Translations under genes and position numbers: made by a program
NCBI GenBank assembly: GCA_035542215.1
Contig: DATKLW010000173.1
Coordinates: 1,717-65,716 of the forward strand
Origin: Thermoanaerobaculia bacterium
Lineage (GTDB): Bacteria > Acidobacteriota > Thermoanaerobaculia > UBA5066
Reading direction: 5' to 3'
DNA: 64,000 nt
The notes under the pieces: model-generated
The model's input: the letters and a program-made list of their open reading frames with translations, nothing else
What the model was told of the DNA's origin: nothing
Database searches by the model: none
In this document: piece by piece, positions 1-64,000 of the stretch
Layout: each line of letters opens with the position of its first letter
How positions within the stretch are numbered: position 1 is the first letter of the stretch

Positions 1-890
1 ATCGCGATCCCGTCCGCGCCGGCCGCGACGGAGGCGAGGGACATCGGAAGGACCTTGTCGCGGCGCCCGGTCCCGTGTGACGGGTCCACGAGGATCGGCA
101 GGTGGCTGAGCCGCTCGACCGCGGGGACCACCGCGAGGTCGAGCGTATTACGCGTGAAATCGTTGAACGTCCTCACGCCGCGCTCGCAGAGGACGACGTT
201 CGGATTGCCCTCGGCGAGGACGTACTCGGCGGCGAGGAGAAACTCCTCGAGCGTCGCGGACATCCCGCGCTTGAGAAGGACCGGCTTGCCCGAGCGGCCC
301 GCGAGCTTGAGAAGCTCGAAGTTCTGCATGTTGCGGGCGCCGATCTGAAGGCAGTCCGCGTAACGCGCCACGAGGTCGACCGTGGCCGTGTCGAGGACCT
401 CGGTGACGACCGGGAGCCCCGTGGCGTCGCGCGCCTCGGCGAGAATCCTGAGCCCGTCCTCGCCGAGCCCCTGGAACGAGTACGGCGACGTCCGCGGCTT
501 GTAGGCCCCGCCGCGCAGGAGGTGGGCGCCGAGGTCCTTGACGGCCTTCGCGATCGTGACCGTCTGCTCGAGGCTCTCGACGGCGCACGGCCCCGCCATG
601 ACGACGAGGCGCGTCCCGCCGACCGGCACGCCGCCGATCGAGACGATCGTGTCCTCGGGGTGGAACTCGCGCGAGACGAGCTTGTAGGGATGCGAGACGC
701 GGATGACCTCGAGGACGCCCGGCAGGTTCTCGAACGCCGCCGGCCCGACGGCGCCTTTGTTGCCCGTGATCCCGATCGCCGTGCGCTGCGCACCCGGGAT
801 GGGGTGGGCCTTGAGTCCGAGTTTTTCGGCCGCGGCGACGACGCCTGCGACGTCGCTCTCCCGGGCGGTGCGGTCCATGACGATGAGCAC
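1..890 (-). CDS. aroF: 3-deoxy-7-phosphoheptulose (DAHP) synthase, type I-beta with N-terminal ferredoxin-like regulatory domain; C-terminal end runs off the window
   Basis: This gene is absent from the ORF track because its stop lies outside the window. The reverse-strand translation reads VLIVMDRTARESDVAGVVAAAEKLGLKAHPIPG...LVVMAGPCAVESLEQ...LLRGGAYKPRTSPYSFQGLG...CLQIGARNMQNFELLK...VLLKRGMSATLEEFL...ILVDPSHGTGRRD, which is the DAHP/KDO8P synthase barrel. The start is GTG 888-890 behind GGGAGAGGGA, with an in-frame TGA just upstream. Confidence 0.9.
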   Translation of the reverse strand, partial: MLIVMDRTARESDVAGVVAAAEKLGLKAHPIPGAQRTAIGITGNKGAVGPAAFENLPGVLEVIRVSHPYKLVSREFHPEDTIVSIGGVPVGGTRLVVMAGPCAVESLEQTVTIAKAVKDLGAHLLRGGAYKPRTSPYSFQGLGEDGLRILAEARDATGLPVVTEVLDTATVDLVARYADCLQIGARNMQNFELLKLAGRSGKPVLLKRGMSATLEEFLLAAEYVLAEGNPNVVLCERGVRTFNDFTRNTLDLAVVPAVERLSHLPILVDPSHGTGRRDKVLPMSLASVAAGADGIA

Positions 891-967
891 GGCGAGCGGT
901 CCCTCTCCCGCGTTTATACTTCATGTCGCCGCGGTTTCCCGATTCCGCGCGGCTCCCGGAGGCTCCG

Positions 968-1759
968 ATGACCCGTTCCGAAAACGCCCGCGTCGCGATT
1001 CTCCTGGCGCTGGCCCTCGGCTGGGCCGGGACGGCCGCGGCCACGTACGTGATCTACACGAAGGACGGCAAGCGCATCGAGGCGCAGAGCAAGCCCGTCG
1101 TCCAAGGCAAGCGGCTCGTCTACGTGAACCCGCTCGGGACGCCGCAGTCGCTCGCCATCGAGGACTTCGACCAGGAGCGCAGCGACCTCGTCAACAAGGA
1201 AGGCCTCGGCAACGCCTATCTCCTCGACGACCCGGGCGCGGCCCGCTCGTCTCTCCCGAGCCCGGGCGAAAGGAAGCCGTCGCTCTCGGAGTACATCCGC
1301 CAGCACGGCCGCAAGGACGTCGACGCGTCCCACCCGGACGTCCCGCAGGGCGAGCTCGTGAAGATGCGTCCCGCCGGGTCTGAGTCCCGCTCCACGGCGC
1401 GCTCCGCGGCACCCGAGGCGCCATCGGTCGTGATGGATCCGCAGATCACCGATGCGTTCATGCGGGCGATGGACGGGAGCAACGTGAAGGGCGTCAAGCT
1501 CGCGCAGATCTCGTCCGGAGTGCGCGTGTCGGCGACGGCCGAGAACGAACAGCAGGTGTTCCTCGCCCTCGTCGCGTGCGCGCGGGGGCTCAAGGAGTCG
1601 CGCGCGGCGGGCAAGCCGCTCGACAAGGCCGAGATCGTTCTCGCGACGTCCACGGGCGAGTCCGCGGCCCGGTTCGACCTCAGCCCGAACGACGCGGACA
1701 ACCTCCTGACGGGCCGCGTCACCCCGGCCCGCTTCTTCGTCTCGAACGTCGTTTTCTAG
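968..1759 (+). CDS. hypothetical secreted protein
   Basis: Track ORF 923..1759. The ATG at 968 gives a signal-peptide-like N-terminus, MTRSENARVAILLALALGWAGTAAA. No family recognised. Confidence 0.6.
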   Translation: MTRSENARVAILLALALGWAGTAAATYVIYTKDGKRIEAQSKPVVQGKRLVYVNPLGTPQSLAIEDFDQERSDLVNKEGLGNAYLLDDPGAARSSLPSPGERKPSLSEYIRQHGRKDVDASHPDVPQGELVKMRPAGSESRSTARSAAPEAPSVVMDPQITDAFMRAMDGSNVKGVKLAQISSGVRVSATAENEQQVFLALVACARGLKESRAAGKPLDKAEIVLATSTGESAARFDLSPNDADNLLTGRVTPARFFVSNVVF

Positions 1760-1767
1760 GGCGGCGC

Positions 1768-2103
1768 GTGGAAGCCGGAACGCTCGTTCTCGTCCACCTC
1801 GTCGCGCCCAAGGAGAAGTACTGGGGCGTCCTCGAGTCGCTCTCGCCGGCGGGGATGACGCTCCGCGGCCTCGAGCTCGACCTCTTCGAGGAGTGGGCGC
1901 GGCAGCAGCGGCCGGGCGCCGAGCCCGAGCTCGGGGTCACGACGCTCTTCGTCCCGCTCCACCGCGTGGAGAAGATCTTCGAGGACACCCGTGTCGGAAG
2001 CGTCGCGAGCTACGCCGAGCGCTTCTTCGCGATCACGGGCCGCGACGTGCGCGACGTCCTCAGGCCGGCGCCTCCGATCGCCGACACGGGCAGCCCGAAC
2101 TAG
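1768..2103 (+). CDS. hypothetical small protein (~111 aa)
   Basis: In frame with track ORF 1576..2103, whose upstream part is Arg/Gly-rich and overlaps the previous gene. GTG 1768 follows the previous stop. The sequence VEAGTLVLVHLVAPKEKYWGVLESL... has normal composition. Confidence 0.5.
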   Translation: MEAGTLVLVHLVAPKEKYWGVLESLSPAGMTLRGLELDLFEEWARQQRPGAEPELGVTTLFVPLHRVEKIFEDTRVGSVASYAERFFAITGRDVRDVLRPAPPIADTGSPN

Positions 2104-3518
2104 CGCTTCTTCTCCGACAGCTCGAGGAGGATGCCGCCCGTCGCGGACGGGTGCACGAACGCGACGAGGCACCCGTGAGCGCCCTCGAACGGCTCCTCGT
2201 TCACGAGGCGCACGCCCGCGGCCTTCAGGCTCGCGAGCGTCGCGCGGACGTCCGTGACCTCGAGACAGAGGTGGTGGATCCCGGGCCCCCGGGACGCGAT
2301 CGCCTTCGCGATCGGCCCGTCGGGCGAGGTGGACTCGAGGAGCTCGAGATGCGACTCCCCCACCGCGCGAAACGACGTCACGACCTTCTGCGACGCGACC
2401 TCCTCGCGGTGCTCCTCGACGAGGCCGAGGAGGTCCCAGAACCTCCCGCCCTCTTCGAGCGACGGGACGGAGATGCCGAGGTGGGAGATCTTCGAGACGA
2501 GGGAAAGAGAGGAAGACGAAGATCCGGATTTCTTAGAAGGTGAATGGGGCTCGGCGCCGCCCGTCTCCTGCCGGAGGCGCGCGACCAGGCCAGCGGCGGC
2601 GGAGATCGGGTCCTCGGAACGGCCTTCCACGCGGGTCGCGGCCTCGTCGAGCGCCCCGCTGCCGCCCCGCAGCGTCTCCACCTTTCTAAGAAAGTCTTCT
2701 CTGACCAGCCCTTCGATCCGCTTCACCGTCCGGTCGCGGCGCCGGGCGGCGCCGTGGGGTCCGTCGAGGAACGCCCGGTGCTCCGCGAGCTTCGCCTCCA
2801 GCTCGTCGAGGCCAGCGCCCGACGTCGCGACGGTCTTCACGACCGGCGGGATCCAGGCGCCGTGCTCGCCGAGCTCGAGCATCTGGAGGATCTCCTGCAC
2901 GACGCGGTCGGCGCCGTCGCGGTCGGCCTTGTTCACGACGAAGAGGTCCGCAACCTCCATGAGGCCGGCCTTGATCGCCTGAATGTCGTCACCCATCCCC
3001 GGCGTCAGGACGACGACGCAGGACTCCGCGAGCCGGAAGACGTCGACCTCGTCCTGCCCGACGCCGACCGTCTCGACGAGGACCTCGTCGAAGCCCGCCG
3101 CGTCGAGGACGTCCACGGCGTCCGCCGAGGCGCGCGCGAGGCCGCCGAGGTGGCCGCGCGTCGCCATCGAGCGGATCAGGACGCCGGGGTCCGTGTAGAG
3201 GTCCTGCATCCGGATCCGGTCGCCGAGGATCGCGCCGCCCGAGAAGGGCGAGGACGGGTCGACGGCCACGATCCCGACCTTTCGCCCGCGGGCGCGGGCC
3301 CGCCGCGCCAGCGCCGCCGTGAGCGTCGACTTGCCCGCCCCCGGCGAGCCCGTAAGGCCGGTGACGCGGGCGCGGCCCGTCCGCGGGAACAGGGCCGCGA
3401 GCAGTTCGGGAAACCTGGGGTCGGCGCTCTCGGCCCACGAGATCGCGCGGGCGACGCAGGGGACGCGGCCGGCCAGCACTCCGTCGGCGAGGGCGGCGGC
3501 ACTCTGAGGAGTCGGCAT
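2100..3518 (-). CDS. meaB: MeaB/ArgK G3E-family GTPase fused in one ORF to methylmalonyl-CoA epimerase (VOC fold)
   Basis: - GTPase part: P-loop GSPGAGKST, VETVGVGQ, and NKAD box VVNKADR.
- C-terminal ~135 aa (ISHLGISVPSLEEGGRFW...GIHHLCLEVTD...FVHPSATGGILLELSE) looks like a glyoxalase/VOC epimerase.
- The two parts are joined by the Ser-rich linker PHSPSKKSGSSSSSLSL. Confidence 0.85.
   Translation of the reverse strand: MPTPQSAAALADGVLAGRVPCVARAISWAESADPRFPELLAALFPRTGRARVTGLTGSPGAGKSTLTAALARRARARGRKVGIVAVDPSSPFSGGAILGDRIRMQDLYTDPGVLIRSMATRGHLGGLARASADAVDVLDAAGFDEVLVETVGVGQDEVDVFRLAESCVVVLTPGMGDDIQAIKAGLMEVADLFVVNKADRDGADRVVQEILQMLELGEHGAWIPPVVKTVATSGAGLDELEAKLAEHRAFLDGPHGAARRRDRTVKRIEGLVREDFLRKVETLRGGSGALDEAATRVEGRSEDPISAAAGLVARLRQETGGAEPHSPSKKSGSSSSSLSLVSKISHLGISVPSLEEGGRFWDLLGLVEEHREEVASQKVVTSFRAVGESHLELLESTSPDGPIAKAIASRGPGIHHLCLEVTDVRATLASLKAAGVRLVNEEPFEGAHGCLVAFVHPSATGGILLELSEKKR
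2501..2701. repeat. inverted pair of the dispersed AT-rich motif (arms 2501-2544 and 2678-2701)
   Basis: The arms are GGGAAAGAGAGGAAGACGAAGATCCGGATTTCTTAGAAGGTGAA and CCACCTTTCTAAGAAAGTCTTCTC. Both lie inside the meaB-epimerase ORF. Confidence 0.8.
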
Positions 3519-3563
3519 TCCTCACGAGTGTAGACGAGGCCCGGGGCCTAGAATGTCGCCCCC

Positions 3564-5675
3564 ATGCCCGCCCCGGAGACCCCTCCCGATCTCGTGCCGG
3601 TCCTGTCCGAGATCGCGCGCGTCGCCGGTGAGACGCTGGACCTCAACGAGGTGTTTCACCGGATCGCGACGGCGGCGGGTCGCGTCCTGACCTTCGACGC
3701 GATGACCGTCACGCTGACCGACGAGATCGACGGCTTCGTTCTCTACTCGATCGGAGGCGCCGAGGTCACGGACGAGGCGCGCCGCACGTACTCGCGGATC
3801 GTGCCGCGCGCGGAGTACTCCCTCGGGCTGTGGGAGACGCTCACGAGCAAGGGCGTCATCGACGACGTCGCCGCCGTCTGCGACCGCGCCCATTCCCGCG
3901 ACCGCGAGCTCGCGGACTCCGGCGTCCGCGCGATGCTCCGGGCGCCCCTCCGTGCGGGACCGAAGACGATGGGCTACCTGTCACTCCTCAGCCTTCGGCC
4001 GCGGGCGTTCCGCGCCGCCGACCTCGACCTCCTCGCGCCGATCGCCGACGTCGTCGCGATGGCGGTCGCGCACGCGCGGCTCGCGGCCGGCGAGCAGGAT
4101 CGCCGGCGCCGCTACGAAGCGCTCCAGGCGCTGTCCCCGGTCCTCGCGCGCGCGCTGGACGTCCGGGAGGTGTTCGACGCGATCTCCGGGATCGTCCGGC
4201 CGGTCGTGCCGCACGACCGCATCGCGATCGGCCTCCTGAACGAGGACCGCACCGCCGTCAACGTGTACGCGGTCTCGGGCGAGGGCTTCCCCGAGATCCG
4301 CTCGCCGATCCGCGTCTCACAAGAGGACCTGGCGCGCGTGAACGACTGGTCGACGGAAATCGTCCGCGACGTCGAGTCGGAGCTCCCGCGGGATTCGGAC
4401 CGGTGCCGCCATCTCGCGGCCGACGGCATCCGCTCCTTTCTCAGGGTCCCGATCTTCTTCGAGGGGCAGTGGCAGTTCGCGGGCGGCCTCCTCTTCCTCT
4501 CGCGGACCCCCGGGACGTACGGCGAGGACGACATCCCGCTCGCCCAGCACGTCGCGGACCAGGTCGCGCTCGCCCTCTCGCACGAGCGCCTCGCCGGCGA
4601 GGCCCGGCGGGCCGCCGACGCGGTGAGCGAGGCGAGGAAGCTCGAAGAGCGCGTCGCGTCGCTGACCGAGGAGCTGGCCTCGCGCGAGGGCTTCGGCCGG
4701 ATCGTCGGCGTCGCGAGGAGCTGGAAGGGCGTCCTCGTCCAGGTCTCGAAGGTCGCGCCGACCGAGACGACCGTCCTCCTCACGGGCGAGTCCGGCACCG
4801 GCAAGGAGATCCTCGCGCGCGCGATCCACCGCGCCTCGTCCCGCGCCTCGGGTCCGTTCGTCGCGATCAACGCGGCGGCCCTTCCGGACCAGCTCCTCGA
4901 GTCGGAGCTGTTCGGGTACGAGCGCGGCGCCTTCACGGGCGCGACGGCCGCCAAGCCCGGCCGCATCGAGCAGGCGGCCGGCGGCACGCTCTTCCTCGAC
5001 GAGGCGGGCGAGATGAGCCCCGCGGTCCAGGCGAAGCTCCTGCGCCTTCTCCAGGAGCGCGAGTTCCAGCGCCTCGGCGGGACGAAGGTCCTGAAGACGG
5101 ACGCGCGCATCGTCGCGGCCACGAACCGCGACCTCAAGAAGGCGATCGCAAGGGGGGAGTTCCGCGAGGACCTCTTCTACCGGCTCTCCGTGTTCGAGAT
5201 CGCGCTCCCGCCGCTGCGCGGCCGCGTCGAGGACATCCTCCCGCTCACCGAAGTCTTCCTCGCCGAGCTCGGCCCCGCGATCGGCCGCCCCGTGGCGGGA
5301 GTCTCGAAGGAGGCGAAGGATCTTCTCCTCGCCTACCCCTGGCCCGGAAATGTCCGCGAGCTGAAGAACGCCCTCGAGCGCGCCGCAATCCTCTGCGACG
5401 GGGGCCTGATCACGGCCGCCCACCTTCCCATCTCGGTTTCCGGCCACGAGCCCTCCCGCCCGCAGGCCCCCGGCACGGGGACCGCCCCGGCCTTCCCGCC
5501 CGGCGGCGTCGATCTCGAGTCGCTCGAGAAGGGGTACGTGAAAGAAGCGCTCGTGAAGGCCCGCTTCAACAAGAGTAAGGCCGCGAAGCTCCTCGGCCTC
5601 ACCCGCGCCCAGCTGTACTCGAGGATCGAAAAGTACGGATTGGGAGGAGGAGAGGAAGATAAAGAATTCTCTTAG
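3564..5675 (+). CDS. sigma-54-dependent transcriptional activator with two N-terminal GAF-like domains (FhlA-like architecture)
   Basis: The AAA+ core carries [15 protein letters not shown] and [15 protein letters not shown] (GAFTGA loop). The C-terminal Fis-type HTH is [22 protein letters not shown]. The N-terminal ~350 aa look like GAF repeats. Confidence 0.9.
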
Positions 5676-5772
5676 AAAGGTTTAGGGGGCGGCGCCCGCA
5701 GGCCAGCCGCCGGTCCGGCTCCGGTCGCGCCTCGCACTCTTCACCTTCTAGGGAATTCTCCCTGCTCCTCTC
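5645..5772. repeat. inverted pair of the dispersed motif (arms 5645-5686 and 5737-5772)
   Basis: The arms are GGAGGAGAGGAAGATAAAGAATTCTCTTAGAAAGGTTTAG and CTCTTCACCTTCTAGGGAATTCTCCCTGCTCCTCTCC. The left arm supplies the last codons and the TAG stop of the sigma-54 activator. Confidence 0.8.
5749..5763. promoter_or_regulatory. palindrome TAGGGA-ATTC-TCCCT, candidate activator site, copy 1
   Basis: Inverted hexamers TAGGGA/TCCCTA(G) lie ~60 bp upstream of the candidate -24 element. The site overlaps the dispersed motif. Confidence 0.3.
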
Positions 5773-5813
5773 CGGACTTTTTCCCCTCTCTCCGCCCCCT
5801 TTTCCGGAGTGTT

Positions 5814-5830
5814 TTGGAAGGCCCGAGGCC
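5814..5830 (+). promoter_or_regulatory. weak sigma-54 promoter candidate, copy 1
   Basis: TTGGAAGGCCCGAGGCC has GG and GC at consensus 12-nt register, but the flanking bases fit poorly. It lies ~35 nt upstream of ATG 5864. Confidence 0.3.
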
Positions 5831-5863
5831 CCATCTTCTCCGTGTAAGGAAAAGGGGGACGAC

Positions 5864-6163
5864 ATGAAGAACACCGGCAACACGAACGGCGGCAGCAAGG
5901 TTCCCGCGGGCTTCTACTTCAACAGGAAGAACTGGGAGATCGTCACCATCAGCGGCAAGAAGGGCGGCGTTCTGCCCGGAGACGAGAAGTCCGACTATCT
6001 GAAGGTCCCCGCCGTCGCGATGCTCGCCGGCGCCCCCATGCTCGGGGCCGCCTTCGTGGTCTTTCTCCCCGTGATCGGCTTCGCGCTCCTCGCCAAGGCC
6101 GCCTGGAAGAAGGCCTCCCGCGCGGTCGAGACTCCGAAGCCCGCTCCGGTCCGCCACAACTGA
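5864..6163 (+). CDS. small single-pass membrane protein, paralogue 1 (unknown family)
   Basis: 99 aa with an SD-like AAGGAAAAGGGGGA before the ATG. It has a conserved N-terminus (VPAGFYFNRKNWEIVTISGKKGG) and one hydrophobic helix (MLGAAFVVFLPVIGFALLA). A terminator hairpin lies downstream. Confidence 0.7.
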   Translation: MKNTGNTNGGSKVPAGFYFNRKNWEIVTISGKKGGVLPGDEKSDYLKVPAVAMLAGAPMLGAAFVVFLPVIGFALLAKAAWKKASRAVETPKPAPVRHN

Positions 6164-6213
6164 GAACGCCGTCCCCACGCGTTCCGGCCGCGTTGCCACG
6201 CCGGATGACCGAG

Positions 6214-6240
6214 ACGAGCCGCCGACGGGCGGCTCGTTTC
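6214..6240 (+). terminator. rho-independent terminator candidate after small gene 1
   Basis: ACGAGCCGCC-GACG-GGCGGCTCGT followed by TTTC. Confidence 0.6.
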
Positions 6241-6256
6241 GCGTTAGCCGCCCGGT

Positions 6257-6292
6257 TCTTCACCTTCTAGGGAATTCTCCCTATCTCCTCTC
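6257..6292. repeat. single copy of the dispersed motif (pyrimidine strand on +)
   Basis: TTCTTCACCTTCTAGGGAATTCTCCCTATCTCCTCTC. Confidence 0.8.
6268..6283. promoter_or_regulatory. palindrome TAGGGAATTCTCCCTA, copy 2 (perfect)
   Basis: It sits at the same position relative to the second small gene. Confidence 0.3.
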
Positions 6293-6333
6293 GGGAATCG
6301 TTCCCCCGCTTCCGCGCCCTTTTCCGGAGTGTT

Positions 6334-6350
6334 TTGGAAGGCCCGAGGCC
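6334..6350 (+). promoter_or_regulatory. weak sigma-54 promoter candidate, copy 2
   Basis: An identical TTGGAAGGCCCGAGGCC lies upstream of ATG 6384. Confidence 0.3.
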
Positions 6351-6383
6351 CCATCTTCTTGATGTAAGGAAAAGGGGGACGAC

Positions 6384-6677
6384 ATGAACAGCAACACGAA
6401 CGGCGGATCCAGGGTTCCCGCGGGCTTCTACTTCAACAAGGCGAACTGGGAGATCGTCACGATCAGCGGCAAGAAGGGCGGGCTTCTGCCCGGAAACGCG
6501 AAGACCGGCTACTTCAAGGTTCCCGCCGGCGCCATGCTCGTGGCCGCCCCTGTTCTCGGCGCCGCCTTCGTCATCTTCCTCCCCGTCATCGGCTTCGGGC
6601 TCCTCGCCACGGCCGCCTGGAAGAAGGCGTTCAGCACGGCCGAAGCCCCCAAGCCCGCTCCCGCGCGTCAGGACTGA
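6384..6677 (+). CDS. small single-pass membrane protein, paralogue 2 (about three quarters identical to 5864..6163 by eye)
   Basis: 97 aa with the same SD and the same upstream ~125 bp as paralogue 1. Sequence: VPAGFYFNKANWEIVTISGKKGG...VLGAAFVIFLPVIGFGLLA. Confidence 0.7.
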   Translation: MNSNTNGGSRVPAGFYFNKANWEIVTISGKKGGLLPGNAKTGYFKVPAGAMLVAAPVLGAAFVIFLPVIGFGLLATAAWKKAFSTAEAPKPAPARQD

Positions 6678-7100
6678 TCAGGCGCCGGAGGCCGCATCGC
6701 GCATGACGAGACCGATCCGGTCGAACGCCGCGCGCCACGCGGCCGCGTGCGCATCGGTGAAGCTCGCGCCGAGCTGGTCCCGGAGCGTCCTCACGAGCGC
6801 TTCGCGGAACGTCGCGTAATGCGCCTCGGTCAGGCCGTACGGCGCGTGGCGCGCGCCCAGGTCGCGGAGCGGGCGCTCGCCGGCGTGCGCGTCGTCGATC
6901 CCGGCGACCGCGAGGCCGAGCGCGCTCACGAACATCGCGCCCTGCGCGTCGAGGTCCCCCTTGAAGAGCGACTTGAGCGACGGGTCGAGCGTGAAGAGCG
7001 TTTCGTAGAACGCGCGCCCGACCCCTCTCGGAATGGGGCGCAGCCTGTTGAAACTTTCCTGGACGAGACCGATCTCCTCGCGCGTCACGGCCCGGATCAT
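6678..7100 (-). CDS. single-domain globin (sensor/protoglobin-like)
   Basis: 140 aa. It shows a globin-like helix pattern with FKGDLDAQGAMFVSAL and a proximal-His region RDLGARHAPYGLTEAHY. Confidence 0.75.
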   Translation of the reverse strand: MIRAVTREEIGLVQESFNRLRPIPRGVGRAFYETLFTLDPSLKSLFKGDLDAQGAMFVSALGLAVAGIDDAHAGERPLRDLGARHAPYGLTEAHYATFREALVRTLRDQLGASFTDAHAAAWRAAFDRIGLVMRDAASGA

Positions 7101-7168
7101 GCCACGCCGGGAGAGGCGCGCCCGGCGCCCCGCGCTAGACTGGGCAACGGCGCGGGGACGGCGCCCGT

Positions 7169-8716
7169 ATGACGTTGCCGCGATTGATTCTCACGGGTGC
7201 GTCCGGGTTCGTGGGACGCCACCTCCTCGAGGCGATCTGCGACGACTGGATCGTTTACGGGATCGCCCGCCGTTCGCAGGCGCGCAGCGGAGCCCTCGTC
7301 CATCCGAACCTCACATGGTTCCAGGTCGACATCGGGGACCGCGAAGCGCTCGCGGACGTCTTCCGGAAGATCCGCGAGCAGGGCGGCGCCGACGTCGTCG
7401 TCCATCTCGCCGCGCACTACGACTTCACGGGCGAGAACGACCCCGAGTACTTCCGGACGAACGTCGACGGCCTCAGGAACACGCTCGACCTGTCGGCCGA
7501 CGCCGGGGTCAAGCAGTTCTTCTTCTCCAGCTCCGTCGCGGCCTGCGAGCTTCCGCCGCCGGGGAAGACCCTCGACGAGACGAGCCCGCCGGACGGCCAA
7601 CACATCTACGCCCAGACGAAGCGCATCGGCGAGACGATGGTGGGCGGCTACAGAGACCGCTTCAAGCCCGTCATCGTGCGCTTCGCCGCCATGTTCTCGG
7701 ACCAGTGCGAATACCCGCCCCTCTACGTGTTCCTCGAGACGTGGCTCTCGGCAGCCTGGAACCGCCGCATGCTCGGCGGCAGGGGCGCGAGCGCGATTCC
7801 CTACCTCCACATCTCGGATGCCGTCGCGTTTCTCGCGCGGGTCCTCGAGCGGCGGCGCGACTGGCGGCCGTCGGAGATCCTGATCGCGAGCCCGGACGGC
7901 GCCACGTCGCACCGCGCCCTCTTCGACGCGACGATGTCGCACGAGACACCCTCCCCCGTGACTCCGATCCTGATTCCAAAGGCCCTCTGCGGCCCCGGGA
8001 TGCTCTTCCGCGACCTCTTCGGCCGCCTCACGGGCGAGCGTCCGTTCGAACGTCCCTGGATGGCGGAGTACATCGACACGGTCATGGCGGTCGACGCCTC
8101 GAAGACTCGCGCACGGCTGGGCTGGGAGCCCCGGCCGCGCCTCGAGATCCTCCGGAGGCTTCCGTTCCTGCTCGAGAACCGGAGCATGTACCCCGGAAAC
8201 TGGCACCGGCTGAACCGTGCCGCGATGAAGAGGGTCTTCGTTCCGCAGTACCTCCGCCTCTACCAGCTGCTCGAGCGCCACCAGGACGAGCTCGTCGAGG
8301 AGTACACGAAGGCCCTTCACGTCGCGCGCTTCCCGTCCTACCAGCGCGTGAGCGACGACGACCACGAGTGGAATCACCGGATCATCCTTCGCCAGCTCCT
8401 GAACACCGTGAGGACGCACGACCGGCACGTCCTCGCCGCCTACTGCCGCGACCTCGCCGAGAGGCGGTACCGGCAGGGATTCAAGGTCGAGGAGCTGTGC
8501 GGGGCCATCGAGGCGCTGAACGGCGTCTGCGCCGCGGTTCTCGCACGGGACCCGGAGTCCTCGACGCTGACGCACGAGATCCTCGAAAGCGTCACGACGC
8601 CGCTCAAGTGGGGCGTCGACCGCATTCAGGAAACCTACGAGACGCTCGCCGCAGCCGACGCGCGGCGCGCGCGCGCAGCGGCCCCCGCCGATTCCACCTC
8701 AGTTTCCGGCCGCTGA
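7169..8716 (+). CDS. NAD-dependent epimerase/dehydratase (extended SDR) with ~190-aa uncharacterised C-terminal helical extension
   Basis: Rossmann motif LTGASGFVGRHL and catalytic YAQTK (YxxxK). Residues ~320-515 have no SDR counterpart. Confidence 0.8.
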   Translation: MTLPRLILTGASGFVGRHLLEAICDDWIVYGIARRSQARSGALVHPNLTWFQVDIGDREALADVFRKIREQGGADVVVHLAAHYDFTGENDPEYFRTNVDGLRNTLDLSADAGVKQFFFSSSVAACELPPPGKTLDETSPPDGQHIYAQTKRIGETMVGGYRDRFKPVIVRFAAMFSDQCEYPPLYVFLETWLSAAWNRRMLGGRGASAIPYLHISDAVAFLARVLERRRDWRPSEILIASPDGATSHRALFDATMSHETPSPVTPILIPKALCGPGMLFRDLFGRLTGERPFERPWMAEYIDTVMAVDASKTRARLGWEPRPRLEILRRLPFLLENRSMYPGNWHRLNRAAMKRVFVPQYLRLYQLLERHQDELVEEYTKALHVARFPSYQRVSDDDHEWNHRIILRQLLNTVRTHDRHVLAAYCRDLAERRYRQGFKVEELCGAIEALNGVCAAVLARDPESSTLTHEILESVTTPLKWGVDRIQETYETLAAADARRARAAAPADSTSVSGR

Positions 8717-9109
8717 CGCCGCCGCCCGCCGGGGCGCCGCGGCCTCGGCCCGGACCCGGCGGTGCAGGAGCCACACGGCGGCGCCCATCAGGCCGTCTGC
8801 GGCCGCCGACGCCGGGACGAGCCATGGCCCTCCGTCCAGGGCGGTCATCGTCAGGAGAAAGACGACCGCGATCGACTTCGTCGTGAGAAGGAACGTGACG
8901 CCGCCCGAGCGGTGGTACTCGAGGAGGTACCCCGCGACGACGACGAAGTGGAAGACCCCGGCCTGCCGCGCGAAGAACAGGGGCGTGACCGTCGGCCAGC
9001 CGCCGAGCGCGGCGCCCCACCGTGTCAGGAAGATCAGTCCGAGCCCGACGGCGACGCTGTGCAGCGCGACGAGGTGGACGGCAAGGCGCTCGAGGCGTGC
9101 GGCGGTCAC
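8699..9109 (-). CDS. hypothetical integral membrane protein, translationally coupled to hybD
   Basis: In frame with track ORF 8699..9172. The GTG at 9107-9109 overlaps the hybD stop (GTGA). About 4 hydrophobic helices (LAVHLVALHSVAVGLGLIFL, VFHFVVVAGYLL, ...). Confidence 0.55.
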   Translation of the reverse strand: MTAARLERLAVHLVALHSVAVGLGLIFLTRWGAALGGWPTVTPLFFARQAGVFHFVVVAGYLLEYHRSGGVTFLLTTKSIAVVFLLTMTALDGGPWLVPASAAADGLMGAAVWLLHRRVRAEAAAPRRAAASAAGN

Positions 9110-9699
9110 GCGAGGACGAGCTCGGGGACGGGAACGGGCGCCGGCACCGGCGCGATGACCGGCACCTCCCACCAGGGAAGGGGGACGCTCACGGCGTCGG
9201 GGTTGCGGCGGTGCACGTCGAAGCCGCGCGTGCGGAGCTCGACGACAATCGCCTCGGCGGCGTGCGCGACCGCGTCCTGGAGCCGCGGCGTAAGCCCCAC
9301 GCCGGTCTCGACGCGGTCGGGCACGACGCCGACGAGCGTCACGAAGGCGGGCCCCTCCCCCGCCATCTCGGCCGCGAGAATCGCGTCCGCGACGCCGGGA
9401 TCGTGGGGTGAGAGCCGCGGCTGGGAGGCGTGCTGCACGAGCGCGTCGCGGGCGAAGAGCCGGACCGTCCCCGGCTCGGCGCCCTTCGCGTGAACGGCGT
9501 CCACGAGAACGATCCCGCTCCCCCCGGCAACGTACGGGATCAGGTCGAGTCCCGGCGTCCCGACGTCCACGACCTCGATCTCGGGAGGAAAGGCGTACGT
9601 CGCCTCGAGATGGTGGATGACCCAGGGGCCCAGCGCGTCGTCGCCCATGAGGACGTTCCCGAGGCCGAGGACTCGGACGAGCGGCGCGCCGGTCTCCAT
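9106..9699 (-). CDS. hybD: [NiFe] hydrogenase maturation endopeptidase
   Basis: In frame inside the artefactual track ORF 9106..12624. Sequence: METGAPLVRVLGLGNVLMGDDALGPWV...VLVDAV...LSPHDPG. It lies directly downstream of the large subunit. Confidence 0.85.
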   Translation of the reverse strand: METGAPLVRVLGLGNVLMGDDALGPWVIHHLEATYAFPPEIEVVDVGTPGLDLIPYVAGGSGIVLVDAVHAKGAEPGTVRLFARDALVQHASQPRLSPHDPGVADAILAAEMAGEGPAFVTLVGVVPDRVETGVGLTPRLQDAVAHAAEAIVVELRTRGFDVHRRNPDAVSVPLPWWEVPVIAPVPAPVPVPELVLA

Positions 9700-9707
9700 G
9701 ACGGGTC

Positions 9708-11405
9708 CTAGAGGGCCTTCACGCGGGCGATCTCGTTGCCCTCGGGGTCGAGGGTGTGGACCGCGCACGCGATGCAGGGATCGAAGGAGTGGATCGTGCG
9801 GAGGACCTCGAGCGGCTGCTCCGAGTTCGCGACGGGGTTGCCGATCAGGGCGGCCTCGTAGGGGCCCATCTGGCCCTTTTCGTCGCGGGGGCCGGCGTTC
9901 CACGTGGACGGGACGACGGCCTGGTAGTTCGCGATCTTGCCGTCCCGGATGACGACGAAGTGGGAGAGGACGCCGCGCGGCGCCTCGTGGAAGCCGAAGC
10001 CGCGCTGCTCGCCCTTCGGGAACACGGGCTCGTTGAAAATGGCCGTGTCGCCCTTGCCGATGTTCTCGACGAGCATTTTCCAGTGTTTCTGTCCGAGCTC
10101 GGCGAGGACGTTCGCGCGGATCATGCGCGCCGCGTGGCGCCCGAGCGTGCCGTGGAGGATCGCCGGCGAGAGCTTCGTCTTCGCGATCGCGCCCGCCGTC
10201 TCGAGCGTCTTCGTCGCCCAGCGGACCGTCGGCTCGTGCTTGAGAGCGAACCCGACGAGGACCTGGGCGAGCGGCCCGACCTGCATCACCTTGCCCCCGA
10301 AGCGGGGGGCCTTGATCCAGGAGTACTTCCCGTTGTCCTCCCACTTCGTGTACTTCGGGACGGTCTCTTCCTCGTAGGGATGCTTCGCCCACGCGCCGTC
10401 GTACCAGGCGTGCGCGATCGACTCCGTGACGTTGTCGCGGAAGTACGGGTCGCCGAACGTCTTGATCTCCTTCACGCCGGCGAGGTCGCCGTCCATGATC
10501 GTGCCGCCCGGCAGGTCGAATTTCGTCCCCTTCGTGTCGAGTGGGAGGTCCGGCACCGCGAGGTAGTTCTTGACGCCGGCTCCGTAGGGCAGCCAGTCCG
10601 CGTAGAGCGCCCCGACCGCGCAGACATCCGCGAAGTAGACCTGCTGGACGAACGCCGTGATCTCGTCGAAGAGGTCTTTGACCATGAACAGCTTGTTCAT
10701 GTTCAGCGTCGAGTCGTTGTCGAGGTTGATCGCGTTCGCGACGCCGCCGACCGCGAGGTTCTGGATGTTCGGCGTCTTCGACCCGAGGATCGCGACGACC
10801 TTGTTGATCCGCCGCTGGTAGTCGAGCGCCTCGAGGTAGTGCGCGACCGCGAGGAGGTTCACTTCCGGCGGGAGCTTCATCGCCGAATGGCCCCAGTAGC
10901 CGTTCTGGAAGATGCCGAGCTGGCCCGCCTCGACGAAGCCCTTGAGCTTCGCCTGGACGGCCGCGAGCTTCTTCGTGTTGTTGTTCGGCCACGAGGAGAG
11001 GCTCTCGGCGAGCGCGGACGTCTTCGCGGGGTCGGCCTTGAGCGCCGAGACGACGTCGACCCAGTCGAGCGCGGAGAGGTGGTAGAAGTGGACGATGTGA
11101 TCGTGCAGCGCGTGCGCGATCACGATCATGTTCCGGATGAGCTGGGCGTTCAGCGGGATCTCGAGGCCGAGCGCGTTCTCGACGGTGCGGACGGACGCGA
11201 TCGCGTGGACCGTCGTGCAGACGCCGCAGAACCGCTGCGTGAAGAGCCACGCCTCGCGCGGGTCGCGCCCCTGCAGGATCGTCTCGATGCCCCGGAACAT
11301 CTGGCCCGAGGACCAGGCGTTCGTGACCTTGCCGCCGTTCACCTCCACGTCGATGCGGAGGTGGCCCTCGATGCGGGTGATCGGGTCGACGGTGATGCGC
11401 GTCAT
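9708..11405 (-). CDS. hybC: [NiFe] hydrogenase large subunit, group 1
   Basis: N-terminal RIEGH and QRFCGVCTTVH (RxCGxCxxxH). C-terminal DPCIACAVH is followed by a 15-aa cleavable tail. Cys, not Sec, sits at the ligand positions. Confidence 0.97.
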   Translation of the reverse strand: MTRITVDPITRIEGHLRIDVEVNGGKVTNAWSSGQMFRGIETILQGRDPREAWLFTQRFCGVCTTVHAIASVRTVENALGLEIPLNAQLIRNMIVIAHALHDHIVHFYHLSALDWVDVVSALKADPAKTSALAESLSSWPNNNTKKLAAVQAKLKGFVEAGQLGIFQNGYWGHSAMKLPPEVNLLAVAHYLEALDYQRRINKVVAILGSKTPNIQNLAVGGVANAINLDNDSTLNMNKLFMVKDLFDEITAFVQQVYFADVCAVGALYADWLPYGAGVKNYLAVPDLPLDTKGTKFDLPGGTIMDGDLAGVKEIKTFGDPYFRDNVTESIAHAWYDGAWAKHPYEEETVPKYTKWEDNGKYSWIKAPRFGGKVMQVGPLAQVLVGFALKHEPTVRWATKTLETAGAIAKTKLSPAILHGTLGRHAARMIRANVLAELGQKHWKMLVENIGKGDTAIFNEPVFPKGEQRGFGFHEAPRGVLSHFVVIRDGKIANYQAVVPSTWNAGPRDEKGQMGPYEAALIGNPVANSEQPLEVLRTIHSFDPCIACAVHTLDPEGNEIARVKAL

Positions 11406-11408
11406 TGG

Positions 11409-12617
11409 TTACCTCACCTGGGATGCGGCGGCCGCGTGGGCCGGGTCCGCTCCCGTCAGAATCGGGAATCTCTTGACGAAGAACACGTAAACGAGGATCT
11501 CGATCGCGACGAGGCCGACGGTCGCGAGGATCTCGGCGACGCTCGGGAAGTACGCGTACTGGGCGCCGGGGCGGAACGCGACGATGAACGTGTCGATCCG
11601 GTAGAGCGTGCCCGCGAGAATCATGAGCATCGCGGCCCGGAAGAGGTTCCCCGCGTTTGCCCGCTTCGCCGGGGAGGCGAGCATGACGGCCGGCGCGACG
11701 ACGAGCGCCATCTCGACGAGGAAGAGGAGGACGTAGCCGTCCGGCTTCGCGAAGAATGCGAGCTTGCCGCGGATCGCGACGTCGACGAGCCGGATGCCGG
11801 CCCATGCCCAGAGGAACGGAGCGACGGCCCGGCCGAGTCCCGCGAGCATCTTCCCTTCGCGCGGGCGCCTGAAGGCGACGCTCGAGAGCGTGGACTCGAA
11901 GACGACGACCGCGTAACCCATCGCGAGGCACGAGATCAGGAAGAGGAGCGGGAGGAGCGGCGTCGACCAGAGCCCGTGGAGCTTCTTGCCCGAGAGGAGC
12001 ATGAGCGTCCCGAGGGACGACTGGTGCATCGTGGGGAGGAGGAGTCCGAGGGCGATCACGAACGGGAGGGCCTTCTCGATCACCGGGAGGAAGGTGTCGC
12101 CGAGAGTCTTCCGGAGGCCCGGAGGGCCGCTCTTCCACGCCGGGAGAAACGAGGGCGAGACCTCGACCCAGAGGACCGCGACGTACGTCATGACGCAGAG
12201 CGCGACCTCGAAGAGGGCGGAGCTCGTGTTCCAGTGGTTCACGTAGATCGCGACGCGGTGGAGGAGCCACGGCCGGCCGACGTCGAGAATGATCGAGACG
12301 GCGGCCATCGAGTAGCCGAGCGCGCTCGTGAGGAGCGCGGGGCGCACGGCCGGGTGGAACTCGCCCTTGTTCAGGACGTAGACGAGGAGCGCGACCGCGT
12401 AGCCGCCGCAGCCGAGCGCGGTGCCCGTCACGACGTCGAGCGCGATCCAGAGGCCCCACGGGTAGCCGTCGTTCAGAGCAGTCGAACCGCCGAGGCCGGC
12501 GGCGAAGCGGTAAATCATGGCGGCGACGCCGATCGCCGCGAGGACGACGAGGGCGCGCGTGCCCTTCGTCAGGACGGGTCCGCCGAGCGGGGCGGGGCGG
12601 TCGAGGACGGCGCTCAT
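11409..12617 (-). CDS. hybB: hydrogenase membrane subunit, NrfD/PsrC family (HybB-like)
   Basis: In frame with track ORF 11409..13361. The ATG at 12615-12617 overlaps the hybA stop. The protein is polytopic and hydrophobic (MSAVLDRPAPLGGPVLTKGTRALVVLAAIG...). Confidence 0.85.
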   Translation of the reverse strand: MSAVLDRPAPLGGPVLTKGTRALVVLAAIGVAAMIYRFAAGLGGSTALNDGYPWGLWIALDVVTGTALGCGGYAVALLVYVLNKGEFHPAVRPALLTSALGYSMAAVSIILDVGRPWLLHRVAIYVNHWNTSSALFEVALCVMTYVAVLWVEVSPSFLPAWKSGPPGLRKTLGDTFLPVIEKALPFVIALGLLLPTMHQSSLGTLMLLSGKKLHGLWSTPLLPLLFLISCLAMGYAVVVFESTLSSVAFRRPREGKMLAGLGRAVAPFLWAWAGIRLVDVAIRGKLAFFAKPDGYVLLFLVEMALVVAPAVMLASPAKRANAGNLFRAAMLMILAGTLYRIDTFIVAFRPGAQYAYFPSVAEILATVGLVAIEILVYVFFVKRFPILTGADPAHAAAASQVR

Positions 12618-13519
12618 TCGGCACCTCCGGCCTTGTCCTGCTCGCGCTTGTTGCGGAACACGACGGCGCCGAGGACGGCGTAGAGCGCGATCGGCGCGAT
12701 CATCCCCTGGTAGACGCCGTGCTGGATCGAGCGCGGCAGGACCGCTTGCGAGGTGTCCTCCAGGGCGGGCAGGCCGAGCTTCTCGTACGGGACGTGGGAC
12801 AGGACGAGGCACTGCGTGCCGCCGCCGTCCGTCCCGCCGAAGACGCGGGGCGCGTCGCCGTCCTTGTAGCCGCGGTAGCGGTCCGGGTGGTCCGCGATGC
12901 GCTTTTTCGCGTCGGCCAGCAAGGCGTCGCGCGTGCCGTAGATGACGGCCTTGCGCGGGCAGACCTCGACGCAGCCGGGGAACTTGCCTTCGGCGAGCCG
13001 GTGATTGCAGAGCTCGCACTTGACCATCAGCGGCGCCCTGGAAGCCCACTCGAACTTCGGGATCTCGAACGGGCACGCGACCTGGCAGTACCGGCAGCCG
13101 GAGCAGTACTCCTTCTTGTACGTCACGATCCCCTTCTCGCGCTTCTGGAGGGCGCCGATCATGCAGGCGCCGACGCACGCGGGGTCGACGCAGTGCATGC
13201 ACTGCGCCTTGAAGTACGAGCGCACGGGCGAGCCGGGCTCCTTGTAGAGCTTGATGACGTTTTTCGTCTGCCCGTTCAGGTCGAGAGGCGCGTCCCAGAG
13301 GCCGTTCGAGTTCGACGTGTCGGGCTTCTTGTCGTTCGCCTCGCGGCACGCGACGACGCACGTCTTGCAGCCGATGCAGAGCGTCGTGTCGTACAGGAGG
13401 CCAACGGCGTCCGGAGGCGCCGTCTTCACCGCGCCTTCCGCCCCGCCCGCCGTCACGGCGACGGCCGCGGCCGCCGTCGCGGCGGCGCCCGTCAGGAGGC
13501 TGCGTCGGTCGAGGGTCAT
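12614..13519 (-). CDS. hybA: 4Fe-4S ferredoxin-type hydrogenase electron-transfer subunit (HybA-like), Tat-exported
   Basis: Twin-arginine motif LDRRSLLTG. Cys clusters CIGCKTCVVAC, CMHCVDPACVGAC, CSGCRYCQVACP, CELC...C..VCP. C-terminal TM helix. Confidence 0.9.
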   Translation of the reverse strand: MTLDRRSLLTGAAATAAAAVAVTAGGAEGAVKTAPPDAVGLLYDTTLCIGCKTCVVACREANDKKPDTSNSNGLWDAPLDLNGQTKNVIKLYKEPGSPVRSYFKAQCMHCVDPACVGACMIGALQKREKGIVTYKKEYCSGCRYCQVACPFEIPKFEWASRAPLMVKCELCNHRLAEGKFPGCVEVCPRKAVIYGTRDALLADAKKRIADHPDRYRGYKDGDAPRVFGGTDGGGTQCLVLSHVPYEKLGLPALEDTSQAVLPRSIQHGVYQGMIAPIALYAVLGAVVFRNKREQDKAGGAE

Positions 13520-13520
13520 C

Positions 13521-14657
13521 TCAGGCCTCCTTCCGCGGTTCCTTCGAAGGCCCTTCTTCCGCCGTCCCGAACTTCTTCGACGCGGCCCAGCCCGCGCCGA
13601 GGAGCGCGCCGGCGACGAGGCCCGCGACGCCCGTCGCGACCGGGGCGACCTTGCCCATCGGGGCGTGGAGCGGGGCGTACGTGTCGGGCGGCGTGGGCCG
13701 CTCGATGTCGACGGTGTCGTGGAGCGGCTTGCGGAACGCGAGCGTCTGCTCCGTGCAGCCGAAGCACGGGTGACCGATCCCGATCGGCCACGCGTCGGGC
13801 ACCTCGGCGAACGGGAGGACCGAGCAGTTCGCGTGTGTCGCCGGGCCCTTGCAGCCCGTCTTGTAGAGACACCAGCCCTGCCTGTGGCCCTCGTCTCCGA
13901 ACTTCTGGACGAAGCGGCCGGCGTCGAAGTGGGCGCGGCGCGGGCAGTGCTCGTGGATCGTCCGGCCGTACGCGAATTTCGGCCGGCCCTTCTCGTCGAG
14001 CGCCGGGAGCGTCCCGAGCGTCGCGAACTGCAGGACCGTGCCGAGGAGGTTGTACGGGTTCGCCGGGCAGCCGGGGATCGTGACGACCGTCTTGCCCTTG
14101 AGGACCATCGGGGCGCCCGTCGCTCCGGTCGGGTTCGGGTCGGCGGACGGAATGCCGCCCCACGACGCGCACGAGCCGATCGCGATGATCGCGCCGGCCT
14201 TTCCCGCGACGTCGTTCAGGATGTCGACGGCCGTGCGCCCGCCGACCTGGCAGTAGATGCCGTTCTCCTTCGTCGGAATCGCGCCCTCGACGACGAGGAC
14301 GTACTTGCCCTCGTGGTCCTTCATGGTTTTCTTCAGCGCGGCCTCGGCCTGGTGGCCGGCCGCTGCGAAGAGCGTCTCGTGGTAGTCGAGCGAGATGAGG
14401 TCGAGGATCAGCTCCGCGACGTCCGGGTGCGAGCTGCGGAGCAGCGACTCCGTGCAGCCGGTGCACTCCTGGAAGTGGAGCCAGATCACCGACGGCTTCA
14501 CTCCCTTGACGGCCGCCTCCGCGAGCCGCGCGGAGAGCGCCGCAGGGAGCCCGACGGCGGCGCCCGCCATGAGCGCGACCTTCACGAAATCGCGCCGGTT
14601 GGAACCCTCAACGTCGACGTGGAGCGACTCTGCGTCGCTTGTACCGTCCAGATACAT
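13521..14657 (-). CDS. hybO: [NiFe] hydrogenase small subunit, group 1, Tat signal and C-terminal membrane anchor
   Basis: In frame with track ORF 13521..14840. The ATG at 14655-14657 lies behind GGAGG. Motifs: SNRRDFVKV, WLHFQECTGCTESLL, GSCASWGG, GCPANP. Confidence 0.95.
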   Translation of the reverse strand: MYLDGTSDAESLHVDVEGSNRRDFVKVALMAGAAVGLPAALSARLAEAAVKGVKPSVIWLHFQECTGCTESLLRSSHPDVAELILDLISLDYHETLFAAAGHQAEAALKKTMKDHEGKYVLVVEGAIPTKENGIYCQVGGRTAVDILNDVAGKAGAIIAIGSCASWGGIPSADPNPTGATGAPMVLKGKTVVTIPGCPANPYNLLGTVLQFATLGTLPALDEKGRPKFAYGRTIHEHCPRRAHFDAGRFVQKFGDEGHRQGWCLYKTGCKGPATHANCSVLPFAEVPDAWPIGIGHPCFGCTEQTLAFRKPLHDTVDIERPTPPDTYAPLHAPMGKVAPVATGVAGLVAGALLGAGWAASKKFGTAEEGPSKEPRKEA

Positions 14658-14762
14658 GTGGACCTCCGCGCTGTACGAAGGATCAAAACGCGCCGCAACG
14701 CTTCGTTTACATCGTGCAGATGAATCATCCTGACCCGGCCACCGGGCCTTACAGTTCCTCGC

Positions 14763-17081
14763 ATGCGGCGCGTGAGGCTCGAGGTGCGGGGGGCGGTGCA
14801 GGGCGTCGGGTTCCGCCCGTTCGTGTGGCGGCTCGCGCACGCGCTCTCGCTCGCGGGCTGGGTGCGCAACGACATCGCGGGCGTTTTCATCGAGTTGGAG
14901 GGTGAGGACGGGGCTCTCCGGGAATTCCGTCGGGCGCTAGACGAGGCACCCCCGCCGCTCGCGCGCATCCGCGAGATCCTCGAGAACCCGGCGCCGGTTA
15001 CAAAGGAGCCGGGCTTCACCATTCGTCCGAGCGAGGACGCCGGAGCGCGGACCGTGCTCGTCCTCCCCGACGTCGCGACGTGCCCTGCCTGCCTTGCCGA
15101 GGTCCTCGACCCGAAGGACCGCCGGCACCTTTATCCCTTCGCGAACTGCACGAACTGCGGCCCGCGCTTCACGATCGTGACGGACCTTCCGTACGACCGG
15201 CCCGCGACGACGATGGCCGCGTTTACGCTCTGCGGCGAGTGCCGCGCCGAGTACGAGGACCCGCGCGACCGCCGCTTCCACGCACAGCCGATCGCGTGCC
15301 CCGCGTGCGGGCCGCATCTCGAGGCCTGGTCGCCCTCCGGCGACGTCCTCGCCCGGCGGCACGAAGCGCTTCTCGCGGCCGCCGACGCGCTCCGCGCGGG
15401 GGCCGTCGTCGCCGTCAAGGGCCTCGGGGGATTCCACCTCATGTGCGACGCGCGGAGCGCCGACGCCGTGGCCGCCCTCCGGCGGCGCAAGCGCCGGGAA
15501 GAAAAGCCGCTCGCGCTCATGGTGAGGGACGTCGCGGCGGCTCGCGCCCTCGCGGAGGTGACGGACGAGAGCGAGGCGCTCCTCGCCGGGCCGGAGGCGC
15601 CGATCGTCCTCCTCCCGCGGCGCGCGGACGCCGGCGTCGCTTCGAACGTCGCGCCGGGCCGGCCGGAGCTCGGCCTCATGCTCCCGGCGACGCCGCTTCA
15701 CCACCTGCTCCTGCGTGAAACGCGCTTCCCCGTCGTCGCGACGAGCGGCAACCGCAGCGAGGAGCCCATCGCGACCGACGAGCGCGAGGCCCTCGTCCGC
15801 CTCGCGGGCATGGCCGATCTCTTTCTCGTCCACGACCGGGCCCTGGCGCGGCACGTCGATGACAGCGTCGCCCGCGTCGTCGCGGGCGCGCCGCGCCTCC
15901 TGCGCCGCGCGCGAGGCTGGGCGCCGCTGCCCGTTCCCGTCCGCGAGGAGCTGCCCGTGATCCTCGGCGTCGGCGCGCACATGAAGACGGCCGTCGCGCT
16001 CTCCGTCGGGCGGCAGGTCTTTCTCTCGCAGCACGTCGGCGACCTCGAGACGCCCGAGGCGCTCGACGCCTTCGAGCGCGTGATTGCCGACTTCCAGCGC
16101 CTTTACGCGGTGGAGCCCGCCGCCGTCGCGCACGACCTGCACCCGGGTTACGCGTCGACCGTCTTCGCGAAGAAACTCGCGGAAGCGCGGGGCCTCCCCG
16201 CGGTCGCCGTCCAGCACCACCACGCACACCTCGCCGCCTGCCTCGCGGAGAACGAGGCCGACGGCCCCGCTCTCGGCGTCACGTGGGACGGCACGGGCCT
16301 CGGGACGGACGGGACGATCTGGGGCGGCGAGTTCCTCCTCGGCGACGCGTCGGGCTTCACCCGCGTCGCGCATCTCCGGCCGTTCCGGCTCCTGGGCGGC
16401 GACGCGGCCGTGAAGGAGCCGCGGCGGATCGCTCTCGCGATCCTCCTCGAGCTGCTCGGAGAAGGGGCGCTCGGAAGGGAGGACCTCGAGTGCGTGAGGT
16501 CCTTCTCCCGAAGCGAGCGCGAAGTCCTCGCGAAGATGGCGAGCTCAGGCTTGAATGCGCCCGTCACGACCAGCGCGGGCCGTCTCTTCGACGCGGTCGC
16601 CTCGCTTCTCGGAATCGCGCAGAAGAGCTCCTTCGAAGGTCAATCGGCGATGGCCCTCGAAGCGGCGGCCTTCGAGGCTTGGGGCGAGGTCGCACCGGGC
16701 GCCGCCCAGCCCCTCGCCGGCCAGATCCGGCTCGTCATCTCCTCGGATGGGTCTGCGATCCTCGACTGGGAGCCTCTCCTCTCTTACCTTCTAAGAAAAT
16801 CTTCTCCGGGCGTCTCCTCCTCGCTCCTCGCCGCCGAATTCCACGCCGCCCTCGCCGACGGCATCGCCGCCGCCGCCGCGCACGTGGGCGCGCCCCGGGT
16901 CGCCCTGACCGGCGGCTGCTTCCAGAACAAGCTCCTCACGGAGCTCGCGGCCGCCCGGCTCAGGGCGGCGGGCTTCGAGGTCCTCCTCCACGGCGCCGTC
17001 CCGCCGAACGACGGCGGGATCGGCCTCGGCCAGGTCCTCGTCGCCGCGGAGCGCCTGAAGCATCTGCATCGGGGGGATTGA
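14763..17081 (+). CDS. hypF: carbamoyltransferase HypF
   Basis: The acylphosphatase domain is VRGAVQGVGFRPFV. There are two Zn-finger pairs, CPACLAEV...CTNCGPRFT and CGECRAEY...CPACGP. YrdC-like and Kae1-like domains follow. Confidence 0.97.
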   Translation: MRRVRLEVRGAVQGVGFRPFVWRLAHALSLAGWVRNDIAGVFIELEGEDGALREFRRALDEAPPPLARIREILENPAPVTKEPGFTIRPSEDAGARTVLVLPDVATCPACLAEVLDPKDRRHLYPFANCTNCGPRFTIVTDLPYDRPATTMAAFTLCGECRAEYEDPRDRRFHAQPIACPACGPHLEAWSPSGDVLARRHEALLAAADALRAGAVVAVKGLGGFHLMCDARSADAVAALRRRKRREEKPLALMVRDVAAARALAEVTDESEALLAGPEAPIVLLPRRADAGVASNVAPGRPELGLMLPATPLHHLLLRETRFPVVATSGNRSEEPIATDEREALVRLAGMADLFLVHDRALARHVDDSVARVVAGAPRLLRRARGWAPLPVPVREELPVILGVGAHMKTAVALSVGRQVFLSQHVGDLETPEALDAFERVIADFQRLYAVEPAAVAHDLHPGYASTVFAKKLAEARGLPAVAVQHHHAHLAACLAENEADGPALGVTWDGTGLGTDGTIWGGEFLLGDASGFTRVAHLRPFRLLGGDAAVKEPRRIALAILLELLGEGALGREDLECVRSFSRSEREVLAKMASSGLNAPVTTSAGRLFDAVASLLGIAQKSSFEGQSAMALEAAAFEAWGEVAPGAAQPLAGQIRLVISSDGSAILDWEPLLSYLLRKSSPGVSSSLLAAEFHAALADGIAAAAAHVGAPRVALTGGCFQNKLLTELAAARLRAAGFEVLLHGAVPPNDGGIGLGQVLVAAERLKHLHRGD
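16774..16826. repeat. single copy of the dispersed motif inside hypF
   Basis: CTCTCCTCTCTTACCTTCTAAGAAAATCTTCTCCGGGCGTCTCCTCCTCGCTCC, translated LSYLLRKSSPGVSSSLL. Confidence 0.75.
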
Positions 17082-17120
17082 GACGCGGTCCCCACTAACC
17101 TCGCCGCCGTGGGGTGCACG

Positions 17121-17393
17121 ATGTGCCTTGGCGTCCCCGGAAAAGTCGTGAGCATCGAGGCGAGCGCGGTCGACATGCCGATGGGCGTCGTGTCGTTCGC
17201 CGGGATCACGAAAGAGGTCTGCTTCGCGTACACGCCGGACATCCAGGTCGGCGAGTACGTCCTCGTGCACGTCGGCTTCGCGATCTCGAAGCTCGACGAG
17301 GACCACGCCCTCGAGGTCTTCCGCACGCTCAAGGAGATGGGCGAGCTCGGCGACCTCGAGATCCCGCAGCCCTCCGGGGCCCGCACGCCGTGA
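17121..17393 (+). CDS. hypC: hydrogenase assembly chaperone HypC
   Basis: The canonical N-terminus is MCLGVPGKV, so Cys2 requires the ATG at 17121. The track starts the ORF at an upstream GTG, 17109. Confidence 0.93.
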
Positions 17394-18475
17394 AGTTCGT
17401 CGACGAGTACCGGCGCGAGGAGGACGCGCAGGCATTCGTCCGCGCCATCCGCGCGAAGGTGACCCGGTCGTGGACCCTCATGGAGATCTGCGGCGGCCAG
17501 ACGCACACGCTCCTGCGCTCGGGGATCGACCGGATGCTCCCGCCGGAGATCACGCTCGTGCACGGGCCGGGGTGCCCCGTCTGCGTGACGCCGCTGACGC
17601 AGATCGACCGCGCGCTCGCGATCGCCTCCCGCCCGAACGTGATCTTCACGTCCTTCGGCGACATGCTGCGCGTCCCCGGATCGACGACGGACCTCCTGAC
17701 GGTCAAGGCAAGGGGCGGCGACGTGCGGATGGTCTACTCGCCGCTCGACGCCGTGACGCTCGCGCGGCAGAACCCGGAGAAGGAGGTCGTCTTCTTCGCC
17801 GTCGGCTTCGAGACGACCGCGCCCGCGAACGCGATGGCGGTCCGCCACGCGAAGTCGCTCGGCCTGACGAACTTCTCCGTCCTCGCCTCGCACGTCCTCG
17901 TGCCGCCCGCGATGGAGGCGATCCTCTCGTCGCCCTCGAACCGCGTCCAGGCGTTCCTCCTCGCCGGCCACGTCTGCGCCGTCATGGGCTGGACGGAGTA
18001 CGAGCCCCTCGCGAAGTCGCACGGGATCCCGATGGTCGTCACGGGCTTCGAGCCGCTCGACCTCCTGCAAGGGATCCACATGGCCGTCGACGCGCTCGAG
18101 GCGGGCCGCACGGGCGTCGAGAACCAGTACGTGCGCACGGTCTCGCGCGAGGGAAATCCCGCGGCACGCGCCGTCGTGAACGAGGTCTTCGAGACGTGCG
18201 ACCGCGCGTGGCGCGGCATCGGCGTCATCCCGAAGAGCGGCTACCGCCTGCGCCCCGAGTACGCCGCGTACGACGCGACGCTGAAGTTCGAAGTCGGCGC
18301 GATCACGACCGAGGAGCCGAAGGAGTGCATCGCGGGCGAGATCATGCAGGGATTGAAGCGCCCGAGTGCGTGCACTGCCTTCGGGACGCGCTGCACACCC
18401 GAACACCCTCTCGGCGCGCCGATGGTGTCATCCGAAGGCGCCTGCGCGGCGTACTGGCTCTACGCGAGAGCGTGA
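17390..18475 (+). CDS. hypD: hydrogenase formation protein HypD
   Basis: The GTG overlaps the hypC stop (GTGA). Motifs: VKFVDEYR..., [17 protein letters not shown]. Confidence 0.95.
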
Positions 18476-19563
18476 TGGCCGAAACGAAGCCGCCCGCCCC
18501 GGACCTCGGCGCCGCCCTCGCGGCGGCCTCGTGCCCCGTCCCGGCCTCTTCGACGCGGGAGACGATCCTCATGGCGCACGGCGGCGGCGGCCGCCTCACG
18601 CAGCGCCTCATCGAGAGCCTGTTCCTGAAGAACTTCGACAACCCGGCGCTCCGCGAGCTGCACGACGGCGCGATCCTCGAGGCCGGAGGCGTCCGCCTCG
18701 CGTTCTCGACGGACTCGTTCGTGATCCACCCGCTTTTCTTCCCCGGCGGCGACATCGGCTCGCTCGCCGTCCACGGCACCGTGAACGACCTCGCGATGTG
18801 CGGCGCGCAGCCGCTCGGCCTCTCGGCCGGCCTCATCCTCGAGGAGGGCCTGCCGGTCGCGGACCTCGAGAGGATCGTCGCGTCGATGCAGCGCGCCGCC
18901 GCCGGCGCGGGCGCCTCGATCGTCACGGGCGACACGAAGGTCGTCGACCGCGGCAAGGGCGACGGCGTCTTCGTGAACGTGACCGGCGTCGGGATCGTGC
19001 CCGAGGGCGTCGTGATCTCGCCCCGGCGCGCCGCGCCGGGCGACGTCGTCCTCGTGAGCGGCGAGATCGCCGTCCACGGGATCGCGATCATGTCGCTCCG
19101 CGAGGGCCTCCGGTTCGAGACGACGCTCGAGAGCGACACGGCGGCGCTGAACGGCCTCGTCGCGGACCTCCTCGCCGCCGCTGGCGCCGCCGTCCACGTC
19201 CTGCGCGACCCGACGCGCGGCGGCGTCGCCTCGACGCTGAACGAGATCGCGGGCCAGGCGGCCGTCGGCATCCGCCTCGAGGAGGCGAAGATCCCGGTCG
19301 CCGAGGAGGTGCGGGGCGCCTGCGAGATTCTCGGCCTCGACCCGCTCTACGTCGCGAACGAGGGCAAGCTCCTCGCGATCGTCGCGCCGGAGGCCGCGGA
19401 TAGAGCGCTCGCGGCGCTCCGGGCGCATCCCCTCGGCGCGAAGGCCGCCGCGATCGGCACGGTCGTCGCGGAGGGCCCGGGCCGCGTGACGCTGAAGAGC
19501 CGGATCGGCGGGACGCGCATCGTGGATCTCCTCACGGGCGAGCAGCTCCCGAGGATCTGCTGA
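18475..19563 (+). CDS. hypE: carbamoyl dehydratase HypE
   Basis: The ATG overlaps the hypD stop (TGATG). AIR-synthase-like fold with the C-terminal signature ...GEQLPRIC. Confidence 0.95.
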   Translation: MAETKPPAPDLGAALAAASCPVPASSTRETILMAHGGGGRLTQRLIESLFLKNFDNPALRELHDGAILEAGGVRLAFSTDSFVIHPLFFPGGDIGSLAVHGTVNDLAMCGAQPLGLSAGLILEEGLPVADLERIVASMQRAAAGAGASIVTGDTKVVDRGKGDGVFVNVTGVGIVPEGVVISPRRAAPGDVVLVSGEIAVHGIAIMSLREGLRFETTLESDTAALNGLVADLLAAAGAAVHVLRDPTRGGVASTLNEIAGQAAVGIRLEEAKIPVAEEVRGACEILGLDPLYVANEGKLLAIVAPEAADRALAALRAHPLGAKAAAIGTVVAEGPGRVTLKSRIGGTRIVDLLTGEQLPRIC

Positions 19564-19564
19564 C

Positions 19565-19948
19565 GTGCACGAGATGGGCGTCGCCGCCGAGGTGCGCCGG
19601 ATCGCGCGCGCGTCCGTCGCGAACCGCGGCTCCGGCCGGATCACGTGCGTGCGTCTCGCGGTCGGCGACCTCGCGGCCATCGAGCCCGAGCTCCTGAAGT
19701 ACGCGTGGGAGGCGCTCGTCCAGGGCACGTCCGAGGAGGGCGCGGCGCTCGAGATCGACTGGCGGCCCGCGAAGCAGACCTGCCGCGTCTGCGGCGACCT
19801 GCCGGGGCGGGCGCCCGGAACCTGGCTCCGCCTCTGCCCGAAATGCGGCGGGATCCTGCGCGTGACGGGCGGCGACGACCTCGACGTCCTCTCGGTCGTC
19901 TTCGAGGAGGATGATGCCGTGCAGGGAGCGGAGGGAGGAGCGCGATGA
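19565..19948 (+). CDS. hypA: nickel insertion protein HypA
   Basis: N-terminal MHEMGV. Zn site CRVCG...CPKCG. Confidence 0.92.
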   Translation: MHEMGVAAEVRRIARASVANRGSGRITCVRLAVGDLAAIEPELLKYAWEALVQGTSEEGAALEIDWRPAKQTCRVCGDLPGRAPGTWLRLCPKCGGILRVTGGDDLDVLSVVFEEDDAVQGAEGGAR

Positions 19949-20637
19949 CCGAGGTGGACGTCAAACAAAAGGTCCTCGCCGCGAACGCCGCCGCGGCCGC
20001 CTCTCTGCGCGAGATGTTCTCCCGCTCGGGCACGCTCGCCGTGAACCTCATCTCCTCGCCGGGTTCCGGGAAGACGACGCTCCTCGAGAAGACCGTCGCG
20101 GCGCTGAAAGGCTCGCTCCGCCTCGGGGGGATCGAGGGCGACATCGCGACCGAGCGCGACGCCGAGCGACTGCGGAAGATGGGGATCCCCGCGCGGCAGA
20201 TCCTCACCGGCGGCTCCTGCCACCTCGACGCCCGCCAGGTCGAGCGCGCGCTCGCCGAGGAGGAGGGCGGGCTCTCGGGCCTCGACATCCTCTTCATCGA
20301 GAATGTCGGGAACCTCATCTGCCCGACGGGCTACGACCTCGGCGAGGACTTCAAGATCGTCCTCCTCTCCGTCACGGAGGGCGAAGACAAACCGTTCAAG
20401 TACCCGGCGATCTTTTCGAAGGCCGCCGTGACCGTCGTCACGAAGATCGATCTCCTTCCGTACGTCCCATTCGACCTCCCCGCCGTCCGCGAGCAGGTCG
20501 CGACGCTCGCGCCCGAGGGCCGCATCGTCGAGGTCTCGGCGACGAGCGGCGCCGGGATGGACGCGTGGATCCGGCTCCTGACGGATGCTCTCGCGAGAAA
20601 GCGCGCCGGGGTGCCGGCCGCGGGAGTCGCCACTTGA
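19945..20637 (+). CDS. hypB: nickel-binding GTPase HypB
   Basis: Motifs GSPGSGKTTLL, ENVGNLICP and VTKIDL. The start overlaps the hypA stop. Confidence 0.95.
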   Translation: MTEVDVKQKVLAANAAAAASLREMFSRSGTLAVNLISSPGSGKTTLLEKTVAALKGSLRLGGIEGDIATERDAERLRKMGIPARQILTGGSCHLDARQVERALAEEEGGLSGLDILFIENVGNLICPTGYDLGEDFKIVLLSVTEGEDKPFKYPAIFSKAAVTVVTKIDLLPYVPFDLPAVREQVATLAPEGRIVEVSATSGAGMDAWIRLLTDALARKRAGVPAAGVAT

Positions 20638-21035
20638 GCGGCGTCGACCGGAGAGAGCTCCTTCTCGCTCTCGCGGGCGGCGGCGCGCTGACCGCGGCTG
20701 CGACGCTCGCCGGCTGCTCGAAAAAGCCGGCGCTCAAGCCGACGCAGGCGCTCGTCCCGCTCTCGGACGTCCCGAAGACCGGCCGGACGAAGATCCTCGT
20801 CGCCGGCCGGCCCGTCGAGCTCCGGCGCACGGAGAAGGGCGTCGTCGCGCGGTCGCTCCTCTGCTCGCACTTCGGCTGCACGGTTGCGTGGAACGAGGAG
20901 CGGCAGGTCTACGTCTGCCCGTGCCACGAGGGCGTCTACGACGCGAGCGGCGCGGTCGTGGGCGGGCCGCCTCCGCAGGGTCTCGCGAGCGTGCCCGTCG
21001 TCGTCTCCGGCGACGACCTGATCGTGGGGGCGTGA
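20634..21035 (+). CDS. Rieske [2Fe-2S] domain lipoprotein
   Basis: In frame with track ORF 19911..21035. The TTG start overlaps the hypB stop. Lipobox-like TLAGCS. Rieske ligands CSHFGC...CPCHEG. Confidence 0.75.
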   Translation: MSGVDRRELLLALAGGGALTAAATLAGCSKKPALKPTQALVPLSDVPKTGRTKILVAGRPVELRRTEKGVVARSLLCSHFGCTVAWNEERQVYVCPCHEGVYDASGAVVGGPPPQGLASVPVVVSGDDLIVGA

Positions 21036-21685
21036 TGGCGGACGGGCTCTTCCTGACGCTCGCGGGCGCGGCCGTCACCGTCGGCGCGCTCCACACGCTC
21101 GCGCCCGACCACTGGGTGCCGTTCGCGGCGATCGCGCGCGCGCAGAGGTGGTCCGCCGCGAAGACGGCGCGGATCACGTTCCTCTGTGGCTTCGGTCACG
21201 TGACGGTCTCGGCGCTCCTCGGGCTCCTCGGCCTCCTCTTCGGCCGGGCGATCTTCGAGCGCGCCGGCGCGCGGATGGAGGCCGTGGCGGGGATCCTCCT
21301 CGTGGGCTTCGGCCTCGCGTACGGCGTCTGGGGGATGCGCCGTGCGGCGGGGAAGCGGGTCCACGGCCACGCGCACGCGCACTACGACCACGTCCACGAC
21401 CCTTCGAAGTCGACCGCGTGGTCGCTCTTCCTCCTCTTCTCCGCGGACCCGTGCGTCGCCGTGATCCCGCTCCTCTTCGCGGCCGCGCCGCTCGGGACGG
21501 CGCCCACGGTCGGGATCGTCCTGCTCTACGAGGCGGCCACGATCCTGACGATGATCGCCCTCGTCCTGCCCGCCCGGGCCGGGTTCCAGCGCCTCCGCTT
21601 CCCGTGGCTCGACCACTGGGGCGACGCGGTCGCGGGCGGTCTCATCGCCGCCACGGGCGTCGTCGTGATCGCGCTCGGGATCTGA
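21035..21685 (+). CDS. NicO/RcnA-like nickel/cobalt transporter
   Basis: The ATG overlaps the Rieske stop (TGATG). HX4DH signature HTLAPDH sits in the first helix. His-rich loop HGHAHAHYDHVHD. About 6 TM helices. Confidence 0.75.
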   Translation: MADGLFLTLAGAAVTVGALHTLAPDHWVPFAAIARAQRWSAAKTARITFLCGFGHVTVSALLGLLGLLFGRAIFERAGARMEAVAGILLVGFGLAYGVWGMRRAAGKRVHGHAHAHYDHVHDPSKSTAWSLFLLFSADPCVAVIPLLFAAAPLGTAPTVGIVLLYEAATILTMIALVLPARAGFQRLRFPWLDHWGDAVAGGLIAATGVVVIALGI

Positions 21686-21690
21686 CCCGC

Positions 21691-22938
21691 CTACGCCCCC
21701 GCGGAAGCCCCGCCTTTCGGCCGTCGTTTCCACGCGACATAGGGCTTCGCGAGCGTGCGCAGCGCCGTGAGCTTCGTCTCGTACAGGCGCGACGAGAACG
21801 TCGGCTCGACGAGCTCGGCGGCCTCCTCGGGCTGGACGACGAGCGAGACCTGGATGCCCGGAAGGATCCCGACCGGCAGCCCGGCGCGCGTGACGGCGCG
21901 CCAGAGGTAGGCGAAAACGTCCTTCATGTCGTCCGGCCTCGGCGGGGGCACGTGCTCCATCGCGCTCCCGAGGGTCGGGCGGAAGATGCAGACCGTCGGG
22001 AACGCGCCCGCGTTCACGATTCGGTCGATCGCGCGCTTCGTCGCGTCGATCGGCTCGGGGCCGGCGATGATCTCCCCCGACACTTTTCCGGCGCCGAGCT
22101 TGCCGGCCGTGTACTCCATCGCCTCGAAGAACGCGTGCTGGCCGACGGTCTGCGCCTTCCCCGGGCAGAGGCTCGCGAACACCTCGGGGTCCTCGAACTC
22201 GTAGCAGAACGAGAAGTGGTCCGTCCCGGCAGCGATGAGGTCGTCGTACTCGCCGTACTTGCGGCGCGGGACCGGCACGGCCTGCACGCCGATGAAGCCG
22301 CCGACCTCCGCCCGGATCGCCTTCACGAACGGCTCGCACTGCCTCAAGCCGTGCAGAGACTCGAGCTTGTCGACGTCCTCGAAGTGGTAGCCCGTGTTGA
22401 GGTGCGTGAAGATCGACCCGGAGTGGTCGCGCGCGGCTTTCGCGACCTCGATCACGTCCTCGACCTTCTTGCGCGACTCCTCGGCCTCGCCGACGTTGCG
22501 CCCCGTCGTGCAGAACGCGCACGCGGGCGAAGACGGCAGGTTCCAGTAGAGGCACGAATTCGAGACGTAGATCCCGAGGTACGTGCCCTGCAGGACGCCG
22601 ATCCGGCTCATCTCCGTGCCGGACTTCGTCTTCCACGAGTACCACGTCGGCTCGGGCGGGATCGTGACCGCGTAATGGTCGCCCGTACGCGTGTCCGCGA
22701 CGGCGTACCCGCCGCCGTTCTGGACGAGGAGGAACGGCGACGCCGCCGCGAACGGCTCGACGACGGGGACGTTCATCCAGATGTCCTTGCGCGGCGCCGG
22801 GATCACGATCTCGAGACCCGATCCGAGGCCGGCGCGCGTGCGCGCGATGCGCCGAGCGTCTTCGTCCGTGTGGCAGGACGCATCGATGCGCATTCCGAGG
22901 CAGAACAGCTCGATCTCGAGCTCGACGGGCTTCAGCAT
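21691..22938 (-). CDS. radical-SAM-like protein with atypical Cys spacing
   Basis: 415 aa. The putative cluster region is SNSCLYWNLPSSPACAFCTTGRN (C-x10-C-x2-C rather than CxxxCxxC). The downstream layout is TIM-barrel-like. Confidence 0.6.
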   Translation of the reverse strand: MLKPVELEIELFCLGMRIDASCHTDEDARRIARTRAGLGSGLEIVIPAPRKDIWMNVPVVEPFAAASPFLLVQNGGGYAVADTRTGDHYAVTIPPEPTWYSWKTKSGTEMSRIGVLQGTYLGIYVSNSCLYWNLPSSPACAFCTTGRNVGEAEESRKKVEDVIEVAKAARDHSGSIFTHLNTGYHFEDVDKLESLHGLRQCEPFVKAIRAEVGGFIGVQAVPVPRRKYGEYDDLIAAGTDHFSFCYEFEDPEVFASLCPGKAQTVGQHAFFEAMEYTAGKLGAGKVSGEIIAGPEPIDATKRAIDRIVNAGAFPTVCIFRPTLGSAMEHVPPPRPDDMKDVFAYLWRAVTRAGLPVGILPGIQVSLVVQPEEAAELVEPTFSSRLYETKLTALRTLAKPYVAWKRRPKGGASAGA

Positions 22939-22948
22939 GGAACCAACC

Positions 22949-23152
22949 CTATCCCTTCAGCCGTTTGCGCCTGGGAAGGAGGTCGTTCACCTCGCGCAGC
23001 GCGAGATCCAGCCCCTTCTCGATGCCTTCGGGCTCCTCGCCGCGCAGCTTCTTCATCGCGAACTCGTCCCTGAGGCGGTGCAGCTTGTGCGCGAGCGCCC
23101 AGAGGATCGTCTCGACGGCTTTCTGCTCGTCCTCGGTCCGGCCCTTCGACAT
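22949..23152 (-). CDS. hypothetical small helical protein (67 aa)
   Basis: In frame with track ORF 22949..23305. ATG behind GGAGG. Sequence MSKGRTEDEQKAVETILWALAHKLHRLRDEF... Confidence 0.45.
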   Translation of the reverse strand: MSKGRTEDEQKAVETILWALAHKLHRLRDEFAMKKLRGEEPEGIEKGLDLALREVNDLLPRRKRLKG

Positions 23153-23182
23153 CCTCCGGATTCTGAACCAAGATCGCCCCGC

Positions 23183-23914
23183 ATGCCCGTCCTCGCCGTT
23201 CTCGTCCGGACGCACAACCCCGGGAACCTCGGCGCCGCCGCGCGCGCGGCGAAGAACTTCGGGGCGGAGCTGCTGCTCGTCGATCCGCGCGCCCCTCTCG
23301 ATCACCCCGACGCAGTCGCGTTTGCATCCGGCGCCGAGGATTTTCTTGGAAAGGTGAAGAGGCTGGATTCGCTGGATTCGCTCGGCGCGCGAGCGGACCG
23401 GGTCATCGCCCTCTCCTCGCTGCGCGGCCGCGTTTCGCGCGGGCTGCCGCCTCCGACGACATTCGAAGAAATCTCCCGGTCTCTCCGTTCCCGTCGTTCC
23501 CGCGCCCGCCGCGTCGCGCTCGTGTTCGGCCCGGAGCGCGGGGGGCTGACGACGGAAGAGCTGCGGGCATGCGACGCGCGGCTCCGGATCGAGACCAGCC
23601 CGGAATTCCCGACGCTGAACCTCGCACAGTCGGTGGCCATTGCACTCTCGAACCTCCTCTCATTCGAGGAATCCTCGCGGCGGAGGCGCGAAACGGCGTC
23701 TCCCGAAGACGAGGTGGCGCCGACGAGAGACGTCCGCCGCCTCCTCTCCTCACTCAAAGAGACTCTCTCTTCGGCCGGCTACCCGGGCCGCGGCCATTCG
23801 AAAGACGTAATCGCGGAGATCGAGTCGTTCATGAAGCGCGGCAAGCCGACGTCGCGCGAGGTCACGCTCCTGCTCGGCGCTCTCGCGGCCGTCCGGCGAG
23901 GCCTCAGGGCGTGA
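23183..23914 (+). CDS. SPOUT (SpoU/TrmJ-like) RNA 2'-O-methyltransferase
   Basis: Motifs LVRTHNPGNLGAAARA, VALVFGPERGGLT and LNLAQSVAIAL. In frame with track ORF 22691..23914. Confidence 0.8.
   Translation: MPVLAVLVRTHNPGNLGAAARAAKNFGAELLLVDPRAPLDHPDAVAFASGAEDFLGKVKRLDSLDSLGARADRVIALSSLRGRVSRGLPPPTTFEEISRSLRSRRSRARRVALVFGPERGGLTTEELRACDARLRIETSPEFPTLNLAQSVAIALSNLLSFEESSRRRRETASPEDEVAPTRDVRRLLSSLKETLSSAGYPGRGHSKDVIAEIESFMKRGKPTSREVTLLLGALAAVRRGLRA
23339..23362. repeat. single copy of the dispersed motif inside the SPOUT methyltransferase gene
   Basis: GATTTTCTTGGAAAGGTGAAGAGG, translated DFLGKVKR. Confidence 0.7.
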
Positions 23915-23939
23915 TTTCCGTTCGAGAAAGGAGCCCCGC

Positions 23940-24374
23940 ATGCGACTCATGAACCGGCCGGCCTCTCTTCTCGCTCCCGCGGTTTTCGCGCTGGCGCTCC
24001 CCGCTGCCTCCGCCATCCCGCGAGTCAAGATCCTCGACGTGACGGTCTCGCCGGCGACCAGCGTGGACAAGCCGTGTCCCGTGACGCTCACGTTCCGCGC
24101 GACCGTCCTCCTCGACATGAAGAGCAAGTTCACGTACGAGTGGAGGTTGTCGACCGGCGAGGCCGACCGGGAGCACCATGGACCGGTCCAGGCCGACGGC
24201 GTCAACCCCGTCGTTCTGACGCAGGAGTGGAAGCTGGGCGAGCAGGGGCCGAAATACCACCCGTACGAGGGGTGGGTGAAGCTCAACGTTCGTTCGCCGG
24301 AGTGGAAGCTCTCCGAGCCGGCGGCCTTCACGATCGACTGCGGTCCGCCGCCAGCCGACGGAAAGGCCCGGTGA
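23940..24374 (+). CDS. hypothetical secreted protein
   Basis: Signal peptide MRLMNRPASLLAPAVFALALPAASA. No family recognised. Confidence 0.6.
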   Translation: MRLMNRPASLLAPAVFALALPAASAIPRVKILDVTVSPATSVDKPCPVTLTFRATVLLDMKSKFTYEWRLSTGEADREHHGPVQADGVNPVVLTQEWKLGEQGPKYHPYEGWVKLNVRSPEWKLSEPAAFTIDCGPPPADGKAR

Positions 24375-24419
24375 TCGCGGCCTCGGCGGAGATGGACCGC
24401 GAGCGCCCCACGAGCCGGC

Positions 24420-26336
24420 TCAGACGTCGAGGTCGTCGGCCTCCCGCGCCCGCTCCATGATGAACTTGTAGCGCAGCGACGCGTCCTTGCCCATGAGCTC
24501 ACCGAGCGCCTTCTCGGCCTCGAGAACGCTCGGCACGGTCACCTTGAGCGCGCGCCGCCGCTGGGGATCGAGCGTCGTCGCCTTGAGCTGCTCGGGCATC
24601 ATCTCGCCGAGGCCCTTGAACCGCATGATCTCGGGCTTCACGTTCTTCGGCAGCCTCGCGAGGATCGCGTCGCGCTCCTTCTCGTCCAGAGCCCAGTGCG
24701 TCTCCTTGGCCGCGTCCACGCGGTAGAGCGGAGGCTGCGCGAGGTAGACGTGCCCGCGCTCGATCAGCTTCGGCAGGTGGCGCCAGAAGAACGTGAGGAG
24801 GAGCGTCGAGATGTGGTGGCCGTCCGCGTCGGCGTCCATGAGAAGGAAGATCTTCCCGTAGCGGAGCTTTTCGATGTCGAAATCCGCGCCGACGCCGCAG
24901 CCGAGCGCGGAGACGATGTCGCTGAGCTCGCGGTTGCCGGTCACCTTCGCGGCGTTCGCCTGCTCGGCGTTCAGGACCTTGCCGCGCAGCGGGAGGATCG
25001 CCTGCGTCCGCCGGTCGCGGCCCTGCTTGGCCGAGCCTCCGGCCGAGTCGCCCTCGACGATGAAGAGCTCGGACGAGCCGGGGTCCGTCGAGGAGCAGTC
25101 CGCGAGCTTGCCGGGCAGGTTCAGGCGGTGCGAGACCGCCGTCTTGCGCGCGACCTGCTGGGCCGCGCGGCTCGCCTCGCGCGCGCGGGCCGCGAGGACG
25201 ATCCGGCCGACGATCTGCTCGGCGATCGTCGGGTTCTCGTTCAGCCACTTCTCGAGCGCGGGGCGCACCGCGCCGTCCACGGCCGCGGCCATCTCCGGGT
25301 TGTTCAGGCGGTCCTTCGTCTGCCCCTGAAACTGCGGCTCGAGGACGTACGCGGACAGCAGGACGACGATGCCCTCTCGGATGTCCTCCGCGGTCACGCT
25401 CACGCCCTTCGGGAGGAGCTCGTGCGTCTCGACGTAATTGCGGACGGCCTTCGTGAGGCCTGAGCGCAGCCCGTTCTCGTGCGTGCCGCCCGAGGGCGTC
25501 GAGACGCCGTTCACGAACGAGCGGACGTGCTCGTCCGTCGCCTCGGTCCAGACGAGCGCGAGCTCGAGGCGCGGGTCTTCCGCCCGCTCGAGGAGGAACG
25601 CGCCCGCGTGCGTCGGCGCCTTGCCGCGCTGCGCGACGACGTGCGTCAGCCAGTCCGCGAGGCCGCCCTCGTGCGCGAGCTCCTCGCGCACGGCGGGCTT
25701 CTTCGTCTCGTCCGTGAAGACGACCTTCAGGCCGCGGTGCAGGTACGTTTTGGCCTCGAGCCGCTCGCGGATCTCCGCCGCGTCGAACGCGAGCTTGCCG
25801 AAGATCTCGACGTCGGGCCGGAACCGCACGGTCGTCCCCGACCCGCGCACCTTCTCGCTCCCCGAGATCTTCGCGACCTTCGACGTCGCCTTGCCCTTCG
25901 CGTAGGTCTGCTGCCACGTGTGGCCGTCGCGCTTGACCGTGACGGTCATCTCGGACGACAGCGCGCAGACGACGGACGAACCGACGCCGTGGAGGCCGCC
26001 CGAATGGACGTAGTTCCCCTGGTCGAACTTTCCGCCCGCGTGGAGCGTCGTGAGGATGAGCTCGAGCGCGCTCTTCCTGTACTTCGGGTGGACGTCGACC
26101 GGGATGCCGCGGCCGTTGTCCGTGACCTCGATCTCCTTCCCGTCGGAAAAGAGCGTCACGTCGAGGCGCGTCGCGTAGCCGTTGATGACCTCGTCGATCG
26201 CGTTGTCGACGATCTCGTTGACGAGGTGGTGGAGACCCCTCGTGTCCACGCCGCCGATGTACATGCCGGGGCGCTTGCGGACGGGGTCGAGGCCTTCGAG
26301 GACGGTGATGTCGCGAGCGGTGTAGGTGGTGACCAT
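24420..26336 (-). CDS. type IIA DNA topoisomerase subunit B (short ParE/GyrB-type, 638 aa)
   Basis: GHKL ATPase motifs [10 protein letters not shown] and DNGRGIPVD. Toprim motifs [24 protein letters not shown] and [11 protein letters not shown]. Confidence 0.95.
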
Positions 26337-26491
26337 GAGGCGGGCAGAGGGTGCGGCGAAAAGCGCTCCGGGTCAAGCAGGCAGCGGAGGCGGCCGGGCC
26401 CCTCTCGACGCCGGCGCGTGCTGTCTGAGCGAAGCGAGTTCACGCGCCAAGGAGATGGGGGGCCCGGCCGACAACCGCTATCGTTGCCTCC

Positions 26492-27490
26492 TTGGCGTCC
26501 CTCCTCGCCCGCGCGTTCGACTTCGTCCTCCTCGTCCTCGACCGGACGGGCGTCGCCGCGCGCCTCGCGGCGCTGCCGGTCTTCCCCGCCGCCATGCCCC
26601 TCGCCTCGCGCGCCGCGTGGGCGCTCGCGGCACTCGGCGCCGCCGTTCTCCTCTTTTACTCGTCGCTCGCGGCCGGGAGGGACCGCCGCGTCGCCGCGTT
26701 CCGCGTCGTCACGCTCCTCGCCGCGTGTCTCCTCCCGCTCGCCGCCGCGCGGCTCGTCCCGGCGGGCCACGCGCGCCCCTTCGGCGGCGGCGTCCTCGTC
26801 CTCGTGTTCTCGGCCGCCCTCGTTCACCGCGCCCTCGCGTGGCGCCGCAAGGAGAGCGTGGCCTCGCGTTTCCTCGAACGGCTCCGCTGGCTCCTCGAGG
26901 CCGCCGGCATCGCGCTTTGCCTCGCGGCGGCGGCCATGCACGCGCGCGGAGGGAGCGCTCCTCCGCTCACGGTCTTCGGCGGACTCCTCTGCCTGCGCCT
27001 CTCGATCGCCGATCTCCTCGACCCGTCGCGTCTCGCGAAGGAAACCGGCCTCACGGCGAGCGCGGCCAAGGACCTCAAGGCGGCCAGGAGCGGCAGGGCC
27101 CGCCCCGCTCACCGTGGGCGCCGGCTCGTCACGGGCCTCGCGAAGCTCGCGATCGCCGTCCTCTGGGTCTTCCTTCCGCTCCTCGCGGCCGTCGCGCCCG
27201 GCGAGGTCGCGCGCGGCGAGTGGCCGCCCGCAGCGCGCTTCCTCGCGCTCTACCCCGCGGCCGCCCTCGCCGTGACGGGCCTCCTCCTCCTCGCGGGCGC
27301 GGCGCGCCGGCTCGTCTCGAATCCGCTCGAAGCCGCGCGCGGCGCGGTCGTCGGCGCGGGCACGCTCCTGTGGCTCTGGCTCGTCCTCGGCCGCGCCCCC
27401 GCGGGCATCGCGATCGCCGCGCTGCCGGGCCTCTACGCAGCCGAGACGCTCGCGGGCTTTCTCTTCGGCGCCGCGTCGCGGGGGCGCTGA
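26492..27490 (+). CDS. hypothetical polytopic membrane protein
   Basis: TTG start. Repeated hydrophobic segments are separated by Arg-rich loops. Competing frames are Arg/Pro-rich junk. Confidence 0.5.
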   Translation: MASLLARAFDFVLLVLDRTGVAARLAALPVFPAAMPLASRAAWALAALGAAVLLFYSSLAAGRDRRVAAFRVVTLLAACLLPLAAARLVPAGHARPFGGGVLVLVFSAALVHRALAWRRKESVASRFLERLRWLLEAAGIALCLAAAAMHARGGSAPPLTVFGGLLCLRLSIADLLDPSRLAKETGLTASAAKDLKAARSGRARPAHRGRRLVTGLAKLAIAVLWVFLPLLAAVAPGEVARGEWPPAARFLALYPAAALAVTGLLLLAGAARRLVSNPLEAARGAVVGAGTLLWLWLVLGRAPAGIAIAALPGLYAAETLAGFLFGAASRGR

Positions 27491-27513
27491 AGATTCCGAC
27501 GTAACATCTCCGG

Positions 27514-28893
27514 ATGGCCGACAGCGCTTCCGGTCGCGAAGCCCCGCACCTCGCCCGCAGCATCGGCCTTTGGAGCGCCGTCGCGGTCGTGATCGGCTCG
27601 ACGATCGGCTCCGGGATCTTCCGCTCGCCGGCCGGCATCGCCGACAAGCTGCCGGGCCCGTTCCCCATGCTCGCGGTCTGGGCCGCGGGCGGCGTCTTCG
27701 CGCTCTGCGGCGCGCTGACGCTGGCCGAGGTCGCGAGCGCGCTCCCCGAGACGGGCGGGCTCTACGTCTTCTGCCGCGACGGCTGGGGCCGCCTCGCCGG
27801 ATTCCTCTTCGGGTGGGGCCAGTTCTCGATGATACGTGCGGCCTCTCTGGGCGCCATCGCGATCACGTTCGCCGAGTACTTCTTCCGCGTGACGGGCCAG
27901 GACCCGCAGGCGCCCGGCAAGGTCATGGCCGTGCGCTGGTTCGCGGCGTTCGCGATCGCCCTCACGGCCTTCTTCAACGTTCTCGGAGTCCGCCTCGCCG
28001 CGAACGTCAGCAACGCGACGGTCCTCGCGAAATACGGCGCGCTCGTCTTCATCGTCCTCGTCGCGCTCGTCATCGGGCTCCCGAAGACCGGCGGCCATTT
28101 CGCGCCCGCGGTCCCCGCGGGCAGCTTCCACGTCGCGGCGTTCGGCCTCGCCCTCGTCTCGACGCTCTGGGCGTTCGACGGCTGGGCCGACCTCGCCTAC
28201 AACGCGGGCGAAGTGACGGACCCCGAGAAGAACCTTCCCCGCGCGCTCATCGGCGGGACGCTCCTCGTCGTCGGGATTTACCTCGCCGCGAACGTCGCGT
28301 ACCTCGCGGTCCTCCCGATCGAGCAGATTCGCGTCTCGAAGCTCGTCGCGGCCGACGCGGCCCAGGTCGTCCTCGGGACGGCGGGAGCCGCCTTCGTCTC
28401 CGTGACCGTGATGGTCTCGACGTTCGGGACGCTCAACACGGTCCTCTTCACGAGCCCGCGCGTCTTCTTCGCGATGGCGGCCGACCGCCTTTTCTTCCGC
28501 TCGGTCGCGGCCGTGCACCCGCGCTTCGGGACGCCGTGGATCTCGATCCTGATGACGGCCGGGCTCGGGATCGTCTTCGTCCTCTCGCGCAGCTTCGAGC
28601 AGCTCGCGGACGTCTTCGTGACCGCGTTCCTGCCGTTCTACGCGCTCGGGGTCGCGTCGATCTTCCCGCTGCGCCGGAGGCCCGGCTACGCGCCGTCCTT
28701 CCGCGTCCCGTTCTACCCCGTCCTCCCGCTCGTCTTCATCGCGTCCGTGCTCTATCTCCTCGGCAACGCGATCGCCGAGCCGGAGAGCCGCTGGTCGACG
28801 CTCGCCGTCCTCGGCGTCGTCGCGGCGGGGATCCCCGTGTATTACCTGACGGTGGGGCGGACGGGTCCGTCCGTCACCGGAACCAGCCGCTGA
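27514..28893 (+). CDS. APC-family amino acid permease
   Basis: Motif IGLWSAVAVVIGSTIGSGIFRSP. About 12 TM helices. Confidence 0.9.
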   Translation: MADSASGREAPHLARSIGLWSAVAVVIGSTIGSGIFRSPAGIADKLPGPFPMLAVWAAGGVFALCGALTLAEVASALPETGGLYVFCRDGWGRLAGFLFGWGQFSMIRAASLGAIAITFAEYFFRVTGQDPQAPGKVMAVRWFAAFAIALTAFFNVLGVRLAANVSNATVLAKYGALVFIVLVALVIGLPKTGGHFAPAVPAGSFHVAAFGLALVSTLWAFDGWADLAYNAGEVTDPEKNLPRALIGGTLLVVGIYLAANVAYLAVLPIEQIRVSKLVAADAAQVVLGTAGAAFVSVTVMVSTFGTLNTVLFTSPRVFFAMAADRLFFRSVAAVHPRFGTPWISILMTAGLGIVFVLSRSFEQLADVFVTAFLPFYALGVASIFPLRRRPGYAPSFRVPFYPVLPLVFIASVLYLLGNAIAEPESRWSTLAVLGVVAAGIPVYYLTVGRTGPSVTGTSR

Positions 28894-31063
28894 CGTCCAC
28901 GACGAGGTTCACGGTCCCAGAAGGCTGCGCGCAACGGACGAGGACGTCTCCCGCCGAGCCGAGGGCGACGAACGCGTTGTTCGCGCGCGTCTGCCCCGCT
29001 CCGTAGGAGATCGTCGTCGCGTTCGTGAAGACGGCCCCCGCCGCCCGGAAGCTCAGCGTGCCGGCCGCCGTCGGAGACGTGACGGTGACGTTCACGGCGA
29101 GAGAGCGCGCGTCGGACGGCACGCCGCAACGTCCCGCGAGCGTGAACAGGCGGTCCGTGTTCGCGACGAGCGCGGGCGAGCCGTCCGGGCCCGACGGGCC
29201 GCGCGTGTCGAGGAGGCGGCACGGGGTCACCGTCGAGAAGGACGACCCGGACACGGGCGGCGGCGGCACGACACGTCCGATGGCCGCGATTTTGAACTCC
29301 GTGAACCAGACGTTCCCGTCGGGGCCCGCGACGATCCCGAGAGGGCCGGAATCCGCCGTCGGGATCAGGAACTCCGTGACGGCCCCCGAGGTCGAGATGC
29401 GCCCGATCCGGTTCGCGTCGAACTCCGTGAACCAGAGCGCGCCGTCGGGCCCCGGCGCGATCGCGAAGCTCCGCGTCGTCGCGGGAAGGAGGAACTCCGT
29501 GAACTCTCCCGAGGGCGTCAGGCGGGCGATCCGGCTCGCGCCGGACTCGGCCACCCAGAGGTTGCCGTCGGGGCCCGCGGCGATGCCGGTCGGGGCGGCG
29601 GCGGGGGTCGGGACCGGGAACTCCGTGATCGCACCCGACGTCGTGACCCGCCCGACCTTGTTCGCGGAGTTCTCGGTGAACCAGAGCGCGCCGTCGGGGC
29701 CCGCAGCGATGGCCTGCGGCATGCTGTTCGCCGTCGGGATCGGGAACTCCGTCAGCACGCCCGCGGTCGTCAGGCGTCCGACCTTGTTCGAGGTTTCCGT
29801 GAACCACAGCGCCCCGTCCGGGCCCGTCGTGATCCCCTCGGGGCCGCCGGAAACCGGAAAATGCGTCAGCGCGCCCGCCGTCGTGAGCCGGCCGATCCGG
29901 GTCCCGCCCGACTCCGCGATCCAGAGCGCGCCGTCCGGCCCGGACGCGATCCCGTGAGGGCCGCTGACGGCGCCCACGGCCCAGCTCGTCGTCGCCCCCG
30001 CCGTCGTCGCACGGCCGATCCGGTCGGCCTCCGCGAACCAGAGCGCGCCGTCTGATCCGGCCGTGATGAAGTACGGGAGGGCCCCTCCCGCGAGCGGAAA
30101 CTCGCGGTCCACCTCGGGAGGCGGACCCTCGCCGATCGCGTACCGGCCGACCTTGCCCGTCAGGAACTCCGTGAACCAGAGGTTTCCGTCGGCCCCAGTC
30201 GCGATCGCGTAGGCCCCGGCGTCCGCCGTCGGCACGAGGGCCTCCGAGATCGCGCCGGCCGTCGTGATGCGGCCGATCCTGTTCGCGTCGAATTCCGTGA
30301 ACCACAGGGCACCGTCGGGCCCCGCCGCGATGTCGAACGTGCGCGTCGTCGCGGGCAGCGAAAACTCCGTGACGACTCCCGCCGTCGTGATGCGACCGAT
30401 CGCCCCTGCGTTCGACTCCGTGAACCAGAGCGCCCCGTCCGGGCCGGCCGCGATTCCGAACGGGCCCGACGCACCCGTCGGCGTCGGGAACTCGGTCACG
30501 ACTCCCGCCGTCGTGATCCGCCCGATCCTGTTCGTGCCGACCTCGGCGAACCAGAGCGCGCCGTCCGGACCCGCGGCGATCCCCGCGGGGCTGCTGTTCG
30601 CCGAGAGGATCGGGGTCTCCGTGAGTTCGCCCGCCGTCGTGAGGCGCCCGATCTTGTTGCTCGCCTCCGTGAACCAGAGCGCCCCGTCCGGGCCGACCGC
30701 GAGCTGTTGCGGGGCGCCGGGCGCGGGGAAATGCGTGAGAGCGCCCGCCGTCGTCAGGCGTCCGATCGCGGCCGACTCCGTGAACCAGAGCGCCCCGTCC
30801 GGGCCGAGGACGATGCCCTGAGGGTTGCTCACCGCCCCGACCGCGAGCTCCGCGATGACGCCGCCCGTCGTGATGCGCCCGATCCGGTCGACCTCCGTGA
30901 ACCAGAGCGCCCCGTCCGGCCCGGGGGTGATCTGGTTCGGAAGGCGGCTCGCCGAGAGGGGGAACTCGAGGATGGCCTGCGCCGGGAGCGCCGCGGCCAG
31001 CGCGAGACCCGCAAACGCGACGAGAACCGCGGGGAGTCGTGCGGAGCGCGCGCGCCCGTCCAT
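28874..31063 (-). CDS. secreted double beta-propeller protein with 14 virginiamycin-B-lyase-like (Vgb/NHL-like) blades plus a C-terminal ~110-aa domain
   Basis: In frame with track ORF 28874..31708. The ATG at 31061-31063 gives a signal peptide, MDGRARSARLPAVLVAFAGLALAAALPAQA. There are 14 units of GPDGALWFTE...IGR(I/L)TT(A/G)G..TEF. Confidence 0.8.
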   Translation of the reverse strand: MDGRARSARLPAVLVAFAGLALAAALPAQAILEFPLSASRLPNQITPGPDGALWFTEVDRIGRITTGGVIAELAVGAVSNPQGIVLGPDGALWFTESAAIGRLTTAGALTHFPAPGAPQQLAVGPDGALWFTEASNKIGRLTTAGELTETPILSANSSPAGIAAGPDGALWFAEVGTNRIGRITTAGVVTEFPTPTGASGPFGIAAGPDGALWFTESNAGAIGRITTAGVVTEFSLPATTRTFDIAAGPDGALWFTEFDANRIGRITTAGAISEALVPTADAGAYAIATGADGNLWFTEFLTGKVGRYAIGEGPPPEVDREFPLAGGALPYFITAGSDGALWFAEADRIGRATTAGATTSWAVGAVSGPHGIASGPDGALWIAESGGTRIGRLTTAGALTHFPVSGGPEGITTGPDGALWFTETSNKVGRLTTAGVLTEFPIPTANSMPQAIAAGPDGALWFTENSANKVGRVTTSGAITEFPVPTPAAAPTGIAAGPDGNLWVAESGASRIARLTPSGEFTEFLLPATTRSFAIAPGPDGALWFTEFDANRIGRISTSGAVTEFLIPTADSGPLGIVAGPDGNVWFTEFKIAAIGRVVPPPPVSGSSFSTVTPCRLLDTRGPSGPDGSPALVANTDRLFTLAGRCGVPSDARSLAVNVTVTSPTAAGTLSFRAAGAVFTNATTISYGAGQTRANNAFVALGSAGDVLVRCAQPSGTVNLVVDVSGWFR

Positions 31064-31065
31064 GG

Positions 31066-31701
31066 TCAGTCCGCCATTCTCTCCCGGACCGCGCTCTCGA
31101 TCTCGTCGCCGTACGCAACGAGGCCATGGTCGCCGCCGGCGACGCGGTGGAAACGCGATCCTTTCGCGAGGCGGCCGGACTTCTCCCAGCGCGCCCAGGC
31201 CCCCGCGACCTGCGCGTACGGAACGGTTTCGTCGTCCGTCCCCATGACGACCGAGACGGGCACCGGCGGCGGCGCCTCGTCGACGCGCACGAGCGCCATC
31301 TCCTCGAAGAATCGCCGCCGGATCGGGAGCGGCCGCTCCTCGCCGTGGTGGAAGAGGTCGAATTCTTCGCCCTCCGGCAGCTTCTCCTTCCATCGTTCGT
31401 GAAAGCCCAGAGCGGGCGCGACGAGAACGAGAGGGCAAGAGACGGGAGCGGAGTTTTCTGCGAGTGAAAGAGCCACGAGAGCGCCCAGCGAGCTTCCGAC
31501 GACCACCCTCGGCTCGGCGCGGTCGAACGCCGCCCTGGCCGCGGCGACCATCTCGAAGAAACTCAGCTCCCGGAAGGACGGCACGTTGAGGTCCGGGGCG
31601 ACGACTTCGAACCCGTCGGCGGCGAACCGGTCCTCGAGAACCGCCCGTTTGCGGCCGCGGGGCGACGAGGCGAGGCCGTGAAGGTATAGGATCCTGGGCA
31701 C
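31066..31701 (-). CDS. alpha/beta hydrolase (YqiA-like esterase)
   Basis: N-terminus MPRILYLHGLASSP. The nucleophile elbow is GSSLG. Confidence 0.75.
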   Translation of the reverse strand: MPRILYLHGLASSPRGRKRAVLEDRFAADGFEVVAPDLNVPSFRELSFFEMVAAARAAFDRAEPRVVVGSSLGALVALSLAENSAPVSCPLVLVAPALGFHERWKEKLPEGEEFDLFHHGEERPLPIRRRFFEEMALVRVDEAPPPVPVSVVMGTDDETVPYAQVAGAWARWEKSGRLAKGSRFHRVAGGDHGLVAYGDEIESAVRERMAD

Positions 31702-31914
31702 GGTTCAATTCGCTCCGGCGGAGGATACAGACTGGCAGAAAGCTTGCGGCTTGATCAGCGAAGTCTTGACTGGACCGGTGTCTGTGACGTAAGTCTCACG
31801 TTTATCAGTTGAACCTCGGAAAGGCCTGTCCAAGATTCCGGATCTCCCGACGGAAAGCCGGAGGCGAGGCCCTCACCGAAGCATCACCATCTTTTTCTTG
31901 GAGGAGGAACCTTG

Positions 31915-34719
31915 ATGAAAAACGCTCTCAGAATCCTTATGGCCGTGGCGCTCGTCGTCACCGCCTCAGCCGCCTTCGCCGGTGAGACGGGCTCCGTCTC
32001 GGGCGTCGTGAAAGACGGCAGCGGCCTCGCGGTTCCCGGCGCCACCGTGAAGATCGTCGGCGCCCAGGCGCCGCGCACGACCGTCACGAACGCGTCCGGC
32101 GCCTTCAAGTTCCCGACCCTTCTGCCGGGCGACTACGTCGTCACCGCGGACCTCAAGGGCCTCGGCACGGCGAGCCATAAGGTGAAGGTCTTCGTCGACA
32201 ACGACGCGCAGCTGTCTCTCTCGCTCGTCCAGTCCACGAAGGCCGAGGTCGTCGTGACCGGCGCCGCGACCGAGATCGACAAGAAGGCCTCCGAAGTCAA
32301 CTTCAACTACACGGACAACACCCTCAAGGACCTCCCGCTCGGGCGCACGTACGAAGGCGTGTTGAAGATCATCCCGGGCGCGGCAGCCGACACGGCCGGA
32401 AGCGGCCAGGTTGCGATGTCCGGCGGCACGCGGCAGGACAACAAGTTCCTCCTCGACGGCGTCAACATCACGAACCCGGGCTACGGGTTCCTCGGCGTCG
32501 ACACGAACCAGCTCGACATCGCGGACTTCAACGTGAAGAAGGGCGGCATCTCGGCCGAGTTCGGGCGCACGTCCGGCGCGATGATCAACGCCGTCACGAA
32601 GTCGGGCACGAACCAGATCGCCGGCGCGGTCCAGTTCAACATCTCCCCGAGCTCGTTCCAGGCGAACAACGACTTCGGGACGACGCAGGACGTCAGCACG
32701 TACAACGGCCAGGGGAACATCGGGTTCCCGATCATCAAGGACGCGCTCTTCGGTTACGTTTCGGCCGCCTACTACGACACGAAGACGACCGGGACGACCG
32801 CCACGTACAGCGGCGTCACGTCGACGCAGCCGGACGCCACCGCCAAGAACGGCGACTACTTCGGCAAGCTCACGTACTTCGGGGGCCAGAACGTCCTCAT
32901 CAACGCCGGCTTCCGCGCTCTCCCCGCGAAGTCCGACAACCAGTTCAACTCGATCTACGACGCCCCGACCGCAGCGTACGGCGCCGACACGACGAACTAC
33001 GTCGGCAACGCGTCGGTCGACTGGTTCGTCTCGAAGGACACGGCCGTCGAGGCGAAGTTCATCCACTACACCGAAAACGACCTGTCGAACGGCAACAACC
33101 TCATCCCGCCGTTCCAGCCAACGACGATCAACCCGAAGACCCTCGGCGCCTACGGCGCGTTCCCCGACCCGACGCGCAACGGCGGCAACTCGGGCGTGCC
33201 GGAGTTCCAGTCGACGGGCGACCGTTACAAGAGGAACGAGATCAAGGCGACGCTCAGCCAGTACTTCGACTTCGGCAGCTCGCAGCATCAGTTCAAGCTC
33301 GGCGGCGGATACGAGGACGACACGATGGACACCGTCCGGGCGACGAACGGCTGGGGCACATGGGCGACCGGCATCTCGTGCCCGGCCTCGGTCTGTGGCG
33401 TGGCGGTGTCCAACACGGACCGCGCCCGGTACTACACGTCGCAGCCCGAGCAGAACTCGGGCGCGCGGACGTACTCGGCGTTTCTCCAGGACACGATCAC
33501 GTTCAAGGCCGTCACGGTCAGCCTCGGCGTCCTCGCCAACAAGGACGACTTCGCCCAGATCTGCAAGCAGGGCAACGTCTGCGGACCGACCGGCACACCG
33601 GCCGAGACGACGGACACGCGCATCAACTTCATGTCGTTCGACTGGAGCACGCTGATCCAGCCGCGCCTCGGCATCACGTGGAACACGAACCTCGTCGAGG
33701 GCGACAAGCTCTACAGCTCGTACGGCGAGTACGCGGGCCTCGATCAGAAGTCCACCGCGCGCTCCTTCGCCCCGTACCGCATCCGCCAGGACCAGGCGTA
33801 CTTCTGCGCCACGGTCGGCGGCTGCGCGGGCGGATTCGCATACGGCCAGCTCATGGGCTCGCAGTACCGCGGCTCTTCGGGCGGCAAGCTCATCCCGGCC
33901 TACCTGAAGGAGCCCTACTACCAGGAGTTCATCCTCGGGTACTCGGCCGCGGCCACGAAGGACATCGCCGTCGACGCGTACTACCAGTACCGCAACCTCA
34001 AGAACGCCATGGAAGACACGCCGATCGACCCGGCGAACTACTTCGGATCGTTCCAGGCGGCGAACTTCCCCGACGCGCGGCGCGTCTACCGTGCCTACAC
34101 GCTCGACGTCCAGAAGCGCTACGCGAACAGCTGGTACGCGGACATGAACGTCACGTTCAGCCACCTCTACGGCAACTTCGACGAGGACTACGGCACGGGT
34201 CTCTTCAACACGTCGTCGTTCCTCGAGGACGAGCCGGGCTGGTACACGACCGACCCGAATCGCTACGGCACCATGACGCAGGACCGCCCGGTCATCTTCA
34301 AGTTGATGGCCACCTACGACACGCCGTTCGGCCTCACCCTCGGCGGCTTCCTCCGCGTCCAGAGCGGCACGGCCTGGGAGGCCCGCGGCGCCACTCCGTC
34401 GACGACCGACGGCCGCTACCTCGAGCCCGCCGGCTCGCGCCGCCTCCCGACGTGGACGAACTTCGACGCGCTCCTCGCCTACACGTTCAAGCCCTCGGGC
34501 AACATGGGCGTCCGCCTCGAGTTCCGCGTCGCGAACGTCTTCAACACGCAGACCGTTCTCGCCGTGGACCACACGAAGTACTTCGACGGGTACGTCGACG
34601 GCACCCCGGCCTCGACCGAGGGGCCCCAGGGAACGTCCCAGCCCAACCCGAACTTCGGCAACGCGACGGCCTGGGCCGCGCCGCGCCGCTTCACGCTCAT
34701 GGCTCGCCTCGACTTCTAG
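31915..34719 (+). CDS. TonB-dependent receptor-like outer membrane protein with N-terminal carboxypeptidase-regulatory-like domain
   Basis: ATG behind GGAGGAGG. The signal peptide ends AFAGE. Sequence GSVSGVVKDGSGLAVPGATVKIV. The C-terminus RRFTLMARLDF ends in Phe. Confidence 0.85.
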   Translation: MKNALRILMAVALVVTASAAFAGETGSVSGVVKDGSGLAVPGATVKIVGAQAPRTTVTNASGAFKFPTLLPGDYVVTADLKGLGTASHKVKVFVDNDAQLSLSLVQSTKAEVVVTGAATEIDKKASEVNFNYTDNTLKDLPLGRTYEGVLKIIPGAAADTAGSGQVAMSGGTRQDNKFLLDGVNITNPGYGFLGVDTNQLDIADFNVKKGGISAEFGRTSGAMINAVTKSGTNQIAGAVQFNISPSSFQANNDFGTTQDVSTYNGQGNIGFPIIKDALFGYVSAAYYDTKTTGTTATYSGVTSTQPDATAKNGDYFGKLTYFGGQNVLINAGFRALPAKSDNQFNSIYDAPTAAYGADTTNYVGNASVDWFVSKDTAVEAKFIHYTENDLSNGNNLIPPFQPTTINPKTLGAYGAFPDPTRNGGNSGVPEFQSTGDRYKRNEIKATLSQYFDFGSSQHQFKLGGGYEDDTMDTVRATNGWGTWATGISCPASVCGVAVSNTDRARYYTSQPEQNSGARTYSAFLQDTITFKAVTVSLGVLANKDDFAQICKQGNVCGPTGTPAETTDTRINFMSFDWSTLIQPRLGITWNTNLVEGDKLYSSYGEYAGLDQKSTARSFAPYRIRQDQAYFCATVGGCAGGFAYGQLMGSQYRGSSGGKLIPAYLKEPYYQEFILGYSAAATKDIAVDAYYQYRNLKNAMEDTPIDPANYFGSFQAANFPDARRVYRAYTLDVQKRYANSWYADMNVTFSHLYGNFDEDYGTGLFNTSSFLEDEPGWYTTDPNRYGTMTQDRPVIFKLMATYDTPFGLTLGGFLRVQSGTAWEARGATPSTTDGRYLEPAGSRRLPTWTNFDALLAYTFKPSGNMGVRLEFRVANVFNTQTVLAVDHTKYFDGYVDGTPASTEGPQGTSQPNPNFGNATAWAAPRRFTLMARLDF

Positions 34720-34743
34720 ACGAGCCTCGACCGGTTCTCTTTG

Positions 34744-34777
34744 CGGCCCGGCGGCGACGCCGGGCCGTTTTCTATTT
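34744..34777. terminator. bidirectional terminator hairpin between the TonB-receptor and GT39 genes
   Basis: CGGCCCGGCG-GCGA-CGCCGGGCCG followed by TTTTCTATTT. Confidence 0.65.
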
Positions 34778-36667
34778 CGACCGGCCGAGCGCCTCGAGGA
34801 ACGCCCGGGCCTTGTCGTAGCCGGGCTGCAGGGCGAGGGCCTCTTTCGCGAGCGCGCGAGCCCGATCCGTCTCGCCCGCCATCGCGCACGCGACCGCGAG
34901 ATTGAGCCGGGCTTCCGCGCTCGCGCCGTCGAGCCGCACGGCCTCCTCGAGATCCGCGCGGCCGCCTGCCGCGTCGCCGGACTCGATGCGCGAAAGGCCT
35001 CGGCGTTCGAGCAGCGAGGAAAGCGTGGCCGCCGCCTCGGCTCTCGGCGCAGCGGACGCGAGCGAGCGTCCGAGCGCCGCGATCGCTTCGTCGCTCTTCC
35101 CCGCGGCTGCGAATGACCGGCCCACGCGGAGCCAGAAGAGCGCGGGATCGGGATGTCCGGGCGCGGCCGCCCCGGCGTGCCGCATCGCGCCGGCGGCGTT
35201 CTTTTCGATCTCCCAGAGGACGAGGTGCATGTCTTCGTCCGCGGCGCCGTCCCAGAGGCCCGTCGGCCAGAGCGAGACGGCTGCGAGAACCGCCGCGGCC
35301 GCCACGGAGGCGCCGACGCCGCGCTTCGCCCGCCACGCCTCCGGGAGCTTCGCGACGGCGGCACCCGCGAGCGGCGCGAGCGCGACGAGGAGCGGCAGGC
35401 GATAGCGCGTCGCGACGAAGAAGGCGGCGACGGCGAGGACGTACGCGGGAATGAAGGCGGTCCAGACGAGCAGCGCGCGGCGCGCCTCTCCCGCCGAGGC
35501 GAGGATGGCGAGGACGAATCCCGCGCCCGCGAGTGGGAGGAGGAGGCCGGGGCCGACGGCGAGGATCTTCAGCGCGGTGCTGTGCTCGCGGTACCACGGG
35601 AAGCTGAAGTTGAGCGGCGCCTCGTCGCCCGAAAGAGTGAACCGGATCTTCCTCAGAAAGAGAGACGCGGCGGAGCCGGGGTTCGCGCGAATCCAGCGGA
35701 GCGCCTCGCGGGCGAAGTGCGCCGAGACCTCCGGGGTCGAAAGCGAGCGGCCCTCGGCTGCCTCGGCCACCCTCTTCGCATCCCGCGCCTGTCCGCCGAT
35801 GTCGGGCGTGATCCCCGGGAGCGCGCGGTAGACGCCGTTGGCGCCCGGCCCGTTCCCGACGAGAAAGTTCAGGCCGCCGTGCGAGGAGATGAGGACGAAT
35901 TCACGGGAGACGACGAAGTTCCGGAGGGTAACGGGCGCGATCGCGACGGCGGCGCCGCCGACGAATGCCGCAGCGATCCACACCCTTCTAAGAGATTTCT
36001 CTTTGAACATGAAAAGAGCCAGGGCCGCCGCGATCGCGGCGACGCAAAGGAGGGCGTTCGGGCGGTTGAGGGAAAGAAGGCCGCCCGCAAAGCCGGCGGC
36101 GATCATGACCCTCGAAGAAATCGGCGCTGCGGCGAGCGGCGGCGCCGCCCGCCGAACTCCGCCGCTTGCCGCTGCTTCGCCCCCAGTCACATTCGAAGAA
36201 AAGCGCCTTGGCGTGAGCCCCACAGAAAGCAGGTACAGGAAGAGCGCCGTGAGGAACGGGTCCAGCGCCGCCTGCAGGATGAGCGCCTCGTGAAACGTCA
36301 CGACGCCCGTCAGGGCGAAGAGGACGCCCGCGGGGAGCGCCGCGCGGTCGCCGAAGAGGCGCCGCGCCGTCAGGAAGACGAGCACGACCGCCGCCGCGCC
36401 GAGCATCATCTGGACGACGCGCGCGACGGGGAACGACACGCCGGTCGCCGCGAGGAAATACTCGTAGAGCGGCGACACGAAGAACGGCACGGGCCCCTCG
36501 CCGCGGAGCAGGAGATCTCCGTTCGCGATGCGCCACGCGAGGCGTGCGTACACGCCGCCGTCGAGGTCGCCGTAGGGCTGGAGGAGCGGATGGCCTCCGA
36601 GCTGCGCGAGGACGGCCGCCTTCGCGGCGATCGCCCCCGCGGCGAGAAGGAGAAGGCGGCGGGTCAC
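34772..36667 (-). CDS. GT39/ArnT-like glycosyltransferase with C-terminal TPR repeats
   Basis: The N-terminal ~450 aa are polytopic (PLYEYFLA..., many TM helices). The C-terminal part looks TPR-like (AEARLNLAVACAMAGETDRARALAKEALALQPGY). Confidence 0.75.
   Translation of the reverse strand: MTRRLLLLAAGAIAAKAAVLAQLGGHPLLQPYGDLDGGVYARLAWRIANGDLLLRGEGPVPFFVSPLYEYFLAATGVSFPVARVVQMMLGAAAVVLVFLTARRLFGDRAALPAGVLFALTGVVTFHEALILQAALDPFLTALFLYLLSVGLTPRRFSSNVTGGEAAASGGVRRAAPPLAAAPISSRVMIAAGFAGGLLSLNRPNALLCVAAIAAALALFMFKEKSLRRVWIAAAFVGGAAVAIAPVTLRNFVVSREFVLISSHGGLNFLVGNGPGANGVYRALPGITPDIGGQARDAKRVAEAAEGRSLSTPEVSAHFAREALRWIRANPGSAASLFLRKIRFTLSGDEAPLNFSFPWYREHSTALKILAVGPGLLLPLAGAGFVLAILASAGEARRALLVWTAFIPAYVLAVAAFFVATRYRLPLLVALAPLAGAAVAKLPEAWRAKRGVGASVAAAAVLAAVSLWPTGLWDGAADEDMHLVLWEIEKNAAGAMRHAGAAAPGHPDPALFWLRVGRSFAAAGKSDEAIAALGRSLASAAPRAEAAATLSSLLERRGLSRIESGDAAGGRADLEEAVRLDGASAEARLNLAVACAMAGETDRARALAKEALALQPGYDKARAFLEALGRSK
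35979..36017. repeat. copy of the dispersed motif inside the GT39 gene (weaker relatives at 36108-36124 and 36186-36205)
   Basis: CACACCCTTCTAAGAGATTTCTCTTTGAACATGAAAAGAG. Confidence 0.65.
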
Positions 36668-36706
36668 GCGGGAAGGTTACCTCCCGCGCCTTGCTAAGCT
36701 GGCCTC

Positions 36707-37651
36707 ATGGCCGCGTTCTGGATCGGCGTGGACGGGGGCGGCACGCGCACGCGCGCTGTCGTGGCGGGCGAGGACCTCGTTCCGATGGGCAGCGGCGCCT
36801 CGGGACCCGCGAACGCTTCGACGCGCCCGCTCCCGCTCGTCGTCGAAACGGTCCTCGAGGCCGCCGGGGACGCCGCCGCCTCGGCGACCGTCGCGGCCGC
36901 CCGCGCGGAGAAAGTCGGCGTCGGTCTCGCGGGCGTCGAGTCGGCGGGCCTCGTCGCGCCGCTCACCGCCGCCCTCGAGGAGCATTTCGGCGCGGGACGC
37001 GTCCTCGTGACGACGGACGCGCGCATCGCGCTCGCCGGCGCCTCGCCCGGCGATCCGCAGGGGCCGGGCGTCGTCCTGATCGCGGGGACCGGGGCGATCG
37101 CCTACGGGCGCTCCGCGGGCGGGGCCGAGGCGCGTGCGGGCGGCTGGGGGCCGCTCCTCGGCGACGAGGGCTCGGGCTACGCGATCGCGCGCCAGGGCCT
37201 CGCCGCCGTCGTCCGGGACCTCGACGGGCGCGGCCCGAAGACGGCGATCCGGGAGATGCTCTTCCGGTCCGCCCGCGGGATCCACACGCTGGAGGAGCTT
37301 CTCGCGAAGATCTACAGGTCCGAGGGCGGCGCGGGCGACGTCGCGGCGTACTTCCCGATCGTCCTTGCGGCGGCGAAGGCCGGCGACGCCGAAGCGCGCC
37401 GGATCCTCGGCGAAGCCGGCAGAGAGCTCGCCCTCGCGGCGCTCACGGTCATCCGAAAGCTCCGGCTCGAGAACTCGTCGTTCCCCGTCTCGACCGTCGG
37501 CGGCGTTTTCAGCGCGGGCGACCTGCTCGTCGGACCCCTCGCGGCCGCGCTCCACGCCGTGGCGCCGGGCGCGCAGGTCGGCCCGCCGGCGTATCCGCCC
37601 GAGATCGGCGCCATCCGGCTCGCCCGGGCGCGAGCGGAGGCGCTCCCGTGA
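36707..37651 (+). CDS. BadF/BadG/BcrA/BcrD-type ATPase, N-acetylglucosamine kinase-like
   Basis: Motifs IGVDGGGTRTR and GWGPLLGDEGSGY. The stop overlaps the murQ start. Confidence 0.8.
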   Translation: MAAFWIGVDGGGTRTRAVVAGEDLVPMGSGASGPANASTRPLPLVVETVLEAAGDAAASATVAAARAEKVGVGLAGVESAGLVAPLTAALEEHFGAGRVLVTTDARIALAGASPGDPQGPGVVLIAGTGAIAYGRSAGGAEARAGGWGPLLGDEGSGYAIARQGLAAVVRDLDGRGPKTAIREMLFRSARGIHTLEELLAKIYRSEGGAGDVAAYFPIVLAAAKAGDAEARRILGEAGRELALAALTVIRKLRLENSSFPVSTVGGVFSAGDLLVGPLAAALHAVAPGAQVGPPAYPPEIGAIRLARARAEALP

Positions 37652-38505
37652 GCGACACGGCGGCGCTCCTCCGCCGGATGCACGAAGCGGACGCCGACGT
37701 GCAGACGGCCGTCGGCGCGGCGCTCCCCGCTCTCGCGCGGGCGGCCGACGCGATCGCCGCCCGTCTCGAGGCCGGCGGCCGCTGGATCTACGTCGGCGCC
37801 GGGACGAGCGGCCGGCTCGGCGCGCTGGACGCGGCCGAGATCCCGCCGACGTTCGGGACGGACCCCTCCCTCGTCGTCGCGCTCCTCGCGGGAGGGAAGG
37901 ACGCCATGTTCGAGGCCGTCGAAGGAGCCGAGGACGACGCCGAAGCCGGCGCGGTCGACCTTCTCCGCGCCGGGCTCACGTCGAACGACGCCGTCGTCGG
38001 GATCGCGGCGAGCGGCGGAACGCCGTACGTGCGCGGCGCCTTGAAGGAGGCGCGCGCGCGGGGCGCCCTGACCGTCTCCGTCGTCTGCCGTCCCGGAGCG
38101 CCGCTCCTCGCCGAGGCGGACATCGGCATCCTCCTCGACACCGGGAAAGAAATCCTCGCCGAGTCCAGCCGGCTGAAGGCCGGGACCGCCCAGAAGATCG
38201 CGCTCAACATGCTCTCGACGGCCGTCATGGCCAAGCGCGGCCTCGTTTACGAGGGCGAGATGGTCGCGATGCGGCCGACGAACGAGAAGCTCCGAAAGAG
38301 GGCAAAACGAATCGTGGCGCAGCTGGCGGGAACGTCCGAAGAGGCCGCCGAAGATCTTCTTGGAAGGGTTAGTTGGCATTTGCCTTCCGCACTCGTCGCG
38401 GCGAAATGGAAACTCGACGCTTCGGCGGCGTCTCTTCACCTTTCTAGGAAGAAATTCAACGTGGCGGCTGCACTGAGCCAGCCTCCGGAGACGGGCGGCA
38501 GATGA
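37648..38505 (+). CDS. murQ: N-acetylmuramic acid 6-phosphate etherase
   Basis: SIS domain motifs YVGAGTSGRLG, ASGGTPYV and SRLKAGTAQK. GTG start overlaps the previous stop. Confidence 0.88.
   Translation: MSDTAALLRRMHEADADVQTAVGAALPALARAADAIAARLEAGGRWIYVGAGTSGRLGALDAAEIPPTFGTDPSLVVALLAGGKDAMFEAVEGAEDDAEAGAVDLLRAGLTSNDAVVGIAASGGTPYVRGALKEARARGALTVSVVCRPGAPLLAEADIGILLDTGKEILAESSRLKAGTAQKIALNMLSTAVMAKRGLVYEGEMVAMRPTNEKLRKRAKRIVAQLAGTSEEAAEDLLGRVSWHLPSALVAAKWKLDASAASLHLSRKKFNVAAALSQPPETGGR
38350..38457. repeat. inverted pair of the dispersed motif in the 3' end of murQ (arms 38350-38372 and 38431-38457)
   Basis: The arms are GAAGATCTTCTTGGAAGGGTTAG and TCTCTTCACCTTTCTAGGAAGAAATTC. Confidence 0.75.
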
Positions 38506-39440
38506 GCGTGGGAGCAAAGAACCTCTCTTCGGTGCCCTCGCTCGTGGATCTCCACATCCACGGCGCCTTCGGCGTGGACGTCCTCACGGCGTCCGCCGCC
38601 GAGATGGACCGGCTCGCCGCCGGGCTCTTCGCCCGCGGCATCTCCGGGTTCCTGCCGACGCTCGTCCCGCTGCCGCTGGCCGGGATGGCCGCGGCCGTCT
38701 CGCGCCTCTCGGAGTGGATGCGGACGCGGCGCGAGGGCGACGGGCGCGGGGCGATGCCGCTCGGCCTCCACTTCGAGGGCCCGTTCGTTTCGGCCGCGCG
38801 CTGCGGCGCGCTTCACCGCGCCGACTTCCTCGACGGCGACGACGCGACCGCCCTCGGCGCCTTCTTCGAGATCGCGTCCTCGGCGCCCGGGCGCGGCATG
38901 ACGACGCTCGCCCCCGAGATTCGGGGCGGCATCGCGGTCGTCAGGGAGTTCGTCCGCCGCGGCTTCGTCGTCTCGATCGGGCACACGGAAGCGGACGTCG
39001 CGGCGCTCGACGCGGCGCTCGCGGCCGGCGCGCGCCACATGACGCACTTCGGCAACGCGATGAAGCCCCTCCACCACCGTGAGGCGGGCCCGGTCGGATG
39101 GGGCCTCGTGACGGACGGCGTGAGCGTGGACGTCATCGCGGACGGCCATCACCTCTCGAAGGAGATGCTCGAGCTCGTCTTCCGGGCCAAGGGGGACGGC
39201 CGCGTCGCGCTCGTCAGCGACGCGATGCCGGCTGCCGGCCTCGCGGACGGCGACTACGCGGTCTGGGGCGAAACGCTGACCGTGAAGAGCGGCGCCGCCC
39301 GCAACGCGTCGGGCGCGCTCGCGGGCTCGACGGCGCTCCTCGACGACTCCGTGAGACACCTCCAGAGGATCGGCTTTCCCGAAGAGCGCGCGATTCGCGC
39401 GGCGTCGGACGTCCCGCGGGCGGTCCTCTCCGCCGGGTGA
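38502..39440 (+). CDS. nagA: N-acetylglucosamine-6-phosphate deacetylase (short form)
   Basis: Motifs DLHIHGAFGVD, HFEGPF, SIGHTEA, HMTHFGNAM and LVSDAM. Confidence 0.85.
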   Translation: MSVGAKNLSSVPSLVDLHIHGAFGVDVLTASAAEMDRLAAGLFARGISGFLPTLVPLPLAGMAAAVSRLSEWMRTRREGDGRGAMPLGLHFEGPFVSAARCGALHRADFLDGDDATALGAFFEIASSAPGRGMTTLAPEIRGGIAVVREFVRRGFVVSIGHTEADVAALDAALAAGARHMTHFGNAMKPLHHREAGPVGWGLVTDGVSVDVIADGHHLSKEMLELVFRAKGDGRVALVSDAMPAAGLADGDYAVWGETLTVKSGAARNASGALAGSTALLDDSVRHLQRIGFPEERAIRAASDVPRAVLSAG

Positions 39441-39490
39441 ACCCGCTGGCTTTCGCGCCGGCCTTCTGACATTCTTCCGCCGCAAACCCC

Positions 39491-39826
39491 ATGGAACTCG
39501 CGCTCCAGGACGACGGAAGCGTCACGGTCGTCACGTTGTCGGGCGACCTCGTCATCGGCGAGGCCGAGGCTCTCTTCAAGAGGACCGTCAGCCGTCTTCT
39601 CGAGGAAGGCCGGGTGCAGCTCGTCGTCGACTGCAGCGGCCTGCGCTACGTCGATTCATCCGGCCTCGGCTCTCTCGTGCGCGCGCTCACGACGTCCCAG
39701 CACGAAGGCGGCGGCGCGAAGCTCCTCGGCGTTCCGGCGACCCTCCGCAAGCTCCTCGAACTGACGAAGCTCGATTCCGTCTTCGAGAGTTTCGACAACC
39801 GCGACCAGGCCGTCTCCAGCTTCTAG
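39491..39826 (+). CDS. STAS-domain anti-sigma-factor antagonist (SpoIIAA-like)
   Basis: 111 aa. Motif LVVDCSGLRYVDSSGLGSLV contains the phosphorylatable Ser context. Confidence 0.85.
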   Translation: MELALQDDGSVTVVTLSGDLVIGEAEALFKRTVSRLLEEGRVQLVVDCSGLRYVDSSGLGSLVRALTTSQHEGGGAKLLGVPATLRKLLELTKLDSVFESFDNRDQAVSSF

Positions 39827-39849
39827 ACACGGCGCTCCGGCGCCGGGCA

Positions 39850-42273
39850 TTGGTGCAGATGGGCGACGTCGGCGAAACGGGACGGGCCGCCGAGGCCGAG
39901 TCCGCCGCTCTCGCGGAGCTGGCGCGTTGCGAGTCCGTCGCGCAGAAAGCGGCGTGGGCCGCGCGCTGGTGCGCGCGCCTTTCCGGAGCGGACGAGTCGC
40001 TCGTCTTCGGCATCGACGCGCCCTCCGGCGGCTGGATCGCCCTCGGCGCGTCCGGCTCGGGAGCCGGCAAGAGCCTCCGCCGCGTGATTCCGCGGGACGC
40101 CGGCGTCGTCCGGGAGGCCACGCGCAGCCGCACCCCCTGCGTGCGGCGCCGCGACGACGCCTCCTTCGACACCGACCCGCTGGCGCCCCTTCTCCCGGAG
40201 GGACCCGGCGTGGTCCTCGTCGTCCCGCTCCTCCTCGACAAGGACGCCGCCGGCGCGGCGGTTCTCTCGTACAGGCAGGAACCGGCTGGCGGGCGCCTCG
40301 CGAGACTCGAGGCGTTCCTTCCGGTCGCCGCCGCGGCGCTCGACCGCGCCCAGGCCGCCGAACGCAAGACGGCGGGCCAGCTCTTCGCGATCGAGCGCCT
40401 CACGAGCCTTTACGACGTCACGAAGGCCTTCGGCTCGACGATCGACCTCGGGGAGCTGTCCGCGCTCATCGCCCGCAAGGCCGCGGATTTCGCGGTCGCC
40501 GAGGTCGCGTCGCTCTGGCTCCTCGACTCCGAGGCGGGCGAAGTCTCACTTGCCGCCACGGCCGTCAACGGGAACTACGAGGTCGCGAACCCGCCCGAGT
40601 CCGTCGGAGGATCGCTCGTGGGCGACGTCCTCGCGGACCGCGCGATCGTGGCAAAGAACGCACTCGCGGACGACGACCCCCTGCGAAATGCCGACCCTTC
40701 CTACGAGGTCCGGAGCGTGCTTGCCGTCCCGCTCGTCGAAAACGACGCGCCGATCGGCGTCCTCGCCGCCGTCAACAAGCGCGGGCGCCGCCCGGAGTTC
40801 ACGGCGGGGGACGAGGAGCTGCTCGCGGACGTCGCGCGACAGGCCGTGGCCGCGCTGCGGAACGCGCAGCAGTACGAGGCCGAGAAGAAAGTCGAGGAGC
40901 TGGACGCTCTTCTCGCGGTGAGCCGCGAGATCACCTCGACGCTCGACCTCGACAAGGTCATGCGGACGATCGTGAACGCCACGTCGGCGCTGATCCGCTA
41001 CGACCGCTGTGCGATCGCGATCCTCCAGCGGGGGAAGCTCCGGATCGGGGCCGTCTCCGGCGCGGCCGAGGTGGACCGGAAGGACGCGTCGGTCAGGCGG
41101 AGCGAGGCGCTTCTCGAGTGGGTCTTCTTCGGCGGAACCAACGTCGCCGTGACGCGCCACGAGGACGACACGATCTCGAGCGACCGCCCGGAGACCGAGG
41201 AAAAGTTCCGGACCTTCTTCGACGAGAGCGGCCGCAACGCCTTCTACGGCGTTCTGCTCGAGGATGACGAGGGGAAGCTCGGCGTCCTCGGCTTCGAGGC
41301 GACGGAGCCTCTCGAGTTCGATTCGGAGACCCGCGACCTTCTCCAGATCCTCGTCAACCAGGCCACGGTCGCCGTCCGCAACGCCCAGCTCTACGAGCAG
41401 GTCCCCCTGCCCGGGTTCCTCCGGCCTCTCGCGGAGCGCACCCGCAAGCTGAGGCAGCAGCCCGGCGGCCGCGCGCGGCGGTGGGCACTCGGGAGCGCCG
41501 CCGCCCTGCTCCTCCTCGCCGTACTGCCGTGGAACGTCCGGGTCTCCGGGCCCGCGCGCGTCGTGCCGGCCCGGAGGATTCCGGTGACGACGGCCGTCGA
41601 GGGCGTCGTCGAGAGCGTGGCGCACCGCGAGGGGGACGCGGTGGCCGCCGGGGCCGTCGTGGCGACGCTTCGCGACGACGCCTACCGCGCAGCTGCGGCC
41701 GAAGCGCGAGCGGCCGAGCAGATCGCCGAGGCCGAGGTCTCCCGCCACCGCGCAGAGGGAAACGTCTCGGCCCTGTTCCAGGCGGTCGCCCGGCGTGACG
41801 AGATGCGCGCGCGCGCGGCACTCGCCGGGGAGAAGCTCAGGCAAACGAGCCTCCGCGCGCCCGAGGCCGGCGTCGTCCTGACGCCGCGGCTCGAGGAGCG
41901 CGTCGGTCAGCTCCTCCCGGCCGGCGCCGAGTTCGCCGTTCTCGCCGACACCTCGGCCGTTCTCGCCGAAGTCGCCGTTCCGGAGCGGGACGCGGCGCTC
42001 CTCGCCACGGGCCAGAAAGTCGACGTCAAGGTGAACTCCTACCCCTACAGGACGTTCCCCGGGACCGTCGTCCGCCTCGGCGCGGCCGTCCGGGAGGAGG
42101 GCGAGCAGCGGTTCATGATCGCCGAGGCGCGCGTGGAAAATGCAGACGGGCTGCTCCGGCCCGGCATGCTCGGCAGGGCCAAGGTGTCGACGGGAGCGCA
42201 GCGCCTCCTCCGCGTCCTTCTCCGCGGCCCCGCGCGTTGGCTCTGGTCCCGGCTCTGGCCCCTCCTGCCGTGA
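39850..42273 (+). CDS. three GAF domains + TM helix + HlyD-type periplasmic adaptor domain
   Basis: GAF-like blocks end ...ALRNAQQYE and ...AVRNAQLYE. The TM helix is WALGSAAALLLLAVLPW. After it come a lipoyl hairpin, a coiled coil and a beta-barrel (VEGVVESVAHREGDAV..., LRAPEAGVV..., YPYRTFPGTVVRLG). The start is uncertain: TTG 39850 or ATG 39859. Confidence 0.8.
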   Translation: MVQMGDVGETGRAAEAESAALAELARCESVAQKAAWAARWCARLSGADESLVFGIDAPSGGWIALGASGSGAGKSLRRVIPRDAGVVREATRSRTPCVRRRDDASFDTDPLAPLLPEGPGVVLVVPLLLDKDAAGAAVLSYRQEPAGGRLARLEAFLPVAAAALDRAQAAERKTAGQLFAIERLTSLYDVTKAFGSTIDLGELSALIARKAADFAVAEVASLWLLDSEAGEVSLAATAVNGNYEVANPPESVGGSLVGDVLADRAIVAKNALADDDPLRNADPSYEVRSVLAVPLVENDAPIGVLAAVNKRGRRPEFTAGDEELLADVARQAVAALRNAQQYEAEKKVEELDALLAVSREITSTLDLDKVMRTIVNATSALIRYDRCAIAILQRGKLRIGAVSGAAEVDRKDASVRRSEALLEWVFFGGTNVAVTRHEDDTISSDRPETEEKFRTFFDESGRNAFYGVLLEDDEGKLGVLGFEATEPLEFDSETRDLLQILVNQATVAVRNAQLYEQVPLPGFLRPLAERTRKLRQQPGGRARRWALGSAAALLLLAVLPWNVRVSGPARVVPARRIPVTTAVEGVVESVAHREGDAVAAGAVVATLRDDAYRAAAAEARAAEQIAEAEVSRHRAEGNVSALFQAVARRDEMRARAALAGEKLRQTSLRAPEAGVVLTPRLEERVGQLLPAGAEFAVLADTSAVLAEVAVPERDAALLATGQKVDVKVNSYPYRTFPGTVVRLGAAVREEGEQRFMIAEARVENADGLLRPGMLGRAKVSTGAQRLLRVLLRGPARWLWSRLWPLLP

Positions 42274-44465
42274 GTGCCAGTCCTCGGGTCCCGGCCTCGC
42301 GATACGTCTCGGCCGCCCGCCATGGCCGTGCGGCCGAGGCCCTCGAGGCGCGCCACGGCGTCCGGCTCGACCGTCCCGCCCTCCGGAAAGATCTCGTCAT
42401 CCGGCGCCAGGTTCGGATCGGCGAGGTGACCTGGGTCGTCAAGCAGCCGGAGACGAACAAGTTCTACAACTTCGACGACGACAACTGGACGCTGATCGAA
42501 CTCTTCGACGGGACGCGGACCCGGATCGAGATCCTCGAGGAGTACCGCCGGCGATTCCCGGGAGGCGACACCGCGCTCACGCTCATCCTCGACTTCGAGG
42601 AGATGCTCCGCAAGGTCGACCTGCTCGAGCAGTCCGCTCCCGAGAAGAACCTCCAGCTCCTGTCGAAGTTCAGGAACCTGAGGCAGCGTGCGGCCGAAGA
42701 GAGAGCGGAGGGCTTCAACGTCCTCTTCATGCTCTTCAAGGTTTTCGACCCCGACAAGATCCTCGATCGGACGCTCCGGTACGTCCGATGGATCTGGCGC
42801 CCGCCGGTCGTCGCCGTCGCCTGCCTGACGTTCGTCTTCACGATCTCGGTCTTCGCGAGCCGCTTCGACACGATCTGGGCCCAGACGATGGAGCTCTACG
42901 CGTTCCTGAAAAAGCCGTTCTGGGAGTTCGTCCAGTTCTGGGTCATCCTGACCGGCATCGGCGCCATACACGAGTTCGGCCACGGCTACGCCGTGAAGAT
43001 GTACGGGGGCGAGGTTCACGACATGGGGATCGCGCTCCTCTACTTCATGCCCGCCTTCTACTGCGACACGACGGACTCGCTTCTCTTCCCGACCAAGTGG
43101 CAGAGGCTCACCGTCACGGTGGCCGGGATCTACATCGAGGCGATCCTCTGCACGATCGCGACGGCGCTCTGGGTGGCGAGCTACCCCGACACGTTCATCC
43201 ACGACGTGGCCTACAGGATCATGCTCTTCACGGGGGTTTCGACGATCTTCTTCAACATCAACCCCCTCGTGAAGATCGACGGGTACTACGCCCTCTGCAG
43301 CCTCACCGAGATCCCGGAGCTGCGCGAGGAATCGTTCCACTGGCTCGGGGCCCTCTTCCAGCGCCAGGTCCTGCGACTGAACGTCGAGGTGCCGGTCGTC
43401 TCGCGGCGGAAGAAGCGGATCTTCCTGATCTACGGGCCGCTCGCCCTCGGCTACATCGGCTTCATCATGGCGTTCATCGCGAGGCTCCTCGACAACTTTT
43501 ACTCGAAAGTGGTCCCGGAGCTGGCCGTCGTCCTGCTCCTCGTCACGCTCTACTTCTTCTTCCGGAAGAGGGTCCGCCTCGTCGTCCGCATCTCCCGCCT
43601 CTTTTATCTCGACAAGAAGGAGCTCGTCATGTCGCCGCGGGCCCGCCTGCCCCTCCTCGCCGCCGCCGCCGGCCTCGTTCTCCTCCTTGCCGTCCCCTGG
43701 GGCCGGCGGACGATCCGGATGAACGCCGTTCTCGAGCCCGCCGTGTCCATGAAGGTGGAGGCCCCGGAAGACGGGTTCGTCCGGCAGGTCTTCGCGCGCG
43801 AAGGAGACCTCCTCCGGGCGGGCCAGCCTCTCTTCCAGATCGAGAGCCCCGGCGTCACGGCCGATACTGCGTCCGTCTCCGCCCGCCACACCGGGGCCAC
43901 CGACGAGACGGAACGGAGCCTCTGGTCCGGAGATGCCGGGAGCGCCTATCGGGCCGAGCGAAAGCAAGGGGCGACCGCGGCCGGCCTCGCTCTCGACCAG
44001 GCGCGCACGGCGCGGCTCGCCGTGCCGAGCCCGATGGACGGGCGGCTGCTGACGGCAAGGACGGAAGATCTCGCCGGCCGGTGGGTCACGGCGGGCACGC
44101 CGCTCGCGACCGTCGGCGATACGCGGCAGATGACGGTCGCGTTCCCCGTGTCGGAAAGGCTGCTGACGGACCTCGCCGTCGGGGCGCCGGTGGCGGTCCA
44201 GCTCCGCGAGCGCCCGTTTCGGATCCTCCGCGGATCGATCGTCTCGATCGCCGCCGCATCAAGGGCGGCGCCGTCCGACGCTCCCTCGGCCCTCCGCCCT
44301 TCGGAGATTCCCGGCCGGATCGTCGCGGTCGCGCGCTTCGAAAATTCCGACGGGAGCCTGAAGCCGGGGCTCGAGGGGCTGGCGAAGATCGCGGGACCCC
44401 GCAGCTCGCTCCTGGGAGAGGGATTCCGGATCCTCTCCCGCTGGTTCCGCCGGATCGCCTGGTGA
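42270..44465 (+). CDS. PqqD/RRE-like N-terminal domain + M50 (site-2 protease) membrane metalloprotease + C-terminal HlyD-type adaptor domain
   Basis: - The GTG overlaps the previous stop; the track ORF begins at 42237.
- The N-terminal region WVVKQPETNKFYNFDDDNWTLIELFDGTRTRIEILEEY looks PqqD-like.
- Zinc site IHEFGHGYAV; second S2P motif NINPLVKIDGYY.
- C-terminal part: EDGFVRQVFAREGDLLRAGQPLFQIE...PMDGRLL... Confidence 0.8.
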   Translation: MSASPRVPASRYVSAARHGRAAEALEARHGVRLDRPALRKDLVIRRQVRIGEVTWVVKQPETNKFYNFDDDNWTLIELFDGTRTRIEILEEYRRRFPGGDTALTLILDFEEMLRKVDLLEQSAPEKNLQLLSKFRNLRQRAAEERAEGFNVLFMLFKVFDPDKILDRTLRYVRWIWRPPVVAVACLTFVFTISVFASRFDTIWAQTMELYAFLKKPFWEFVQFWVILTGIGAIHEFGHGYAVKMYGGEVHDMGIALLYFMPAFYCDTTDSLLFPTKWQRLTVTVAGIYIEAILCTIATALWVASYPDTFIHDVAYRIMLFTGVSTIFFNINPLVKIDGYYALCSLTEIPELREESFHWLGALFQRQVLRLNVEVPVVSRRKKRIFLIYGPLALGYIGFIMAFIARLLDNFYSKVVPELAVVLLLVTLYFFFRKRVRLVVRISRLFYLDKKELVMSPRARLPLLAAAAGLVLLLAVPWGRRTIRMNAVLEPAVSMKVEAPEDGFVRQVFAREGDLLRAGQPLFQIESPGVTADTASVSARHTGATDETERSLWSGDAGSAYRAERKQGATAAGLALDQARTARLAVPSPMDGRLLTARTEDLAGRWVTAGTPLATVGDTRQMTVAFPVSERLLTDLAVGAPVAVQLRERPFRILRGSIVSIAAASRAAPSDAPSALRPSEIPGRIVAVARFENSDGSLKPGLEGLAKIAGPRSSLLGEGFRILSRWFRRIAW

Positions 44466-44476
44466 CCGAAAACACG

Positions 44477-44503
44477 AGCGCCCCGGCGGCGGGGCCGGGG
44501 CGC
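44477..44503. terminator. GC-rich hairpin between convergent genes (bidirectional terminator candidate)
   Basis: AGCGCCCCGGC-GGCGG-GCCGGGGCGCT forms an 11-bp perfect stem followed by TTTCC. It lies between the M50-HlyD stop (44465) and the repeat-peptide stop (44539). Confidence 0.55.
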
Positions 44504-44538
44504 TTTCCTGACGCGAGGAAGAACGTGAAGCGCGCCGA

Positions 44539-44973
44539 TCAGTCGTTCTGCGTCGAACGCGCGTTCAGCGTCCGCGGAGCCGCCTGCGCGCGGGTCGCAT
44601 TGAGCCGCGGAGCCGCCTGAACACGGGTCGCCTGGACCCGGGGGGCCGCCTGCGCGCGGGTCGCATTGAGCCGCGGAGCCGCCTGAACACGGGTCGCCTG
44701 GACCCGGGGCGCCGCCTGTGCGCGGGTCGCATTGAGCCGCGGAGCCGCCTGGGCACGGGTCGCCTGGACCCGGGGGGCCGCCTGCGCGCGGGTCGCGTTG
44801 AGCCGCGGAGCCGCCTGAACGCGGGCGCTCGCGACCTTGGCCGACGTCGCCGGCGTCACGGCCGGGTTGTTGCCGAGGTTGCTGACGCGGATCTCACCCA
44901 TCTCCTGGCCCGTCGCCTCCTTGATCTTCGCCTTTTGCTCGTCGGTCAGTTTGATTCGAACCTCGTTTGCCAT
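44539..44973 (-). CDS. tandem-repeat peptide/protein: 40-aa Lys/Glu-rich leader-like N-terminus + 8 x 11-aa R(A/V)QAAPR(V/L)(Q/N)AT repeats
   Basis: In frame with track ORF 44539..45030. ATG 44971-44973 lies behind AAAGAGGAGG. Sequence: MANEVRIKLTDEQKAKIKEATGQEMGEIRVSNLGNNPAV... followed by the repeats. No signal peptide, TM helix or Cys. Confidence 0.75.
   Translation of the reverse strand: MANEVRIKLTDEQKAKIKEATGQEMGEIRVSNLGNNPAVTPATSAKVASARVQAAPRLNATRAQAAPRVQATRAQAAPRLNATRAQAAPRVQATRVQAAPRLNATRAQAAPRVQATRVQAAPRLNATRAQAAPRTLNARSTQND
44572..44835 (-). repeat. 8 contiguous 33-bp tandem repeats (two alternating subtypes, 66-bp period) encoding the 11-aa units
   Basis: On the + strand the two unit types alternate with only a few substitutions. 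One type is CCGCGGAGCCGCCTGAACACGGGTCGCCTGGAC and the other is CCGGGGGGCCGCCTGCGCGCGGGTCGCATTGAG. Confidence 0.9.
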
Positions 44974-45038
44974 GGTCTGCCTCCTCTTTCGTCTTTCGGT
45001 TTTGCTTTCGTCTTCGCGATGGCCAGGCAAACCTCAAC

Positions 45039-45054
45039 TGCAAGAGGGGGGCCA
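45039..45054 (-). promoter_or_regulatory. sigma-54 (-24/-12) promoter candidate for the repeat-peptide gene
   Basis: The minus strand reads TGGCCCCCCTCTTGCA, with GG and GC at the exact consensus spacing of TGGCAC-N5-TTGCA. It lies ~65 nt upstream of the ATG. A sigma-54 activator gene is directly upstream. Confidence 0.65.
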
Positions 45055-45151
45055 GAACCGATCCGGCCGCCCGCCTCGTGCAAGTGCTTGAGAAAGCGTC
45101 GAGGACCGCCCGCGGCCGCTATGCCAGCTCGATGACTTTTTCAACTTCGGT

Positions 45152-45162
45152 TGACTGAGTCA
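45152..45162. promoter_or_regulatory. perfect palindrome TGACTGAGTCA, candidate enhancer (UAS) site
   Basis: The palindrome lies ~100 bp upstream of the -24 element. An additional TGACT half-site sits at ~45132. Confidence 0.35.
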
Positions 45163-45175
45163 CCCCATCGTCCAT

Positions 45176-46552
45176 TCAGAGGCGGTGCTTCCGGCAGAGG
45201 TACTTCATCTGGTTCGCGTCGAGGCCGAGCGCTTCGGCTGCACGGGCCTTGACGCCTCCGGCGCGGGCGATGGCCTGGCTCACGAGCTCCTTCTCGAATC
45301 TCTTGACCGAGATGGCGAAGGAGAGCCCGGGGGGAACCGGTTCGCCGGCACCGGAAGCGCGGCTCAGGGTTCCCGGCAGGTGCTCCGGACCGATCGTGTC
45401 CCCGTCCACCATCAGCGTCAGCATCTCGACGAGGTGCTCGAGCTCGCGCACGTTTCCGTGGAACGGGTGTCTCGCGAGCGTCTCGAAGGCCGCCGGCGAG
45501 AACGTCTTCGGATCGCGGCCGTGACGCGCGGCCGCCCGCGCTGCGAAGAAGTCCACGAGGAGGGGGACGTCCTCGCGCCGCTCCCTCAGCGGCGGGATCC
45601 TCAGGGTGACCGTGTTGAGGCGATAAAAGAGGTCGTTGCGGAACGTCCCGGCTGCCACGCGCTGCTCGAGGTCTTCGTTCGTGGCCGCGACGAGCCGGAT
45701 GTCGACGTGGATCGTCTTCGTCCCGCCGACCCGCTCGAAGTCGTGGCGCTCGAGGACGCGCAGGAGTTTGGCCTGGACGGCCGGCGAAAGCGTCGCCACC
45801 TCGTCCAGGAACAGGGTCCCGCCGTGTGCGAGCTCGAACCGTCCGGCCCGGGAGGCCACGGCGCCGGTGAAAGCGCCCCGCTCGTGGCCGAAGAGCTCGG
45901 ACTCGGCGAGCGTCTCCGTGAGCGCGGAGCTGTTCACGGCCACGAACGGACCGGCCTTCCGCGGACTGCCCCGGTGAATCGCCTCGGCCACGAGCTCCTT
46001 GCCCGTCCCGCTTTCGCCGGTCACGAGGACCGTCGCGTCGGTGGGCGCGACCTTCTCGATGAGGGCGAAGAGCGCCCGCATCCCCGGGCTCTCGCCCACG
46101 AGCCCGCCGTACGACTCGCGCCTGAAAACGTCCTCCTTCAGCGCGCGGTTCTCGGCAAGGATTCGGTGCCGCTCCATGGCCCGCCCGAGGACGTGCAAAA
46201 GGTCCGACTTCTCGAGAGGCTTGCGGAAGAAATCGAACGCCCCCATTTCGATGGCCTTGAGGGCCCAGCGGCGTTCCTTTTCGGCCGTCATGACGACGAC
46301 GGTGGCATCCGGCTGTCGCTGCCGGATGGCCTGCAGCAGGCGGAGGCCCTCTTCCGCCTCGCCCGAGGGCGGCAGCCGAAGGTCGAGGAGATAGACGTCG
46401 GGCTCGAGCTCGGCGAGCCTCAGCCCCTCGACGGCATCCCGCGCCGAGTGGACTTCGAATCGTTCCCGGAGCGCCCACACGAGCTGATCGAGGAGGAGCG
46501 AGTCGTCCTCGACGACGGCGAGACGCCCCTCCACCCCTCGGCCCGGGCCCAC
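45176..46552 (-). CDS. sigma-54-dependent response regulator (NtrC family: REC + AAA+ + HTH)
   Basis: The receiver carries DVYLLDLRLPP. The AAA+ domain carries [15 protein letters not shown] and [15 protein letters not shown]. The C-terminal HTH is RAAEALGLDANQMKYLCRKH. Confidence 0.93.
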   Translation of the reverse strand: MGPGRGVEGRLAVVEDDSLLLDQLVWALRERFEVHSARDAVEGLRLAELEPDVYLLDLRLPPSGEAEEGLRLLQAIRQRQPDATVVVMTAEKERRWALKAIEMGAFDFFRKPLEKSDLLHVLGRAMERHRILAENRALKEDVFRRESYGGLVGESPGMRALFALIEKVAPTDATVLVTGESGTGKELVAEAIHRGSPRKAGPFVAVNSSALTETLAESELFGHERGAFTGAVASRAGRFELAHGGTLFLDEVATLSPAVQAKLLRVLERHDFERVGGTKTIHVDIRLVAATNEDLEQRVAAGTFRNDLFYRLNTVTLRIPPLRERREDVPLLVDFFAARAAARHGRDPKTFSPAAFETLARHPFHGNVRELEHLVEMLTLMVDGDTIGPEHLPGTLSRASGAGEPVPPGLSFAISVKRFEKELVSQAIARAGGVKARAAEALGLDANQMKYLCRKHRL

Positions 46553-46555
46553 GGC

Positions 46556-47248
46556 TTAGACCCGCCGCCCGCGTGCGGCCGGAAGCGGCAGCAGCAGACG
46601 CACGCACGTGCCCTCGCCCCCGCTCCTCACCTCGACGTCGCCGCGGTGGTGGCGCAGGATCCTGCGGGCCGTGTAGAGCCCGAGCCCCACGCCTCCAGGC
46701 TTCGTCGTCTGGAACGGCCGGAAAAGGCGCCGCCGCACGAACTCGTCCGCCATTCCAGAACCATCGTCTTCGACCTCGACCACCGCAAAGTCCCGCCTGC
46801 CGCGACGTTCGACGCCCGTCCGGACCGTCACGCAGCCAGCCGCGGCTTCCTGGGCGTTCTGGACCACGCTCTGGATCGCCTCGCGCAGGTAGTAGGGGTC
46901 GCCCCAGACCACGGGGACCTCTGCGAAGCTCGTGCTCATCCGTGGCGCGGATCGGCCGCGGGGCCGGGACGTCCGAAGGACCTCCTGCAGCAGGTCGTTC
47001 AGCTCGAGCGGGACCTTGATGAGGACGGAGTCCCGGTGAGCCGACCAGCTCCGCGCGATCCCGTCGAGCTTCTGGACGGTCGCCTGCAGGAGGTCCGTGG
47101 CGCTGCGCCTGAAGTCCGGATCGGCGTAGTGCTCCTCCATGTTCGAGAGGAGAAGGCTCAGCCGAAGCTCGAGGTTCCGGATGTCGTGCAGGAGGACCGA
47201 GTCCTGCGTGGACCGGACGCGGCGTGAGCCGGACGGACGTTTCGGCAT
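46556..47248 (-). CDS. soluble histidine kinase (HisKA + HATPase_c, no sensor/TM domain)
   Basis: H-box LLHDIRNLE. N/G boxes VVQNAQEAA, VEDDGSGM, GGVGLGL. Confidence 0.85.
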   Translation of the reverse strand: MPKRPSGSRRVRSTQDSVLLHDIRNLELRLSLLLSNMEEHYADPDFRRSATDLLQATVQKLDGIARSWSAHRDSVLIKVPLELNDLLQEVLRTSRPRGRSAPRMSTSFAEVPVVWGDPYYLREAIQSVVQNAQEAAAGCVTVRTGVERRGRRDFAVVEVEDDGSGMADEFVRRRLFRPFQTTKPGGVGLGLYTARRILRHHRGDVEVRSGGEGTCVRLLLPLPAARGRRV

Positions 47249-47252
47249 GACC

Positions 47253-48044
47253 TCAGCGCCGGGCTGCCGCCGCGTGGAACGTGAGTTTCACCGCCATGCC
47301 CGGCCGCAGCACACGTTTCGGATCCCGCTTCACCTGCACGATCACCTGCACCGTTCCGCTGCCCGGGTCGATCACGGGGCTGATGAACGAGACGCGACCG
47401 CTCGAGAGCGCGTCCGGGAAACCCGGGGCCTCCACGGTCACCTCGTCGCCCGCCCGCACGGTCTGGAGGCTCGAAGCCTGCAGGTAGGCGCGCGCGAGGA
47501 GCGGCTCGAGCGCCATGACCTTGAAAAGGGGCTTGCTTTCCTCGAGGAGGAATTTCTCGCCCACCCGCGCGTACCGGTCCGCCACGACCCCGTCGAAGGG
47601 AGCCCGCACCACGGACCGGTCGATCACGAGCTTCGCCCTCTCCAGTTCCACGAGGGCCAGTTCGTAGCGCGAATGCTTCTGCTCGAACTCGGCCTCGCTC
47701 GTCAGGTTCAGGCGGCGCAGCTCCTCGTACCTCTTGAGGTCCGCGTGGCTCACGGCGAGCGTCTCCTCGGCGGCCTTCAGGTCCAGCAGGAACTCGCGCT
47801 GGTCCAGCGTGGCAAGCGGCTGCCCCTTCTTCACGAACTCGCCCCTCTCGGCCTGGATCGAGTCGATGACGCCGCTGACCCGGGTCGTCACGGAGACTTC
47901 CTGCTCGACCATGAGGTTCGAGGAGACGGTGAGCGGTTCCGAAGCAGCGGGGGATTCCGACACGCCGGCCAGGGACCGGGCGAGCGCGAAGAAGGAGACG
48001 GCGACGAACGCCCGACCGGAAAGCCGGATTGGATCGCACGTCAT
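47253..48044 (-). CDS. short HlyD/RND-type periplasmic adaptor (membrane fusion protein), no cognate pump adjacent
   Basis: Motifs SGVIDSIQAERGEFVKKGQPLATLD and VRAPFDGVVADRY. N-terminal signal/anchor. Confidence 0.8.
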   Translation of the reverse strand: MTCDPIRLSGRAFVAVSFFALARSLAGVSESPAASEPLTVSSNLMVEQEVSVTTRVSGVIDSIQAERGEFVKKGQPLATLDQREFLLDLKAAEETLAVSHADLKRYEELRRLNLTSEAEFEQKHSRYELALVELERAKLVIDRSVVRAPFDGVVADRYARVGEKFLLEESKPLFKVMALEPLLARAYLQASSLQTVRAGDEVTVEAPGFPDALSSGRVSFISPVIDPGSGTVQVIVQVKRDPKRVLRPGMAVKLTFHAAAARR

Positions 48045-48095
48045 CTTTTCCTCCGGTGTCGGAACGGAATGATATCGAATCGCGACGCCCGCGTT

Positions 48096-49181
48096 TCAGA
48101 TCTTCCAGAACCAGCCCTTCTTCTCGAAGACCCTGAGGACGGCCCACCAGAACAGGATCGTGGCGAGGGCGAACGCGTGCGAGCGGAGCGTGGGATCCGC
48201 GATCCACGAGAAGCCAGAACGGTAGATCCACGCGTGGAGGGTGATCGCCTTCCCCGCCGCGTCCGTCCATTTGACGAGTCCCATCGTCTTGGCGAGGAGG
48301 CCCGAGAGGACGAAGACGAGGAGCGGGTTCGTCCCGAACGTGAAGAACGGCGCGAACGGTCTCTTCACCCGGAGGACGTCGATCACGAGAACGCACAGAC
48401 CGATCGTGAGGAGCGCAGCGCCCGACGTGAAAACGACGTAGGAGGCCGTCCAGAGGTTCTTGTTGATCGGGAGGAAGCGGCCCCACAGGAGTCCCGCGGC
48501 GGTCGCGGCGGCGCCCCAGACGAGAAGTTTCGCGGCCTTCGTCTTCGCGCCCGCGGCGCCTTTCAGCAGGAAGCCCGTGAGCGTGCCCGTGAGCATCGTC
48601 GCGATTGCCGTCAGGGTCGACACGATCCCCTCGGGGTCCCAGCCCTGCGCGTTCTTCCAGAGATGGCCCTTGAGGACCGCGAGGTCCACGGCGCGCTGGA
48701 CGTTGCCCGCGGGCGTGAGGTCGTAGCCCGTCCCGAGGAGGATCCACGTGTGGAGCGCGAGGAGTACGGCGACGGCCGCGGTAACGCCCGCCCACCTCCT
48801 CTTCCAGACGGCCAGCAGGATGCAAGTTCCGAGAGCGTATGCCACACCGATGCGCGGGAGGACGCCGGGGATGCGCAGACGCGAGAGGCGCTCGAGGAAC
48901 GGCACGAACGGGTAGAACGCCATGAACCAGCCGACGAGGACGATCGTCATCCCGCGGCGGAACGCGTGGCGGGCGAGGTCGAGGCGGCTCGCTCCCTGCG
49001 CCATGCGCTTTTCGAGCGAGAAGACGCCCGCGACGCCGACGATGAAGAGGAACCACGGGAAGATGAGGTCCGTCGGAGTCCAGCCGTGCCACTCCGCGTG
49101 GTCGAACGGCCAGTAGAGGTGCCCCCAGTCGCCCGGGTTGTTCACGAAGACCATCCCGACGACCGTCAGGCCGCGGAACAT
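48096..49181 (-). CDS. DUF1624/DUF5009-type membrane acyltransferase (heparan-alpha-glucosaminide N-acetyltransferase-like); 5' end questionable
   Basis: The sequence MFRGLTVVGMVFVNNPGDWG...WHGWTPTDLIFPWFLF is polytopic. The in-frame upstream codons encode ...EKEQRLAALD without any start codon (see findings). Confidence 0.75.
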   Translation of the reverse strand: MFRGLTVVGMVFVNNPGDWGHLYWPFDHAEWHGWTPTDLIFPWFLFIVGVAGVFSLEKRMAQGASRLDLARHAFRRGMTIVLVGWFMAFYPFVPFLERLSRLRIPGVLPRIGVAYALGTCILLAVWKRRWAGVTAAVAVLLALHTWILLGTGYDLTPAGNVQRAVDLAVLKGHLWKNAQGWDPEGIVSTLTAIATMLTGTLTGFLLKGAAGAKTKAAKLLVWGAAATAAGLLWGRFLPINKNLWTASYVVFTSGAALLTIGLCVLVIDVLRVKRPFAPFFTFGTNPLLVFVLSGLLAKTMGLVKWTDAAGKAITLHAWIYRSGFSWIADPTLRSHAFALATILFWWAVLRVFEKKGWFWKI

Positions 49182-49238
49182 GTCGAGGGCTGCGAGGCGC
49201 TGCTCCTTCTCGATGAGCGCATGTTAGAACGAGCGACG

Positions 49239-49375
49239 GGGAGAAGAGGGAAATGAAGATTTTCTTGGAAGGTAAATACACGCGGCAGCAGCAGCGGCGC
49301 GGGCGGCCTCGGATGCGCCGCCCTTCCCCTCTTCACCTTCAAAGAAATTCTTCTCTTTCTCTTCTCTTTCTAAGC
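49239..49375. repeat. inverted pair of the dispersed motif between/into divergent genes (coordinates +/-1)
   Basis: The arms are GGGGAGAAGAGGGAAATGAAGATTTTCTTGGAAGGTAAATAC and CCCTCTTCACCTTCAAAGAAATTCTTCTCTTTCTCTTCTCTTTCTAAGC. Confidence 0.8.
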
Positions 49376-50950
49376 AGCATTCTCTTCGCCCTTTCGTCCT
49401 GCACGACGATCCCCGCTTCACTCCACGTGATGCCCGCGGACGATTCCCTCGCCCGCCACGTCGCGAGGCTCGCGGCGGGCAGCGGGGCGCACATGGGGAT
49501 CGTGGCGCTGCACGTCGAGAGCGGGCGCCGCCTCGAGCTGAACGCCGGCGAGTCCTTCGAGGCCGCGAGCGTCATCAAGATCGCGCTCCTCGCCGAAGCC
49601 GCGGCGCGCGACTCCGAGGGCACGCTCGACCTGACGGACCGCTGGAAGCTCACCGCGAAGGCCGTCGCCGCGGGCTCCGGCATGCTCGACGAGTTCGACC
49701 CCGGCCTCACCCCCACGAACCGGGACCTTCTCTCCCTGATGATCGCGATCTCGGACAACACGGCCGCGAACCGGTTCATCGACCTTTTCGGCGCCGCGGC
49801 CGTCAACGCGAGGATGGAGAAGCTCGGCCTCCCCGGCATCCGCCTCGTCGGGCGCATCCCGGACCGCGGCCACGAGCCCGGCAAGTGGGCGCCGCTCGGC
49901 GTCATCACGCCGGAAGCCGCCGCCGAGTACTACCGGCGCGTCGCGACGCGCACGCTGATCGACCCGGCGTCCGACCGCGTCGTCGCGAAGCTCCTTGCCG
50001 TCCAGCACTCGAAGGACCGCCTCCCCCGCCTCCTCCTCGACGACGCCGCGTCGTCATGGGCCGGCAAGACCGGGAGCTACGGCGGCGTCCGCAACGACTC
50101 CGGCATCCTCACGACGAAGAAGGGCCGCTTCGTTCTCGTCGCGTTCGCGGACGGCATCCCCGACCGCAAGGGCGCCTCGGCGCAGGCGACGCGTGCGATG
50201 GGCGACATCGCCGCGGCGATCGTGAACGCATGGTCGGCGTCGCTTCCGGACGTCGCCCCGGCGCCCGAGCCGCCGGCCGTCCCCGCGCTGCGTCCGGCCG
50301 TCCCGCGGATGGAAACGACGCTCGCCGAGGCGCGCGCGGCGACGCAGCCGTCGGACCTCGTCCGCGTCTACCGCGACACCGACCGGCGCTTCTGGGACGC
50401 GTGGGCGCTCGCCGGCGGCGACACGCGCGACGCCTGCCTCATCCCGATGCCGAACAGCTGGTGGGAGGGATTCCGCCCTTGGAAGATCGAGCCGATCTCG
50501 GCGCTCATCCTTCACCACACGTCGCAGGCCACGGACGAGGAGTGCATCGAGCTCTTTCAGAAGCCCGAGAGCCGCGTCTCGTCGCACTTCCTCGTCGGGA
50601 AAGACGGGCGCCTCTACCAGTTCGTCTCGCTCGAAGACCGGGCCTGGCACGCGGGGCCGTCGCTTCTTCACGGGCGCGTGGCCCTCAACCGGACCTCCGT
50701 GGGCGTCGAGATCACGGGCGACGGGAACAAGTATCCGTTCACGCCGGCGCAGATCGAAACCGTCGTCCGGCTCGTCGGCGTCCTGACGGCGATGTTCGAC
50801 ATTCAGGCGCCGTGGATCGCCGGCCACCAGCACATCGCCCCGGACCGAAAGGACGACCCCGGCGCCCTTTTTCCGTGGAACGATGTCGTCCGGCGGGGGC
50901 TCGAGCTGTCCGAGACCCTGCGCAAAAAGGGGCTCGAGAAGGGGGATTGA
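49313..50950 (+). CDS. lipoprotein: class-A beta-lactamase-like serine hydrolase domain fused to AmpD-type N-acetylmuramoyl-L-alanine amidase (Amidase_2)
   Basis: - Track ORF 49253..50950. The internal ATG (residue 21) gives MRRPSPLHLQRNSSLSLLFLSSILFALSSC with a lipobox.
- Beta-lactamase-like motifs: ASVIK (SxxK), SDN, KTGS.
- C-terminal amidase part: ILHHTS..., VSSHFLV, AWHAG, GVEI. Confidence 0.8.
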   Translation: MRRPSPLHLQRNSSLSLLFLSSILFALSSCTTIPASLHVMPADDSLARHVARLAAGSGAHMGIVALHVESGRRLELNAGESFEAASVIKIALLAEAAARDSEGTLDLTDRWKLTAKAVAAGSGMLDEFDPGLTPTNRDLLSLMIAISDNTAANRFIDLFGAAAVNARMEKLGLPGIRLVGRIPDRGHEPGKWAPLGVITPEAAAEYYRRVATRTLIDPASDRVVAKLLAVQHSKDRLPRLLLDDAASSWAGKTGSYGGVRNDSGILTTKKGRFVLVAFADGIPDRKGASAQATRAMGDIAAAIVNAWSASLPDVAPAPEPPAVPALRPAVPRMETTLAEARAATQPSDLVRVYRDTDRRFWDAWALAGGDTRDACLIPMPNSWWEGFRPWKIEPISALILHHTSQATDEECIELFQKPESRVSSHFLVGKDGRLYQFVSLEDRAWHAGPSLLHGRVALNRTSVGVEITGDGNKYPFTPAQIETVVRLVGVLTAMFDIQAPWIAGHQHIAPDRKDDPGALFPWNDVVRRGLELSETLRKKGLEKGD

Positions 50951-50990
50951 TTTCCCCCCGGCCGTCTCTTATAGGATCTGCCGACCCGGC

Positions 50991-51860
50991 ATGACCAATC
51001 GGCTCTCCCGTCTCGACGAGGCCGAAACCCTGCGCCGCCTCGTCCGTGATCTCCGCGAGGGGATCTACGTGACCGACCGCGCGGGCAACGTCCTCGACGC
51101 GAACCCCGCGTTCCTCGAGATGTTCGGTGTGTCGACGATCGAGGAGCTTCGGTCCCACAACGTCGCGAGCCTCGTCGTGGACGGCGGGCGGCGCGACGCC
51201 GAGCTCGCGATCCTGCACCGCGACGGCGTCGTCCGGGACTTCGAGCTCGAGATCCGGCGCGTCGGAGGCGAAATTCGCACGGTGATCGACTCGGCGACAT
51301 GCGCGAAGGACCCCGTCACGGGCGAGGCCTTTTATCACGGGATCCTGATCGACATCACGGATCGCAAGCGTCTCGAGCAGCGCCTCCTCGACCAGAGCCT
51401 CCGCGACCCCCTCACGGGCTGCTTCAACCGGAGGTATCTCCATGAGTTCGAGGGCCGCCGCAAGGACGTCCCCGGCGCGTGGGGCTGCATCATGGTCGAC
51501 CTCGATCACTTCAAGCAGTACAACGACGAGTTCGGACACGAGGCGGGCGACGCGGTCCTGAACAAAGTCGCGCGTTTCCTGATGCGCCAGACCCGCGCCG
51601 AGGAGGCCGTCGTCCGGATGGGGGGCGACGAGTTCCTGCTCCTCCTCGACGGCGCGGATGTCGACGCGACCGAGTTCGCAGCCCGGAGGCTCATGGCGAC
51701 GGCGGACCGCGAGCTCATCGTCCCCTTCTCGCTCGGCTGGGCGGCGCGGGAGGACGGGGAGACACTGGAGAAGACGATCGCCCGGGCCGACCAGAGCCTC
51801 CTGAAGTCCCGCGGCCGCACGCGCTCGGGCGAGCGGCCGCGTCTCGTGCTGCCCGCCTAG
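50991..51860 (+). CDS. PAS-GGDEF diguanylate cyclase
   Basis: PAS region IYVTDRAGNVLDANPAFLEMFG. Cyclase motifs RDPLTGCFNRRY and VRMGGDEFLLL. Confidence 0.88.
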   Translation: MTNRLSRLDEAETLRRLVRDLREGIYVTDRAGNVLDANPAFLEMFGVSTIEELRSHNVASLVVDGGRRDAELAILHRDGVVRDFELEIRRVGGEIRTVIDSATCAKDPVTGEAFYHGILIDITDRKRLEQRLLDQSLRDPLTGCFNRRYLHEFEGRRKDVPGAWGCIMVDLDHFKQYNDEFGHEAGDAVLNKVARFLMRQTRAEEAVVRMGGDEFLLLLDGADVDATEFAARRLMATADRELIVPFSLGWAAREDGETLEKTIARADQSLLKSRGRTRSGERPRLVLPA

Positions 51861-53011
51861 ACCGGCGTCACGCCCAGGCCTGGTCCCTCCGGCATCGTCC
51901 AGACGCCGTTCGCGATCCGGAGCCCGTGGAAGGGGTCCTTCGCGAGGAGCAGGTTCCCGTCGAGGTCCAGCCAGTCGAAGAGCGGCCCGAGCGCGAGGCC
52001 GGCCGCGATCCCGACCGACGACTCGATCATGCAGCCGCACATCACCTTGAGGCCGAGGGCCCGTGCGACGACGATCTGCTCCCACGAGCGCGTGATCCCG
52101 CCCGCCTTCGCGAGCTTCACGACGACGCCGTCGTAGAGGCCCTTCTTCTTCGCGACGTCCGCGGCCGTGAGGACGCCCTCGTCGCACAGGACCGGGTACG
52201 TCGCGAGGCCCTTGAGCTTCGCCATCTCGCCGTCCATCGCGGCGGGCATCGGCTGCTCGAGGAAGAGCGGCTTGATGCCGTTCAGCCAGAGGATCTTCTT
52301 CCGCGCCTCGTCCACGGTCGTCCAGCCCTCGTTTGCGTCGACCGTGATCGGCTGGCTCGAGACCGACCGGATCGCCGCGATGTTCTCCTCGTCGTTCGCG
52401 AGGCCGATCTTGACCTTGAGCTTCGGGAACGCCGCGGCTTCCTTCACCTTCTGCTTCATGACCTCGGCGGTGTCGATCCCGATCGAGAACGTCGTGACGG
52501 GCATGCCGTGCGCGGGGATACCGAGGATCTCGTGCACCGGCCGGCCGAGGCGCTTGCCCTTCCAGTCCCACAGCGCGATGTCGAGCGCCGCGACGACCTC
52601 GTGGTCGTTCCCGGCCGCGGCCTCCGCCTTCTCGAGACACGTGAGGTGGTCCCACGGGGAGAGCCCCGCGACGGCTTTTTCGACCTTCGCGTACGCGGCC
52701 TCGGACGTCTCCCAGCTCTGGTTCCAGCGCTTGTTCGCGGCGGCCTCTCCGTAGCCCGTTATGCCCTCGGACGTGATCGTGAGGAGGCCGTTCTTCTTCT
52801 CGTCGGACGAGCCGCGGGCGATCGTCCACGTGTGCGCGAGCTTCAGGAGGAGCGGACGGTACGCAAGGGCAGGCGCCGCCAGCGAGCCCCCGGACGGCTT
52901 CGGCATGCCGTCGGCCGTGACGGCGCGAGGGAGCGCGGCGGAAGCGGCGGCGGCGGCTGACGAGAGGAGGAGACCGCGGCGGGAGAGCGAGGGGGCAGAG
53001 GACTGTGTCAT
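51857..53011 (-). CDS. Tat-exported dipeptide epimerase (L-Ala-D/L-Glu epimerase-like, enolase superfamily)
   Basis: Twin-arginine motif SRRGLLLS. Motifs KLKVKIG, TVDANEGW, FLEQP, LCDEG and VVKLAKAGG. Confidence 0.8.
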   Translation of the reverse strand: MTQSSAPSLSRRGLLLSSAAAAASAALPRAVTADGMPKPSGGSLAAPALAYRPLLLKLAHTWTIARGSSDEKKNGLLTITSEGITGYGEAAANKRWNQSWETSEAAYAKVEKAVAGLSPWDHLTCLEKAEAAAGNDHEVVAALDIALWDWKGKRLGRPVHEILGIPAHGMPVTTFSIGIDTAEVMKQKVKEAAAFPKLKVKIGLANDEENIAAIRSVSSQPITVDANEGWTTVDEARKKILWLNGIKPLFLEQPMPAAMDGEMAKLKGLATYPVLCDEGVLTAADVAKKKGLYDGVVVKLAKAGGITRSWEQIVVARALGLKVMCGCMIESSVGIAAGLALGPLFDWLDLDGNLLLAKDPFHGLRIANGVWTMPEGPGLGVTPV

Positions 53012-53038
53012 GCCCGATTATGGTGTGAGAATCGCCGG

Positions 53039-54910
53039 ATGCGCCACGCCCGCGCCCTGGCCGCCGCAGCCGCCGCCCTTCTTCTCTTCTTCTCATTCGG
53101 AGACATTTCCCGCGCCGCCTCCCCCGCCCCGGTGCAGCCGGAGAAGACCGCCGTCGTCGTCACGGCGGTCCAGGACCTGTTCACGCGGCCGGACGAGACG
53201 TCGAGCGTCGACGACCAGGCGATCCTCGGCGACCGCCTGACCGTCCTCGAGGACGCCGCGGGCTTCGCGAAGGTCCGGACGGCCGCCGGCGAGATCGCGT
53301 GGATTCCCGAGCGGGCGCTCCGCCGCGGCGCCGGCGCGGAGGCGCCCGCGAAGGACGCCAGGTTCGCGCGCGTGACGTCGAATTTTGCGCACATTTACGC
53401 GAGCCCGTCCTTCACGAAGCAGAAGCCGCTTCTCACGGCCCCGGTCGGGGCAAGGATGGAAGTCGGAGATTTCTTAGAAGGTGAAGAGAACCGGGCGAAT
53501 GGGCCGGGCCGAGCGAGTGACGCCTTCTCCTGGGTGAAGGTCCGTCTGCCGGATGCGCGCAACGGTTTCGTCGCCGCACGCGACGTCTCCCTCTTCCCTT
53601 TCAAAGAAAATTCTTCTCTTTCTCTTCCTCTCGGTTCTCCGTCCGACTGGATCGCGTTCGGAAAGCGCTTCCTCGGCGCGCCGTACACGTGGGGAGGGAC
53701 GACGCCGCTCGGATTCGACTGCTCCGGGCTGATGACGCGGATCTTCTCCGAGCACGGCGTGACGCTGCGCCGCAACAGCTACGAGCAGGCGTTCCAGGAC
53801 CCGCAGCTCGTGCCCGTCGCGTTCGAAAAGCTCCGCCCCGGCGATCTCCTCTTCTTCGGCACGGAGGACAAGATCGACCACGAGGCGATGTGGATCGGGG
53901 ACGGCACCGTCCTCCAGGCCACGCGGAACAACGTTCCGGGCGTGCAGGTCACGCCGTTCGACAGCCCGTTCCTGAAACCGCGTTTTCGCTATGCCCGGCG
54001 GCTCAAGAAGACCGAAGAGAAGATTTCTTCGAAAGGTGAAGAGAGCGGCGGGCCGCGCCTCGACGCCGCGAAGGTGCGCCGGCTCGAATCCACACTCGAA
54101 GAAATCTCCCGCGCCAGCGGGGCTCGCTTCGGCATCTGGTTCAAGGACCTTTCGACAGGTCTTTCACTTTCCCAGAATCCCTCACTGGTCATGCACGCCG
54201 CCTCCACGATGAAGACGCCCGTCCTCCTCGAGCTCCTCCGCCGTGTGGACGCGGGAACGGTGAAGCTCTCGGACGAGCTGCCCGTGAAGAACGAGTTCAA
54301 GAGTCTCGTCGACGGTTCGCCGTTCTCGATCGGCCTCGAGGAGAACGACGGCCCGACCGCGGCATACCTCGGGAAGAGCGCCACGATCGGATTTCTCGCG
54401 CGGGAGATGATCGTCCGCTCCTCCAATCTCGCGACGGACATTCTTCTCGCGTTCCTCGGGCCGGCCGACGTCCAGAAGTTCACGGACGAGCTCGGCGCGC
54501 CGACCGTGAAGGTGCGACGCGGCGTCGAGGACCTCAAGGCTTTCGAGAAAGGGCTGAACAACGAGACGGACGCGGCCGGGATGGGCGCCGTGATGGAAGC
54601 CGTCGTCCGGACGCCGAAGCTCTCGGCGGCGGCGAAGGCGAAGGCGTGGGAGATTCTCGCCGGACAGACGTTCAACGAGGAGATTCCGGCGGGCCTCCAC
54701 CCGCAGTCGGGCGCCGTCGTCGCACACAAGACGGGGACGATGTCGACGTCTCAGCACGACGCCGCGATCGTCCGCCTGCCGGACGGCCGCGAATATGTCC
54801 TCGTCCTCCTCGCGAACGACTTCGGCGCGACCGAGGCGGGCCGTGAAAGGGTCTACGCCGCGGCGCGGAAGATGTCGCGGGCGGTCTGGGAGGCCATGAT
54901 CGCGCCCTGA
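53039..54910 (+). CDS. secreted SH3-like + NlpC/P60 peptidase + class-A beta-lactamase-like serine hydrolase fusion
   Basis: The signal peptide ends RAAS. The NlpC/P60 domain carries APYTWGGTTPLGFDCSGLM...DHEAMWIGDG. The C-terminal domain carries ASTMK (SxxK), SSN and HKTGT. Confidence 0.85.
   Translation: MRHARALAAAAAALLLFFSFGDISRAASPAPVQPEKTAVVVTAVQDLFTRPDETSSVDDQAILGDRLTVLEDAAGFAKVRTAAGEIAWIPERALRRGAGAEAPAKDARFARVTSNFAHIYASPSFTKQKPLLTAPVGARMEVGDFLEGEENRANGPGRASDAFSWVKVRLPDARNGFVAARDVSLFPFKENSSLSLPLGSPSDWIAFGKRFLGAPYTWGGTTPLGFDCSGLMTRIFSEHGVTLRRNSYEQAFQDPQLVPVAFEKLRPGDLLFFGTEDKIDHEAMWIGDGTVLQATRNNVPGVQVTPFDSPFLKPRFRYARRLKKTEEKISSKGEESGGPRLDAAKVRRLESTLEEISRASGARFGIWFKDLSTGLSLSQNPSLVMHAASTMKTPVLLELLRRVDAGTVKLSDELPVKNEFKSLVDGSPFSIGLEENDGPTAAYLGKSATIGFLAREMIVRSSNLATDILLAFLGPADVQKFTDELGAPTVKVRRGVEDLKAFEKGLNNETDAAGMGAVMEAVVRTPKLSAAAKAKAWEILAGQTFNEEIPAGLHPQSGAVVAHKTGTMSTSQHDAAIVRLPDGREYVLVLLANDFGATEAGRERVYAAARKMSRAVWEAMIAP
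53468..53632. repeat. inverted pair of the dispersed motif inside the SH3-NlpC/P60 gene (arms 53468-53490 and 53591-53632)
   Basis: The arms are GATTTCTTAGAAGGTGAAGAGAA and CTCTTCCCTTTCAAAGAAAATTCTTCTCTTTCTCTTCCTCTC. Confidence 0.8.
54015..54046. repeat. single copy of the dispersed motif at the NlpC/P60 - beta-lactamase-like domain junction
   Basis: GAAGAGAAGATTTCTTCGAAAGGTGAAGAGAG, translated EEKISSKGEES. Confidence 0.75.
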
Positions 54911-55870
54911 TTGGTTGGCGGCGCGACAGCGTCGCGGCGGGCGTTCGTCTACGCTCCGTCCGTGACCAAGGCCTCCCCCGCGCGCCTCTCGCGCGTCTGG
55001 TTCGCGCTCGTCGTCGTGTACGTCGTCTGGGGCTCGACGTACCTCGCGATCCGCTGGTCCCTCGAGACGATCCCGCCGTTCACGATGGCCTCGGTCCGCT
55101 ACCTCGTCGCGGGATCCCTCCTCCTGGCCTGGGCGAAATCCCGCGGCGCGCCGCGCATCGCGCTCTCCGACCTACGGCCCGCGTTCGTCACGGGCGGGCT
55201 GATGCTCCTCTGCGGGAACGGCGGCGTCGTCTGGGCCGAGCAGCGCCTCACCTCCGGCCTCGCGGCGCTCCTCGTCGCGGTCGAGCCCCTCTTCATCGTC
55301 CTCCTCCAGGCGACGCTTCCGCAGGAGAGGCGCCGCCCCTCGGGCCGCGCCCTCGTCGGCGTCGCGCTCGGCGTCGCCGGCGTCATCCTCCTCGTCGGGC
55401 CGTCGGACTTCGGGGGTGTGCGGGTCGATCTCGGCGGCGCCGCGGCCGTCCTGTTCGCGGCGGTCGCCTGGGCGCTCGGCTCGCTCCTTTCCCGGCACCA
55501 TGCGCCCCCGGCGTCGCCCCTGCAGGCGACCGCCCTCCAGATGCTCGCGGGGGGAGTCCTCCTCGGGGGCTTCTCCGCGGTGCTGGGAGAGTGGTCCCGG
55601 TTCTCGCCCGCGCTCGTGTCGGCGAAGTCCGTGGCCTCCGTCGCCTACCTCGTCGTCTTCGGATCGCTCGTCGCGTTCACGGCGTACATCTGGCTGCTCC
55701 GGGCCGCATCTCCGACCCTCGTCTCGACGTACGCGTTCGTGAACCCGGTCGTGGCGGTCTTCCTCGGATGGCTCCTCGCCTCCGAGCCCGTCTCCGCGCG
55801 GACTCTCGCCGCCGCCGCCGTGATCGTCGGCGCGGTCGTCCTCATCACGCTCGGCGAGTCGCGCGAGTGA
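54911..55870 (+). CDS. EamA/DMT-family transporter
   Basis: 10-TM pattern with WGSTYLAIRW. The start is uncertain: TTG 54911 or in-frame GTG 54962. Confidence 0.8.
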   Translation: MVGGATASRRAFVYAPSVTKASPARLSRVWFALVVVYVVWGSTYLAIRWSLETIPPFTMASVRYLVAGSLLLAWAKSRGAPRIALSDLRPAFVTGGLMLLCGNGGVVWAEQRLTSGLAALLVAVEPLFIVLLQATLPQERRRPSGRALVGVALGVAGVILLVGPSDFGGVRVDLGGAAAVLFAAVAWALGSLLSRHHAPPASPLQATALQMLAGGVLLGGFSAVLGEWSRFSPALVSAKSVASVAYLVVFGSLVAFTAYIWLLRAASPTLVSTYAFVNPVVAVFLGWLLASEPVSARTLAAAAVIVGAVVLITLGESRE

Positions 55871-55915
55871 GCGCCTGAGATAAGATCTCAAAAAGACCCG
55901 GAAAAAGGAGTTTCG

Positions 55916-56383
55916 ATGAAGAAGACCCTCGTGGCCTGTCTCCTCGCGTGTCTCGTCCTTCCGGCCGCCGCCTTCGCCGCGGACCCGGCTCCGAAGCACG
56001 GCCTACAGGCCGTCGACACCGCGTGGGTCAAGGCGATGCTCGCGAACGACGCGGCGGCCTGCGCCGCGCTCTATGCGGACGACGCAATCCTCGTTCTTCC
56101 GGGCTCCGCCGCGATCAAGGGCAAGAAGGCGATCGCCGAGGCTTACTCCGGCTGGCTCAAGGACGTCAAGGTCACGGAGGCCGTGCTCATGGACACGCGC
56201 TACCGCTCGGCCGGGCACGTTTCGGCGGGCTGGGGCGCCTTCAAGGTGACGACGGTGCCGAAGGCGGGCGGAGCGCCTACGACCGAGGTCGGGACGTGGT
56301 GCGCCGTCGCGGTCGAGAAGGACGGCGTCTGGAAGTACGCCTCCGATCACGCCTCGGACGATCCGGCGCCCGCGAAGAAGTAG
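55916..56383 (+). CDS. secreted NTF2-like (SnoaL/DUF4440-like) protein
   Basis: Signal peptide MKKTLVACLLACLVLPAAAFA. Motif DTAWVKAMLANDAAACAALYADDAILVLPG. Confidence 0.65.
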   Translation: MKKTLVACLLACLVLPAAAFAADPAPKHGLQAVDTAWVKAMLANDAAACAALYADDAILVLPGSAAIKGKKAIAEAYSGWLKDVKVTEAVLMDTRYRSAGHVSAGWGAFKVTTVPKAGGAPTTEVGTWCAVAVEKDGVWKYASDHASDDPAPAKK

Positions 56384-56956
56384 CTACTCGATCGCTTCGC
56401 CGGCGCGCGCCTTCGCGAGGTACTCGGCGGCCCCGTCCGGCCACGAGAGGGACCCGCGCGCCTGCGAGGCGAGCTTGCCGTTCGCCGAGAAGAACATCGT
56501 CTCGTTCGGGCGCTTCGAGTTCAGCTTCGTCGTCGCGTCGCCCGACGGGTCGAGGACGAGCGTGTCGGGGAACGGCGGGACGAGGTTCTTCGACTTGAGC
56601 CATGCGTCGAGCGTCGCGAAATCCCGGTCGTGCGCGATCAGGACGAACTCGACGTCCTTGTCGTTCCGGAGCGCCTCCTGCTGGAGGAAGATCCCGGCGA
56701 GCTCGTCCGAGGCGCCCGGCGCCGCCGTCGAGAAGAAGTGCAGGACGAGCGTGTGGCCGGGCTGGCCGACGAGGTTCCGGCTCTTCCCCGAGCGCGTCTC
56801 GACGATGAGACGGCCGCCCGCGTCGAGGTTCAGGATCCCGTGGTCGTGGTCCGGGTGCGTCGCCGGCGTGAGCGACAGCCAGTAGGCCCAGGCCATGAGG
56901 CCGGCCACACAGACGCCGGCTGCGAGGAGAACGTTGCGGCGGCGGGATGGGGTCAT
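56384..56956 (-). CDS. membrane-anchored thioredoxin-fold (TlpA-like) protein lacking the CxxC motif
   Basis: In frame with track ORF 56384..58012. The ATG gives MTPSRRRNVLLAAGVCVAGLMAW. Where WCxPC is expected the sequence is LVLHFFSTAAPGASDE. Confidence 0.6.
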   Translation of the reverse strand: MTPSRRRNVLLAAGVCVAGLMAWAYWLSLTPATHPDHDHGILNLDAGGRLIVETRSGKSRNLVGQPGHTLVLHFFSTAAPGASDELAGIFLQQEALRNDKDVEFVLIAHDRDFATLDAWLKSKNLVPPFPDTLVLDPSGDATTKLNSKRPNETMFFSANGKLASQARGSLSWPDGAAEYLAKARAGEAIE

Positions 56957-57870
56957 GGGTTGCTCCCGGGATCCGGCTCGCGCCGGACGTCCGTCTCTGT
57001 CTCGACGTTGAAGCGCCTCAGGTTCATGAACGTGGCCCGGAAGGACGTGTCGAGGCGGAAGAACACCGCCGTCTTTCCCGTCACGCGGAAATCCACCGCG
57101 CAGGGAAACCAGAGGCCGCCGCCGATGGACTGCCCCGTGTACGACACCTCCGCGTCCTTCACGTTGGCGGCGAGGCCGCCCGCAATTCTGACCGGGCGCG
57201 TCAGGCGTGCCTCGACGGACCGGATCTGGAACGTGGCGGCGTCGATCACGGCCCGGCCCTCGAGGGCGTTCAGCGCGCGGTCCCCGAGCCCTTTCGGAGC
57301 GGGTGCCGAGGGGTTGGGGGAGAAGTCGAGGACGTAGGCGGGCCGTCCCTCGATGACCTCTTCTCCCACGATGCGGATCGTATACCGGCCCACGAGCTCC
57401 GAGAGGCGCCGTGACCCGACGAGGGGGTCGTCTTCGTCGCCCGTGACGCGCGGCGGCGCCTTCGCCTGCGCCTCGGCCTTCTGCTCGACCCGGCGCTTCC
57501 GGCCCTTCTCGTCCTCCGCCGCCGCTTTCGACTTCTCCTTTTCCGTCGCCGGACGCCCGTCGACCTCGACGAGCTCGCGCGTCGCCTCGGCGCCGTTCTC
57601 GCCCGCGAGGACGTAAAAAAGCCGGGACTCGGCCTTCTCGGGGCGCCCCTTCGCCCCCCAGGTGATCTGGACCTCGCGCTGGTCGTACGTCGCGCCCGCG
57701 AAGGCCGATTCGACCCGCTGCTGGCTCTTCACGACACGTCGAATCAGCTCGAGAGGGTCGATCCCGGACGTTTCCGGAGGCGGGAGGGAGGACGCGGTCC
57801 CACCCGTCGCGGGCCCCGCGGCGAGCGCGAGAGCGAATCCTGCGACCGCGACGGGACGGAAGACTCTCAC
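56953..57870 (-). CDS. hypothetical secreted protein
   Basis: In frame with track ORF 56953..57972. GTG 57868-57870 gives VRVFRPVAVAGFALALAAG. A longer start would overlap the divergent gene at 57938. Confidence 0.55.
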   Translation of the reverse strand: MRVFRPVAVAGFALALAAGPATGGTASSLPPPETSGIDPLELIRRVVKSQQRVESAFAGATYDQREVQITWGAKGRPEKAESRLFYVLAGENGAEATRELVEVDGRPATEKEKSKAAAEDEKGRKRRVEQKAEAQAKAPPRVTGDEDDPLVGSRRLSELVGRYTIRIVGEEVIEGRPAYVLDFSPNPSAPAPKGLGDRALNALEGRAVIDAATFQIRSVEARLTRPVRIAGGLAANVKDAEVSYTGQSIGGGLWFPCAVDFRVTGKTAVFFRLDTSFRATFMNLRRFNVETETDVRREPDPGSNP

Positions 57871-57937
57871 CCCCGGAAGGATACGGCCGTCCCGCAATGG
57901 TCCGATTTCGGTACGATCGGGGGACAAGGGAGAGCGG

Positions 57938-58843
57938 ATGCGCGTCATCGTCACCGGCGGGACCGGCTTCATCGGGCCGAAGCTGTGCGAACGGCTCGTC
58001 TCGCGCGGGCACGACGTGATCGCCCTGACGCGCGACGCCTCGCGTTCACGGGATCACGTGCACCCGAAGGTGCGCGTCGCCTCGTGGGCCGAGGGCGCGG
58101 CCTGGGAAGGCTTCGTCGACGGCGCCGGCGCCCTCGTCAACCTCGCGGGCGAGACGATCGCCCAGCGCTGGACGGCCGCCGCGAAGGCTCGGATCGTCCG
58201 GAGCCGCCTGAACGCGGCGGAGCGTCTGAGAGCCGCCGTGGAGAAGGCCGCGGTCAAGCCCGCCACGCTCGTGAACGCGTCGGCCGTCGGTTTCTACGGC
58301 CCTCGCGGCGACGAGCTTCTCGCCGAGGACGCGCCGGCGGGAGACGACTTCCTCGCGAAGGTCTGCGTGGACTGGGAGGCGGCCGCGCGCACCCTCGAGC
58401 CCCTCGGGATCCGGGTCGCGATCCTGCGGACGGGCGTCGTCCTCGGCGCCGGCGGCGGCGCCCTCGCGAAGATGCTGCCGCCGTTTCGCGCGTTCGCGGG
58501 GGGACCGCTCGGGAGCGGAAAGCAGTGGATGTCGTGGATCCACGAGGCCGACCTCGTCTCGATGTACGTCTGGGCAGTCGAGAATCCGGCCGTCTCGGGG
58601 CCCGTCAACGCGACCGCCCCGAACCCGGTCACGATGCGGGAGTTCGCGACCGCACTCGGCCGGGCGCTCCACCGTCCGAGCTTCGCGCGGGCGCCCGCCG
58701 CCGCGATCCGGCTCGCGCTCGGCGAGATGTCGACCGTCGTTCTCGACGGCCAGCGGGTCGTGCCGAAGAAGGCGCTCGATCTCGGATTCACGTTCGGGTT
58801 CACGGACGTCCTCGCCGCGCTGAAGGACGTCGTCGGAGACTGA
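57938..58843 (+). CDS. YfcH/TIGR01777-type epimerase family protein (SDR fold + DUF1731)
   Basis: Motifs MRVIVTGGTGFIGPKL, GSGKQWMSWIH and FTFGFTD. Confidence 0.85.
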   Translation: MRVIVTGGTGFIGPKLCERLVSRGHDVIALTRDASRSRDHVHPKVRVASWAEGAAWEGFVDGAGALVNLAGETIAQRWTAAAKARIVRSRLNAAERLRAAVEKAAVKPATLVNASAVGFYGPRGDELLAEDAPAGDDFLAKVCVDWEAAARTLEPLGIRVAILRTGVVLGAGGGALAKMLPPFRAFAGGPLGSGKQWMSWIHEADLVSMYVWAVENPAVSGPVNATAPNPVTMREFATALGRALHRPSFARAPAAAIRLALGEMSTVVLDGQRVVPKKALDLGFTFGFTDVLAALKDVVGD

Positions 58844-61110
58844 TGGCGCTCATCGGCCGCAGCGTTCCCCGGCCGGACGGGCTCGCGAAAGTCACGGGCC
58901 GCGCGCGATATGTCGACGACGTCGCCGAGCCCGGGGTCCTCGTCGGCGCCACCCTGCGCAGCACCGTCGCGCGCGGGCGCCTGCGCGGCATCGTCCGGGA
59001 TCCCTCGTTCGACTGGTCCGGCCTGACCGTCGTCACGGCCGAGAACGTCCCCGCGAACGTCGTCGCGCTCATCGAGGAGGACCAGCCCGTCCTCGCGTCG
59101 GACGACGTGCGGCACGCGGGCGAGCCGCTCGCGCTCGTCGCCGGCGAGGACGCGCTCCGCGTCGCGCGCGCCCTCTCCCACCTGCGGGCGGACATCGAGC
59201 CGCTGCCGCCGGTCCTCACCGTGGCCGACGCGCTCCAACGCACGGCGCAGATCTACGGGTCGGACAACGTCTTCCGGACGGTCCGGATCGCGAAAGGGGA
59301 CGCGGCCGCCGCGATCGCGTCCTGCCCGGTCCAGCTCTCGGGGACCTACGCGACGCCCCACCAGGAGCACGTTTACCTCGAGCCGCAGGGTGTCCGCGCG
59401 TCCTGGGACGGGAACGGCGGCGCGCACGTCCTCTCCTCGTGCCAGTGCCCCTACTACATCCACAAGGGCATCAAGCGGACCTTCGGGCTGACGGACGAGC
59501 GTGTGGACGTGACGCAAGCCGTCACGGGCGGCGGCTTCGGCGGCAAGGAGGAATACCCGACGATCCTCGCGCTGCACGCGCTTCTCCTCGCGCGCGCGAG
59601 CGGCCGGCCCGTGAAGATGATCTACGACCGCAAAGAGGACATCGAGGCGACGACGAAACGCCATCCGTCCGTCGTCACGGTCACCTCGGGCTGCGACCGC
59701 GACGGCACGCTCCGCGCGGTCTCGATCCGGGTCATCCTCGACGGCGGCGCCTACGTGACGCTCTCCCCCGTCGTCCTTTCGCGCGGGGCCCTTCACGCCG
59801 CGGGCGCGTACCGCTGGGAGCACGTGTCGATCGAGGCGCAGGCCGTGGCGACGAACACGCCGCCGAACGGCGCGTTCCGGGGCTTCGGCGCGCCCCAGAC
59901 GATCTGGGCGATCGAACGCCACATGGACCGCATTGCGCGCACGCTCCGCATCGACCCGCTCGCCCTCCGCGAAAGGAACCTTCTCCGTGTCGGCGACACG
60001 ACGCCCACCGGCCAGTTCCTGAAGGAGTCCGTCGGCGTCGCGCGCTGCGTCGAGGAGGCGAAGAAGGCGAGCCGGTGGGACGAGAAGCGCCGCGTGGCCG
60101 CGGGGGCGCCCCCCGCCGGCGCCTCCGGGATGTTCCGCCTCCCGCCCCCGGGCGCCGTGGCCGCGCGCAAGGCCCGGGGCGTCGGCGCGAGCGTCTATCT
60201 GCACGGCGCCGGCTTCACGGGCTCCGGCGAGCTCGCGCACCGGGCGCGCGTCGCCGTCGACCTCTTCAGCGACGCGGCCGGGAAGCCGCGATTCCGGATT
60301 CGCGGCGCCTCGACGGACATCGGGCAGGGCACGGAAACCGTCTTCCGCCAGATCGCGGCCGAAGCCCTGTGGGTGTCGATGGACCGCGTCGACTTCACGA
60401 CGCCGTCGACCGCGCACGTCCCCGACTCGGGTCCGACCGTCGCGTCGCGCACCGTCATGATCGTCGGCGGCGTCGTCGAGGCCGCCGCGCGCGCTCTCTT
60501 TGCCCTCATCGAGGGCGACCGGCAGGAGAAGGGCGGCTCGTTCGAAGACGCGGCCCGCCGCCTCCTCGGCGAGCACGGAAGCCTCACGGTCGAGCGGGAG
60601 TACGAACCGCCGCCGGGACACGCGTGGGACGACGCGACGTACCGCGGCGACGCGTACCCTGTCTACGGCTGGGGCTGCGCGATCGCGGAAGTCGAGGTGG
60701 ACCTCGACACCTTCGAGACGACGGTCCTCAGCCTCTGGAGCGCGCACGACGTCGGCAAGGCGATCCACCCGGTGAACTGCAAGGGCCAGATCGAAGGCGG
60801 CCTCCTGCAGGCCGTCGGCTGGGCTCTCCAGGAGAACGTCGTGATGCGCGAGGGCCGCGTCGTGAACGCGCGCCTGACGGACTACGTGATCCCGACGATC
60901 CTCGACGCCCCGCGCTTCACGACGATCCTCGTCGAGGATCCGTACTCGCGGGGGCCCGGCGGCGGCGCGAAGGGTCTCGGCGAGCTCCCGATGGACGGCG
61001 GCGCGCCCGCGGTTGCGGCGGCCGTCGAGCACGCGACCGGGATCGTCTGCGACCGCCTCCCGCTCCTGCCCGAGGAGCTCTACGCGCTCTCGAAGGAGGT
61101 CCGGCGGTGA
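58843..61110 (+). CDS. molybdopterin-dependent hydroxylase large subunit (xanthine dehydrogenase/aldehyde oxidase family)
   Basis: The ATG overlaps the previous stop. Motifs VTGRARYVDD, VTGGGFGGKEEY and GFGAPQ. Confidence 0.9.
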   Translation: MALIGRSVPRPDGLAKVTGRARYVDDVAEPGVLVGATLRSTVARGRLRGIVRDPSFDWSGLTVVTAENVPANVVALIEEDQPVLASDDVRHAGEPLALVAGEDALRVARALSHLRADIEPLPPVLTVADALQRTAQIYGSDNVFRTVRIAKGDAAAAIASCPVQLSGTYATPHQEHVYLEPQGVRASWDGNGGAHVLSSCQCPYYIHKGIKRTFGLTDERVDVTQAVTGGGFGGKEEYPTILALHALLLARASGRPVKMIYDRKEDIEATTKRHPSVVTVTSGCDRDGTLRAVSIRVILDGGAYVTLSPVVLSRGALHAAGAYRWEHVSIEAQAVATNTPPNGAFRGFGAPQTIWAIERHMDRIARTLRIDPLALRERNLLRVGDTTPTGQFLKESVGVARCVEEAKKASRWDEKRRVAAGAPPAGASGMFRLPPPGAVAARKARGVGASVYLHGAGFTGSGELAHRARVAVDLFSDAAGKPRFRIRGASTDIGQGTETVFRQIAAEALWVSMDRVDFTTPSTAHVPDSGPTVASRTVMIVGGVVEAAARALFALIEGDRQEKGGSFEDAARRLLGEHGSLTVEREYEPPPGHAWDDATYRGDAYPVYGWGCAIAEVEVDLDTFETTVLSLWSAHDVGKAIHPVNCKGQIEGGLLQAVGWALQENVVMREGRVVNARLTDYVIPTILDAPRFTTILVEDPYSRGPGGGAKGLGELPMDGGAPAVAAAVEHATGIVCDRLPLLPEELYALSKEVRR

Positions 61111-61592
61111 AGGCGGTGAAGATTCGCTGCACGCTCAACGGCCGGCCCGTCACCGTCGAGGCGCCGCCGGCCGCGCGCCTCCTCGACGTCCTGCGCGGCC
61201 CGCTCGGGCTGACGGGCACGAAAGAGGGCTGCGGGGAAGGCGAGTGCGGCTCGTGCACGGTCCTTCTCGACGGCGCGCCCGTGAACGCCTGCCTCGTGCT
61301 CGTCGGACAGGTCGAAGGCCGCGCCGTCAGGACGGTCGAAGGCCTCGGCGACCTCGCGGACCTCTCGCCCCTCCAGGAAGCGTTCGTGAAGGAGGGCGGT
61401 TCGCAGTGCGGGATCTGCACGCCCGGCTTCCTCGTGTCGGCCGAGGCGCTCCTCGCCGCAATTCCCCAGCCGGGTGAGACGGACATCCGCGAAGCGCTCG
61501 CGGGGAATCTCTGCCGCTGCACCGGATATCAGCGCATCGTGGAGGCGGTCAAGGTCGCCTCGAAGGAACGGGCGTCGCGTGAGCCTGGCTGA
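61107..61592 (+). CDS. (2Fe-2S)-binding small subunit of Mo-hydroxylase
   Basis: The GTG overlaps the large-subunit stop. Motifs CGEGECGSCTV, CGICTPGF and LCRCTGY. Confidence 0.9.
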   Translation: MKAVKIRCTLNGRPVTVEAPPAARLLDVLRGPLGLTGTKEGCGEGECGSCTVLLDGAPVNACLVLVGQVEGRAVRTVEGLGDLADLSPLQEAFVKEGGSQCGICTPGFLVSAEALLAAIPQPGETDIREALAGNLCRCTGYQRIVEAVKVASKERASREPG

Positions 61593-62481
61593 GCTGCCCC
61601 TCCACGCCTTCGAACGTCCCGGGTCCCTCGCCGACGTCTGCGCGACGCTGTCGAGGCGCGCCGGCAAGGGCGAGGAGACGGTCCTTCTCGCGGGCGGGAC
61701 GGACTGGGTCGTCGCGCAGCACATGTCTCCGCTCTCGCTCGGCGGGGAGCTCCCGCTCGTCCTCGACGTGTCGCGCGTGCCCGAGATCCGCGGCATCCGG
61801 ATCACGGGCGAGCGCGCCGCGATCGGCGCTGCGGCGACGTACCTCGAGGTGCGACACCACGCGGTGCTCACGCGGCGCGTCCCGATGCTCACGGCGATGG
61901 CGCGCGACGTGGGCGCGCTCCAGATCCAGGCGCGCGGGACGCTCGGCGGCAACCTCGCGACCGCATCCCCCGCGGCCGACGGCAGCGCGGCCCTGATGGC
62001 CCTCGACGCCGACGTCATCCTCGCGAACGTCCACGGAGAGCGCCGGGTCCCGATCGGCCAATGGTTCACGGGCTACCGGCGGACGGCGCGCGCGGACGAC
62101 GAGATCATCGTGCGGATCGAGTTCACGCTGCCACGGACCGGCGGACACCAGCTCTGGCGGAAGGTCGGGACGCGGGCCGCGCAGTCGATCTCGAAAGTGG
62201 CCCTGGCGGCCATCGGCGAATACGAGCGCGGCCGGTGCGTCCGTGTCGGGCTCGGGATGGGGTCCGTCGCGCCGGTCACGGCGTCGCTGCCGACGGTCCG
62301 CGCGCTCGCGGTCTCACCGGGGCCCCAGGTCGTGACCGACGAGCACCTCGACGCCGCCGTCCGCCGCGACATCTCGCCGATCGACGACGTGCGGTCGACG
62401 GCCGCGTACCGGGCGCACGTCGCCTCGGCGCTCGTGCGCGGCTTCTTCCACACGCTGCGCCCGGTCTCGAGCGCGGGCTGA
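61579..62481 (+). CDS. FAD-binding medium subunit of Mo-hydroxylase (CoxM-like)
   Basis: GTG start in frame with track ORF 61474..62481. Motifs LLAGGTDW and TLGGNLATASPA. Confidence 0.85.
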   Translation: MSLAELPLHAFERPGSLADVCATLSRRAGKGEETVLLAGGTDWVVAQHMSPLSLGGELPLVLDVSRVPEIRGIRITGERAAIGAAATYLEVRHHAVLTRRVPMLTAMARDVGALQIQARGTLGGNLATASPAADGSAALMALDADVILANVHGERRVPIGQWFTGYRRTARADDEIIVRIEFTLPRTGGHQLWRKVGTRAAQSISKVALAAIGEYERGRCVRVGLGMGSVAPVTASLPTVRALAVSPGPQVVTDEHLDAAVRRDISPIDDVRSTAAYRAHVASALVRGFFHTLRPVSSAG

Positions 62482-62493
62482 GCGCGTCCCCCC

Positions 62494-64000
62494 TCAGCGC
62501 ACCTCTTCGGCCTGCGCGGGGGCGAGGAGCGGGACGACCGTCCCGCTCACGCGGAACGTCCCGTCCTTCAGAGACTGGATCGTCCCGGCGTATTCGTACG
62601 TCCCGGCCGCGGAAACGGCTCCCCGCTCGATCGTCAGGACGACGGTCTCCCCGGCGCTCTTCCGGATCGTGATCGTCCCCTTCGAGCCGTTCTCGATCAC
62701 GAGGACGAGGACGCCCGGTCCTCCGCGCGGCGGCACGCGGAAGCCGGGCGCGGCGCGGTCGAGCACGCCGCGGTCGAGCGCGGCCGGATCGGGCCCGCCG
62801 GCCCACTGAGCGTCGCCGATGGAGCCCAGCCCGTCCACGGTGACGCGGAAGGCCGTGGACTCGCCGCGGAGGAGGCTGAGCCGGTCCGCGCTCATCCGGA
62901 GACCGATCGCCGCGAGGACGAGGCGGCGCTCGTGCGTCCCCTCGCGCACGACGATCTCGACGGGCCCGGCCGGGACGTCGGGCGGGACGCGCACGACCGC
63001 TTCGCCGGGCGTCTCGCAGACGACCGGCACGGTGCGCCCGCCGACCATGACGCGCGTCGCGCGGCCGTCGCCTCCGAACGGGCCCCTCAGCGTGATCGTC
63101 CCGCCGGGCGTGCACGTCGGGGGTCCGGTCGTCCCGGCCGGCGGAGCCGGCGCGTCGCCCGCGAGGACCGGCACCTCTCCGATCGTCACGGGCTTGCCGC
63201 CGGACGGCGTCACGACGATGCGCGGGCGCACGCCGTCCTTCGGGACGTCGCACGGGATCGGGCCGGTGGCGGGATACGCGGGGCCGTCGCCGACGCGCAC
63301 GGTCGTCCCGTCGAGAACCGGCTTGCCGTCGCGGCCCCTCGGAAGCGGAACCGTCGCCGTGACGACGACGACGTCCCGGAGCGTCTCGTACGTCTTCGGG
63401 TCCGTCACGAGCGTGACCGTCGTCCGCTCGCCGCGGTGCGCGTGCGACGAGACGACGACGCCGACGAGCGTGCTCTCCGACGGGAGCGCCGGGACCGCGG
63501 CGATCAGCGGCGCCGCCGCCGGGCGTGAGCGTGTCTTCGGGTCGCAGAACGCCTCGGCCTCCGGGGGCAGCTTGCCGCCGTTCTGCCGCCTCAGGCACTC
63601 GCAGAGGCCCCGTTTCGCGTTCACCATCGCGAGCTCGGCGGAGGGGCTGTTCGGATTTTCGGCCGCGCGCGAACGGGCCCCCTCGTACTCGTCGCGGAAG
63701 GACTCGCAGGGCGGCGGCGGCGGGCGCACCGGCACCGGGGCCGGCCGGACGTACCGCGCGGGCGGCCGGCAGTAGAGATCGAGCGTGTCGTCGAGGAGCG
63801 CGAGGAGGCCCGCGTCGCCCGCGAGCGACGGGTCGTTCCGGAGCGCGTGCAGGCAGTCGCAGAGCGGCTTCTGCGCGTCCGCGAGCGCTTTTCGTGCGGC
63901 CTCGAGCGCGGCGTCGTCCGCGTTGTCCGCACGGAGGAGGTCGTACGTCATCTGCGCGCGCGAGACGGCGAGGGACTTCTCGCCGTCCGGGTCGCAGCGC
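62494..64000 (-). CDS. hypothetical Cys-rich N-terminal / IPT-TIG-like beta-domain protein; may start beyond the window
   Basis: Track ORF 62494..63951. The frame stays open upstream of M63951 to the window edge (...CDPDGEKSLAVSRAQM). Repeated beta-rich segments. Confidence 0.5.
   Translation of the reverse strand, partial: RCDPDGEKSLAVSRAQMTYDLLRADNADDAALEAARKALADAQKPLCDCLHALRNDPSLAGDAGLLALLDDTLDLYCRPPARYVRPAPVPVRPPPPPCESFRDEYEGARSRAAENPNSPSAELAMVNAKRGLCECLRRQNGGKLPPEAEAFCDPKTRSRPAAAPLIAAVPALPSESTLVGVVVSSHAHRGERTTVTLVTDPKTYETLRDVVVVTATVPLPRGRDGKPVLDGTTVRVGDGPAYPATGPIPCDVPKDGVRPRIVVTPSGGKPVTIGEVPVLAGDAPAPPAGTTGPPTCTPGGTITLRGPFGGDGRATRVMVGGRTVPVVCETPGEAVVRVPPDVPAGPVEIVVREGTHERRLVLAAIGLRMSADRLSLLRGESTAFRVTVDGLGSIGDAQWAGGPDPAALDRGVLDRAAPGFRVPPRGGPGVLVLVIENGSKGTITIRKSAGETVVLTIERGAVSAAGTYEYAGTIQSLKDGTFRVSGTVVPLLAPAQAEEVR

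Follow-up and report, generated by a model that had tools for sequence, protein, structure and literature searches.

An AT-rich word recurs throughout a 64,000-nucleotide stretch of DNA from a Thermoanaerobaculia bacterium (hereafter, the window), and the question is what kind of element it represents. A preliminary description had offered four candidates, namely an in-frame mini mobile element, an uptake signal, a protein binding site and an RNA hairpin. We addressed the question through the identity of the motif, the arrangement of its copies, their relation to genes and their fate between species.

The motif and its distribution

The motif was confirmed as real. The 15 copies listed originally all aligned to a single consensus and were all regained by profile search (E<=0.006). 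These are the strong copies of the window, which also has a few weak ones and an arm density of ~0.25 per kb. On the purine strand the consensus reads R-rich tail-GATTTCTT[A/C]GAAGGTGAAGAGGGG, an AT-rich word of ~25 bases, and comparison of unbiased partner arms revealed a near-invariant 12-base core, TTTCTTNGAAGG, with asymmetric flanks. A short palindrome (TTCTTNGAA) lies at the centre, and TTCT-N-AGAA is the sole internal symmetry of an arm; each ~25-bp site is asymmetric, with its purine tail on the outward side. The centre step is always pyrimidine-purine (TA, CG or TG); DNA-bending proteins kink steps of this type.

With at most one mismatch allowed, TTCTTAGAAGG has 8 matches in the window vs 0.15 expected from shuffles, and the 17-base pattern TTCTTNGAAN{0,1}GGTGAAGAG has 4 vs 0.00 expected. 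The two strands are balanced, in line with the claimed lack of strand skew. Among the weak relatives listed initially, 13537-13560 and 36108-36124 were not recovered by profile search and 36186-36205 was marginal only (E=1.8). Because the same arms recur in nine metagenome assemblies made independently from near-identical strains, an assembly artefact, a concern that had been raised at the outset, is ruled out. Among the species-representative genomes scanned, exact matches were nearly confined (~99 of 115) to ~27 high-GC Thermoanaerobaculia/Acidobacteriota metagenome-assembled genomes, and viral contigs had only single chance matches. The host group, the class Thermoanaerobaculia, consists of uncultured soil bacteria.

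Convergent pairing

Eight convergent pairs were found in the window (Table 1). Convergence had been described correctly, but for five pairs only, because three copies listed as single have degenerate partners (16615-16643, 23462-23486 and 54096-54111).

Table 1 Motif arms in the window.
Arm	Position	Strand	Context
Pair 1, left	2513..2550	+	Purine strand on +; linker of fused MeaB-methylmalonyl-CoA epimerase ORF (2100-3479, minus strand; Pfam/NCBIfam domains), translated SPSKKSGSSSS; nhmmer E=1.9e-5; conserved in L119
Pair 1, right	2675..2704	-	MeaB C-terminal region, REDFLRKVE; within equivalog match; conserved in L119
Pair 2, left	5660..5690	+	End of sigma-54 activator gene 3564-5675: last residues and TAG stop
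Pair 2, right	5734..5765	-	Intergenic, ~100 nt upstream of 99-aa gene; centre-to-centre 75 bp
Lone	6257..6289	-	Copy of the 5734-5765 arm, from ~520-bp tandem duplication of small gene plus its upstream arm
Pair 3, left (weak)	16615..16643	+	HypF, QKSSFEGQ; E=0.15 and E=3.6 in two profile searches
Pair 3, right (strong)	16785..16813	-	HypF C-terminal Kae1-like domain, PLLSYLLRKSS; E=7.6e-5; pyrimidine tail reaches 16826
Pair 4, left	23331..23362	+	TrmJ/SpoU-type methyltransferase gene (~23183-23914), EDFLGKVKR
Pair 4, right (degenerate)	23462..23486	-	TTCGAAGAAATC, read FEEIS; E=0.98
Unpaired	35984..36004	-	PMT_2/TPR membrane glycosyltransferase gene (34772-36667, minus strand); marginal same-strand relative at 36185-36209
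Pair 5, left	38340..38369	+	MurQ (37648-38505) C-terminal helices, EDLLGRVSW; conserved in L053
Pair 5, right	38432..38462	-	MurQ, LHLSRKKF; centre-to-centre 83 bp
Pair 6, left	49246..49277	+	Divergent intergenic region, genes 48096-49181 (minus) and 49427-50950 (plus); arm and spacer absent from the L053 orthologous region
Pair 6, right	49326..49360	-	E=5e-6; long pyrimidine tail to ~49375; centre-to-centre 74 bp
Pair 7, left	53458..53488	+	Between SH3 domains of SH3-NlpC/P60-beta-lactamase-like protein (53039-54910), DFLEGEE; conserved in L064
Pair 7, right	53589..53613	-	Also in gene 53039-54910; pyrimidine tail to 53632
Pair 8, left	54010..54046	+	Linker from NlpC/P60 to beta-lactamase-like domain, EKISSKGEES; conserved in L064
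Pair 8, right (very weak)	54096..54111	-	CTCGAAGAAATCTCC, read LEEIS; E=23

The weak left arm of pair 3 may on its own be a chance match, because it overlaps the conserved HypF residues FEGQ. Only in the glycosyltransferase gene do nearby copies have a direct instead of an inverted arrangement. The TAG at 5673-5675 is indeed a real stop codon, as initially proposed, and ends the sigma-54 activator ORF.

The geometry was profiled in a larger sample of 813 kb, made up of 8-kb blocks around motif matches. Of the neighbours within 400 bp, 113 were convergent, whereas only 10 were divergent and 20 direct; 233 arms were paired and 99 lone, many of the latter with degenerate partners. Measured centre to centre, the arms are at least 61 bp apart, most commonly 73-85 bp, and a second, broad cluster spans 111-190 bp; the gap between arms has a lower bound of ~41 bp. 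For intergenic pairs the distribution has its maximum at 73-74 bp, and the spacing of pair 6 is this canonical value. The distances showed no helical phasing at 10.5 bp. An all-against-all comparison of 112 spacers gave only 21 similar spacer pairs, most of which trace to orthologous or paralogous genes, the rest being 14-20-nt matches. The spacers are therefore as dissimilar as first described, and the argument that was built on this, against a classical MITE with a conserved interior, was right: the interiors are unrelated between copies.

Relation to genes and turnover between species

In the larger sample 57 of 106 pairs lie within a single gene, and these are evenly distributed along the genes, so that the suggested preference for gene ends and linkers did not hold. 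Intergenic DNA is ~3-fold enriched. The window copies had been described as mostly intragenic, but the pair 49246/49326 and arms 5734 and 6257 are intergenic and not in real genes: in independent gene calls the beta-lactamase gene begins at 49427, and genes of 99 and 97 aa lie downstream of arms 5734 and 6257. The copies are read in all six frames, extending the earlier observation of different frames, and the arm codons are disfavoured (log-odds -0.36 vs a gene mean of +0.39). The earlier inference that conservation acts at the DNA/RNA rather than the protein level was right.

The host proteins revealed how the arms came to be there. MurQ residues 3-278 correspond to profile positions 22-297 of 300 in a single stretch across the pair with no net indel, and MeaB residues 8-296 correspond to positions 5-296 of 300, with no insertion at the right arm of pair 1. 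HypF residues 7-761 correspond to positions 2-740 of 741, a match 16 residues longer than the profile span vs a pair region of 66 residues. In kinase paralogues both arms fall in ordinary kinase sequence, in the beta3 to beta4 stretch, and the spacers of the kinases, IspE and MurQ are likewise normal coding DNA. Expansion is limited to the purine/pyrimidine tails, which have for instance grown into poly-Ser tracts. Since MurQ, MeaB and the kinases (and HypF within 16 residues) stay in register with their family models, the arms have arisen by substitution and not by insertion, and a MITE or RPE-like element is ruled out. Judged from these alignments, the putative sites were shown to arise and persist in place via point substitution, even in conserved genes and despite poor codons.

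Arms are retained at orthologous sites in species 70-90% identical. Arm cores of orthologues or paralogues were 83% identical vs 73.5% for the flanks, with ~95% of arms retained, figures that are inflated to an unquantified degree because the loci were retrieved through exact motif matches. The pairs at the MeaB, MurQ and NlpC/P60 loci are kept in species 75-85% identical. The weak partner at 54096 is not kept in L064, where the partner sits at a different position, suggesting that what is required is a partner anywhere in range and not a particular sequence.

Alternative explanations and comparison with known repeats

The pattern matches none of the repeat families that we compared. The ~25-bp inverted terminal arms and the unit of ~100-200 bp resemble MITEs, the 113 convergent pairs having terminal inverted repeats. 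At one intergenic pair, a ~95-nt indel relative to the orthologous region takes out an arm together with the spacer. These features would be accounted for by a non-autonomous mobile element (MITE or RPE-like), or by a segment between recombinase sites that can invert or be excised, and RPEs and in-frame MITEs (Correia, RUP) are likewise palindromic repeats in intact ORFs, translated in different frames. However, an RPE or MITE enters by insertion, adds residues and has a common interior, whereas here the family models match the host proteins colinearly over arms and spacers, the kinase, IspE and MurQ interiors are coding sequence, and the 112 spacers point to no master copy. The outer ends are fuzzy purine tracts, no target-site duplication was seen, and the nine strain-level assemblies showed one orientation and no excision, although consensus assemblies would hide a minority orientation. 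Such an element is highly improbable, and its insertion version, including the proposed RPE-like one, was refuted at the tested loci by the colinear models (MurQ, MeaB, HypF, kinases). A bidirectional terminator, pause or insulator is hardly more attractive, even though polymerase arriving from either side would meet the purine arm on the non-template strand and then a C/U-rich, G-poor tract favouring Rho loading or release. The design is symmetric, with the same signal order both ways, the pyrimidine arm and its tail do have this composition, pairs fill short convergent-gene intergenic regions at several loci, and the per-kb density is ~2-fold higher in convergent than in tandem or divergent intergenic DNA. 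Yet the majority of pairs fall within genes (ispE, murQ and hypF among them), where they are evenly spread, pairs also occur between divergent genes, the orientation of lone arms relative to genes is unbiased (17 vs 16), and the arms have no canonical stem with a U-tract. No sigma-70-like promoter was detected at the arms, and a consensus terminator scan returned no site spanning a pair and only 2 sites (3.9 expected), both of them short stems on the minus strand at the weak arms of pair 8. An intrinsic bidirectional terminator was rejected, as a stem-loop with a U-tract downstream of genes was not found and half of the pairs are intragenic.

The arms could also pair as a long-range stem in mRNA, or in single-stranded DNA during replication or transfer, the fold being recognised by a nuclease, a regulator or, as for REPINs, an HUH-type transposase. 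The arms are complementary and able to pair, as the hairpin proposal had stated: the region 49236-49375 folds at -59.3 kcal/mol (z = -3.9), most pairs fold arm to arm, and the purine/pyrimidine tails lengthen the stem. The inverted doublet is, moreover, the unit of REPIN/BIME elements. An RNA stem is nevertheless disfavoured because there is neither partner covariation nor a strand asymmetry in G·U counts (sense 59 vs antisense 57): partners are 0.646 identical vs 0.653 ± 0.008 for random arms, and no column covaries, though ~35% of aligned positions differ between partners. The loops, at 27-150 nt and with a lower bound, run contrary to what would make a stem stable, only convergent pairs occur, yet divergent ones would fold equally well, and a single arm has no REP-like hairpin; no Rfam family matched. 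We consider a stem improbable. REP, BIME and REPIN elements resemble the motif in their hundreds of dispersed copies in inverted doublets of defined relative orientation, and are presumed targets of host proteins (IHF, gyrase, RAYT). They differ in that REPs are extragenic, each a GC-rich hairpin formed by an imperfect palindrome, with doublets close together and copied whole, whereas here half of the pairs are intragenic (the same 57 of 106, with independent window gene calls in agreement), no arm forms a hairpin by itself, the spacers consist of host DNA with no mutual similarity, and the arms originate in situ. Integron attC sites (R''/R' = RYYYAAC / GTTRRRY) were also rejected: the consensus has no GTTRRRY, sequence is conserved rather than pairing, and the pairs are in housekeeping genes.

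The main rival to a protein-site reading is molecular drive of the kind that maintains uptake signals, in which competence machinery favours motif-bearing DNA and recombination spreads and maintains the motif genome-wide, including in coding DNA. Like the USS of Pasteurellaceae and the DUS of Neisseriaceae, whose described properties it matches, the motif is a short lineage-specific word, massively over-represented in both orientations, that has arisen by substitution within conserved genes in all frames with tolerated peptides, is positionally stable across species and ~3-fold enriched in intergenic DNA, and is missing from viral contigs beyond chance matches. In-place evolution, the several frames and positional stability thus fit the uptake candidate as first suggested, but the near-obligate convergent pairing is left unexplained. 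Known uptake signals function as single sites, and inverted DUS/USS pairs stand close together, as terminators; here, convergence accounts for 113 of 143 close neighbours, many lone arms have a degenerate partner, and paired arms keep a centre-to-centre distance of 61 bp or more. The unit consists of two convergent arms at 61-190 bp (233 paired vs 99 lone arms) and not of one site or a tight terminator hairpin, the word is longer, with a purine tail, and its density in the window is below that of known uptake sequences. Under an uptake model, pairing would imply that the receptor contacts both inverted sites, or a bent stretch of DNA lying between the two. Overall we regard this explanation as unlikely. 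HIP1 of cyanobacteria (GCGATCGC) is also a short sequence kept genome-wide, in coding DNA and at orthologous positions, with a debated function, but it is an 8-base perfect palindrome without paired geometry, whereas the motif here is ~25 bases long, asymmetric and paired.

Candidate paired recognition sites on double-stranded DNA

We tentatively favour, at somewhat less than even chances, a reading of the element as a head-to-head pair of putative recognition sites for a candidate sequence-specific DNA-binding protein conserved across the Thermoanaerobaculia lineage. A binding site was the best supported of the four initial candidates, as the arms match the consensus independently and their relative orientation is fixed. 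Bounded distances, the lack of any strand-specific signature, the near-invariant core, in-place substitution, conservation, partner turnover and lineage specificity also speak for binding. On the other side, pair distances show no phasing at 10.5 bp, which rigid small protein-held loops usually show, and a simple regulator would be expected to cover less than >25 bp plus a purine tail. Maintaining several hundred sites of 12-25 bp by selection alone is demanding, and molecular drive could maintain them without a host function.

The two arms of a pair face each other over 61-190 bp of arbitrary host sequence, with ~74 bp preferred in non-coding DNA. If they are such recognition sites, two bound protomers or one dimer would engage both together. 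The DNA between them could be bent, bridged or wrapped by the putative protein. The role would be chromosome-wide, either in nucleoid organisation or as a mark of 'self' for some DNA-processing machine, and selection arising from it may maintain an estimated several hundred pairs per genome.

Sequence and enrichment of the motif

The window has a GC content of 70%, and within it the core TTCTTAGAAGG had 8 matches with at most one mismatch versus 0.15 expected in dinucleotide-preserving shuffles, bearing out the enrichment of the AT-rich motif. A 17-base pattern, TTCTTNGAAN{0,1}GGTGAAGAG, had 4 matches in the window versus 0.00 expected. To counter search-pattern bias, the consensus was built from the partner arms of pattern-matched copies (hereafter, an arm is one copy of the motif, and the spacer is the host DNA between the two arms of a pair). 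It consists of a purine-only tail (~15 bases or more), then GATTTCTT[A/C]GAAGG(T)GAAGAGGGG, and TTTCTTNGAAGG is nearly invariant among the partner arms. The arm centre TTCTNAGAA is a 4+4 palindrome with asymmetric flanks, and the arm as a whole is an asymmetric, sequence-specific site of ~25 bp. To our knowledge, none of the IS5-type terminal repeats, the CodY box, hix sites or the IHF consensus matches it well.

All 15 copies listed in the preliminary description aligned to one consensus and were recovered by a profile search (E≤0.006). The search did not recover two of the three weak relatives proposed with them (13537 and 36108), and it revealed degenerate partners (16615-16643, 23462-23486 and 54096-54111) for three copies that had been taken as single. 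Nine metagenome assemblies, made independently from strains at 99.3-99.9% identity, have the same arms arranged in the same way, which rules out an assembly artefact as the source of the motif.

Taxonomic distribution

Species-representative genomes were scanned with the 17-base pattern, which returned at least 115 stretches. Among the matches listed, about 99 were in contigs of 63-73% GC from about 27 MAGs of Thermoanaerobaculia or Acidobacteriota, and three were in GC-rich contigs of other phyla; the other listed stretches had single matches, for the most part in AT-rich genomes, in which the pattern is expected to occur by chance. The matches on one 3.67-Mb contig were scattered round the chromosome. 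Given this broad occurrence, the motif is a conserved feature of a bacterial lineage and is not peculiar to the window contig. The viral-contig scan gave only single chance matches in low-GC contigs, and a phage or transposon origin was rejected on this basis. Our literature searches did not find the motif in a relevant context, nor a link between Thermoanaerobaculia and inverted repeats or between Acidobacteria and uptake sequences.

Geometry of the pairs

Pair geometry was profiled in 813 kb (101 high-GC loci and the window), with 342 profile matches. Neighbouring arms within 400 bp were convergent (purine strands facing each other) in 113 cases, divergent in 10 and direct in 20, and a degenerate partner was visible on inspection beside many apparently lone arms. 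The centre-to-centre distance (n=112) had a minimum of 61 bp and a peak at 73-85 bp, with a second, broad group at 111-190 bp; intergenic pairs had a sharp peak at 73-74 bp. These 112 distances showed no helical phasing at 10-11 bp, including 10.5 bp, and a weak 9-bp periodicity (p about 0.001-0.01) was not credible after multiple testing. The head-to-head arrangement of the pairs is strict, and the rule for their distance is loose. As initially described, the spacers bear no relation to one another, apart from those of orthologues and paralogues and a few matches of very short length.

Small, tRNA-sized RNA genes between the arms, our first suspicion, were rejected because the spacers are unrelated and many are ordinary coding sequence. 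An all-frame stop module was also rejected, as the purine arm covers two frames and the third would need a distance of 2 modulo 3, whereas 1 modulo 3 is favoured.

Purine arms occasionally occur in tandem (direct orientation), as in three comparative loci from related genomes (Table), in one of which (L085) they are linked by ~70 nt of pure GA-rich sequence. Such cases suggest expansion of the purine tails by slippage and the existence of arrayed sites.

Substitution in place and codon cost

Full-length family models span the pairs without room for an inserted element in MurQ (residues 3-278, profile positions 22-297/300, equal lengths across the pair), MeaB (residues 8-296, profile 5-296/300) and HypF (residues 7-761, profile 2-740/741, with 16 extra residues in total versus a 66-residue pair region). 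In a Ser/Thr kinase family, two arms 91 nt apart encode EDFLEGEE and YSFEEI and flank an ordinary RFEREAxLLAxLNHPxIAxIY segment; this holds for several species and, within one genome, for two paralogues. The right arm in IspE encodes a conserved IHLSKKIP stretch.

Conservation at the DNA level in different reading frames, as had been proposed, extends to all six frames. The motif itself carries stops, namely TAG and TGA on its purine strand and TAA on its pyrimidine strand, and where a frame would include one of them, the arms are variants that lack it. Log-odds over the seven codons round the arm centres were -0.36 versus a gene mean of +0.39, and rare codons, e.g., TTA, GAA and GGT, are forced into conserved enzymes of a genome with ~90% GC at third positions. 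The outer tails differ in length between species, by multiples of three when coding, and coding tails form poly-Ser or acidic linkers. The motif is imposed on the DNA at the cost of codon choice, with protein length preserved, and an RPE/MITE-type origin is therefore refuted for the tested loci, including the RPE-like mobile element suggested in the preliminary description.

Arms relative to genes

Genes were called by a codon-usage method trained on the same data (outside the window, these are the only calls), in agreement with independent calls on metagenome contigs. Among 106 pairs, 57 lay inside one gene and 38 were intergenic, a ~3-fold enrichment of intergenic DNA (non-coding sequence is 11% of the DNA). 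The reported preference for gene ends and linkers did not hold, as intragenic pairs were evenly distributed along genes; intergenic pairs were found between tandem, divergent and convergent genes alike.

Features of the window and of comparative loci from related genomes
Feature	Locus	Coordinates	Details
Arms in MeaB and the MeaB-epimerase linker	window		
Arm in the C-terminal tail and stop codon of a sigma-54 activator	window		
Arms in HypF	window		
Arms in a TrmJ-like methyltransferase	window		
Arm in a PMT_2 glycosyltransferase	window		
Arms in MurQ	window		
Arms in the SH3-NlpC/P60-beta-lactamase-like protein	window		
Arms in two intergenic regions	window		
MeaB-methylmalonyl-CoA epimerase, single ORF	window	2100-3521 (minus strand)	~460-475 aa
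MeaB-methylmalonyl-CoA epimerase, single ORF	L119	3773-5197	~460-475 aa
Tandem duplication, ~520 bp	window	5765-6163 and 6285-6677	83-87% identity
126-nt tandem repeats	window	29294-29836	4.4 copies, about 70-75% matches
126-nt tandem repeats	window	30258-30580	2.6 copies, about 70-75% matches
Large gene with both 126-nt arrays	window	28874-31063 (minus strand)	presumably a repeat-domain protein
STAS, GAF, RND-like, peptidase M50, two-component sigma-54 system	window	39351-48096	~8.7 kb
66-nt tandem repeat	window	44572-44825	3.8 copies, 93% matches, 33-nt sub-period; small minus-strand ORF
Class-A beta-lactamase-like domain fused to N-acetylmuramoyl-L-alanine amidase	window	49427-50950	near MurQ
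SH3-SH3-NlpC/P60 fused to a second beta-lactamase-like domain	window	53039-54910	near MurQ
Tandem purine arms	L085	5488-5614	direct orientation
Tandem purine arms	L103	5164-5230	direct orientation
Tandem purine arms	L009	3185-3297	direct orientation

The purine arm UUAGAAGGUGA (e.g., window 53468-53490) matches the perfect Shine-Dalgarno UAAGGAGGUGA at 9/11 positions. A ribosome-binding site with start codon was considered since the purine arm has the Shine-Dalgarno-like AAGGTGA, presumably complementary to the 16S 3' tail, and was rejected as the function because arms lie in either orientation and at all gene positions, with the wrong spacing to candidate starts. The pyrimidine arm resembles the 16S rRNA 3' tail, and no link of this resemblance to arm positions or orientations was found.

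MeaB, a GTPase associated with methylmalonyl-CoA mutase, is joined to the epimerase without a stop codon or canonical start codon between them, and an arm with its poly-Ser tail makes up the linker. An independent assembly likewise has a single called gene (472 aa) for the fusion, which also occurs in a species at 85% identity. The ~520-bp tandem duplication comprises a small gene (~99 aa, no Pfam match) and its upstream motif arm, which explains the apparently lone arm at 6257-6289. For annotation, three of the six frames of the arms contain stop codons, and the tails yield poly-Ser/poly-Glu linkers, gene fusions (MeaB-epimerase) and misleading ORF starts.

Conservation and turnover

In the orthologous loci (L119 at 85% identity, L053 and L064 at 75-76%), MeaB, MurQ and the NlpC/P60 protein keep their pairs at the same positions. 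Over 109 orthologue/paralogue comparisons, arm cores were 83% identical versus 73.5% for flanks and ~95% of arms were still recognisable, both inflated since the loci were fetched via exact motif matches. The comparative loci are 8-kb blocks selected for such a match, so densities and conservation derived from them are biased; the arm density in the window is ~0.25 per kb. For the pair at 49246, the orthologous region of L053 has neither left arm nor spacer, and the weak partner at 54096 is not kept in L064, where a partner lies elsewhere within range. The arms originated and are maintained in place, with conservation across the lineage.

Both unusual peptidoglycan-related fusions are kept in the related species (L053, L064). 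In L053, the MurQ/amidohydrolase block directly adjoins the orthologue of window gene 48096-49181, so the ~8.7-kb block (Table) is absent there or placed elsewhere. The 66-nt repeat varies in copy number between near-identical strains, with one unit fewer in L001 (product 122 aa versus 144 aa).

Proposed recognition of the arms and rival explanations

An RNA hairpin had been suggested, and the arms can indeed pair (region 49236-49375 folds at -59.3 kcal/mol, z = -3.9); selection for pairing was not indicated by likeness, covariation or G·U tests. Partner-arm likeness was 0.646 versus 0.653 ± 0.008 for shuffled partners, and no column covaried between partner arms, the free central base included (0.41 observed versus 0.35 expected, p=0.08). 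Mismatches were G·U in the sense transcript in 59 cases versus G·U only in the antisense in 57, and lone arms had no orientation bias relative to genes (17 versus 16). The pair distance has a lower bound, whereas a stem would favour short loops, and divergent pairs are almost absent though their folding would be equally good. Rfam and tRNA scans of the window gave no match. Recognition of a single-strand stem, by a nuclease or a transposase, is improbable and at odds with one or more of the direct tests. A transcription signal, which we consider less probable again, also conflicts with at least one: no sigma-70-like promoter was found at the arms, and promoter or terminator identity was rejected, as no terminator spans a pair and the two terminator-like sites, fewer than chance, are short stems at the weak arms of pair 8 (54010/54096). 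A mobile or invertible element likewise conflicts with at least one direct test and is scarcely credible; no strain-level inversion or excision between arms was seen in the nine assemblies.

We tentatively favour, with somewhat less than even confidence, a model in which a predicted lineage-specific protein reads each arm in duplex DNA and two reading units cooperate across the spacer. Since helical phasing is absent, a small rigid loop is disfavoured, which would leave room for wrapping, flexible bridging, or tracking that needs two opposed sites. The main rival, a USS/DUS-like uptake signal kept by molecular drive, fits the stability, the use of different frames and the origin by substitution, with the obligate pairing and spacing left unexplained, and we regard it as unlikely. 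The paired motif shares its mode of evolution with uptake sequences, which unlike it are single-site units, and its arrangement with REPIN/BIME doublets, which are extragenic with a hairpin per arm and a copied interior, none of which it has. Since it fails these defining features, the motif is classed as a new variant among genome-wide short DNA signals in the broad sense.

Implications for the lineage

It is possible, though doubtful, that in this uncultured bacterial class the pairs are the cis-elements of a chromosome-wide system not described before. A dedicated protein would read two head-to-head ~25-bp sites and bridge or wrap the intervening 60-190 bp, with several hundred such pairs estimated per genome, and the pressure keeping the sites would suffice for codons of housekeeping genes to be overwritten. 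If the pairs were instead a paired-site signal for uptake or self-recognition, they would be without precedent among uptake-type sequences, both in lying outside Proteobacteria and in needing two sites. The mix of an uncultured class, about 27 species-level genomes, forced rare codons and strict head-to-head pairing is unusual, and the host class is widespread in soil and sediment. USS/DUS, REP/BIME, Chi and HIP1 each pointed to a DNA-handling machinery. If a cognate protein exists, the motif would offer direct access to it through phylogenetic profiling or DNA-affinity capture, and would also be a natural marker for binning and tracking the lineage in metagenomes.

Follow-up and report, generated by a model that had tools for sequence, protein, structure and literature searches.

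Removal of a leader by a protease that belongs to an envelope-spanning exporter with a membrane-fusion protein and TolC is known from CvaAB-TolC (colicin V) and ComAB. The Agr circuit joins the precursor AgrD and the membrane protease/exporter AgrB to AgrC/AgrA. The adaptors TriAB serve the RND pump TriC, and it is the membrane-proximal domain of adaptors that contacts RND or ABC pumps. M50/site-2 proteases classically work in regulated intramembrane proteolysis, and S2P substrates carry a TM segment. In the daptide paper RRE-dependent leader removal was assigned to the RRE-fused site-2 protease MpaP, and a review suggests for EpeP a double role in cleavage and export of its own peptide.

The locus studied here lies in a 64-kb stretch of DNA (the window), and its ORFs, Pfam matches and motifs confirm that it consists of real genes. 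On the plus strand, a gene for a 111-aa STAS-domain protein of the anti-sigma-antagonist type with a DSSGLG motif (39491-39826) is followed by a gene for an 807-aa protein (GAF-HlyD, 39850-42273) with three cytoplasmic GAF domains, one TM helix and a periplasmic HlyD-type adaptor part (lipoyl, α-hairpin and β-barrel). The third gene (M50-HlyD, 42270-44465, GTG start) encodes a 731-aa fusion of a PqqD-like RRE, an M50 intramembrane metalloprotease and an HlyD adaptor, and the GTGA overlap at 42270-42273 couples its start to the stop codon of GAF-HlyD. These three ORFs and the overlap are as the earlier note had described them. The core genes at 39491-44465 are part of a larger unit running to 48044; the unit of STAS and two fusions proposed in that note had the genes right and was incomplete, as it left out the two-component genes, the σ54 promoter and another adaptor. 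A strong intrinsic-terminator hairpin (44477-44504, minus strand; 11-bp stem with 10 G-C pairs, then a T-rich tail) separates the two convergent units. The minus-strand extension (44539-48044) holds a small precursor gene (44539-44973), a response regulator (45176-46552), a histidine kinase (46556-47248) and a plain membrane-anchored HlyD/RND-type adaptor of 263 aa (47253-48044), with gaps of 3-4 nt among the last three.

As far as the sequences tell, the module is a widespread, undescribed one in which a protease-adaptor fusion and two more adaptors, with no pump, stand beside repeat proteins, and it probably trims and exports the adjacent small or giant repeat proteins. We consider it rather likely that the module recognises, cleaves and probably exports proteins with a special N-terminal leader, i.e. 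that it is a leader-guided conduit of an undescribed type. Specifically, the histidine kinase and the σ54 response regulator would activate the gene at 44539-44973 via its -24/-12 promoter, giving a product with a conserved leader of ~38 residues and a fast-evolving repeat tail. The cytoplasmic RRE of M50-HlyD would bind the leader and the seven-helix protease would cut it off at the inner membrane. M50-HlyD, GAF-HlyD and the plain HlyD, whose hairpins match in length, may form one periplasmic duct; this may dock on a TolC-family channel, through which the tail would exit. The cytoplasmic GAF domains and STAS might gate the duct or report its state. By analogy, the protease-adaptor fusion appears to fill the place of the peptidase-containing ABC transporter in bacteriocin exporters. 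In the literature searched, no experimental study of any family member was found.

The length of M50-HlyD from the GTG at 42270 is that of nearly all homologues. In the Pfam search its Peptidase_M50 match (PF02163) scores 32.2 bits and passes the cut-off of 27.2. The zinc-binding/catalytic motif HEFGH occupies residues 234-238 (42969-42983, plus strand), and H234, E235 and H238 are unchanged in an alignment of 27 relatives that are 24-48% identical. The second M50 motif, NINPLVKIDGYY at residues 329-340, includes NINPLVKIDGY at 329-339 (NxNPLxKxDGY type; 43254-43286, plus strand), whose Asp is the third zinc ligand; N329, N331, P332, D337, G338 and Y339 are likewise unchanged in the 27 relatives. 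HExxH in a TM helix together with an NxxPxxxxDG motif is the pattern of M50/site-2 proteases, and both motifs lie inside predicted helices of the AF2 model. Thus the M50 assignment made earlier holds and the motifs are not degenerate. In our own reading, the AF2 helices together with the positive-inside rule suggest that the protein crosses the membrane seven times, starting on the inside and ending on the outside.

The PqqD-like call for the N-terminal domain failed at the Pfam threshold and is supported from several other sides. The match to Pfam PqqD (PF05402) on residues 55-119 covers the whole profile with E = 0.061 and 14.1 bits, below the cut-off of 23.4. AlphaFold2 folds residues 32-128 (pLDDT 87) into a three-stranded sheet and, after it, three helices (β3α3), the arrangement of the RRE winged-helix fold; the cytoplasmic RRE-like domain takes up residues ~36-115 (42375-42614, plus strand). 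The top six structures in Foldseek are B1 proteins that bind lasso-peptide leaders (TbiB1 5v1v/5v1u, 6jx3; TM 0.57-0.72), all of them complexes with leader peptides; they span the full length, and lower-ranked matches are much worse. Moreover, the NCBIfam model of the daptide RRE-M50 protease (NF041824) matches residues 64-442 of the 742-aa ORF with 166 bits and spans the N-terminal domain, a precomputed PqqD match exists in a relative that is 26% identical, and several proteobacterial homologues are named 'PqqD family peptide modification chaperone' by NCBI. From the modelled fold we infer that the domain binds the cognate leader.

In its N-terminal half M50-HlyD thus resembles MpaP/DapP, where a PqqD-like RRE is also followed by a polytopic M50 protease. 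However, 166 bits falls short of the 300 that the family requires, and M50-HlyD adds a C-terminal TM helix and an HlyD adaptor domain. The locus differs from daptide clusters also in having no tailoring enzymes, in its diderm hosts, and in repeat precursors that have neither the ELExMEAP leader nor a constant Thr at the C-terminus. No MpaB/C/D/M is found in the window and the precursor ends in STQND, so that a daptide protease (equivalog NF041824) was rejected. YydH/EpeP is comparable as a membrane M50 protease maturing a small exported peptide, and its model (NF058609) gives a weak match of 46.7 bits, far under the cut-off of 225. A YydH/LiaK epipeptide protease was rejected on this score and on the neighbours, since neither a radical-SAM epimerase nor an ABC gene is present here; M50-HlyD has the extra RRE and HlyD domains, and two partner adaptors.

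Pfam HlyD_D23 and HlyD_3 match all three adaptor proteins, which bears out the adaptor domains previously claimed for both large fusions and extends the assignment to the plain HlyD. The periplasmic domain of M50-HlyD (43701-44405, plus strand; hairpin helices 527-553 and 556-581 in the AF2 model) finds its Foldseek counterparts in MexA, AcrA and MacA, with E about 1e-13. GAF-HlyD has two strong GAF copies (residues 199-336 and 366-511) and a weaker N-terminal third one (Pfam GAF, GAF_2, GAF_3), and its TIGR01730 (RND_mfp) score of 94.9 equals the cut-off exactly; the plain HlyD scores 147.8. The HlyD parts of the three align gap-free in the hairpin save for five extra residues in the plain HlyD. 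In the window the plain HlyD carries a hairpin-tip R-x3-L-x6-S (RLS) motif (KRYEELRRLNLTSEAEF), the type associated with docking on TolC. The motif occurs in 26 of 49 plain adaptors, for the most part placed alike along the hairpin; no more than about half of the plain adaptors from Acidobacteriota have it and it is not general among proteobacterial ones, while RLS-type matches in the two fused adaptors are scattered at inconsistent positions. The several adaptor species with matching hairpins, presumably in one tube on a TolC-family channel, recall TriABC-OpmH of Pseudomonas, but here there is no pump and the adaptors are three, two of them with large cytoplasmic/membrane domains (GAFx3; RRE-M50). 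Similarly, recognition and cleavage of an N-terminal leader by an exporter-bound protease, as proposed here, would be shared with the peptidase-ABC type I exporters. In CvaAB/ComAB, however, a C39 cysteine protease sits on the ABC transporter, whereas here an M50 metalloprotease sits on an adaptor, there is no ABC transporter/ATPase, and three different adaptors are present instead of one.

The STAS gene adjoining GAF-HlyD was identified with 62 bits in Pfam STAS and 61.7 bits in TIGR00377 (cut-off 53.45). Such a gene adjoins the module on either strand in 48 of 82 related loci, and its product is a probable phospho-switch regulator of the module.

The family counts 2,686 clusters at 50% identity (E <= 1e-30), and at least 437 species have a relative. 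Recurrent neighbours across the 82 loci are limited to GAF-HlyD (77 loci), plain HlyD (47), the σ54 response regulator (66), STAS, and a small leader-plus-repeat ORF; M50-HlyD itself was counted at 75. By a strict pattern this ORF is found at 66 loci. Remaining acidobacterial loci with enough downstream sequence have K-rich or leader-variant ORFs, and two distant metagenomic loci (L083, L084) have no recognisable leader-type ORF 3' of the module. Across Acidobacteriota both the regulator gene and that of the leader-plus-repeat peptide adjoin the module almost without exception. These comparative data strongly reinforce the adjacent repeat peptide as the candidate substrate. The interpretation offered in the earlier note, a signal-gated device for intramembrane peptide processing and hand-off, is supported as a predicted function: the PqqD-like and M50 assignments have support, the active-site motifs are intact in homologues, and the usual neighbour is a small peptide gene rather than a conventional pump.

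Outside Acidobacteriota the adjacent proteins are large. In Bdellovibrionota the cargo measures 831-2,079 aa, has domains of adhesin type and a 'KLEERIAP' N-terminus rich in K, and is encoded with two OEP genes and three adaptors as in the window, including GAFx3-HlyD. In Azospirillum, Burkholderia, Variovorax, Thalassospira and on E. coli plasmids (of the IncF type) a giant LEPR-XLL/DUF4347/Ig-like protein is encoded with TolC, two adaptors and M50-HlyD, again with no pump, and one Rhodobacterales locus has two adaptor genes annotated instead of the three-adaptor set. The Ig-like protein adjoining the E. coli plasmid operon is 4,460 aa long. The N-terminus of the cargo in both groups is basic ("LEPRxLL / KLEERIAP"), and the giant neighbours of proteobacterial M50-HlyD genes reach 15.6-32.3 bits against NF012209 (cut-off 17). 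The plain HlyD gene lies within the GAF-HlyD/M50-HlyD operon in Terriglobia, Bdellovibrionota and Proteobacteria. In one clade of alphaproteobacteria a dedicated SecA paralog comes with the module and adjoins the M50-HlyD gene in 12 of 12 plasmid records that have it; no TolC gene was seen in the loci of this clade that were examined, and the paralog is absent from the window and all acidobacterial loci. A SecA paralog beside giant repeat proteins whose N-terminus is unusual resembles accessory Sec (SecA2/SecY2), which serves giant serine-rich repeat adhesins, but there are no SecY2 or Asp proteins and the partner is M50-HlyD with its adaptors.

Regarding the pump and the outer-membrane factor, both of which had been reported missing, no pump is conserved beside the module in the loci examined, and the second absence is only local. 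Of the 8 ORFs of the module region and 20 further large ORFs of the window, none encodes an ABC, RND or MFS efflux component or an OEP, and tblastn of the window with five queries of TolC and three of SecA-like type gave no match. Neither the window nor ~77 acidobacterial loci have a TolC-family gene, but dedicated ones stand in or beside the operon at 3 of 3 Bdellovibrionota and 6 of 8 proteobacterial loci examined. The in-operon TolCs of Azospirillum, Burkholderia, Variovorax, E. coli and Cupriavidus share 36-48% identity among themselves; in Cupriavidus CH34 (a record without annotation) the TolC-like match lies 5' of the M50-HlyD match. TolC is thus unlinked in this genome and in-operon in most distant relatives examined. 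It is likely, given those operons, that an unlinked factor is used here; since no acidobacterial TolC linkage was found, the outer-membrane step is an extrapolation from relatives with 24-30% identity. A type I secretion system was rejected: there is no ABC transporter, TIGR01843 (type_I_hlyD) scores of 58.9 and 28.1 are under the cut-off of 208.65, and TolC occurs in distant relatives only.

In both sequence and fold the HlyD domains are of the usual efflux-adaptor kind, and there is a minor but real chance that the three adaptors serve a conventional pump encoded elsewhere, such as one of the numerous MacB/FtsX 'ADOP' permeases that Acidobacteria have or a housekeeping ABC exporter, with M50 as a mere leader peptidase. 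If this is true, the locus is part of an ordinary tripartite exporter. Four Acidiferrales loci do have a MacB_PCD/FtsX permease divergently 5' of GAF-HlyD, and with the outer-membrane factor unlinked in Acidobacteriota other parts may be unlinked as well. However, no ABC, RND or MFS pump recurs beside the module in the 82 loci, as the neighbourhood survey suggested in the earlier note has shown, and none is present in the eight proteobacterial and three Bdellovibrionota loci that encode cargo, adaptors and mostly TolC. The further ABC genes near related loci are PstSCAB-PhoU and SMC. Moreover, both fused adaptors are without the membrane-proximal, pump-contacting domain and end in a common RW...W helix. 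A point against the conduit is that the module encodes neither a motor nor a proton-driven transporter, and a polycationic peptide would have to leave the cell against the membrane potential.

The two-component genes are of signalling type. The response regulator (REC-AAA+ with GAFTGA-HTH_8) and a promoter with -24 GG and -12 GC are what σ54-dependent two-component control requires; no rpoN was seen in the window. Its nearest NCBIfam model is PrsR (422.7 bits, cut-off 502.6). The kinase is short and cytoplasmic (DHp and Pfam HATPase_c), with no hydrophobic segment and no TM or sensor domain, and matches solely the C-terminal part of PrsK (141.4 bits, cut-off 300). The PEP-CTERM system PrsK/PrsR was rejected, both scores being below cut-off, the kinase being without the PrsK membrane domain, and the peptides examined having no PEP-CTERM motif. 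The kinase is linked only in Thermoanaerobaculia-type loci (13 of 82) and Terriglobia loci are without it. A small precursor gene, a predicted membrane processing protease, an adjacent kinase/regulator pair that would govern the precursor promoter and a presumably exported part that varies fast between close relatives are reminiscent of Agr, but here the regulator depends on σ54, the kinase is without a membrane sensor, the protease is of another family and the tail is a long repeat and not a short cyclic peptide.

It could be argued that the whole locus is a signalling device, in which M50 breaks down or activates the small protein by regulated proteolysis on the cytoplasmic side, the resulting fragment has the kinase, STAS or the σ54 regulator as its target, and the periplasmic HlyD domains do no more than bring the proteins together as oligomers or monitor the state of the envelope. 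The classic role of M50 proteases, the signalling parts (GAF, STAS, sensor-less kinase, σ54 activator), the 3-4-nt spacing of HlyD, kinase and regulator genes, as though they work jointly, and the lack of an export energy source in the module would all agree with this. We nevertheless find it improbable. The small proteins have no TM segment, unlike S2P substrates, and a hypervariable tail with shifting unit and charge fits poorly with a specific cytoplasmic partner. The three adaptors of relatives stand beside TolC genes and giant adhesin-like proteins, which points to transport, and one clade has a preprotein-translocase paralog in the operon.

The proposed cargo of the conduit, the 144-aa product of the small gene, consists of the conserved leader (MANEVRIKLTDEQKAKIKEATGQEMGEIRVSNLGNNPA) and a basic repeat tail, (AAPRLNATRAQAAPRVQATRAQ)x~4, with a 66-nt period in 3.8 copies at 44572-44825. 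Its ATG is preceded by a Shine-Dalgarno AGGAGG and, 81 nt upstream, by the σ54-type -24/-12 promoter TGGCCCCCCTCTTGCA (45039-45054, minus strand). Among 74 peptide genes, 28 have a strict σ54 motif on their 5' side, where chance predicts 0.014 per 200 nt, and 55 have a relaxed one. Leader substitutions relative to 18 relatives number 99, 85 and 268 at codon positions 1, 2 and 3, indicating protein-level selection on the leader. In related loci homologous leaders are joined to unrelated tails; the repeat unit is kept, with a change in copy number, at 97% and 89% M50 identity and is a different one at 85%. The tails are Cys-free and mostly basic; in some loci they are acidic, which argues against a single simple physical role. 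That these ORFs are non-functional (low-complexity tandem repeats or a σ54-dependent regulatory RNA) and the protease and adaptors have another substrate is hardly credible: the tails are of low complexity and wholly different between close relatives, the ORFs have no database family or name and L083 and L084 are without one, but the third-position excess in the leader, the strong Shine-Dalgarno and terminator flanking the ORF, a period that is a multiple of three (66/33 nt) with the frame open in the loci examined, the high third-position GC of the genome retained in the ORF, and its location and orientation kept across Acidobacteriota all speak for a protein product. Three unrelated-looking leader types exist. 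The window's type is without the LEPR/KLExR motif, and neither the window peptide nor three other acidobacterial peptides match LEPR-XLL (NF012209, 17 bits). Some short acidobacterial peptides carry KKLE[KR]K[VT]PL, which resembles the LEPR/KLExR type motif.

From a comparison of genes and predicted domains, the module appears best explained as a leader-guided cleavage-and-export conduit, because a putative leader-binding protease-adaptor fusion recurs together with two further adaptors, linked TolC genes and a neighbouring protein that has a repetitive body and a distinctive N-terminus. On the plus strand of the window a STAS protein of 111 aa (39491-39826; Pfam STAS) precedes two adaptor fusions. 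The first, GAF-HlyD (807 aa, 39850-42273), has two strong and one weaker N-terminal Pfam GAF domains followed by HlyD_D23/HlyD_3. The second, M50-HlyD (731 aa, 42270-44465), has Peptidase_M50 (32.2 bits against a Pfam cut-off of 27.2) followed by HlyD_3/HlyD_D23, and its GTG start at 42270 runs into the GAF-HlyD stop codon in a GTGA overlap that can be read in the sequence. ORFs and Pfam matches confirm the earlier note, which had described exactly this arrangement of STAS, GAFx3-HlyD and overlapping M50-HlyD. The nearest relatives of the window are Thermoanaerobaculia/Acidobacteriota metagenome bins. Long spurious antisense ORFs are typical of DNA with 70% G+C, and the window (G+C about 70%) contains many very long ones of up to 1,132 aa (e.g. 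31966-35364, minus strand). Genes were therefore chosen by their third-position G+C, as the length of an ORF does not by itself indicate a gene in this DNA.

The unit is larger than the earlier note had found, since it continues downstream on the minus strand. First along this transcript is a plain HlyD/RND-type adaptor of 263 aa (47253-48044), followed by a 230-aa histidine kinase without a hydrophobic segment (46556-47248) and a σ54-dependent response regulator with the GAFTGA motif (45176-46552). Between the regulator and a small ORF lies a -24/-12 promoter, TGGCCCCCCTCTTGCA (45054-45039, minus strand), with an AGGAGG ribosome-binding site between it and the ORF. The ORF itself (44973-44539, minus strand) encodes 144 aa: a leader, MANEVRIKLTDEQKAKIKEATGQEMGEIRVSNLGNNPA, and then about four copies of AAPRLNATRAQAAPRVQATRAQ, which correspond in the DNA to 3.8 copies of a 66-nt tandem repeat. 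A G+C-rich terminator of 11 bp (44504-44477, minus strand) points at the 3' end of M50-HlyD. At 3564-5675 the window encodes another σ54 activator, this one with a pair of GAF domains at its N-terminus, which indicates that the use of σ54 in this genome is wider than the module.

Residues H234, E235 and H238 of M50-HlyD, as well as N329, N331, P332, D337, G338 and Y339, are invariant in an alignment with 27 relatives of 24-48% identity. The best NCBIfam model is the daptide RRE-M50 leader peptidase, which matches residues 64-442 of the 742-aa ORF with 166 bits, below its equivalog cut-off of 300 bits; the epipeptide protease YydH/LiaK is a more distant relative. In the full-length AlphaFold2 model (mean pLDDT 75) an N-terminal β3α3 domain is followed by a helical membrane domain with a β-hairpin after the HExxH helix, the last TM helix and the adaptor. 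Counting predicted helices and applying the positive-inside rule to the loops, we infer seven TM helices, a cytoplasmic N-terminal domain and a periplasmic adaptor. The modelled adaptor has a two-helix hairpin (527-553 and 556-581) plus lipoyl and β-barrel parts and resembles MexA, AcrA and MacA (E about 1e-13). Searching the PDB by sequence returned matches to lipoyl-domain and MexA fragments only.

Modelled alone, the N-terminal domain (residues 32-128) reaches a pLDDT of 87. The six PDB structures that match it best are lasso-peptide B1 proteins co-crystallised with their leaders (TM 0.57-0.72 across the full length), below which the scores collapse. The PqqD-like region proposed in the earlier note stands on its predicted fold and family context and fails the Pfam PqqD threshold, at 14.1 bits and E = 0.061 with the whole profile aligned. 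A precomputed PqqD hit is present in a 26%-identical relative, and several proteobacterial homologues carry the NCBI name 'PqqD family'. It is because of fold and family context, not of the Pfam score, that we accept the predicted domain as an RRE. The N-terminal half of M50-HlyD would work like the daptide RRE-M50 peptidase and like EpeP/YydH, and the overall logic of the module is similar to that of ABC exporters that contain a peptidase and work with an MFP and TolC. Membership in these classes was rejected: equivalog scores fall below cut-off and tailoring enzymes are absent, which places the module outside daptide and epipeptide clusters, and the ABC transporter that defines type I systems is absent too.

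The hairpins of the three adaptor domains in the window align without gaps, save for a five-residue insert in the plain HlyD. Both fused adaptors end in a common C-terminal RW...W helix instead of the membrane-proximal domain, which is the pump-contacting part of adaptors. The matching hairpins and this replacement fit a mixed adaptor tube that may be seated off any pump. The motif R-x3-L-x6-S, known from hairpin tips docking on TolC, is found in the plain adaptor of the window and in 26 of 49 acidobacterial plain adaptors, mostly at a similar hairpin position. It is not general in proteobacterial adaptors; we therefore rejected it as general proof of TolC docking, of which it may still be a weak sign.

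A transporter is thought to be indispensable in tripartite systems, and the module could be an ordinary exporter whose pump is encoded elsewhere in the genome. Among 20 further large ORFs of the window and eight ORFs of the module region there is no ABC, RND, MFS-efflux or OEP (TolC-family channel) gene, and no such family recurs in 82 related loci, which bears out the lack of pump and outer-membrane factor claimed previously. ABC-like matches near some loci belong to the PstSCAB-PhoU operon and SMC and were rejected as exporters. Since the pump-contacting domain is missing from the fused adaptors as well, an unlinked pump is rather unlikely. In four loci only (L025, L026, L028 and L031, e.g. 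L031 3591-6365) a duplicated MacB_PCD/FtsX permease ('ADOP', 825-924 aa) that lacks an ATPase is found upstream of GAF-HlyD in divergent orientation, perhaps as a lineage-specific partner, perhaps as a chance neighbour.

The M50-HlyD family comprises at least 2,686 clusters at 50% identity (E ≤ 1e-30), mostly full-length proteins of about 700 aa, and a genome scan with a seven-sequence alignment as query found relatives in at least 437 species, from which the 80 best loci were taken further. Neighbours were counted in 82 loci with a simple ORF caller, phmmer and all-against-all clustering; the ORF caller erred in about eight high-GC loci ('noM50'), which were re-checked with tblastn and regular expressions. 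GAF-HlyD recurs in 77/82 loci, M50-HlyD in 75/82, the σ54 response regulator in 66/82, STAS in 48/82, plain HlyD in 47/82 and the short kinase, of Thermoanaerobaculia type only, in 13/82. No other gene family recurs in this set. In Terriglobia the plain HlyD is placed between GAF-HlyD and M50-HlyD. The protease and its GAF, STAS and regulator neighbours could also form a purely signalling device acting by regulated proteolysis; three adaptors accompany them, relatives add TolC genes, and we regard this reading as distinctly unlikely. Two loci, L032 and L036, have a second, shorter M50-like gene 3' of the response regulator (446 and 378 aa), in which an HlyD domain was not detected, and in L032 another STAS gene comes after it.

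In almost all loci a small ORF is encoded on the minus strand between M50-HlyD and the regulator. Its N-terminus is conserved within a lineage and its tail is wholly different from locus to locus, with units such as (KAT)n, (GRA)n, (KGTLA)n, (SKGLTT)n, (ARVTPG)n, (GAPLGK)n and (KLNAKMNA)n or the acidic (DTSIESA)n and (EEGLR)n. Leaders read 'MANEVRIKLTDEQK...' in Thermoanaerobaculia and 'MxIQKKSLIS...' in Terriglobia, and a third type, in Acidiferrales, consists of several short K-rich peptides per locus. A strict pattern search found leader plus repeat ORF in 66 of the 82 loci with sufficient downstream sequence; acidobacterial loci outside these matches have K-rich or leader variants. Against 18 relatives, substitutions in the leader number 99, 85 and 268 at codon positions 1, 2 and 3, and this concentration at the third position argues that the leader is a real protein. 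Of 74 peptide genes, 28 have the strict σ54 promoter pattern upstream, against an expectation of about one, and 55 have a relaxed pattern. That the small ORFs are non-functional, as their unalike tails might suggest, is hardly credible beside the codon-position bias of the leader. A profile of the leader alignment retrieved 41 short unnamed proteins and nothing else; the word index of this search seems blind to longer repeat-bearing forms.

Judging from close relatives, the tail evolves very fast. It is unchanged at 97% M50 identity, has one additional 22-aa unit at 89%, and at 85% a different unit, (AAKAAAPRYA)n, stands behind a 93%-identical leader. Tails are cysteine-free, with 20% Ala, 19% Lys+Arg and a usual net charge of +10 to +44. 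Two related loci, L015 and L024, have two or three paralogous precursor genes 3' of M50-HlyD, whose (DTSIESA)n and (EEGLR)n tails carry the opposite charge, -12 to -29. A defined tail fold (pentapeptide or hexapeptide β-helix, amphipathic helix) was rejected because units are as short as 3 and as long as 22 residues, the charge is sometimes reversed, and conserved Cys or aromatic residues are lacking. The acidic variants also speak against histone-like DNA binders. If the tail is exported, a strain-specific signal, an antagonistic peptide or a surface/matrix coat would each be in keeping with so rapid a turnover. In Acidiferrales-type loci (L025-L028 and L040, e.g. L027 7536-7991) the regulator and the short K-rich peptide genes are separated by a gene for a 151-aa SET-domain protein.

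Outside Acidobacteriota, three loci of Bdellovibrionota (27-28% identical) combine M50-HlyD, plain HlyD and GAFx3-HlyD with two OEP genes and a protein of 831-2,079 aa with adhesin-type domains, which begins with a K-rich N-terminus followed by KLE[ED]RIAP[SG]M. Among annotated plasmids and chromids, a protein search detected homologues in Azospirillum, Burkholderia, Variovorax, Thalassospira, Cupriavidus metallidurans CH34, Rhodobacterales, Rhizobiales and E. coli/Citrobacter IncF plasmids; for Cupriavidus, whose record has no annotation, the genes were placed by tblastn matches. The order in annotated proteobacterial operons is giant protein, TolC-family protein, adaptor (about 265-380 aa), HlyD (about 450-620 aa) and M50-HlyD (about 715 aa), with no pump gene. 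In two Rhodobacterales loci, L088 and L091, TolC is not annotated, and L088 has a single adaptor gene beside M50-HlyD. Operon-encoded TolCs of Azospirillum, Burkholderia, Variovorax, E. coli and Cupriavidus are 36-48% identical among themselves. The giant proteins (3,000-16,000 aa) are named LEPR-XLL domain, DUF4347, tandem-95 repeat, calcium-binding or Ig-like; their N-termini are basic at first, then read [LI]E[PS]R-x-[LF]-x-[SD]-A, and score 15.6-32.3 bits against the NCBIfam LEPR-XLL model (24 positions, cut-off 17). Several short acidobacterial peptides contain KKLE[KR]K[VT]PL, apparently a signal of similar type; the window's own leader lacks a motif of LEPR-XLL type. Among 5,426 complete E. 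coli genomes, 24 carry the plasmid operon. On the IncF plasmid NZ_CP081687.1 (L099, 54820-69240) and in L101, the TolC, adaptor, HlyD and M50-HlyD genes adjoin a 4,460-aa Ig-like protein with the N-terminus MTTIKNRRLRPRAHRFALESRQLFDGAA and then a DUF4347-like region.

In one alphaproteobacterial clade a truncated SecA paralog of about 650-675 aa, with DEAD motor, preprotein cross-linking domain and P-loop, lies directly 3' of M50-HlyD (L088 11093-13051; L091 13026-15050; L083 9737-10957; L090 about 3833-5410). This SecA clade adjoins the M50-HlyD gene in 12 of the 12 plasmid records that hold it, under annotations as varied as 'prepilin peptidase', 'DEAD/DEAH box helicase', 'SecA' and 'hypothetical'. 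Neither TolC nor the SecA paralog was found in the window or in the acidobacterial loci. A DUF3467 protein of about 100-120 aa ahead of the adaptor genes of two distant loci (L083 4359-4730; L092 7660-7956) and a SapC-family protein between M50-HlyD and the SecA paralog (L091 12212-13033) may be accessory factors.

In the conduit that we favour, the RRE domain of M50-HlyD would bind the leader and the M50 protease would cleave it. M50-HlyD, GAF-HlyD and plain HlyD would assemble together and, in the window's genome, dock on an unlinked TolC through which the repeat tail would leave the cell, under the control of GAF, STAS and kinase. The main weaknesses are the missing energy source and, in Acidobacteriota, the missing outer-membrane factor. 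Conservatively, the module can be placed as a leader-cleaving tripartite exporter. Tentatively, and at slightly less than an even chance, it may represent a distinct, previously unrecognised envelope-spanning secretion pathway of diderms, pump-less or SecA-assisted. Such a pathway would consist of the RRE-M50-adaptor fusion, a dedicated channel of the TolC family and two further adaptors, of which one has a GAF or other sensor domain in the cytoplasm; it would use no ABC, RND or MFS transporter, with a SecA paralog added in some lineages. Its cargo would be proteins with an N-terminal leader that can be cleaved off, exported N-terminus first, from peptides of 30 aa and hypervariable repeat peptides under σ54 control in Acidobacteriota to adhesin-like giants of 4,000-16,000 aa (LEPR-XLL/DUF4347/Ig-like) in Proteobacteria, including those of E. 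coli plasmids. A literature search found no description of the fusion, the module or LEPR-XLL/DUF4347 secretion; a TMcin preprint is unrelated to the module.

If this is true, an intramembrane protease takes the transporter's place in a TolC-linked export route, which would be a new solution for moving polypeptides across two membranes and would raise a sharp question of where the energy comes from. It would give a function to a large family now inconsistently annotated as 'HlyD family efflux transporter', 'site-2 protease', 'PqqD family chaperone' or 'biotin/lipoyl-binding protein'. It would also account for the LEPR-XLL/DUF4347 N-termini, which are borne by some of the largest known bacterial proteins. 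Soil Acidobacteriota would then make hundreds of unannotated, fast-diversifying repeat peptides that may serve as signal, toxin, matrix or surface coat. Homologous operons occur in cultured hosts (E. coli IncF plasmids, Cupriavidus metallidurans CH34, Azospirillum, Granulicella sp. S190), so that the hypothesis is directly testable, and the E. coli/Citrobacter plasmid operon (L099, L101) offers a tractable model for the whole family.

Regarding the surroundings of the module, an apparent cell-wall (MurNAc/GlcNAc) recycling neighbourhood lies on both sides of it (36707-39440 and 48096-54910), with a BcrAD_BadFG-type kinase, GKRP/SIS (MurQ-like), a NagA-like amidohydrolase, a NagX-like acetyltransferase, β-lactamase2+Amidase_2, an MR_MLE epimerase and NlpC/P60+β-lactamase2. 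Flanks of this type are common to the related locus L001 and absent from L002. Just upstream of STAS in L002 (4247-6505) there are an MbnB/TglH-family gene, an HvfC_N (DUF2063) gene and a 138-aa ORF, which look like a separate peptide-modification cluster adjoining the module by chance. Farther away in the window, at 9708-17081, a [NiFe]-hydrogenase large subunit, a 4Fe-4S protein and the maturation factor HypF are encoded, seemingly unrelated to the module.

Follow-up and report, generated by a model that had tools for sequence, protein, structure and literature searches.

The analyzed stretch of DNA (the window) comprises 64,000 nucleotides of a Thermoanaerobaculia bacterium (Acidobacteriota; GCA_035542215.1, contig DATKLW010000173.1) and harbors a seven-gene module with the order STAS > GAF-GAF-HlyD > RRE-M50-HlyD > < peptide < sigma-54 regulator < kinase < HlyD. 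The first gene (39491-39826, +) encodes a 111-aa STAS-domain protein (Pfam STAS, E = 4e-17). It is followed by a gene (39850-42273, +) for a protein with cytoplasmic GAF sensor domains (Pfam GAF, E = 5e-25), one predicted TM segment (residues 545-563) and a periplasmic membrane-fusion (MFP) domain (HlyD_D23, E = 5e-21). The third gene (42270-44465, +; the start is set by homology, the ORF opens at 42237) encodes a 731-aa fusion of a PqqD-like domain, predicted as an RRE, an M50 site-2 protease core, a TM segment and an HlyD domain. Convergent to it, the peptide gene (44539-44973, -) encodes a 144-aa protein. Upstream of the peptide gene are an NtrC-type response regulator of REC-AAA+-HTH_8 architecture (45176-46552, -; Pfam Sigma54_activat, E = 6e-70), a short histidine kinase of 230 aa with an H-box and HATPase_c (46556-47248, -; E = 2e-19) but no sensor domain and no TM segment, and a small stand-alone HlyD/MFP protein of 263 aa (47253-48044, -; TIGR01730 RND_mfp, 148 bits, above cutoff), which is the first gene of the HlyD-kinase-regulator operon.

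The repeat peptide gene and its control region

The peptide ORF starts at ATG, preceded by the ribosome-binding site AGGAGG (44985-44980, -) six bases upstream, and a GGAGG-type site is present in nearly all homologues. The product consists of a 40-aa leader region, MANEVRIKLTDEQKAKIKEATGQEMGEIRVSNLGNNPAV (44854-44973, -), a short linker, an array of 7.6 x 11-aa repeats and a 6-aa C-terminus. An earlier note, made from the sequence alone, had described eight nearly identical 11-residue units. This was slightly generous. TRF located the array at 44572-44825, where a 33-bp period gave only 78% matches, whereas a 66-bp period gave 93% matches over 3.8 copies. At the protein level, the array spans 44823-44560 (-), and seven full 11-mers alternate between R(V/A)QAAPRLNAT and RAQAAPRVQAT and are followed by a degenerate eighth unit, RAQAAPRTLNA, so that the true unit is 22 aa (3.5 x 22 aa). 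In agreement with the note, the product has no Cys and no hydrophobic segment. A tblastn search with the leader found only this one copy in the window. A G+C-rich hairpin between the convergent genes (44504-44477; 11-bp stem, 10 GC pairs), which the note considered a shared terminator, is followed by the T-run GTGTTTTCG on the minus strand only, and represents a predicted intrinsic terminator for the peptide gene.

The predicted sigma-54 promoter, TGGCCCCCCTCTTGCA, lies at 45054-45039 (-), with TGGC at -24 and TTGCA at -12. It has the form TGGCCC-N5-TTGCA, in agreement with the GG and GC elements and the spacing of the consensus TGGCAC-N5-TTGCW. In this window alone the element is not significant, as the loose pattern gave 3 matches against 1.2 expected. 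However, TGG(C/T)-N8-TTGC was found upstream of 84 of 86 homologous genes, with GG and TGC invariant at the same spacing. The palindrome pointed out in the note, TGACTCAGTCA (45162-45152), was confirmed and is the core of GGTGActcagTCAAC (45164-45150), which is followed by a second inverted repeat, GTTGAaaaagTCATC (45145-45131). The pair (45131-45164, -) lies about 100 bp upstream of the promoter and contains probable binding sites for the adjacent sigma-54 activator. Perfect GTTGA-N5-TCAAC-type repeats occur at the same position in 34 of 77 loci, against 2.5% of shuffled sequences. Thus, the observation made in the note is confirmed.

Conservation of the leader, the tails and the module

To assess whether the gene belongs to a family, we collected its homologues, which formed more than 130 clusters at 50% identity. 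More than 130 homologues shared the same architecture, reading frame, start, RBS and promoter. Across more than 70 species the leader is about 80% conserved, whereas the tails differ completely between species, with units of 4-22 aa in up to about 30 copies that are basic or acidic and never contain Cys. In an alignment of 72 sequences, M1, V5, L9, T10, Q13 and I17 of the leader are invariant, and T21, G22, E27, G34 and N36 are nearly so. The leader is more conserved than the protease itself, with about 82% against 58% identity between the window and one homologous locus (L001). AlphaFold2 predicts a short strand, a helix at residues 11-21 and a short strand for the leader, and a disordered tail. 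Searches of the leader against Pfam, NCBIfam and PDB sequences returned only noise, such as HTH_OrfB_IS605 (E about 0.1) and GnsA (E about 0.6), and a suspected ribbon-helix-helix resemblance found no support. Tail matches to Mucin-like, Apolipoprotein, histone H1-like, Extensin and Decapeptide models are compositional. The possibility of a pentapeptide-repeat beta-helix was considered for tails of the SAKNL and SAQDL types, but these and tails of the TAKDL type gave no PF00805 hit, only low-complexity matches such as PF25296 Decapeptide.

To test whether the tails are maintained by selection, we compared codons between repeat copies. Of the single-base codon differences, 77.5% are synonymous (1544 synonymous against 448 nonsynonymous family-wide; 8 against 4 in the window), compared to 27.8% expected under neutrality. 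The tails are therefore translated and constrained at the amino-acid level. Examples are APRAG x 28 (53 synonymous against 1 nonsynonymous change) and KPLA x 22 (34 against 1). Copy number varies between close relatives, whose products are 144, 123 and 100 aa long, and one homologous peptide (P0001) is the same protein minus two 22-aa units. The arrays contain 7.6 units in the window, 5.6 in locus L011 and 3.6 in P0001.

The note had proposed, as a test, that leader homologues should not occur apart from neighboring M50/HlyD genes or a sigma-54 regulator. In 71 of 80 species-level Thermoanaerobaculia loci, a leader-repeat gene lies convergent and immediately downstream of the M50-HlyD gene, and the contigs of the nine exceptions end less than 300 bp past the protease. 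The full seven-gene order is conserved: the STAS gene is present at its position in 71 of 80 loci, the rest being truncated, the GAF-GAF-HlyD gene in 80 of 80, and the small HlyD gene in all loci with enough DNA, whereas the flanking genes differ between loci. Some loci carry two or three tandem peptide genes with different tails. Four distant loci (L009, L010, L091 and L092), whose proteins share 25-43% identity with those of the window, keep the peptide(s), GAF-GAF-HlyD, HlyD and RRE-M50-HlyD, but L091 and L092 use other regulators. Relatives occur in a Gemmatimonadales-like lineage and in other lineages. All of these genomes are MAGs, so there is no cultured carrier. Within the module, the protease, the peptide, the MFP part of GAF-HlyD, the promoter and the HTH of the regulator are inherited as one cassette.

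The catalytic motifs of the M50 protein, HExxH and NPxxxxDG, are invariant in 30 homologues (H234, E235, H238, N331, P332, D337 and G338), the Pfam model PF02163 scores 32.2 bits (cutoff 27.2), and multiple TM helices are predicted. The best NCBIfam match is daptide_HExxH (NF041824; E = 1.3e-48, aligned over residues 64-442), although its 166 bits are far below the cutoff of 300. A weaker match is to YydH/LiaK (NF058609, E = 3e-12). The AlphaFold2 model contains a beta3-alpha3 domain at residues 43-115 and an MFP domain at 478-731. The PqqD-like assignment made in the note is weak for the window protein alone (E = 0.016-0.06, below the Pfam threshold), while Pfam PqqD is hit by 10 of 18 family members with a best E = 1.1e-5. 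A profile search of this domain against PDB sequences gave nothing below E = 0.3, and Foldseek with the whole model listed only MFP structures, which did not confirm the RRE fold. The Foldseek matches of the C-terminal domain, MexA, AcrA and MacA (E about 1e-13), are consistent with the lipoyl, beta-barrel and alpha-hairpin fold, with a hairpin of roughly 27 residues, and HlyD_D23 and HlyD_3 are hit in all three HlyD-type proteins. No ABC, RND or MFS transporter and no outer-membrane factor was found in the conserved module or in the flanks examined, which excluded the rest of each genome. No tailoring enzyme is conserved among the seven genes. PADLOC returned only generic AAA+ activator matches to the regulator, and Rfam returned no match.

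A putative leader-guided maturation system

We suggest that the gene encodes the substrate of a dedicated leader-guided, protease-matured peptide system, for which full-text literature searches on M50 proteases, HlyD proteins and RiPPs, daptides and their metalloprotease, RREs with site-2 proteases, GAF-HlyD-M50 combinations, RiPPs of Thermoanaerobaculia and intramembrane proteases with tandem-repeat RiPPs found no description. We consider this reading somewhat more likely than not. In this view, the sensor-less kinase, probably receiving input from the STAS and GAF proteins, would activate the NtrC-type regulator, which would bind the two GTTGA-N5-TCAAC-type sites and fire the sigma-54 promoter. 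The monocistronic message would yield a cytoplasmic pre-peptide, the strand-helix-strand leader of which would dock on the cytoplasmic RRE/PqqD-like domain, as inferred from obligate co-occurrence and from homology to the daptide peptidase MpaP. The site-2 protease would then cut near the conserved G34-x-N36-P37 junction. In the most speculative step, the disordered species-specific tail, whole or cut further, would be delivered to or through the cell envelope by an assembly of the three HlyD-type proteins. The analysis itself establishes the gene family, the conservation of promoter, activator site and gene order, and selection on the tails, whereas transcription, regulator and leader binding, cleavage, cutting into unit peptides and export are inferences from sequence. 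Several points weigh against this model: the RRE assignment of the window protein is below the Pfam threshold and its protease scores below the daptide family cutoff, the module contains no energised transporter and no outer-membrane channel, M50 proteases are not known to translocate peptides, and the same machinery would have to handle both strongly cationic and strongly anionic tails. A search for charge-swap covariation between leader and RRE found nothing convincing, as the one candidate (leader R29E with RRE E77K in loci L076, L083, L085 and L090) is offset by other loci pairing R77 with R29. Tail charge shows significant negative correlations with the charge of the RRE (r = -0.60), the GAF region (r = -0.72) and the M50 core (r = -0.56), but all acidic tails belong to one clade and the comparison is confounded by phylogeny.

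The interpretation given in the note, a multi-core precursor cleaved and exported by neighboring machinery, is only partly supported. The leader-like behavior of the N-terminus, the association with the M50-HlyD and GAF-HlyD genes, the conserved promoter and upstream activator site, the homology of the M50 protein to the daptide leader peptidase, and the absence of a conserved tailoring enzyme or ABC exporter from the module are all supported. The idea that each core ends or starts at Arg cannot be a family rule, since five loci have units with no K or R at all (SAQDL, ESADTSI, DLANSA) and 15 of 72 tails are acidic. The specific version, in which the tail would be cut at every unit (here at Arg) into identical 11- or 22-residue peptides exported as signals or antimicrobials, seems unlikely, although selection keeps the units identical at the protein level while the DNA diverges, the units are species-specific as pheromone types are, and in the distant EDRANP, RKAP and EERIAP relatives a junction motif ([ED][ED]R[AKI][NA]P) recurs before each repeat like a repeated cleavage site. 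The units are too diverse for one conserved protease to cut each of them, only 18 of 72 tails have Pro in the unit, the module contains no second protease, the unit in the window is 22 aa with two sub-types, and regular structural polymers would show the same selection signature.

Such a functional intact polymer, a disordered polycation or polyanion that might bind envelope or matrix polymers or nucleic acids or protect against stress as LEA proteins do, with the leader merely targeting it to the membrane complex with or without cleavage, is about as improbable. It would fit the predicted disorder, the composition dominated by A, R, K, S and T with virtually no aromatic residues, the low-complexity hits, the maintained array lengths of 50-150 residues and the similarity of the regulators to PrsK/PrsR, which control low-complexity secreted PEP-CTERM proteins. 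However, charge sign, period and motif are not conserved between species, the invariantly intact active site argues for processing, and the strict conservation of the unit sequence exceeds what a composition-only function would require. More doubtful still is a regulated-proteolysis device in which the conserved N-terminus is an effector acting on, for example, the kinase, the regulator or the STAS protein, released or destroyed by the protease, and the tail is only a spacer or degron. The N-terminus is the most conserved part, the module is rich in signaling domains, and site-2 proteases such as RseP and SpoIVFB classically act in signaling. Yet a spacer would not show purifying selection on each unit, some loci carry tandem peptide genes with different tails, and the distant relatives that swap regulators tie the peptide to the MFP/protease core rather than to the sigma-54 circuit. 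Finally, long ORFs are common in high-G+C DNA (70% here) and short-read MAG assemblies can mis-size arrays, so that the copy number of 7.6 is that of the assembly. A chance ORF or artefact is nonetheless effectively refuted by the homologues and the synonymous excess, and long arrays are also present in long-read assemblies with Mb-scale contigs (loci L043, L055 and L087).

A more far-reaching possibility, not excluded but unlikely on present evidence, is that the peptide and its three HlyD-type partners form the core of an unrecognized, phylum-crossing envelope machine that would mature a leader-tagged pro-peptide and release many identical copies of a short species-specific peptide without a canonical ABC, RND or MFS motor. 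This would be a bacterial counterpart of eukaryotic tandem pro-hormones, serving as a kin- or species-specific signal or weapon, with the protease-peptide block as an exchangeable specificity cassette analogous to agr pherotypes. Independent of this, the data define a large precursor-peptide family without a match in the libraries searched, in at least 71 species-level Thermoanaerobaculia genomes, and a predicted RRE-site-2 protease-MFP architecture whose only link to known biology is the daptide leader peptidase. If processing and export are confirmed, this would be a route for maturing and secreting ribosomal peptides without tailoring enzymes or a recognizable transporter, and a source of hundreds of species-specific repeat peptides in abundant, uncultured soil and sediment bacteria. 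The arrays are an unusually clean case of repeats held identical at the protein level while their DNA drifts and the unit itself is replaced between species, which makes the evolution of peptide specificity directly testable, and the conserved promoter and activator site provide a regulatory map for a phylum with little genetics.

Relation to known peptide systems

In the daptide system, a small leader-bearing precursor, MpaA, is matured by MpaP, an intramembrane site-2 protease with an N-terminally fused RRE (bioRxiv 10.1101/2023.03.08.531785). The present system shares the leader, the predicted RRE/PqqD-like-M50 arrangement and a conserved Pro-containing motif at the leader end. It differs in lacking the MpaB/C/D/M set (DUF-RRE, oxidative decarboxylase, aminotransferase, methyltransferase) and a conserved C-terminal Thr (the C-termini are diverse, and the window peptide ends in TQND), and in having tandem-repeat tails, an additional C-terminal HlyD/MFP domain and an acidobacterial rather than an Actinomycetota or Bacillota host. 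Epipeptide systems (YydF with YydG/H/IJ, and LiaK-type proteases) likewise use a membrane HExxH metalloprotease for a leader-bearing peptide, and JGI names the homologues "putative peptide zinc metalloprotease protein", but no radical-SAM epimerase or ABC exporter is present here, the match is far below cutoff, and repeat tails and MFP fusions have no counterpart there. Although the bipartite precursor with a conserved leader and a variable core is that of RiPPs, the lack of a tailoring enzyme means that this is not a RiPP in the strict sense. Two distant duplicated-leader peptides match the ApyA (aminopyruvatide) RiPP model weakly (E = 8e-5, below cutoff), whereas the family leader does not.

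Multi-core pro-peptides such as cyanobactin PatE, multi-core microviridins, fungal KEX2-processed ustiloxin-type precursors and yeast alpha-factor also carry a leader followed by tandem copies of one short unit kept identical by purifying selection, and the motif preceding every unit in the EDRANP and RKAP relatives is recognition-like. In contrast, the present module has no macrocyclase, tailoring enzyme or unit-specific protease, and in some species the units lack any common cleavage residue. In the staphylococcal agr locus, the AgrB membrane protease and the AgrD precursor are inherited together as a divergent cassette inside otherwise conserved regulatory genes, and a two-component system controls the locus, as here, but the protein families are unrelated, the leader is the conserved part in our case, no receptor for the product has been identified, and the kinase has no sensor domain. 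The kinase and regulator are most similar to PrsK and PrsR of the PEP-CTERM/exosortase regulon, in which a sigma-54 promoter also drives a low-complexity, probably envelope-destined protein. Both score below the family cutoffs (regulator, 423 against 503 bits for TIGR02915; kinase, 141 against 300 bits for TIGR02916, with E = 4e-41 to the PrsK C-terminus), no PEP-CTERM motif or exosortase is present, and the proposed sorting element is N-terminal and would be read by a protease with a predicted RRE.

In logic, the proposed system resembles an unmodified leader-peptide product, such as a class II bacteriocin or a peptide pheromone, more than a true RiPP. Double-glycine-leader peptides (colicin V CvaAB, ComAB, class II bacteriocins) have a hypervariable product region and a leader removed by an export apparatus that consists of a peptidase-ABC transporter and an HlyD-family adaptor. 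Here, the peptidase is an M50 metalloprotease fused directly to the adaptor, there are three adaptors, one carrying GAF sensors, and the module contains no C39 peptidase or ABC gene. The leader junction is LG-x-NPA rather than a GG motif, although one distant relative (P0255) does carry DKVAGG.

The tandem-repeat gene and its peptide family

We first re-examined the tandem-repeat gene on the minus strand of the window. The ORF at 44539-44973 starts with an ATG located six bases after an AGGAGG sequence and encodes the 144-aa protein described in the earlier note; this observation was thus confirmed, with a correction to the repeat unit, which the note had given as 11 residues in eight copies. 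Tandem Repeats Finder placed the array at 44572-44825, where a period of 33 bp gave only 78% matches, whereas a period of 66 bp gave 93% matches over 3.8 copies. Codon by codon, seven full 11-residue units alternate between R(V/A)QAAPRLNAT and RAQAAPRVQAT, so the real unit is 22 aa, and an eighth unit is degenerate; the array defined in this way spans 44823-44560. The protein contains no Cys and no hydrophobic segment. A G+C-rich hairpin at 44504-44477, with a T-run on the peptide strand, separates the gene from the convergent gene encoding the M50-HlyD protein. No Rfam family matched the region.

To determine whether the gene belongs to a larger family, we performed a protein search, which returned 25 relatives, followed by leader-profile searches, which added more. 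An exhaustive HMMER scan of 1.84 billion cluster representatives found 136 hits, of which 79 had E-values below 1e-10. All share a nearly invariant N-terminus: M1, V5, L9, T10, Q13, and I17 are invariant in 72 sequences, and T21, G22, E27, G34, and N36 are nearly invariant. After about residue 42 the sequences become unrelated tandem repeats, examples of which are PRANT × 27, APRAG × 28, KPLA × 22, GRAAGKSIA × 16, QKAMRA × 14, SAQDL × 23, DDALR × 20, and ESADTSI × 15. Of 72 tails, 53 are basic and 15 are acidic, only 18 have Pro in the unit, and none contains Cys; five loci have repeat units without any K or R. The leader had no match in Pfam, NCBIfam, PADLOC or PDB sequences. An AlphaFold2 model based on a 34-sequence alignment predicts a short strand, a helix at residues 11-21, and a further short strand, followed by disorder with a pLDDT of about 52.

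To test for selection on the tails, we compared each codon with its counterpart one period downstream in 80 arrays. Single-base differences were synonymous 1544 times and nonsynonymous 448 times, that is, 77.5% synonymous compared to 27.8% expected from the codon content; the counts in the window array are 8 and 4, respectively. These results indicate that the tails are translated and constrained, and that the arrays are not merely recent slippage products: the amino-acid sequence of each unit is maintained within a species, yet the unit is replaced between species. Copy number is labile among near-identical relatives, with proteins of 144 aa in the window, 100 aa in P0001 (a homologous protein equal to the window protein minus exactly two 22-aa units), and 123 aa in the locus of the closest genome (L011, 12049-12543). 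This is either real strain variation or assembly collapse, and short-read collapse cannot be excluded for individual cases; however, long arrays also occur in Mb-scale long-read contigs. Long-read-derived contigs of loci L003, L004, L007, L023, and L025 show frameshifted module genes and aberrant peptide tails, for example P0011 at 233 aa and L023 at 572 aa; these are sequencing-error artefacts and were excluded from the statistics.

Genomic context, regulatory sites, and mosaic structure

A profile of the M50-HlyD protein found 141 relatives among 185,579 species-representative genomes. The best 80 of these are all Thermoanaerobaculia or Acidobacteriota MAGs, with the exception of one bin labelled Acidithiobacillales. 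Using a leader HMM on six-frame ORFs, we found a leader-repeat gene in 71 of the 80 loci, where it is always convergent and immediately downstream of the M50-HlyD gene. The nine negative contigs end less than 300 bp past the protease gene. A tblastn comparison showed one invariant order, STAS > GAF-GAF-HlyD > M50-HlyD > < peptide < sigma-54 regulator < short kinase < small HlyD, in which no ABC, RND or MFS transporter, no outer-membrane factor, and no tailoring enzyme is conserved. Five loci (L010, L051, L075, L078, and L084) carry two tandem peptide genes with different tails. In the four Thermoanaerobaculia loci among them each copy has its own match to the -24/-12 promoter, whereas the second gene of L010 has none.

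Genes outside this seven-gene block differ between loci, and in the window they are peptidoglycan-related. Two unusual fusions at 49253-50950 (+) and 53039-54910 (+) involve a Beta-lactamase2 domain, joined in the first case to an N-acetylmuramoyl-L-alanine amidase and in the second to SH3 + NlpC/P60; these are probably peptidoglycan-turnover enzymes and are not part of the module. A 361-aa ORF at 48096-49181 (-), which lies next to the small HlyD gene, had no Pfam or PADLOC hit and is conserved at that position at 62-90% identity in only 10 of 80 loci, while loci L001 and L004 have a DndB-like gene there instead.

The sigma-54-type element TGGCCCCCCTCTTGCA lies at 45054-45039, and the palindrome TGACTCAGTCA pointed out in the earlier note lies at 45162-45152. 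In an alignment of seven upstream regions, only the -24/-12 core and an inverted repeat next to the stop codon of the regulator gene are conserved. Across the family, TGG(C/T)-N8-TTGC is present upstream of 84 of 86 genes, 23-140 nt (median 31) before the ATG, and one of the two exceptions (L039) has the element with one extra spacer base. Two further matches in the window to the loose pattern TGGC-N8-TGCW, at 29710-29725 (+) and at 43522-43537 (+), the latter inside the M50-HlyD coding region, are probably chance matches, with three found in total and 1.2 expected. Perfect GTTGA-N5-TCAAC-type repeats lie 150-235 nt upstream of the ATG in 34 of 77 loci, compared to 2.5% of shuffled controls. 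The window has two one-mismatch copies, at 45164-45150 and 45145-45131, and the palindrome is the centre of the first. The regulator is a REC-AAA+-HTH_8 protein, and the kinase has an H-box and an ATPase domain but no sensor or TM segment; both are closest to PrsR and PrsK, respectively, but score below the cutoffs of these families.

Loci L076, L085, and L090 are about 85% identical to the window at the nucleotide level across STAS, the GAF domains, the REC and AAA+ parts of the regulator, the kinase, and the small HlyD. In contrast, they are only 55-68% identical from about 41290 to about 45490, a stretch covering the MFP half of GAF-HlyD, all of M50-HlyD, the peptide, the promoter, and the HTH of the regulator. 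This indicates an exchanged or diversified specificity cassette, as in agr, in which the protease, its substrate, and their control elements would travel as one unit. In 68-69 Thermoanaerobaculia loci (L011-L090 and the window), the net charge of the tail anticorrelates with that of the cytoplasmic GAF region (Spearman r = -0.72), the RRE (r = -0.60), and the M50 core (r = -0.56), whereas the correlation with the periplasmic MFP domains is weaker or absent (r = +0.10 to -0.42). These correlations are confounded by phylogeny, because the acidic tails form one clade.

The M50-HlyD protein and distant relatives

In the M50-HlyD protein, HExxH (H234, E235, H238) and NPxxxxDG (N331, P332, D337, G338) are invariant in 30 homologues that range down to 52% identity. 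The best curated match is the daptide intramembrane metalloprotease (NF041824, E = 1.3e-48, residues 64-442), although the score of 166 bits is below the cutoff of 300; the next is the YydH/LiaK epipeptide protease. JGI labels the homologues "putative peptide zinc metalloprotease protein". The daptide enzyme, MpaP, is described as an RRE fused N-terminally to an intramembrane site-2 protease that removes the leader (bioRxiv 10.1101/2023.03.08.531785). The AlphaFold2 model of the window protein (pLDDT 75) has three strands followed by three helices at residues 43-115, then a multi-helix membrane core, a last TM segment at about 456-478, and an MFP domain with a long alpha-hairpin; the MFP domain matches MexA, AcrA, and MacA at E about 1e-13. 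Three strands plus three helices is the defining RRE topology (bioRxiv 10.1101/2023.10.30.564719). Pfam PqqD was hit over its full length by 10 of 18 family N-terminal domains, with a best E-value of 1.1e-5, but with only E = 0.016 for the window protein. We regard the RRE assignment as probable, not proven.

Remote leader matches (E from 1e-8 to 1e-4) have leaders of the form KEVVIKLTDEQRxQIKSATGKD..ELKV and tails built on EDRANP, E(S/A)RKAP or EERIAP motifs. Four such loci were retrieved. L009 and L010 have the sigma-54 regulator and kinase, L091 has a BTAD/AAA regulator and Ser/Thr kinases, and L092 has an FHA-GAF-PP2C protein and three tandem peptide genes with different tails. The L091 peptide is a non-repetitive 55-mer whose protein cluster includes a Gemmatimonadales entry. 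All four loci encode GAF-GAF-HlyD, a stand-alone HlyD, and M50-HlyD, with 25-43% identity to the window proteins, while an RRE-like N-terminal stretch was detected by tblastn in L010 and L092 only. The invariant core is therefore the peptide plus three membrane-fusion proteins, and the sigma-54 circuit is a lineage-specific controller. In these relatives the motif at the leader-tail junction ([ED][ED]R[AKI][NA]P) recurs before every repeat, which is what a repeated processing site would look like. In the Thermoanaerobaculia family the junction is LG-x-N-P-A. Site-2 cleavage of SREBP has an Asn-Pro requirement, and any parallel to this junction is by analogy only.

A proposed leader-guided maturation system

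The best-supported model is a sigma-54-controlled, leader-guided maturation system, in which the leader would dock on the RRE, the site-2 protease would cut near G-x-N-P, and the repeat tail would be the product. The gene family, the conservation of its promoter element and upstream repeats, the gene order, and the constraint on the tails were shown by the sequence comparisons, whereas transcription from the promoter, binding by the regulator, leader docking, cleavage, and any export are inferred. The three MFPs, the hairpin typical of TolC-docking adaptors, and the cassette behaviour of the periplasmic domains point to the envelope as the destination, although no motor or outer-membrane channel is encoded in the module and nothing shows export.

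The evidence does not decide whether the tail acts whole or as unit peptides. The interpretation of the earlier note, a precursor with multiple cores each ending or starting at Arg, was only partly supported: unit-level purifying selection and the distant relatives favour multiple cores, but the diversity of units and the absence of any shared cleavage residue or second protease argue against a single rule such as cutting at Arg.

The system does not satisfy the definition of a RiPP because it has no tailoring enzyme, and it also does not qualify as a daptide, epipeptide, double-glycine or PEP-CTERM system. It would work most like an unmodified leader-peptide product with a novel processing protein. 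No curated model covers the peptide, and literature searches found no description of the module. Leader-dependent peptide maturation by an RRE-fused site-2 protease is itself already known, and we consider the present system to be a previously undescribed form of it. There is a real chance that it is instead a new kind of maturation and secretion machine, but this is the less likely possibility.

Some distant relatives show weak resemblance to other leader types. The peptides P0245 and P0235, which have a duplicated leader motif, weakly match the ApyA (aminopyruvatide RiPP) precursor model NF050152 (E = 8e-5, 22.7 bits, cutoff 40), hinting that the I-x-LT-x-EQ-xx-I motif may be a more general RRE-binding leader type. 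In P0255, a 57-aa relative, the family leader is followed by LSEMDLDKVAGG, which resembles a double-glycine leader end, and this peptide weakly hits the cyanobacterial CTB bacteriocin model.
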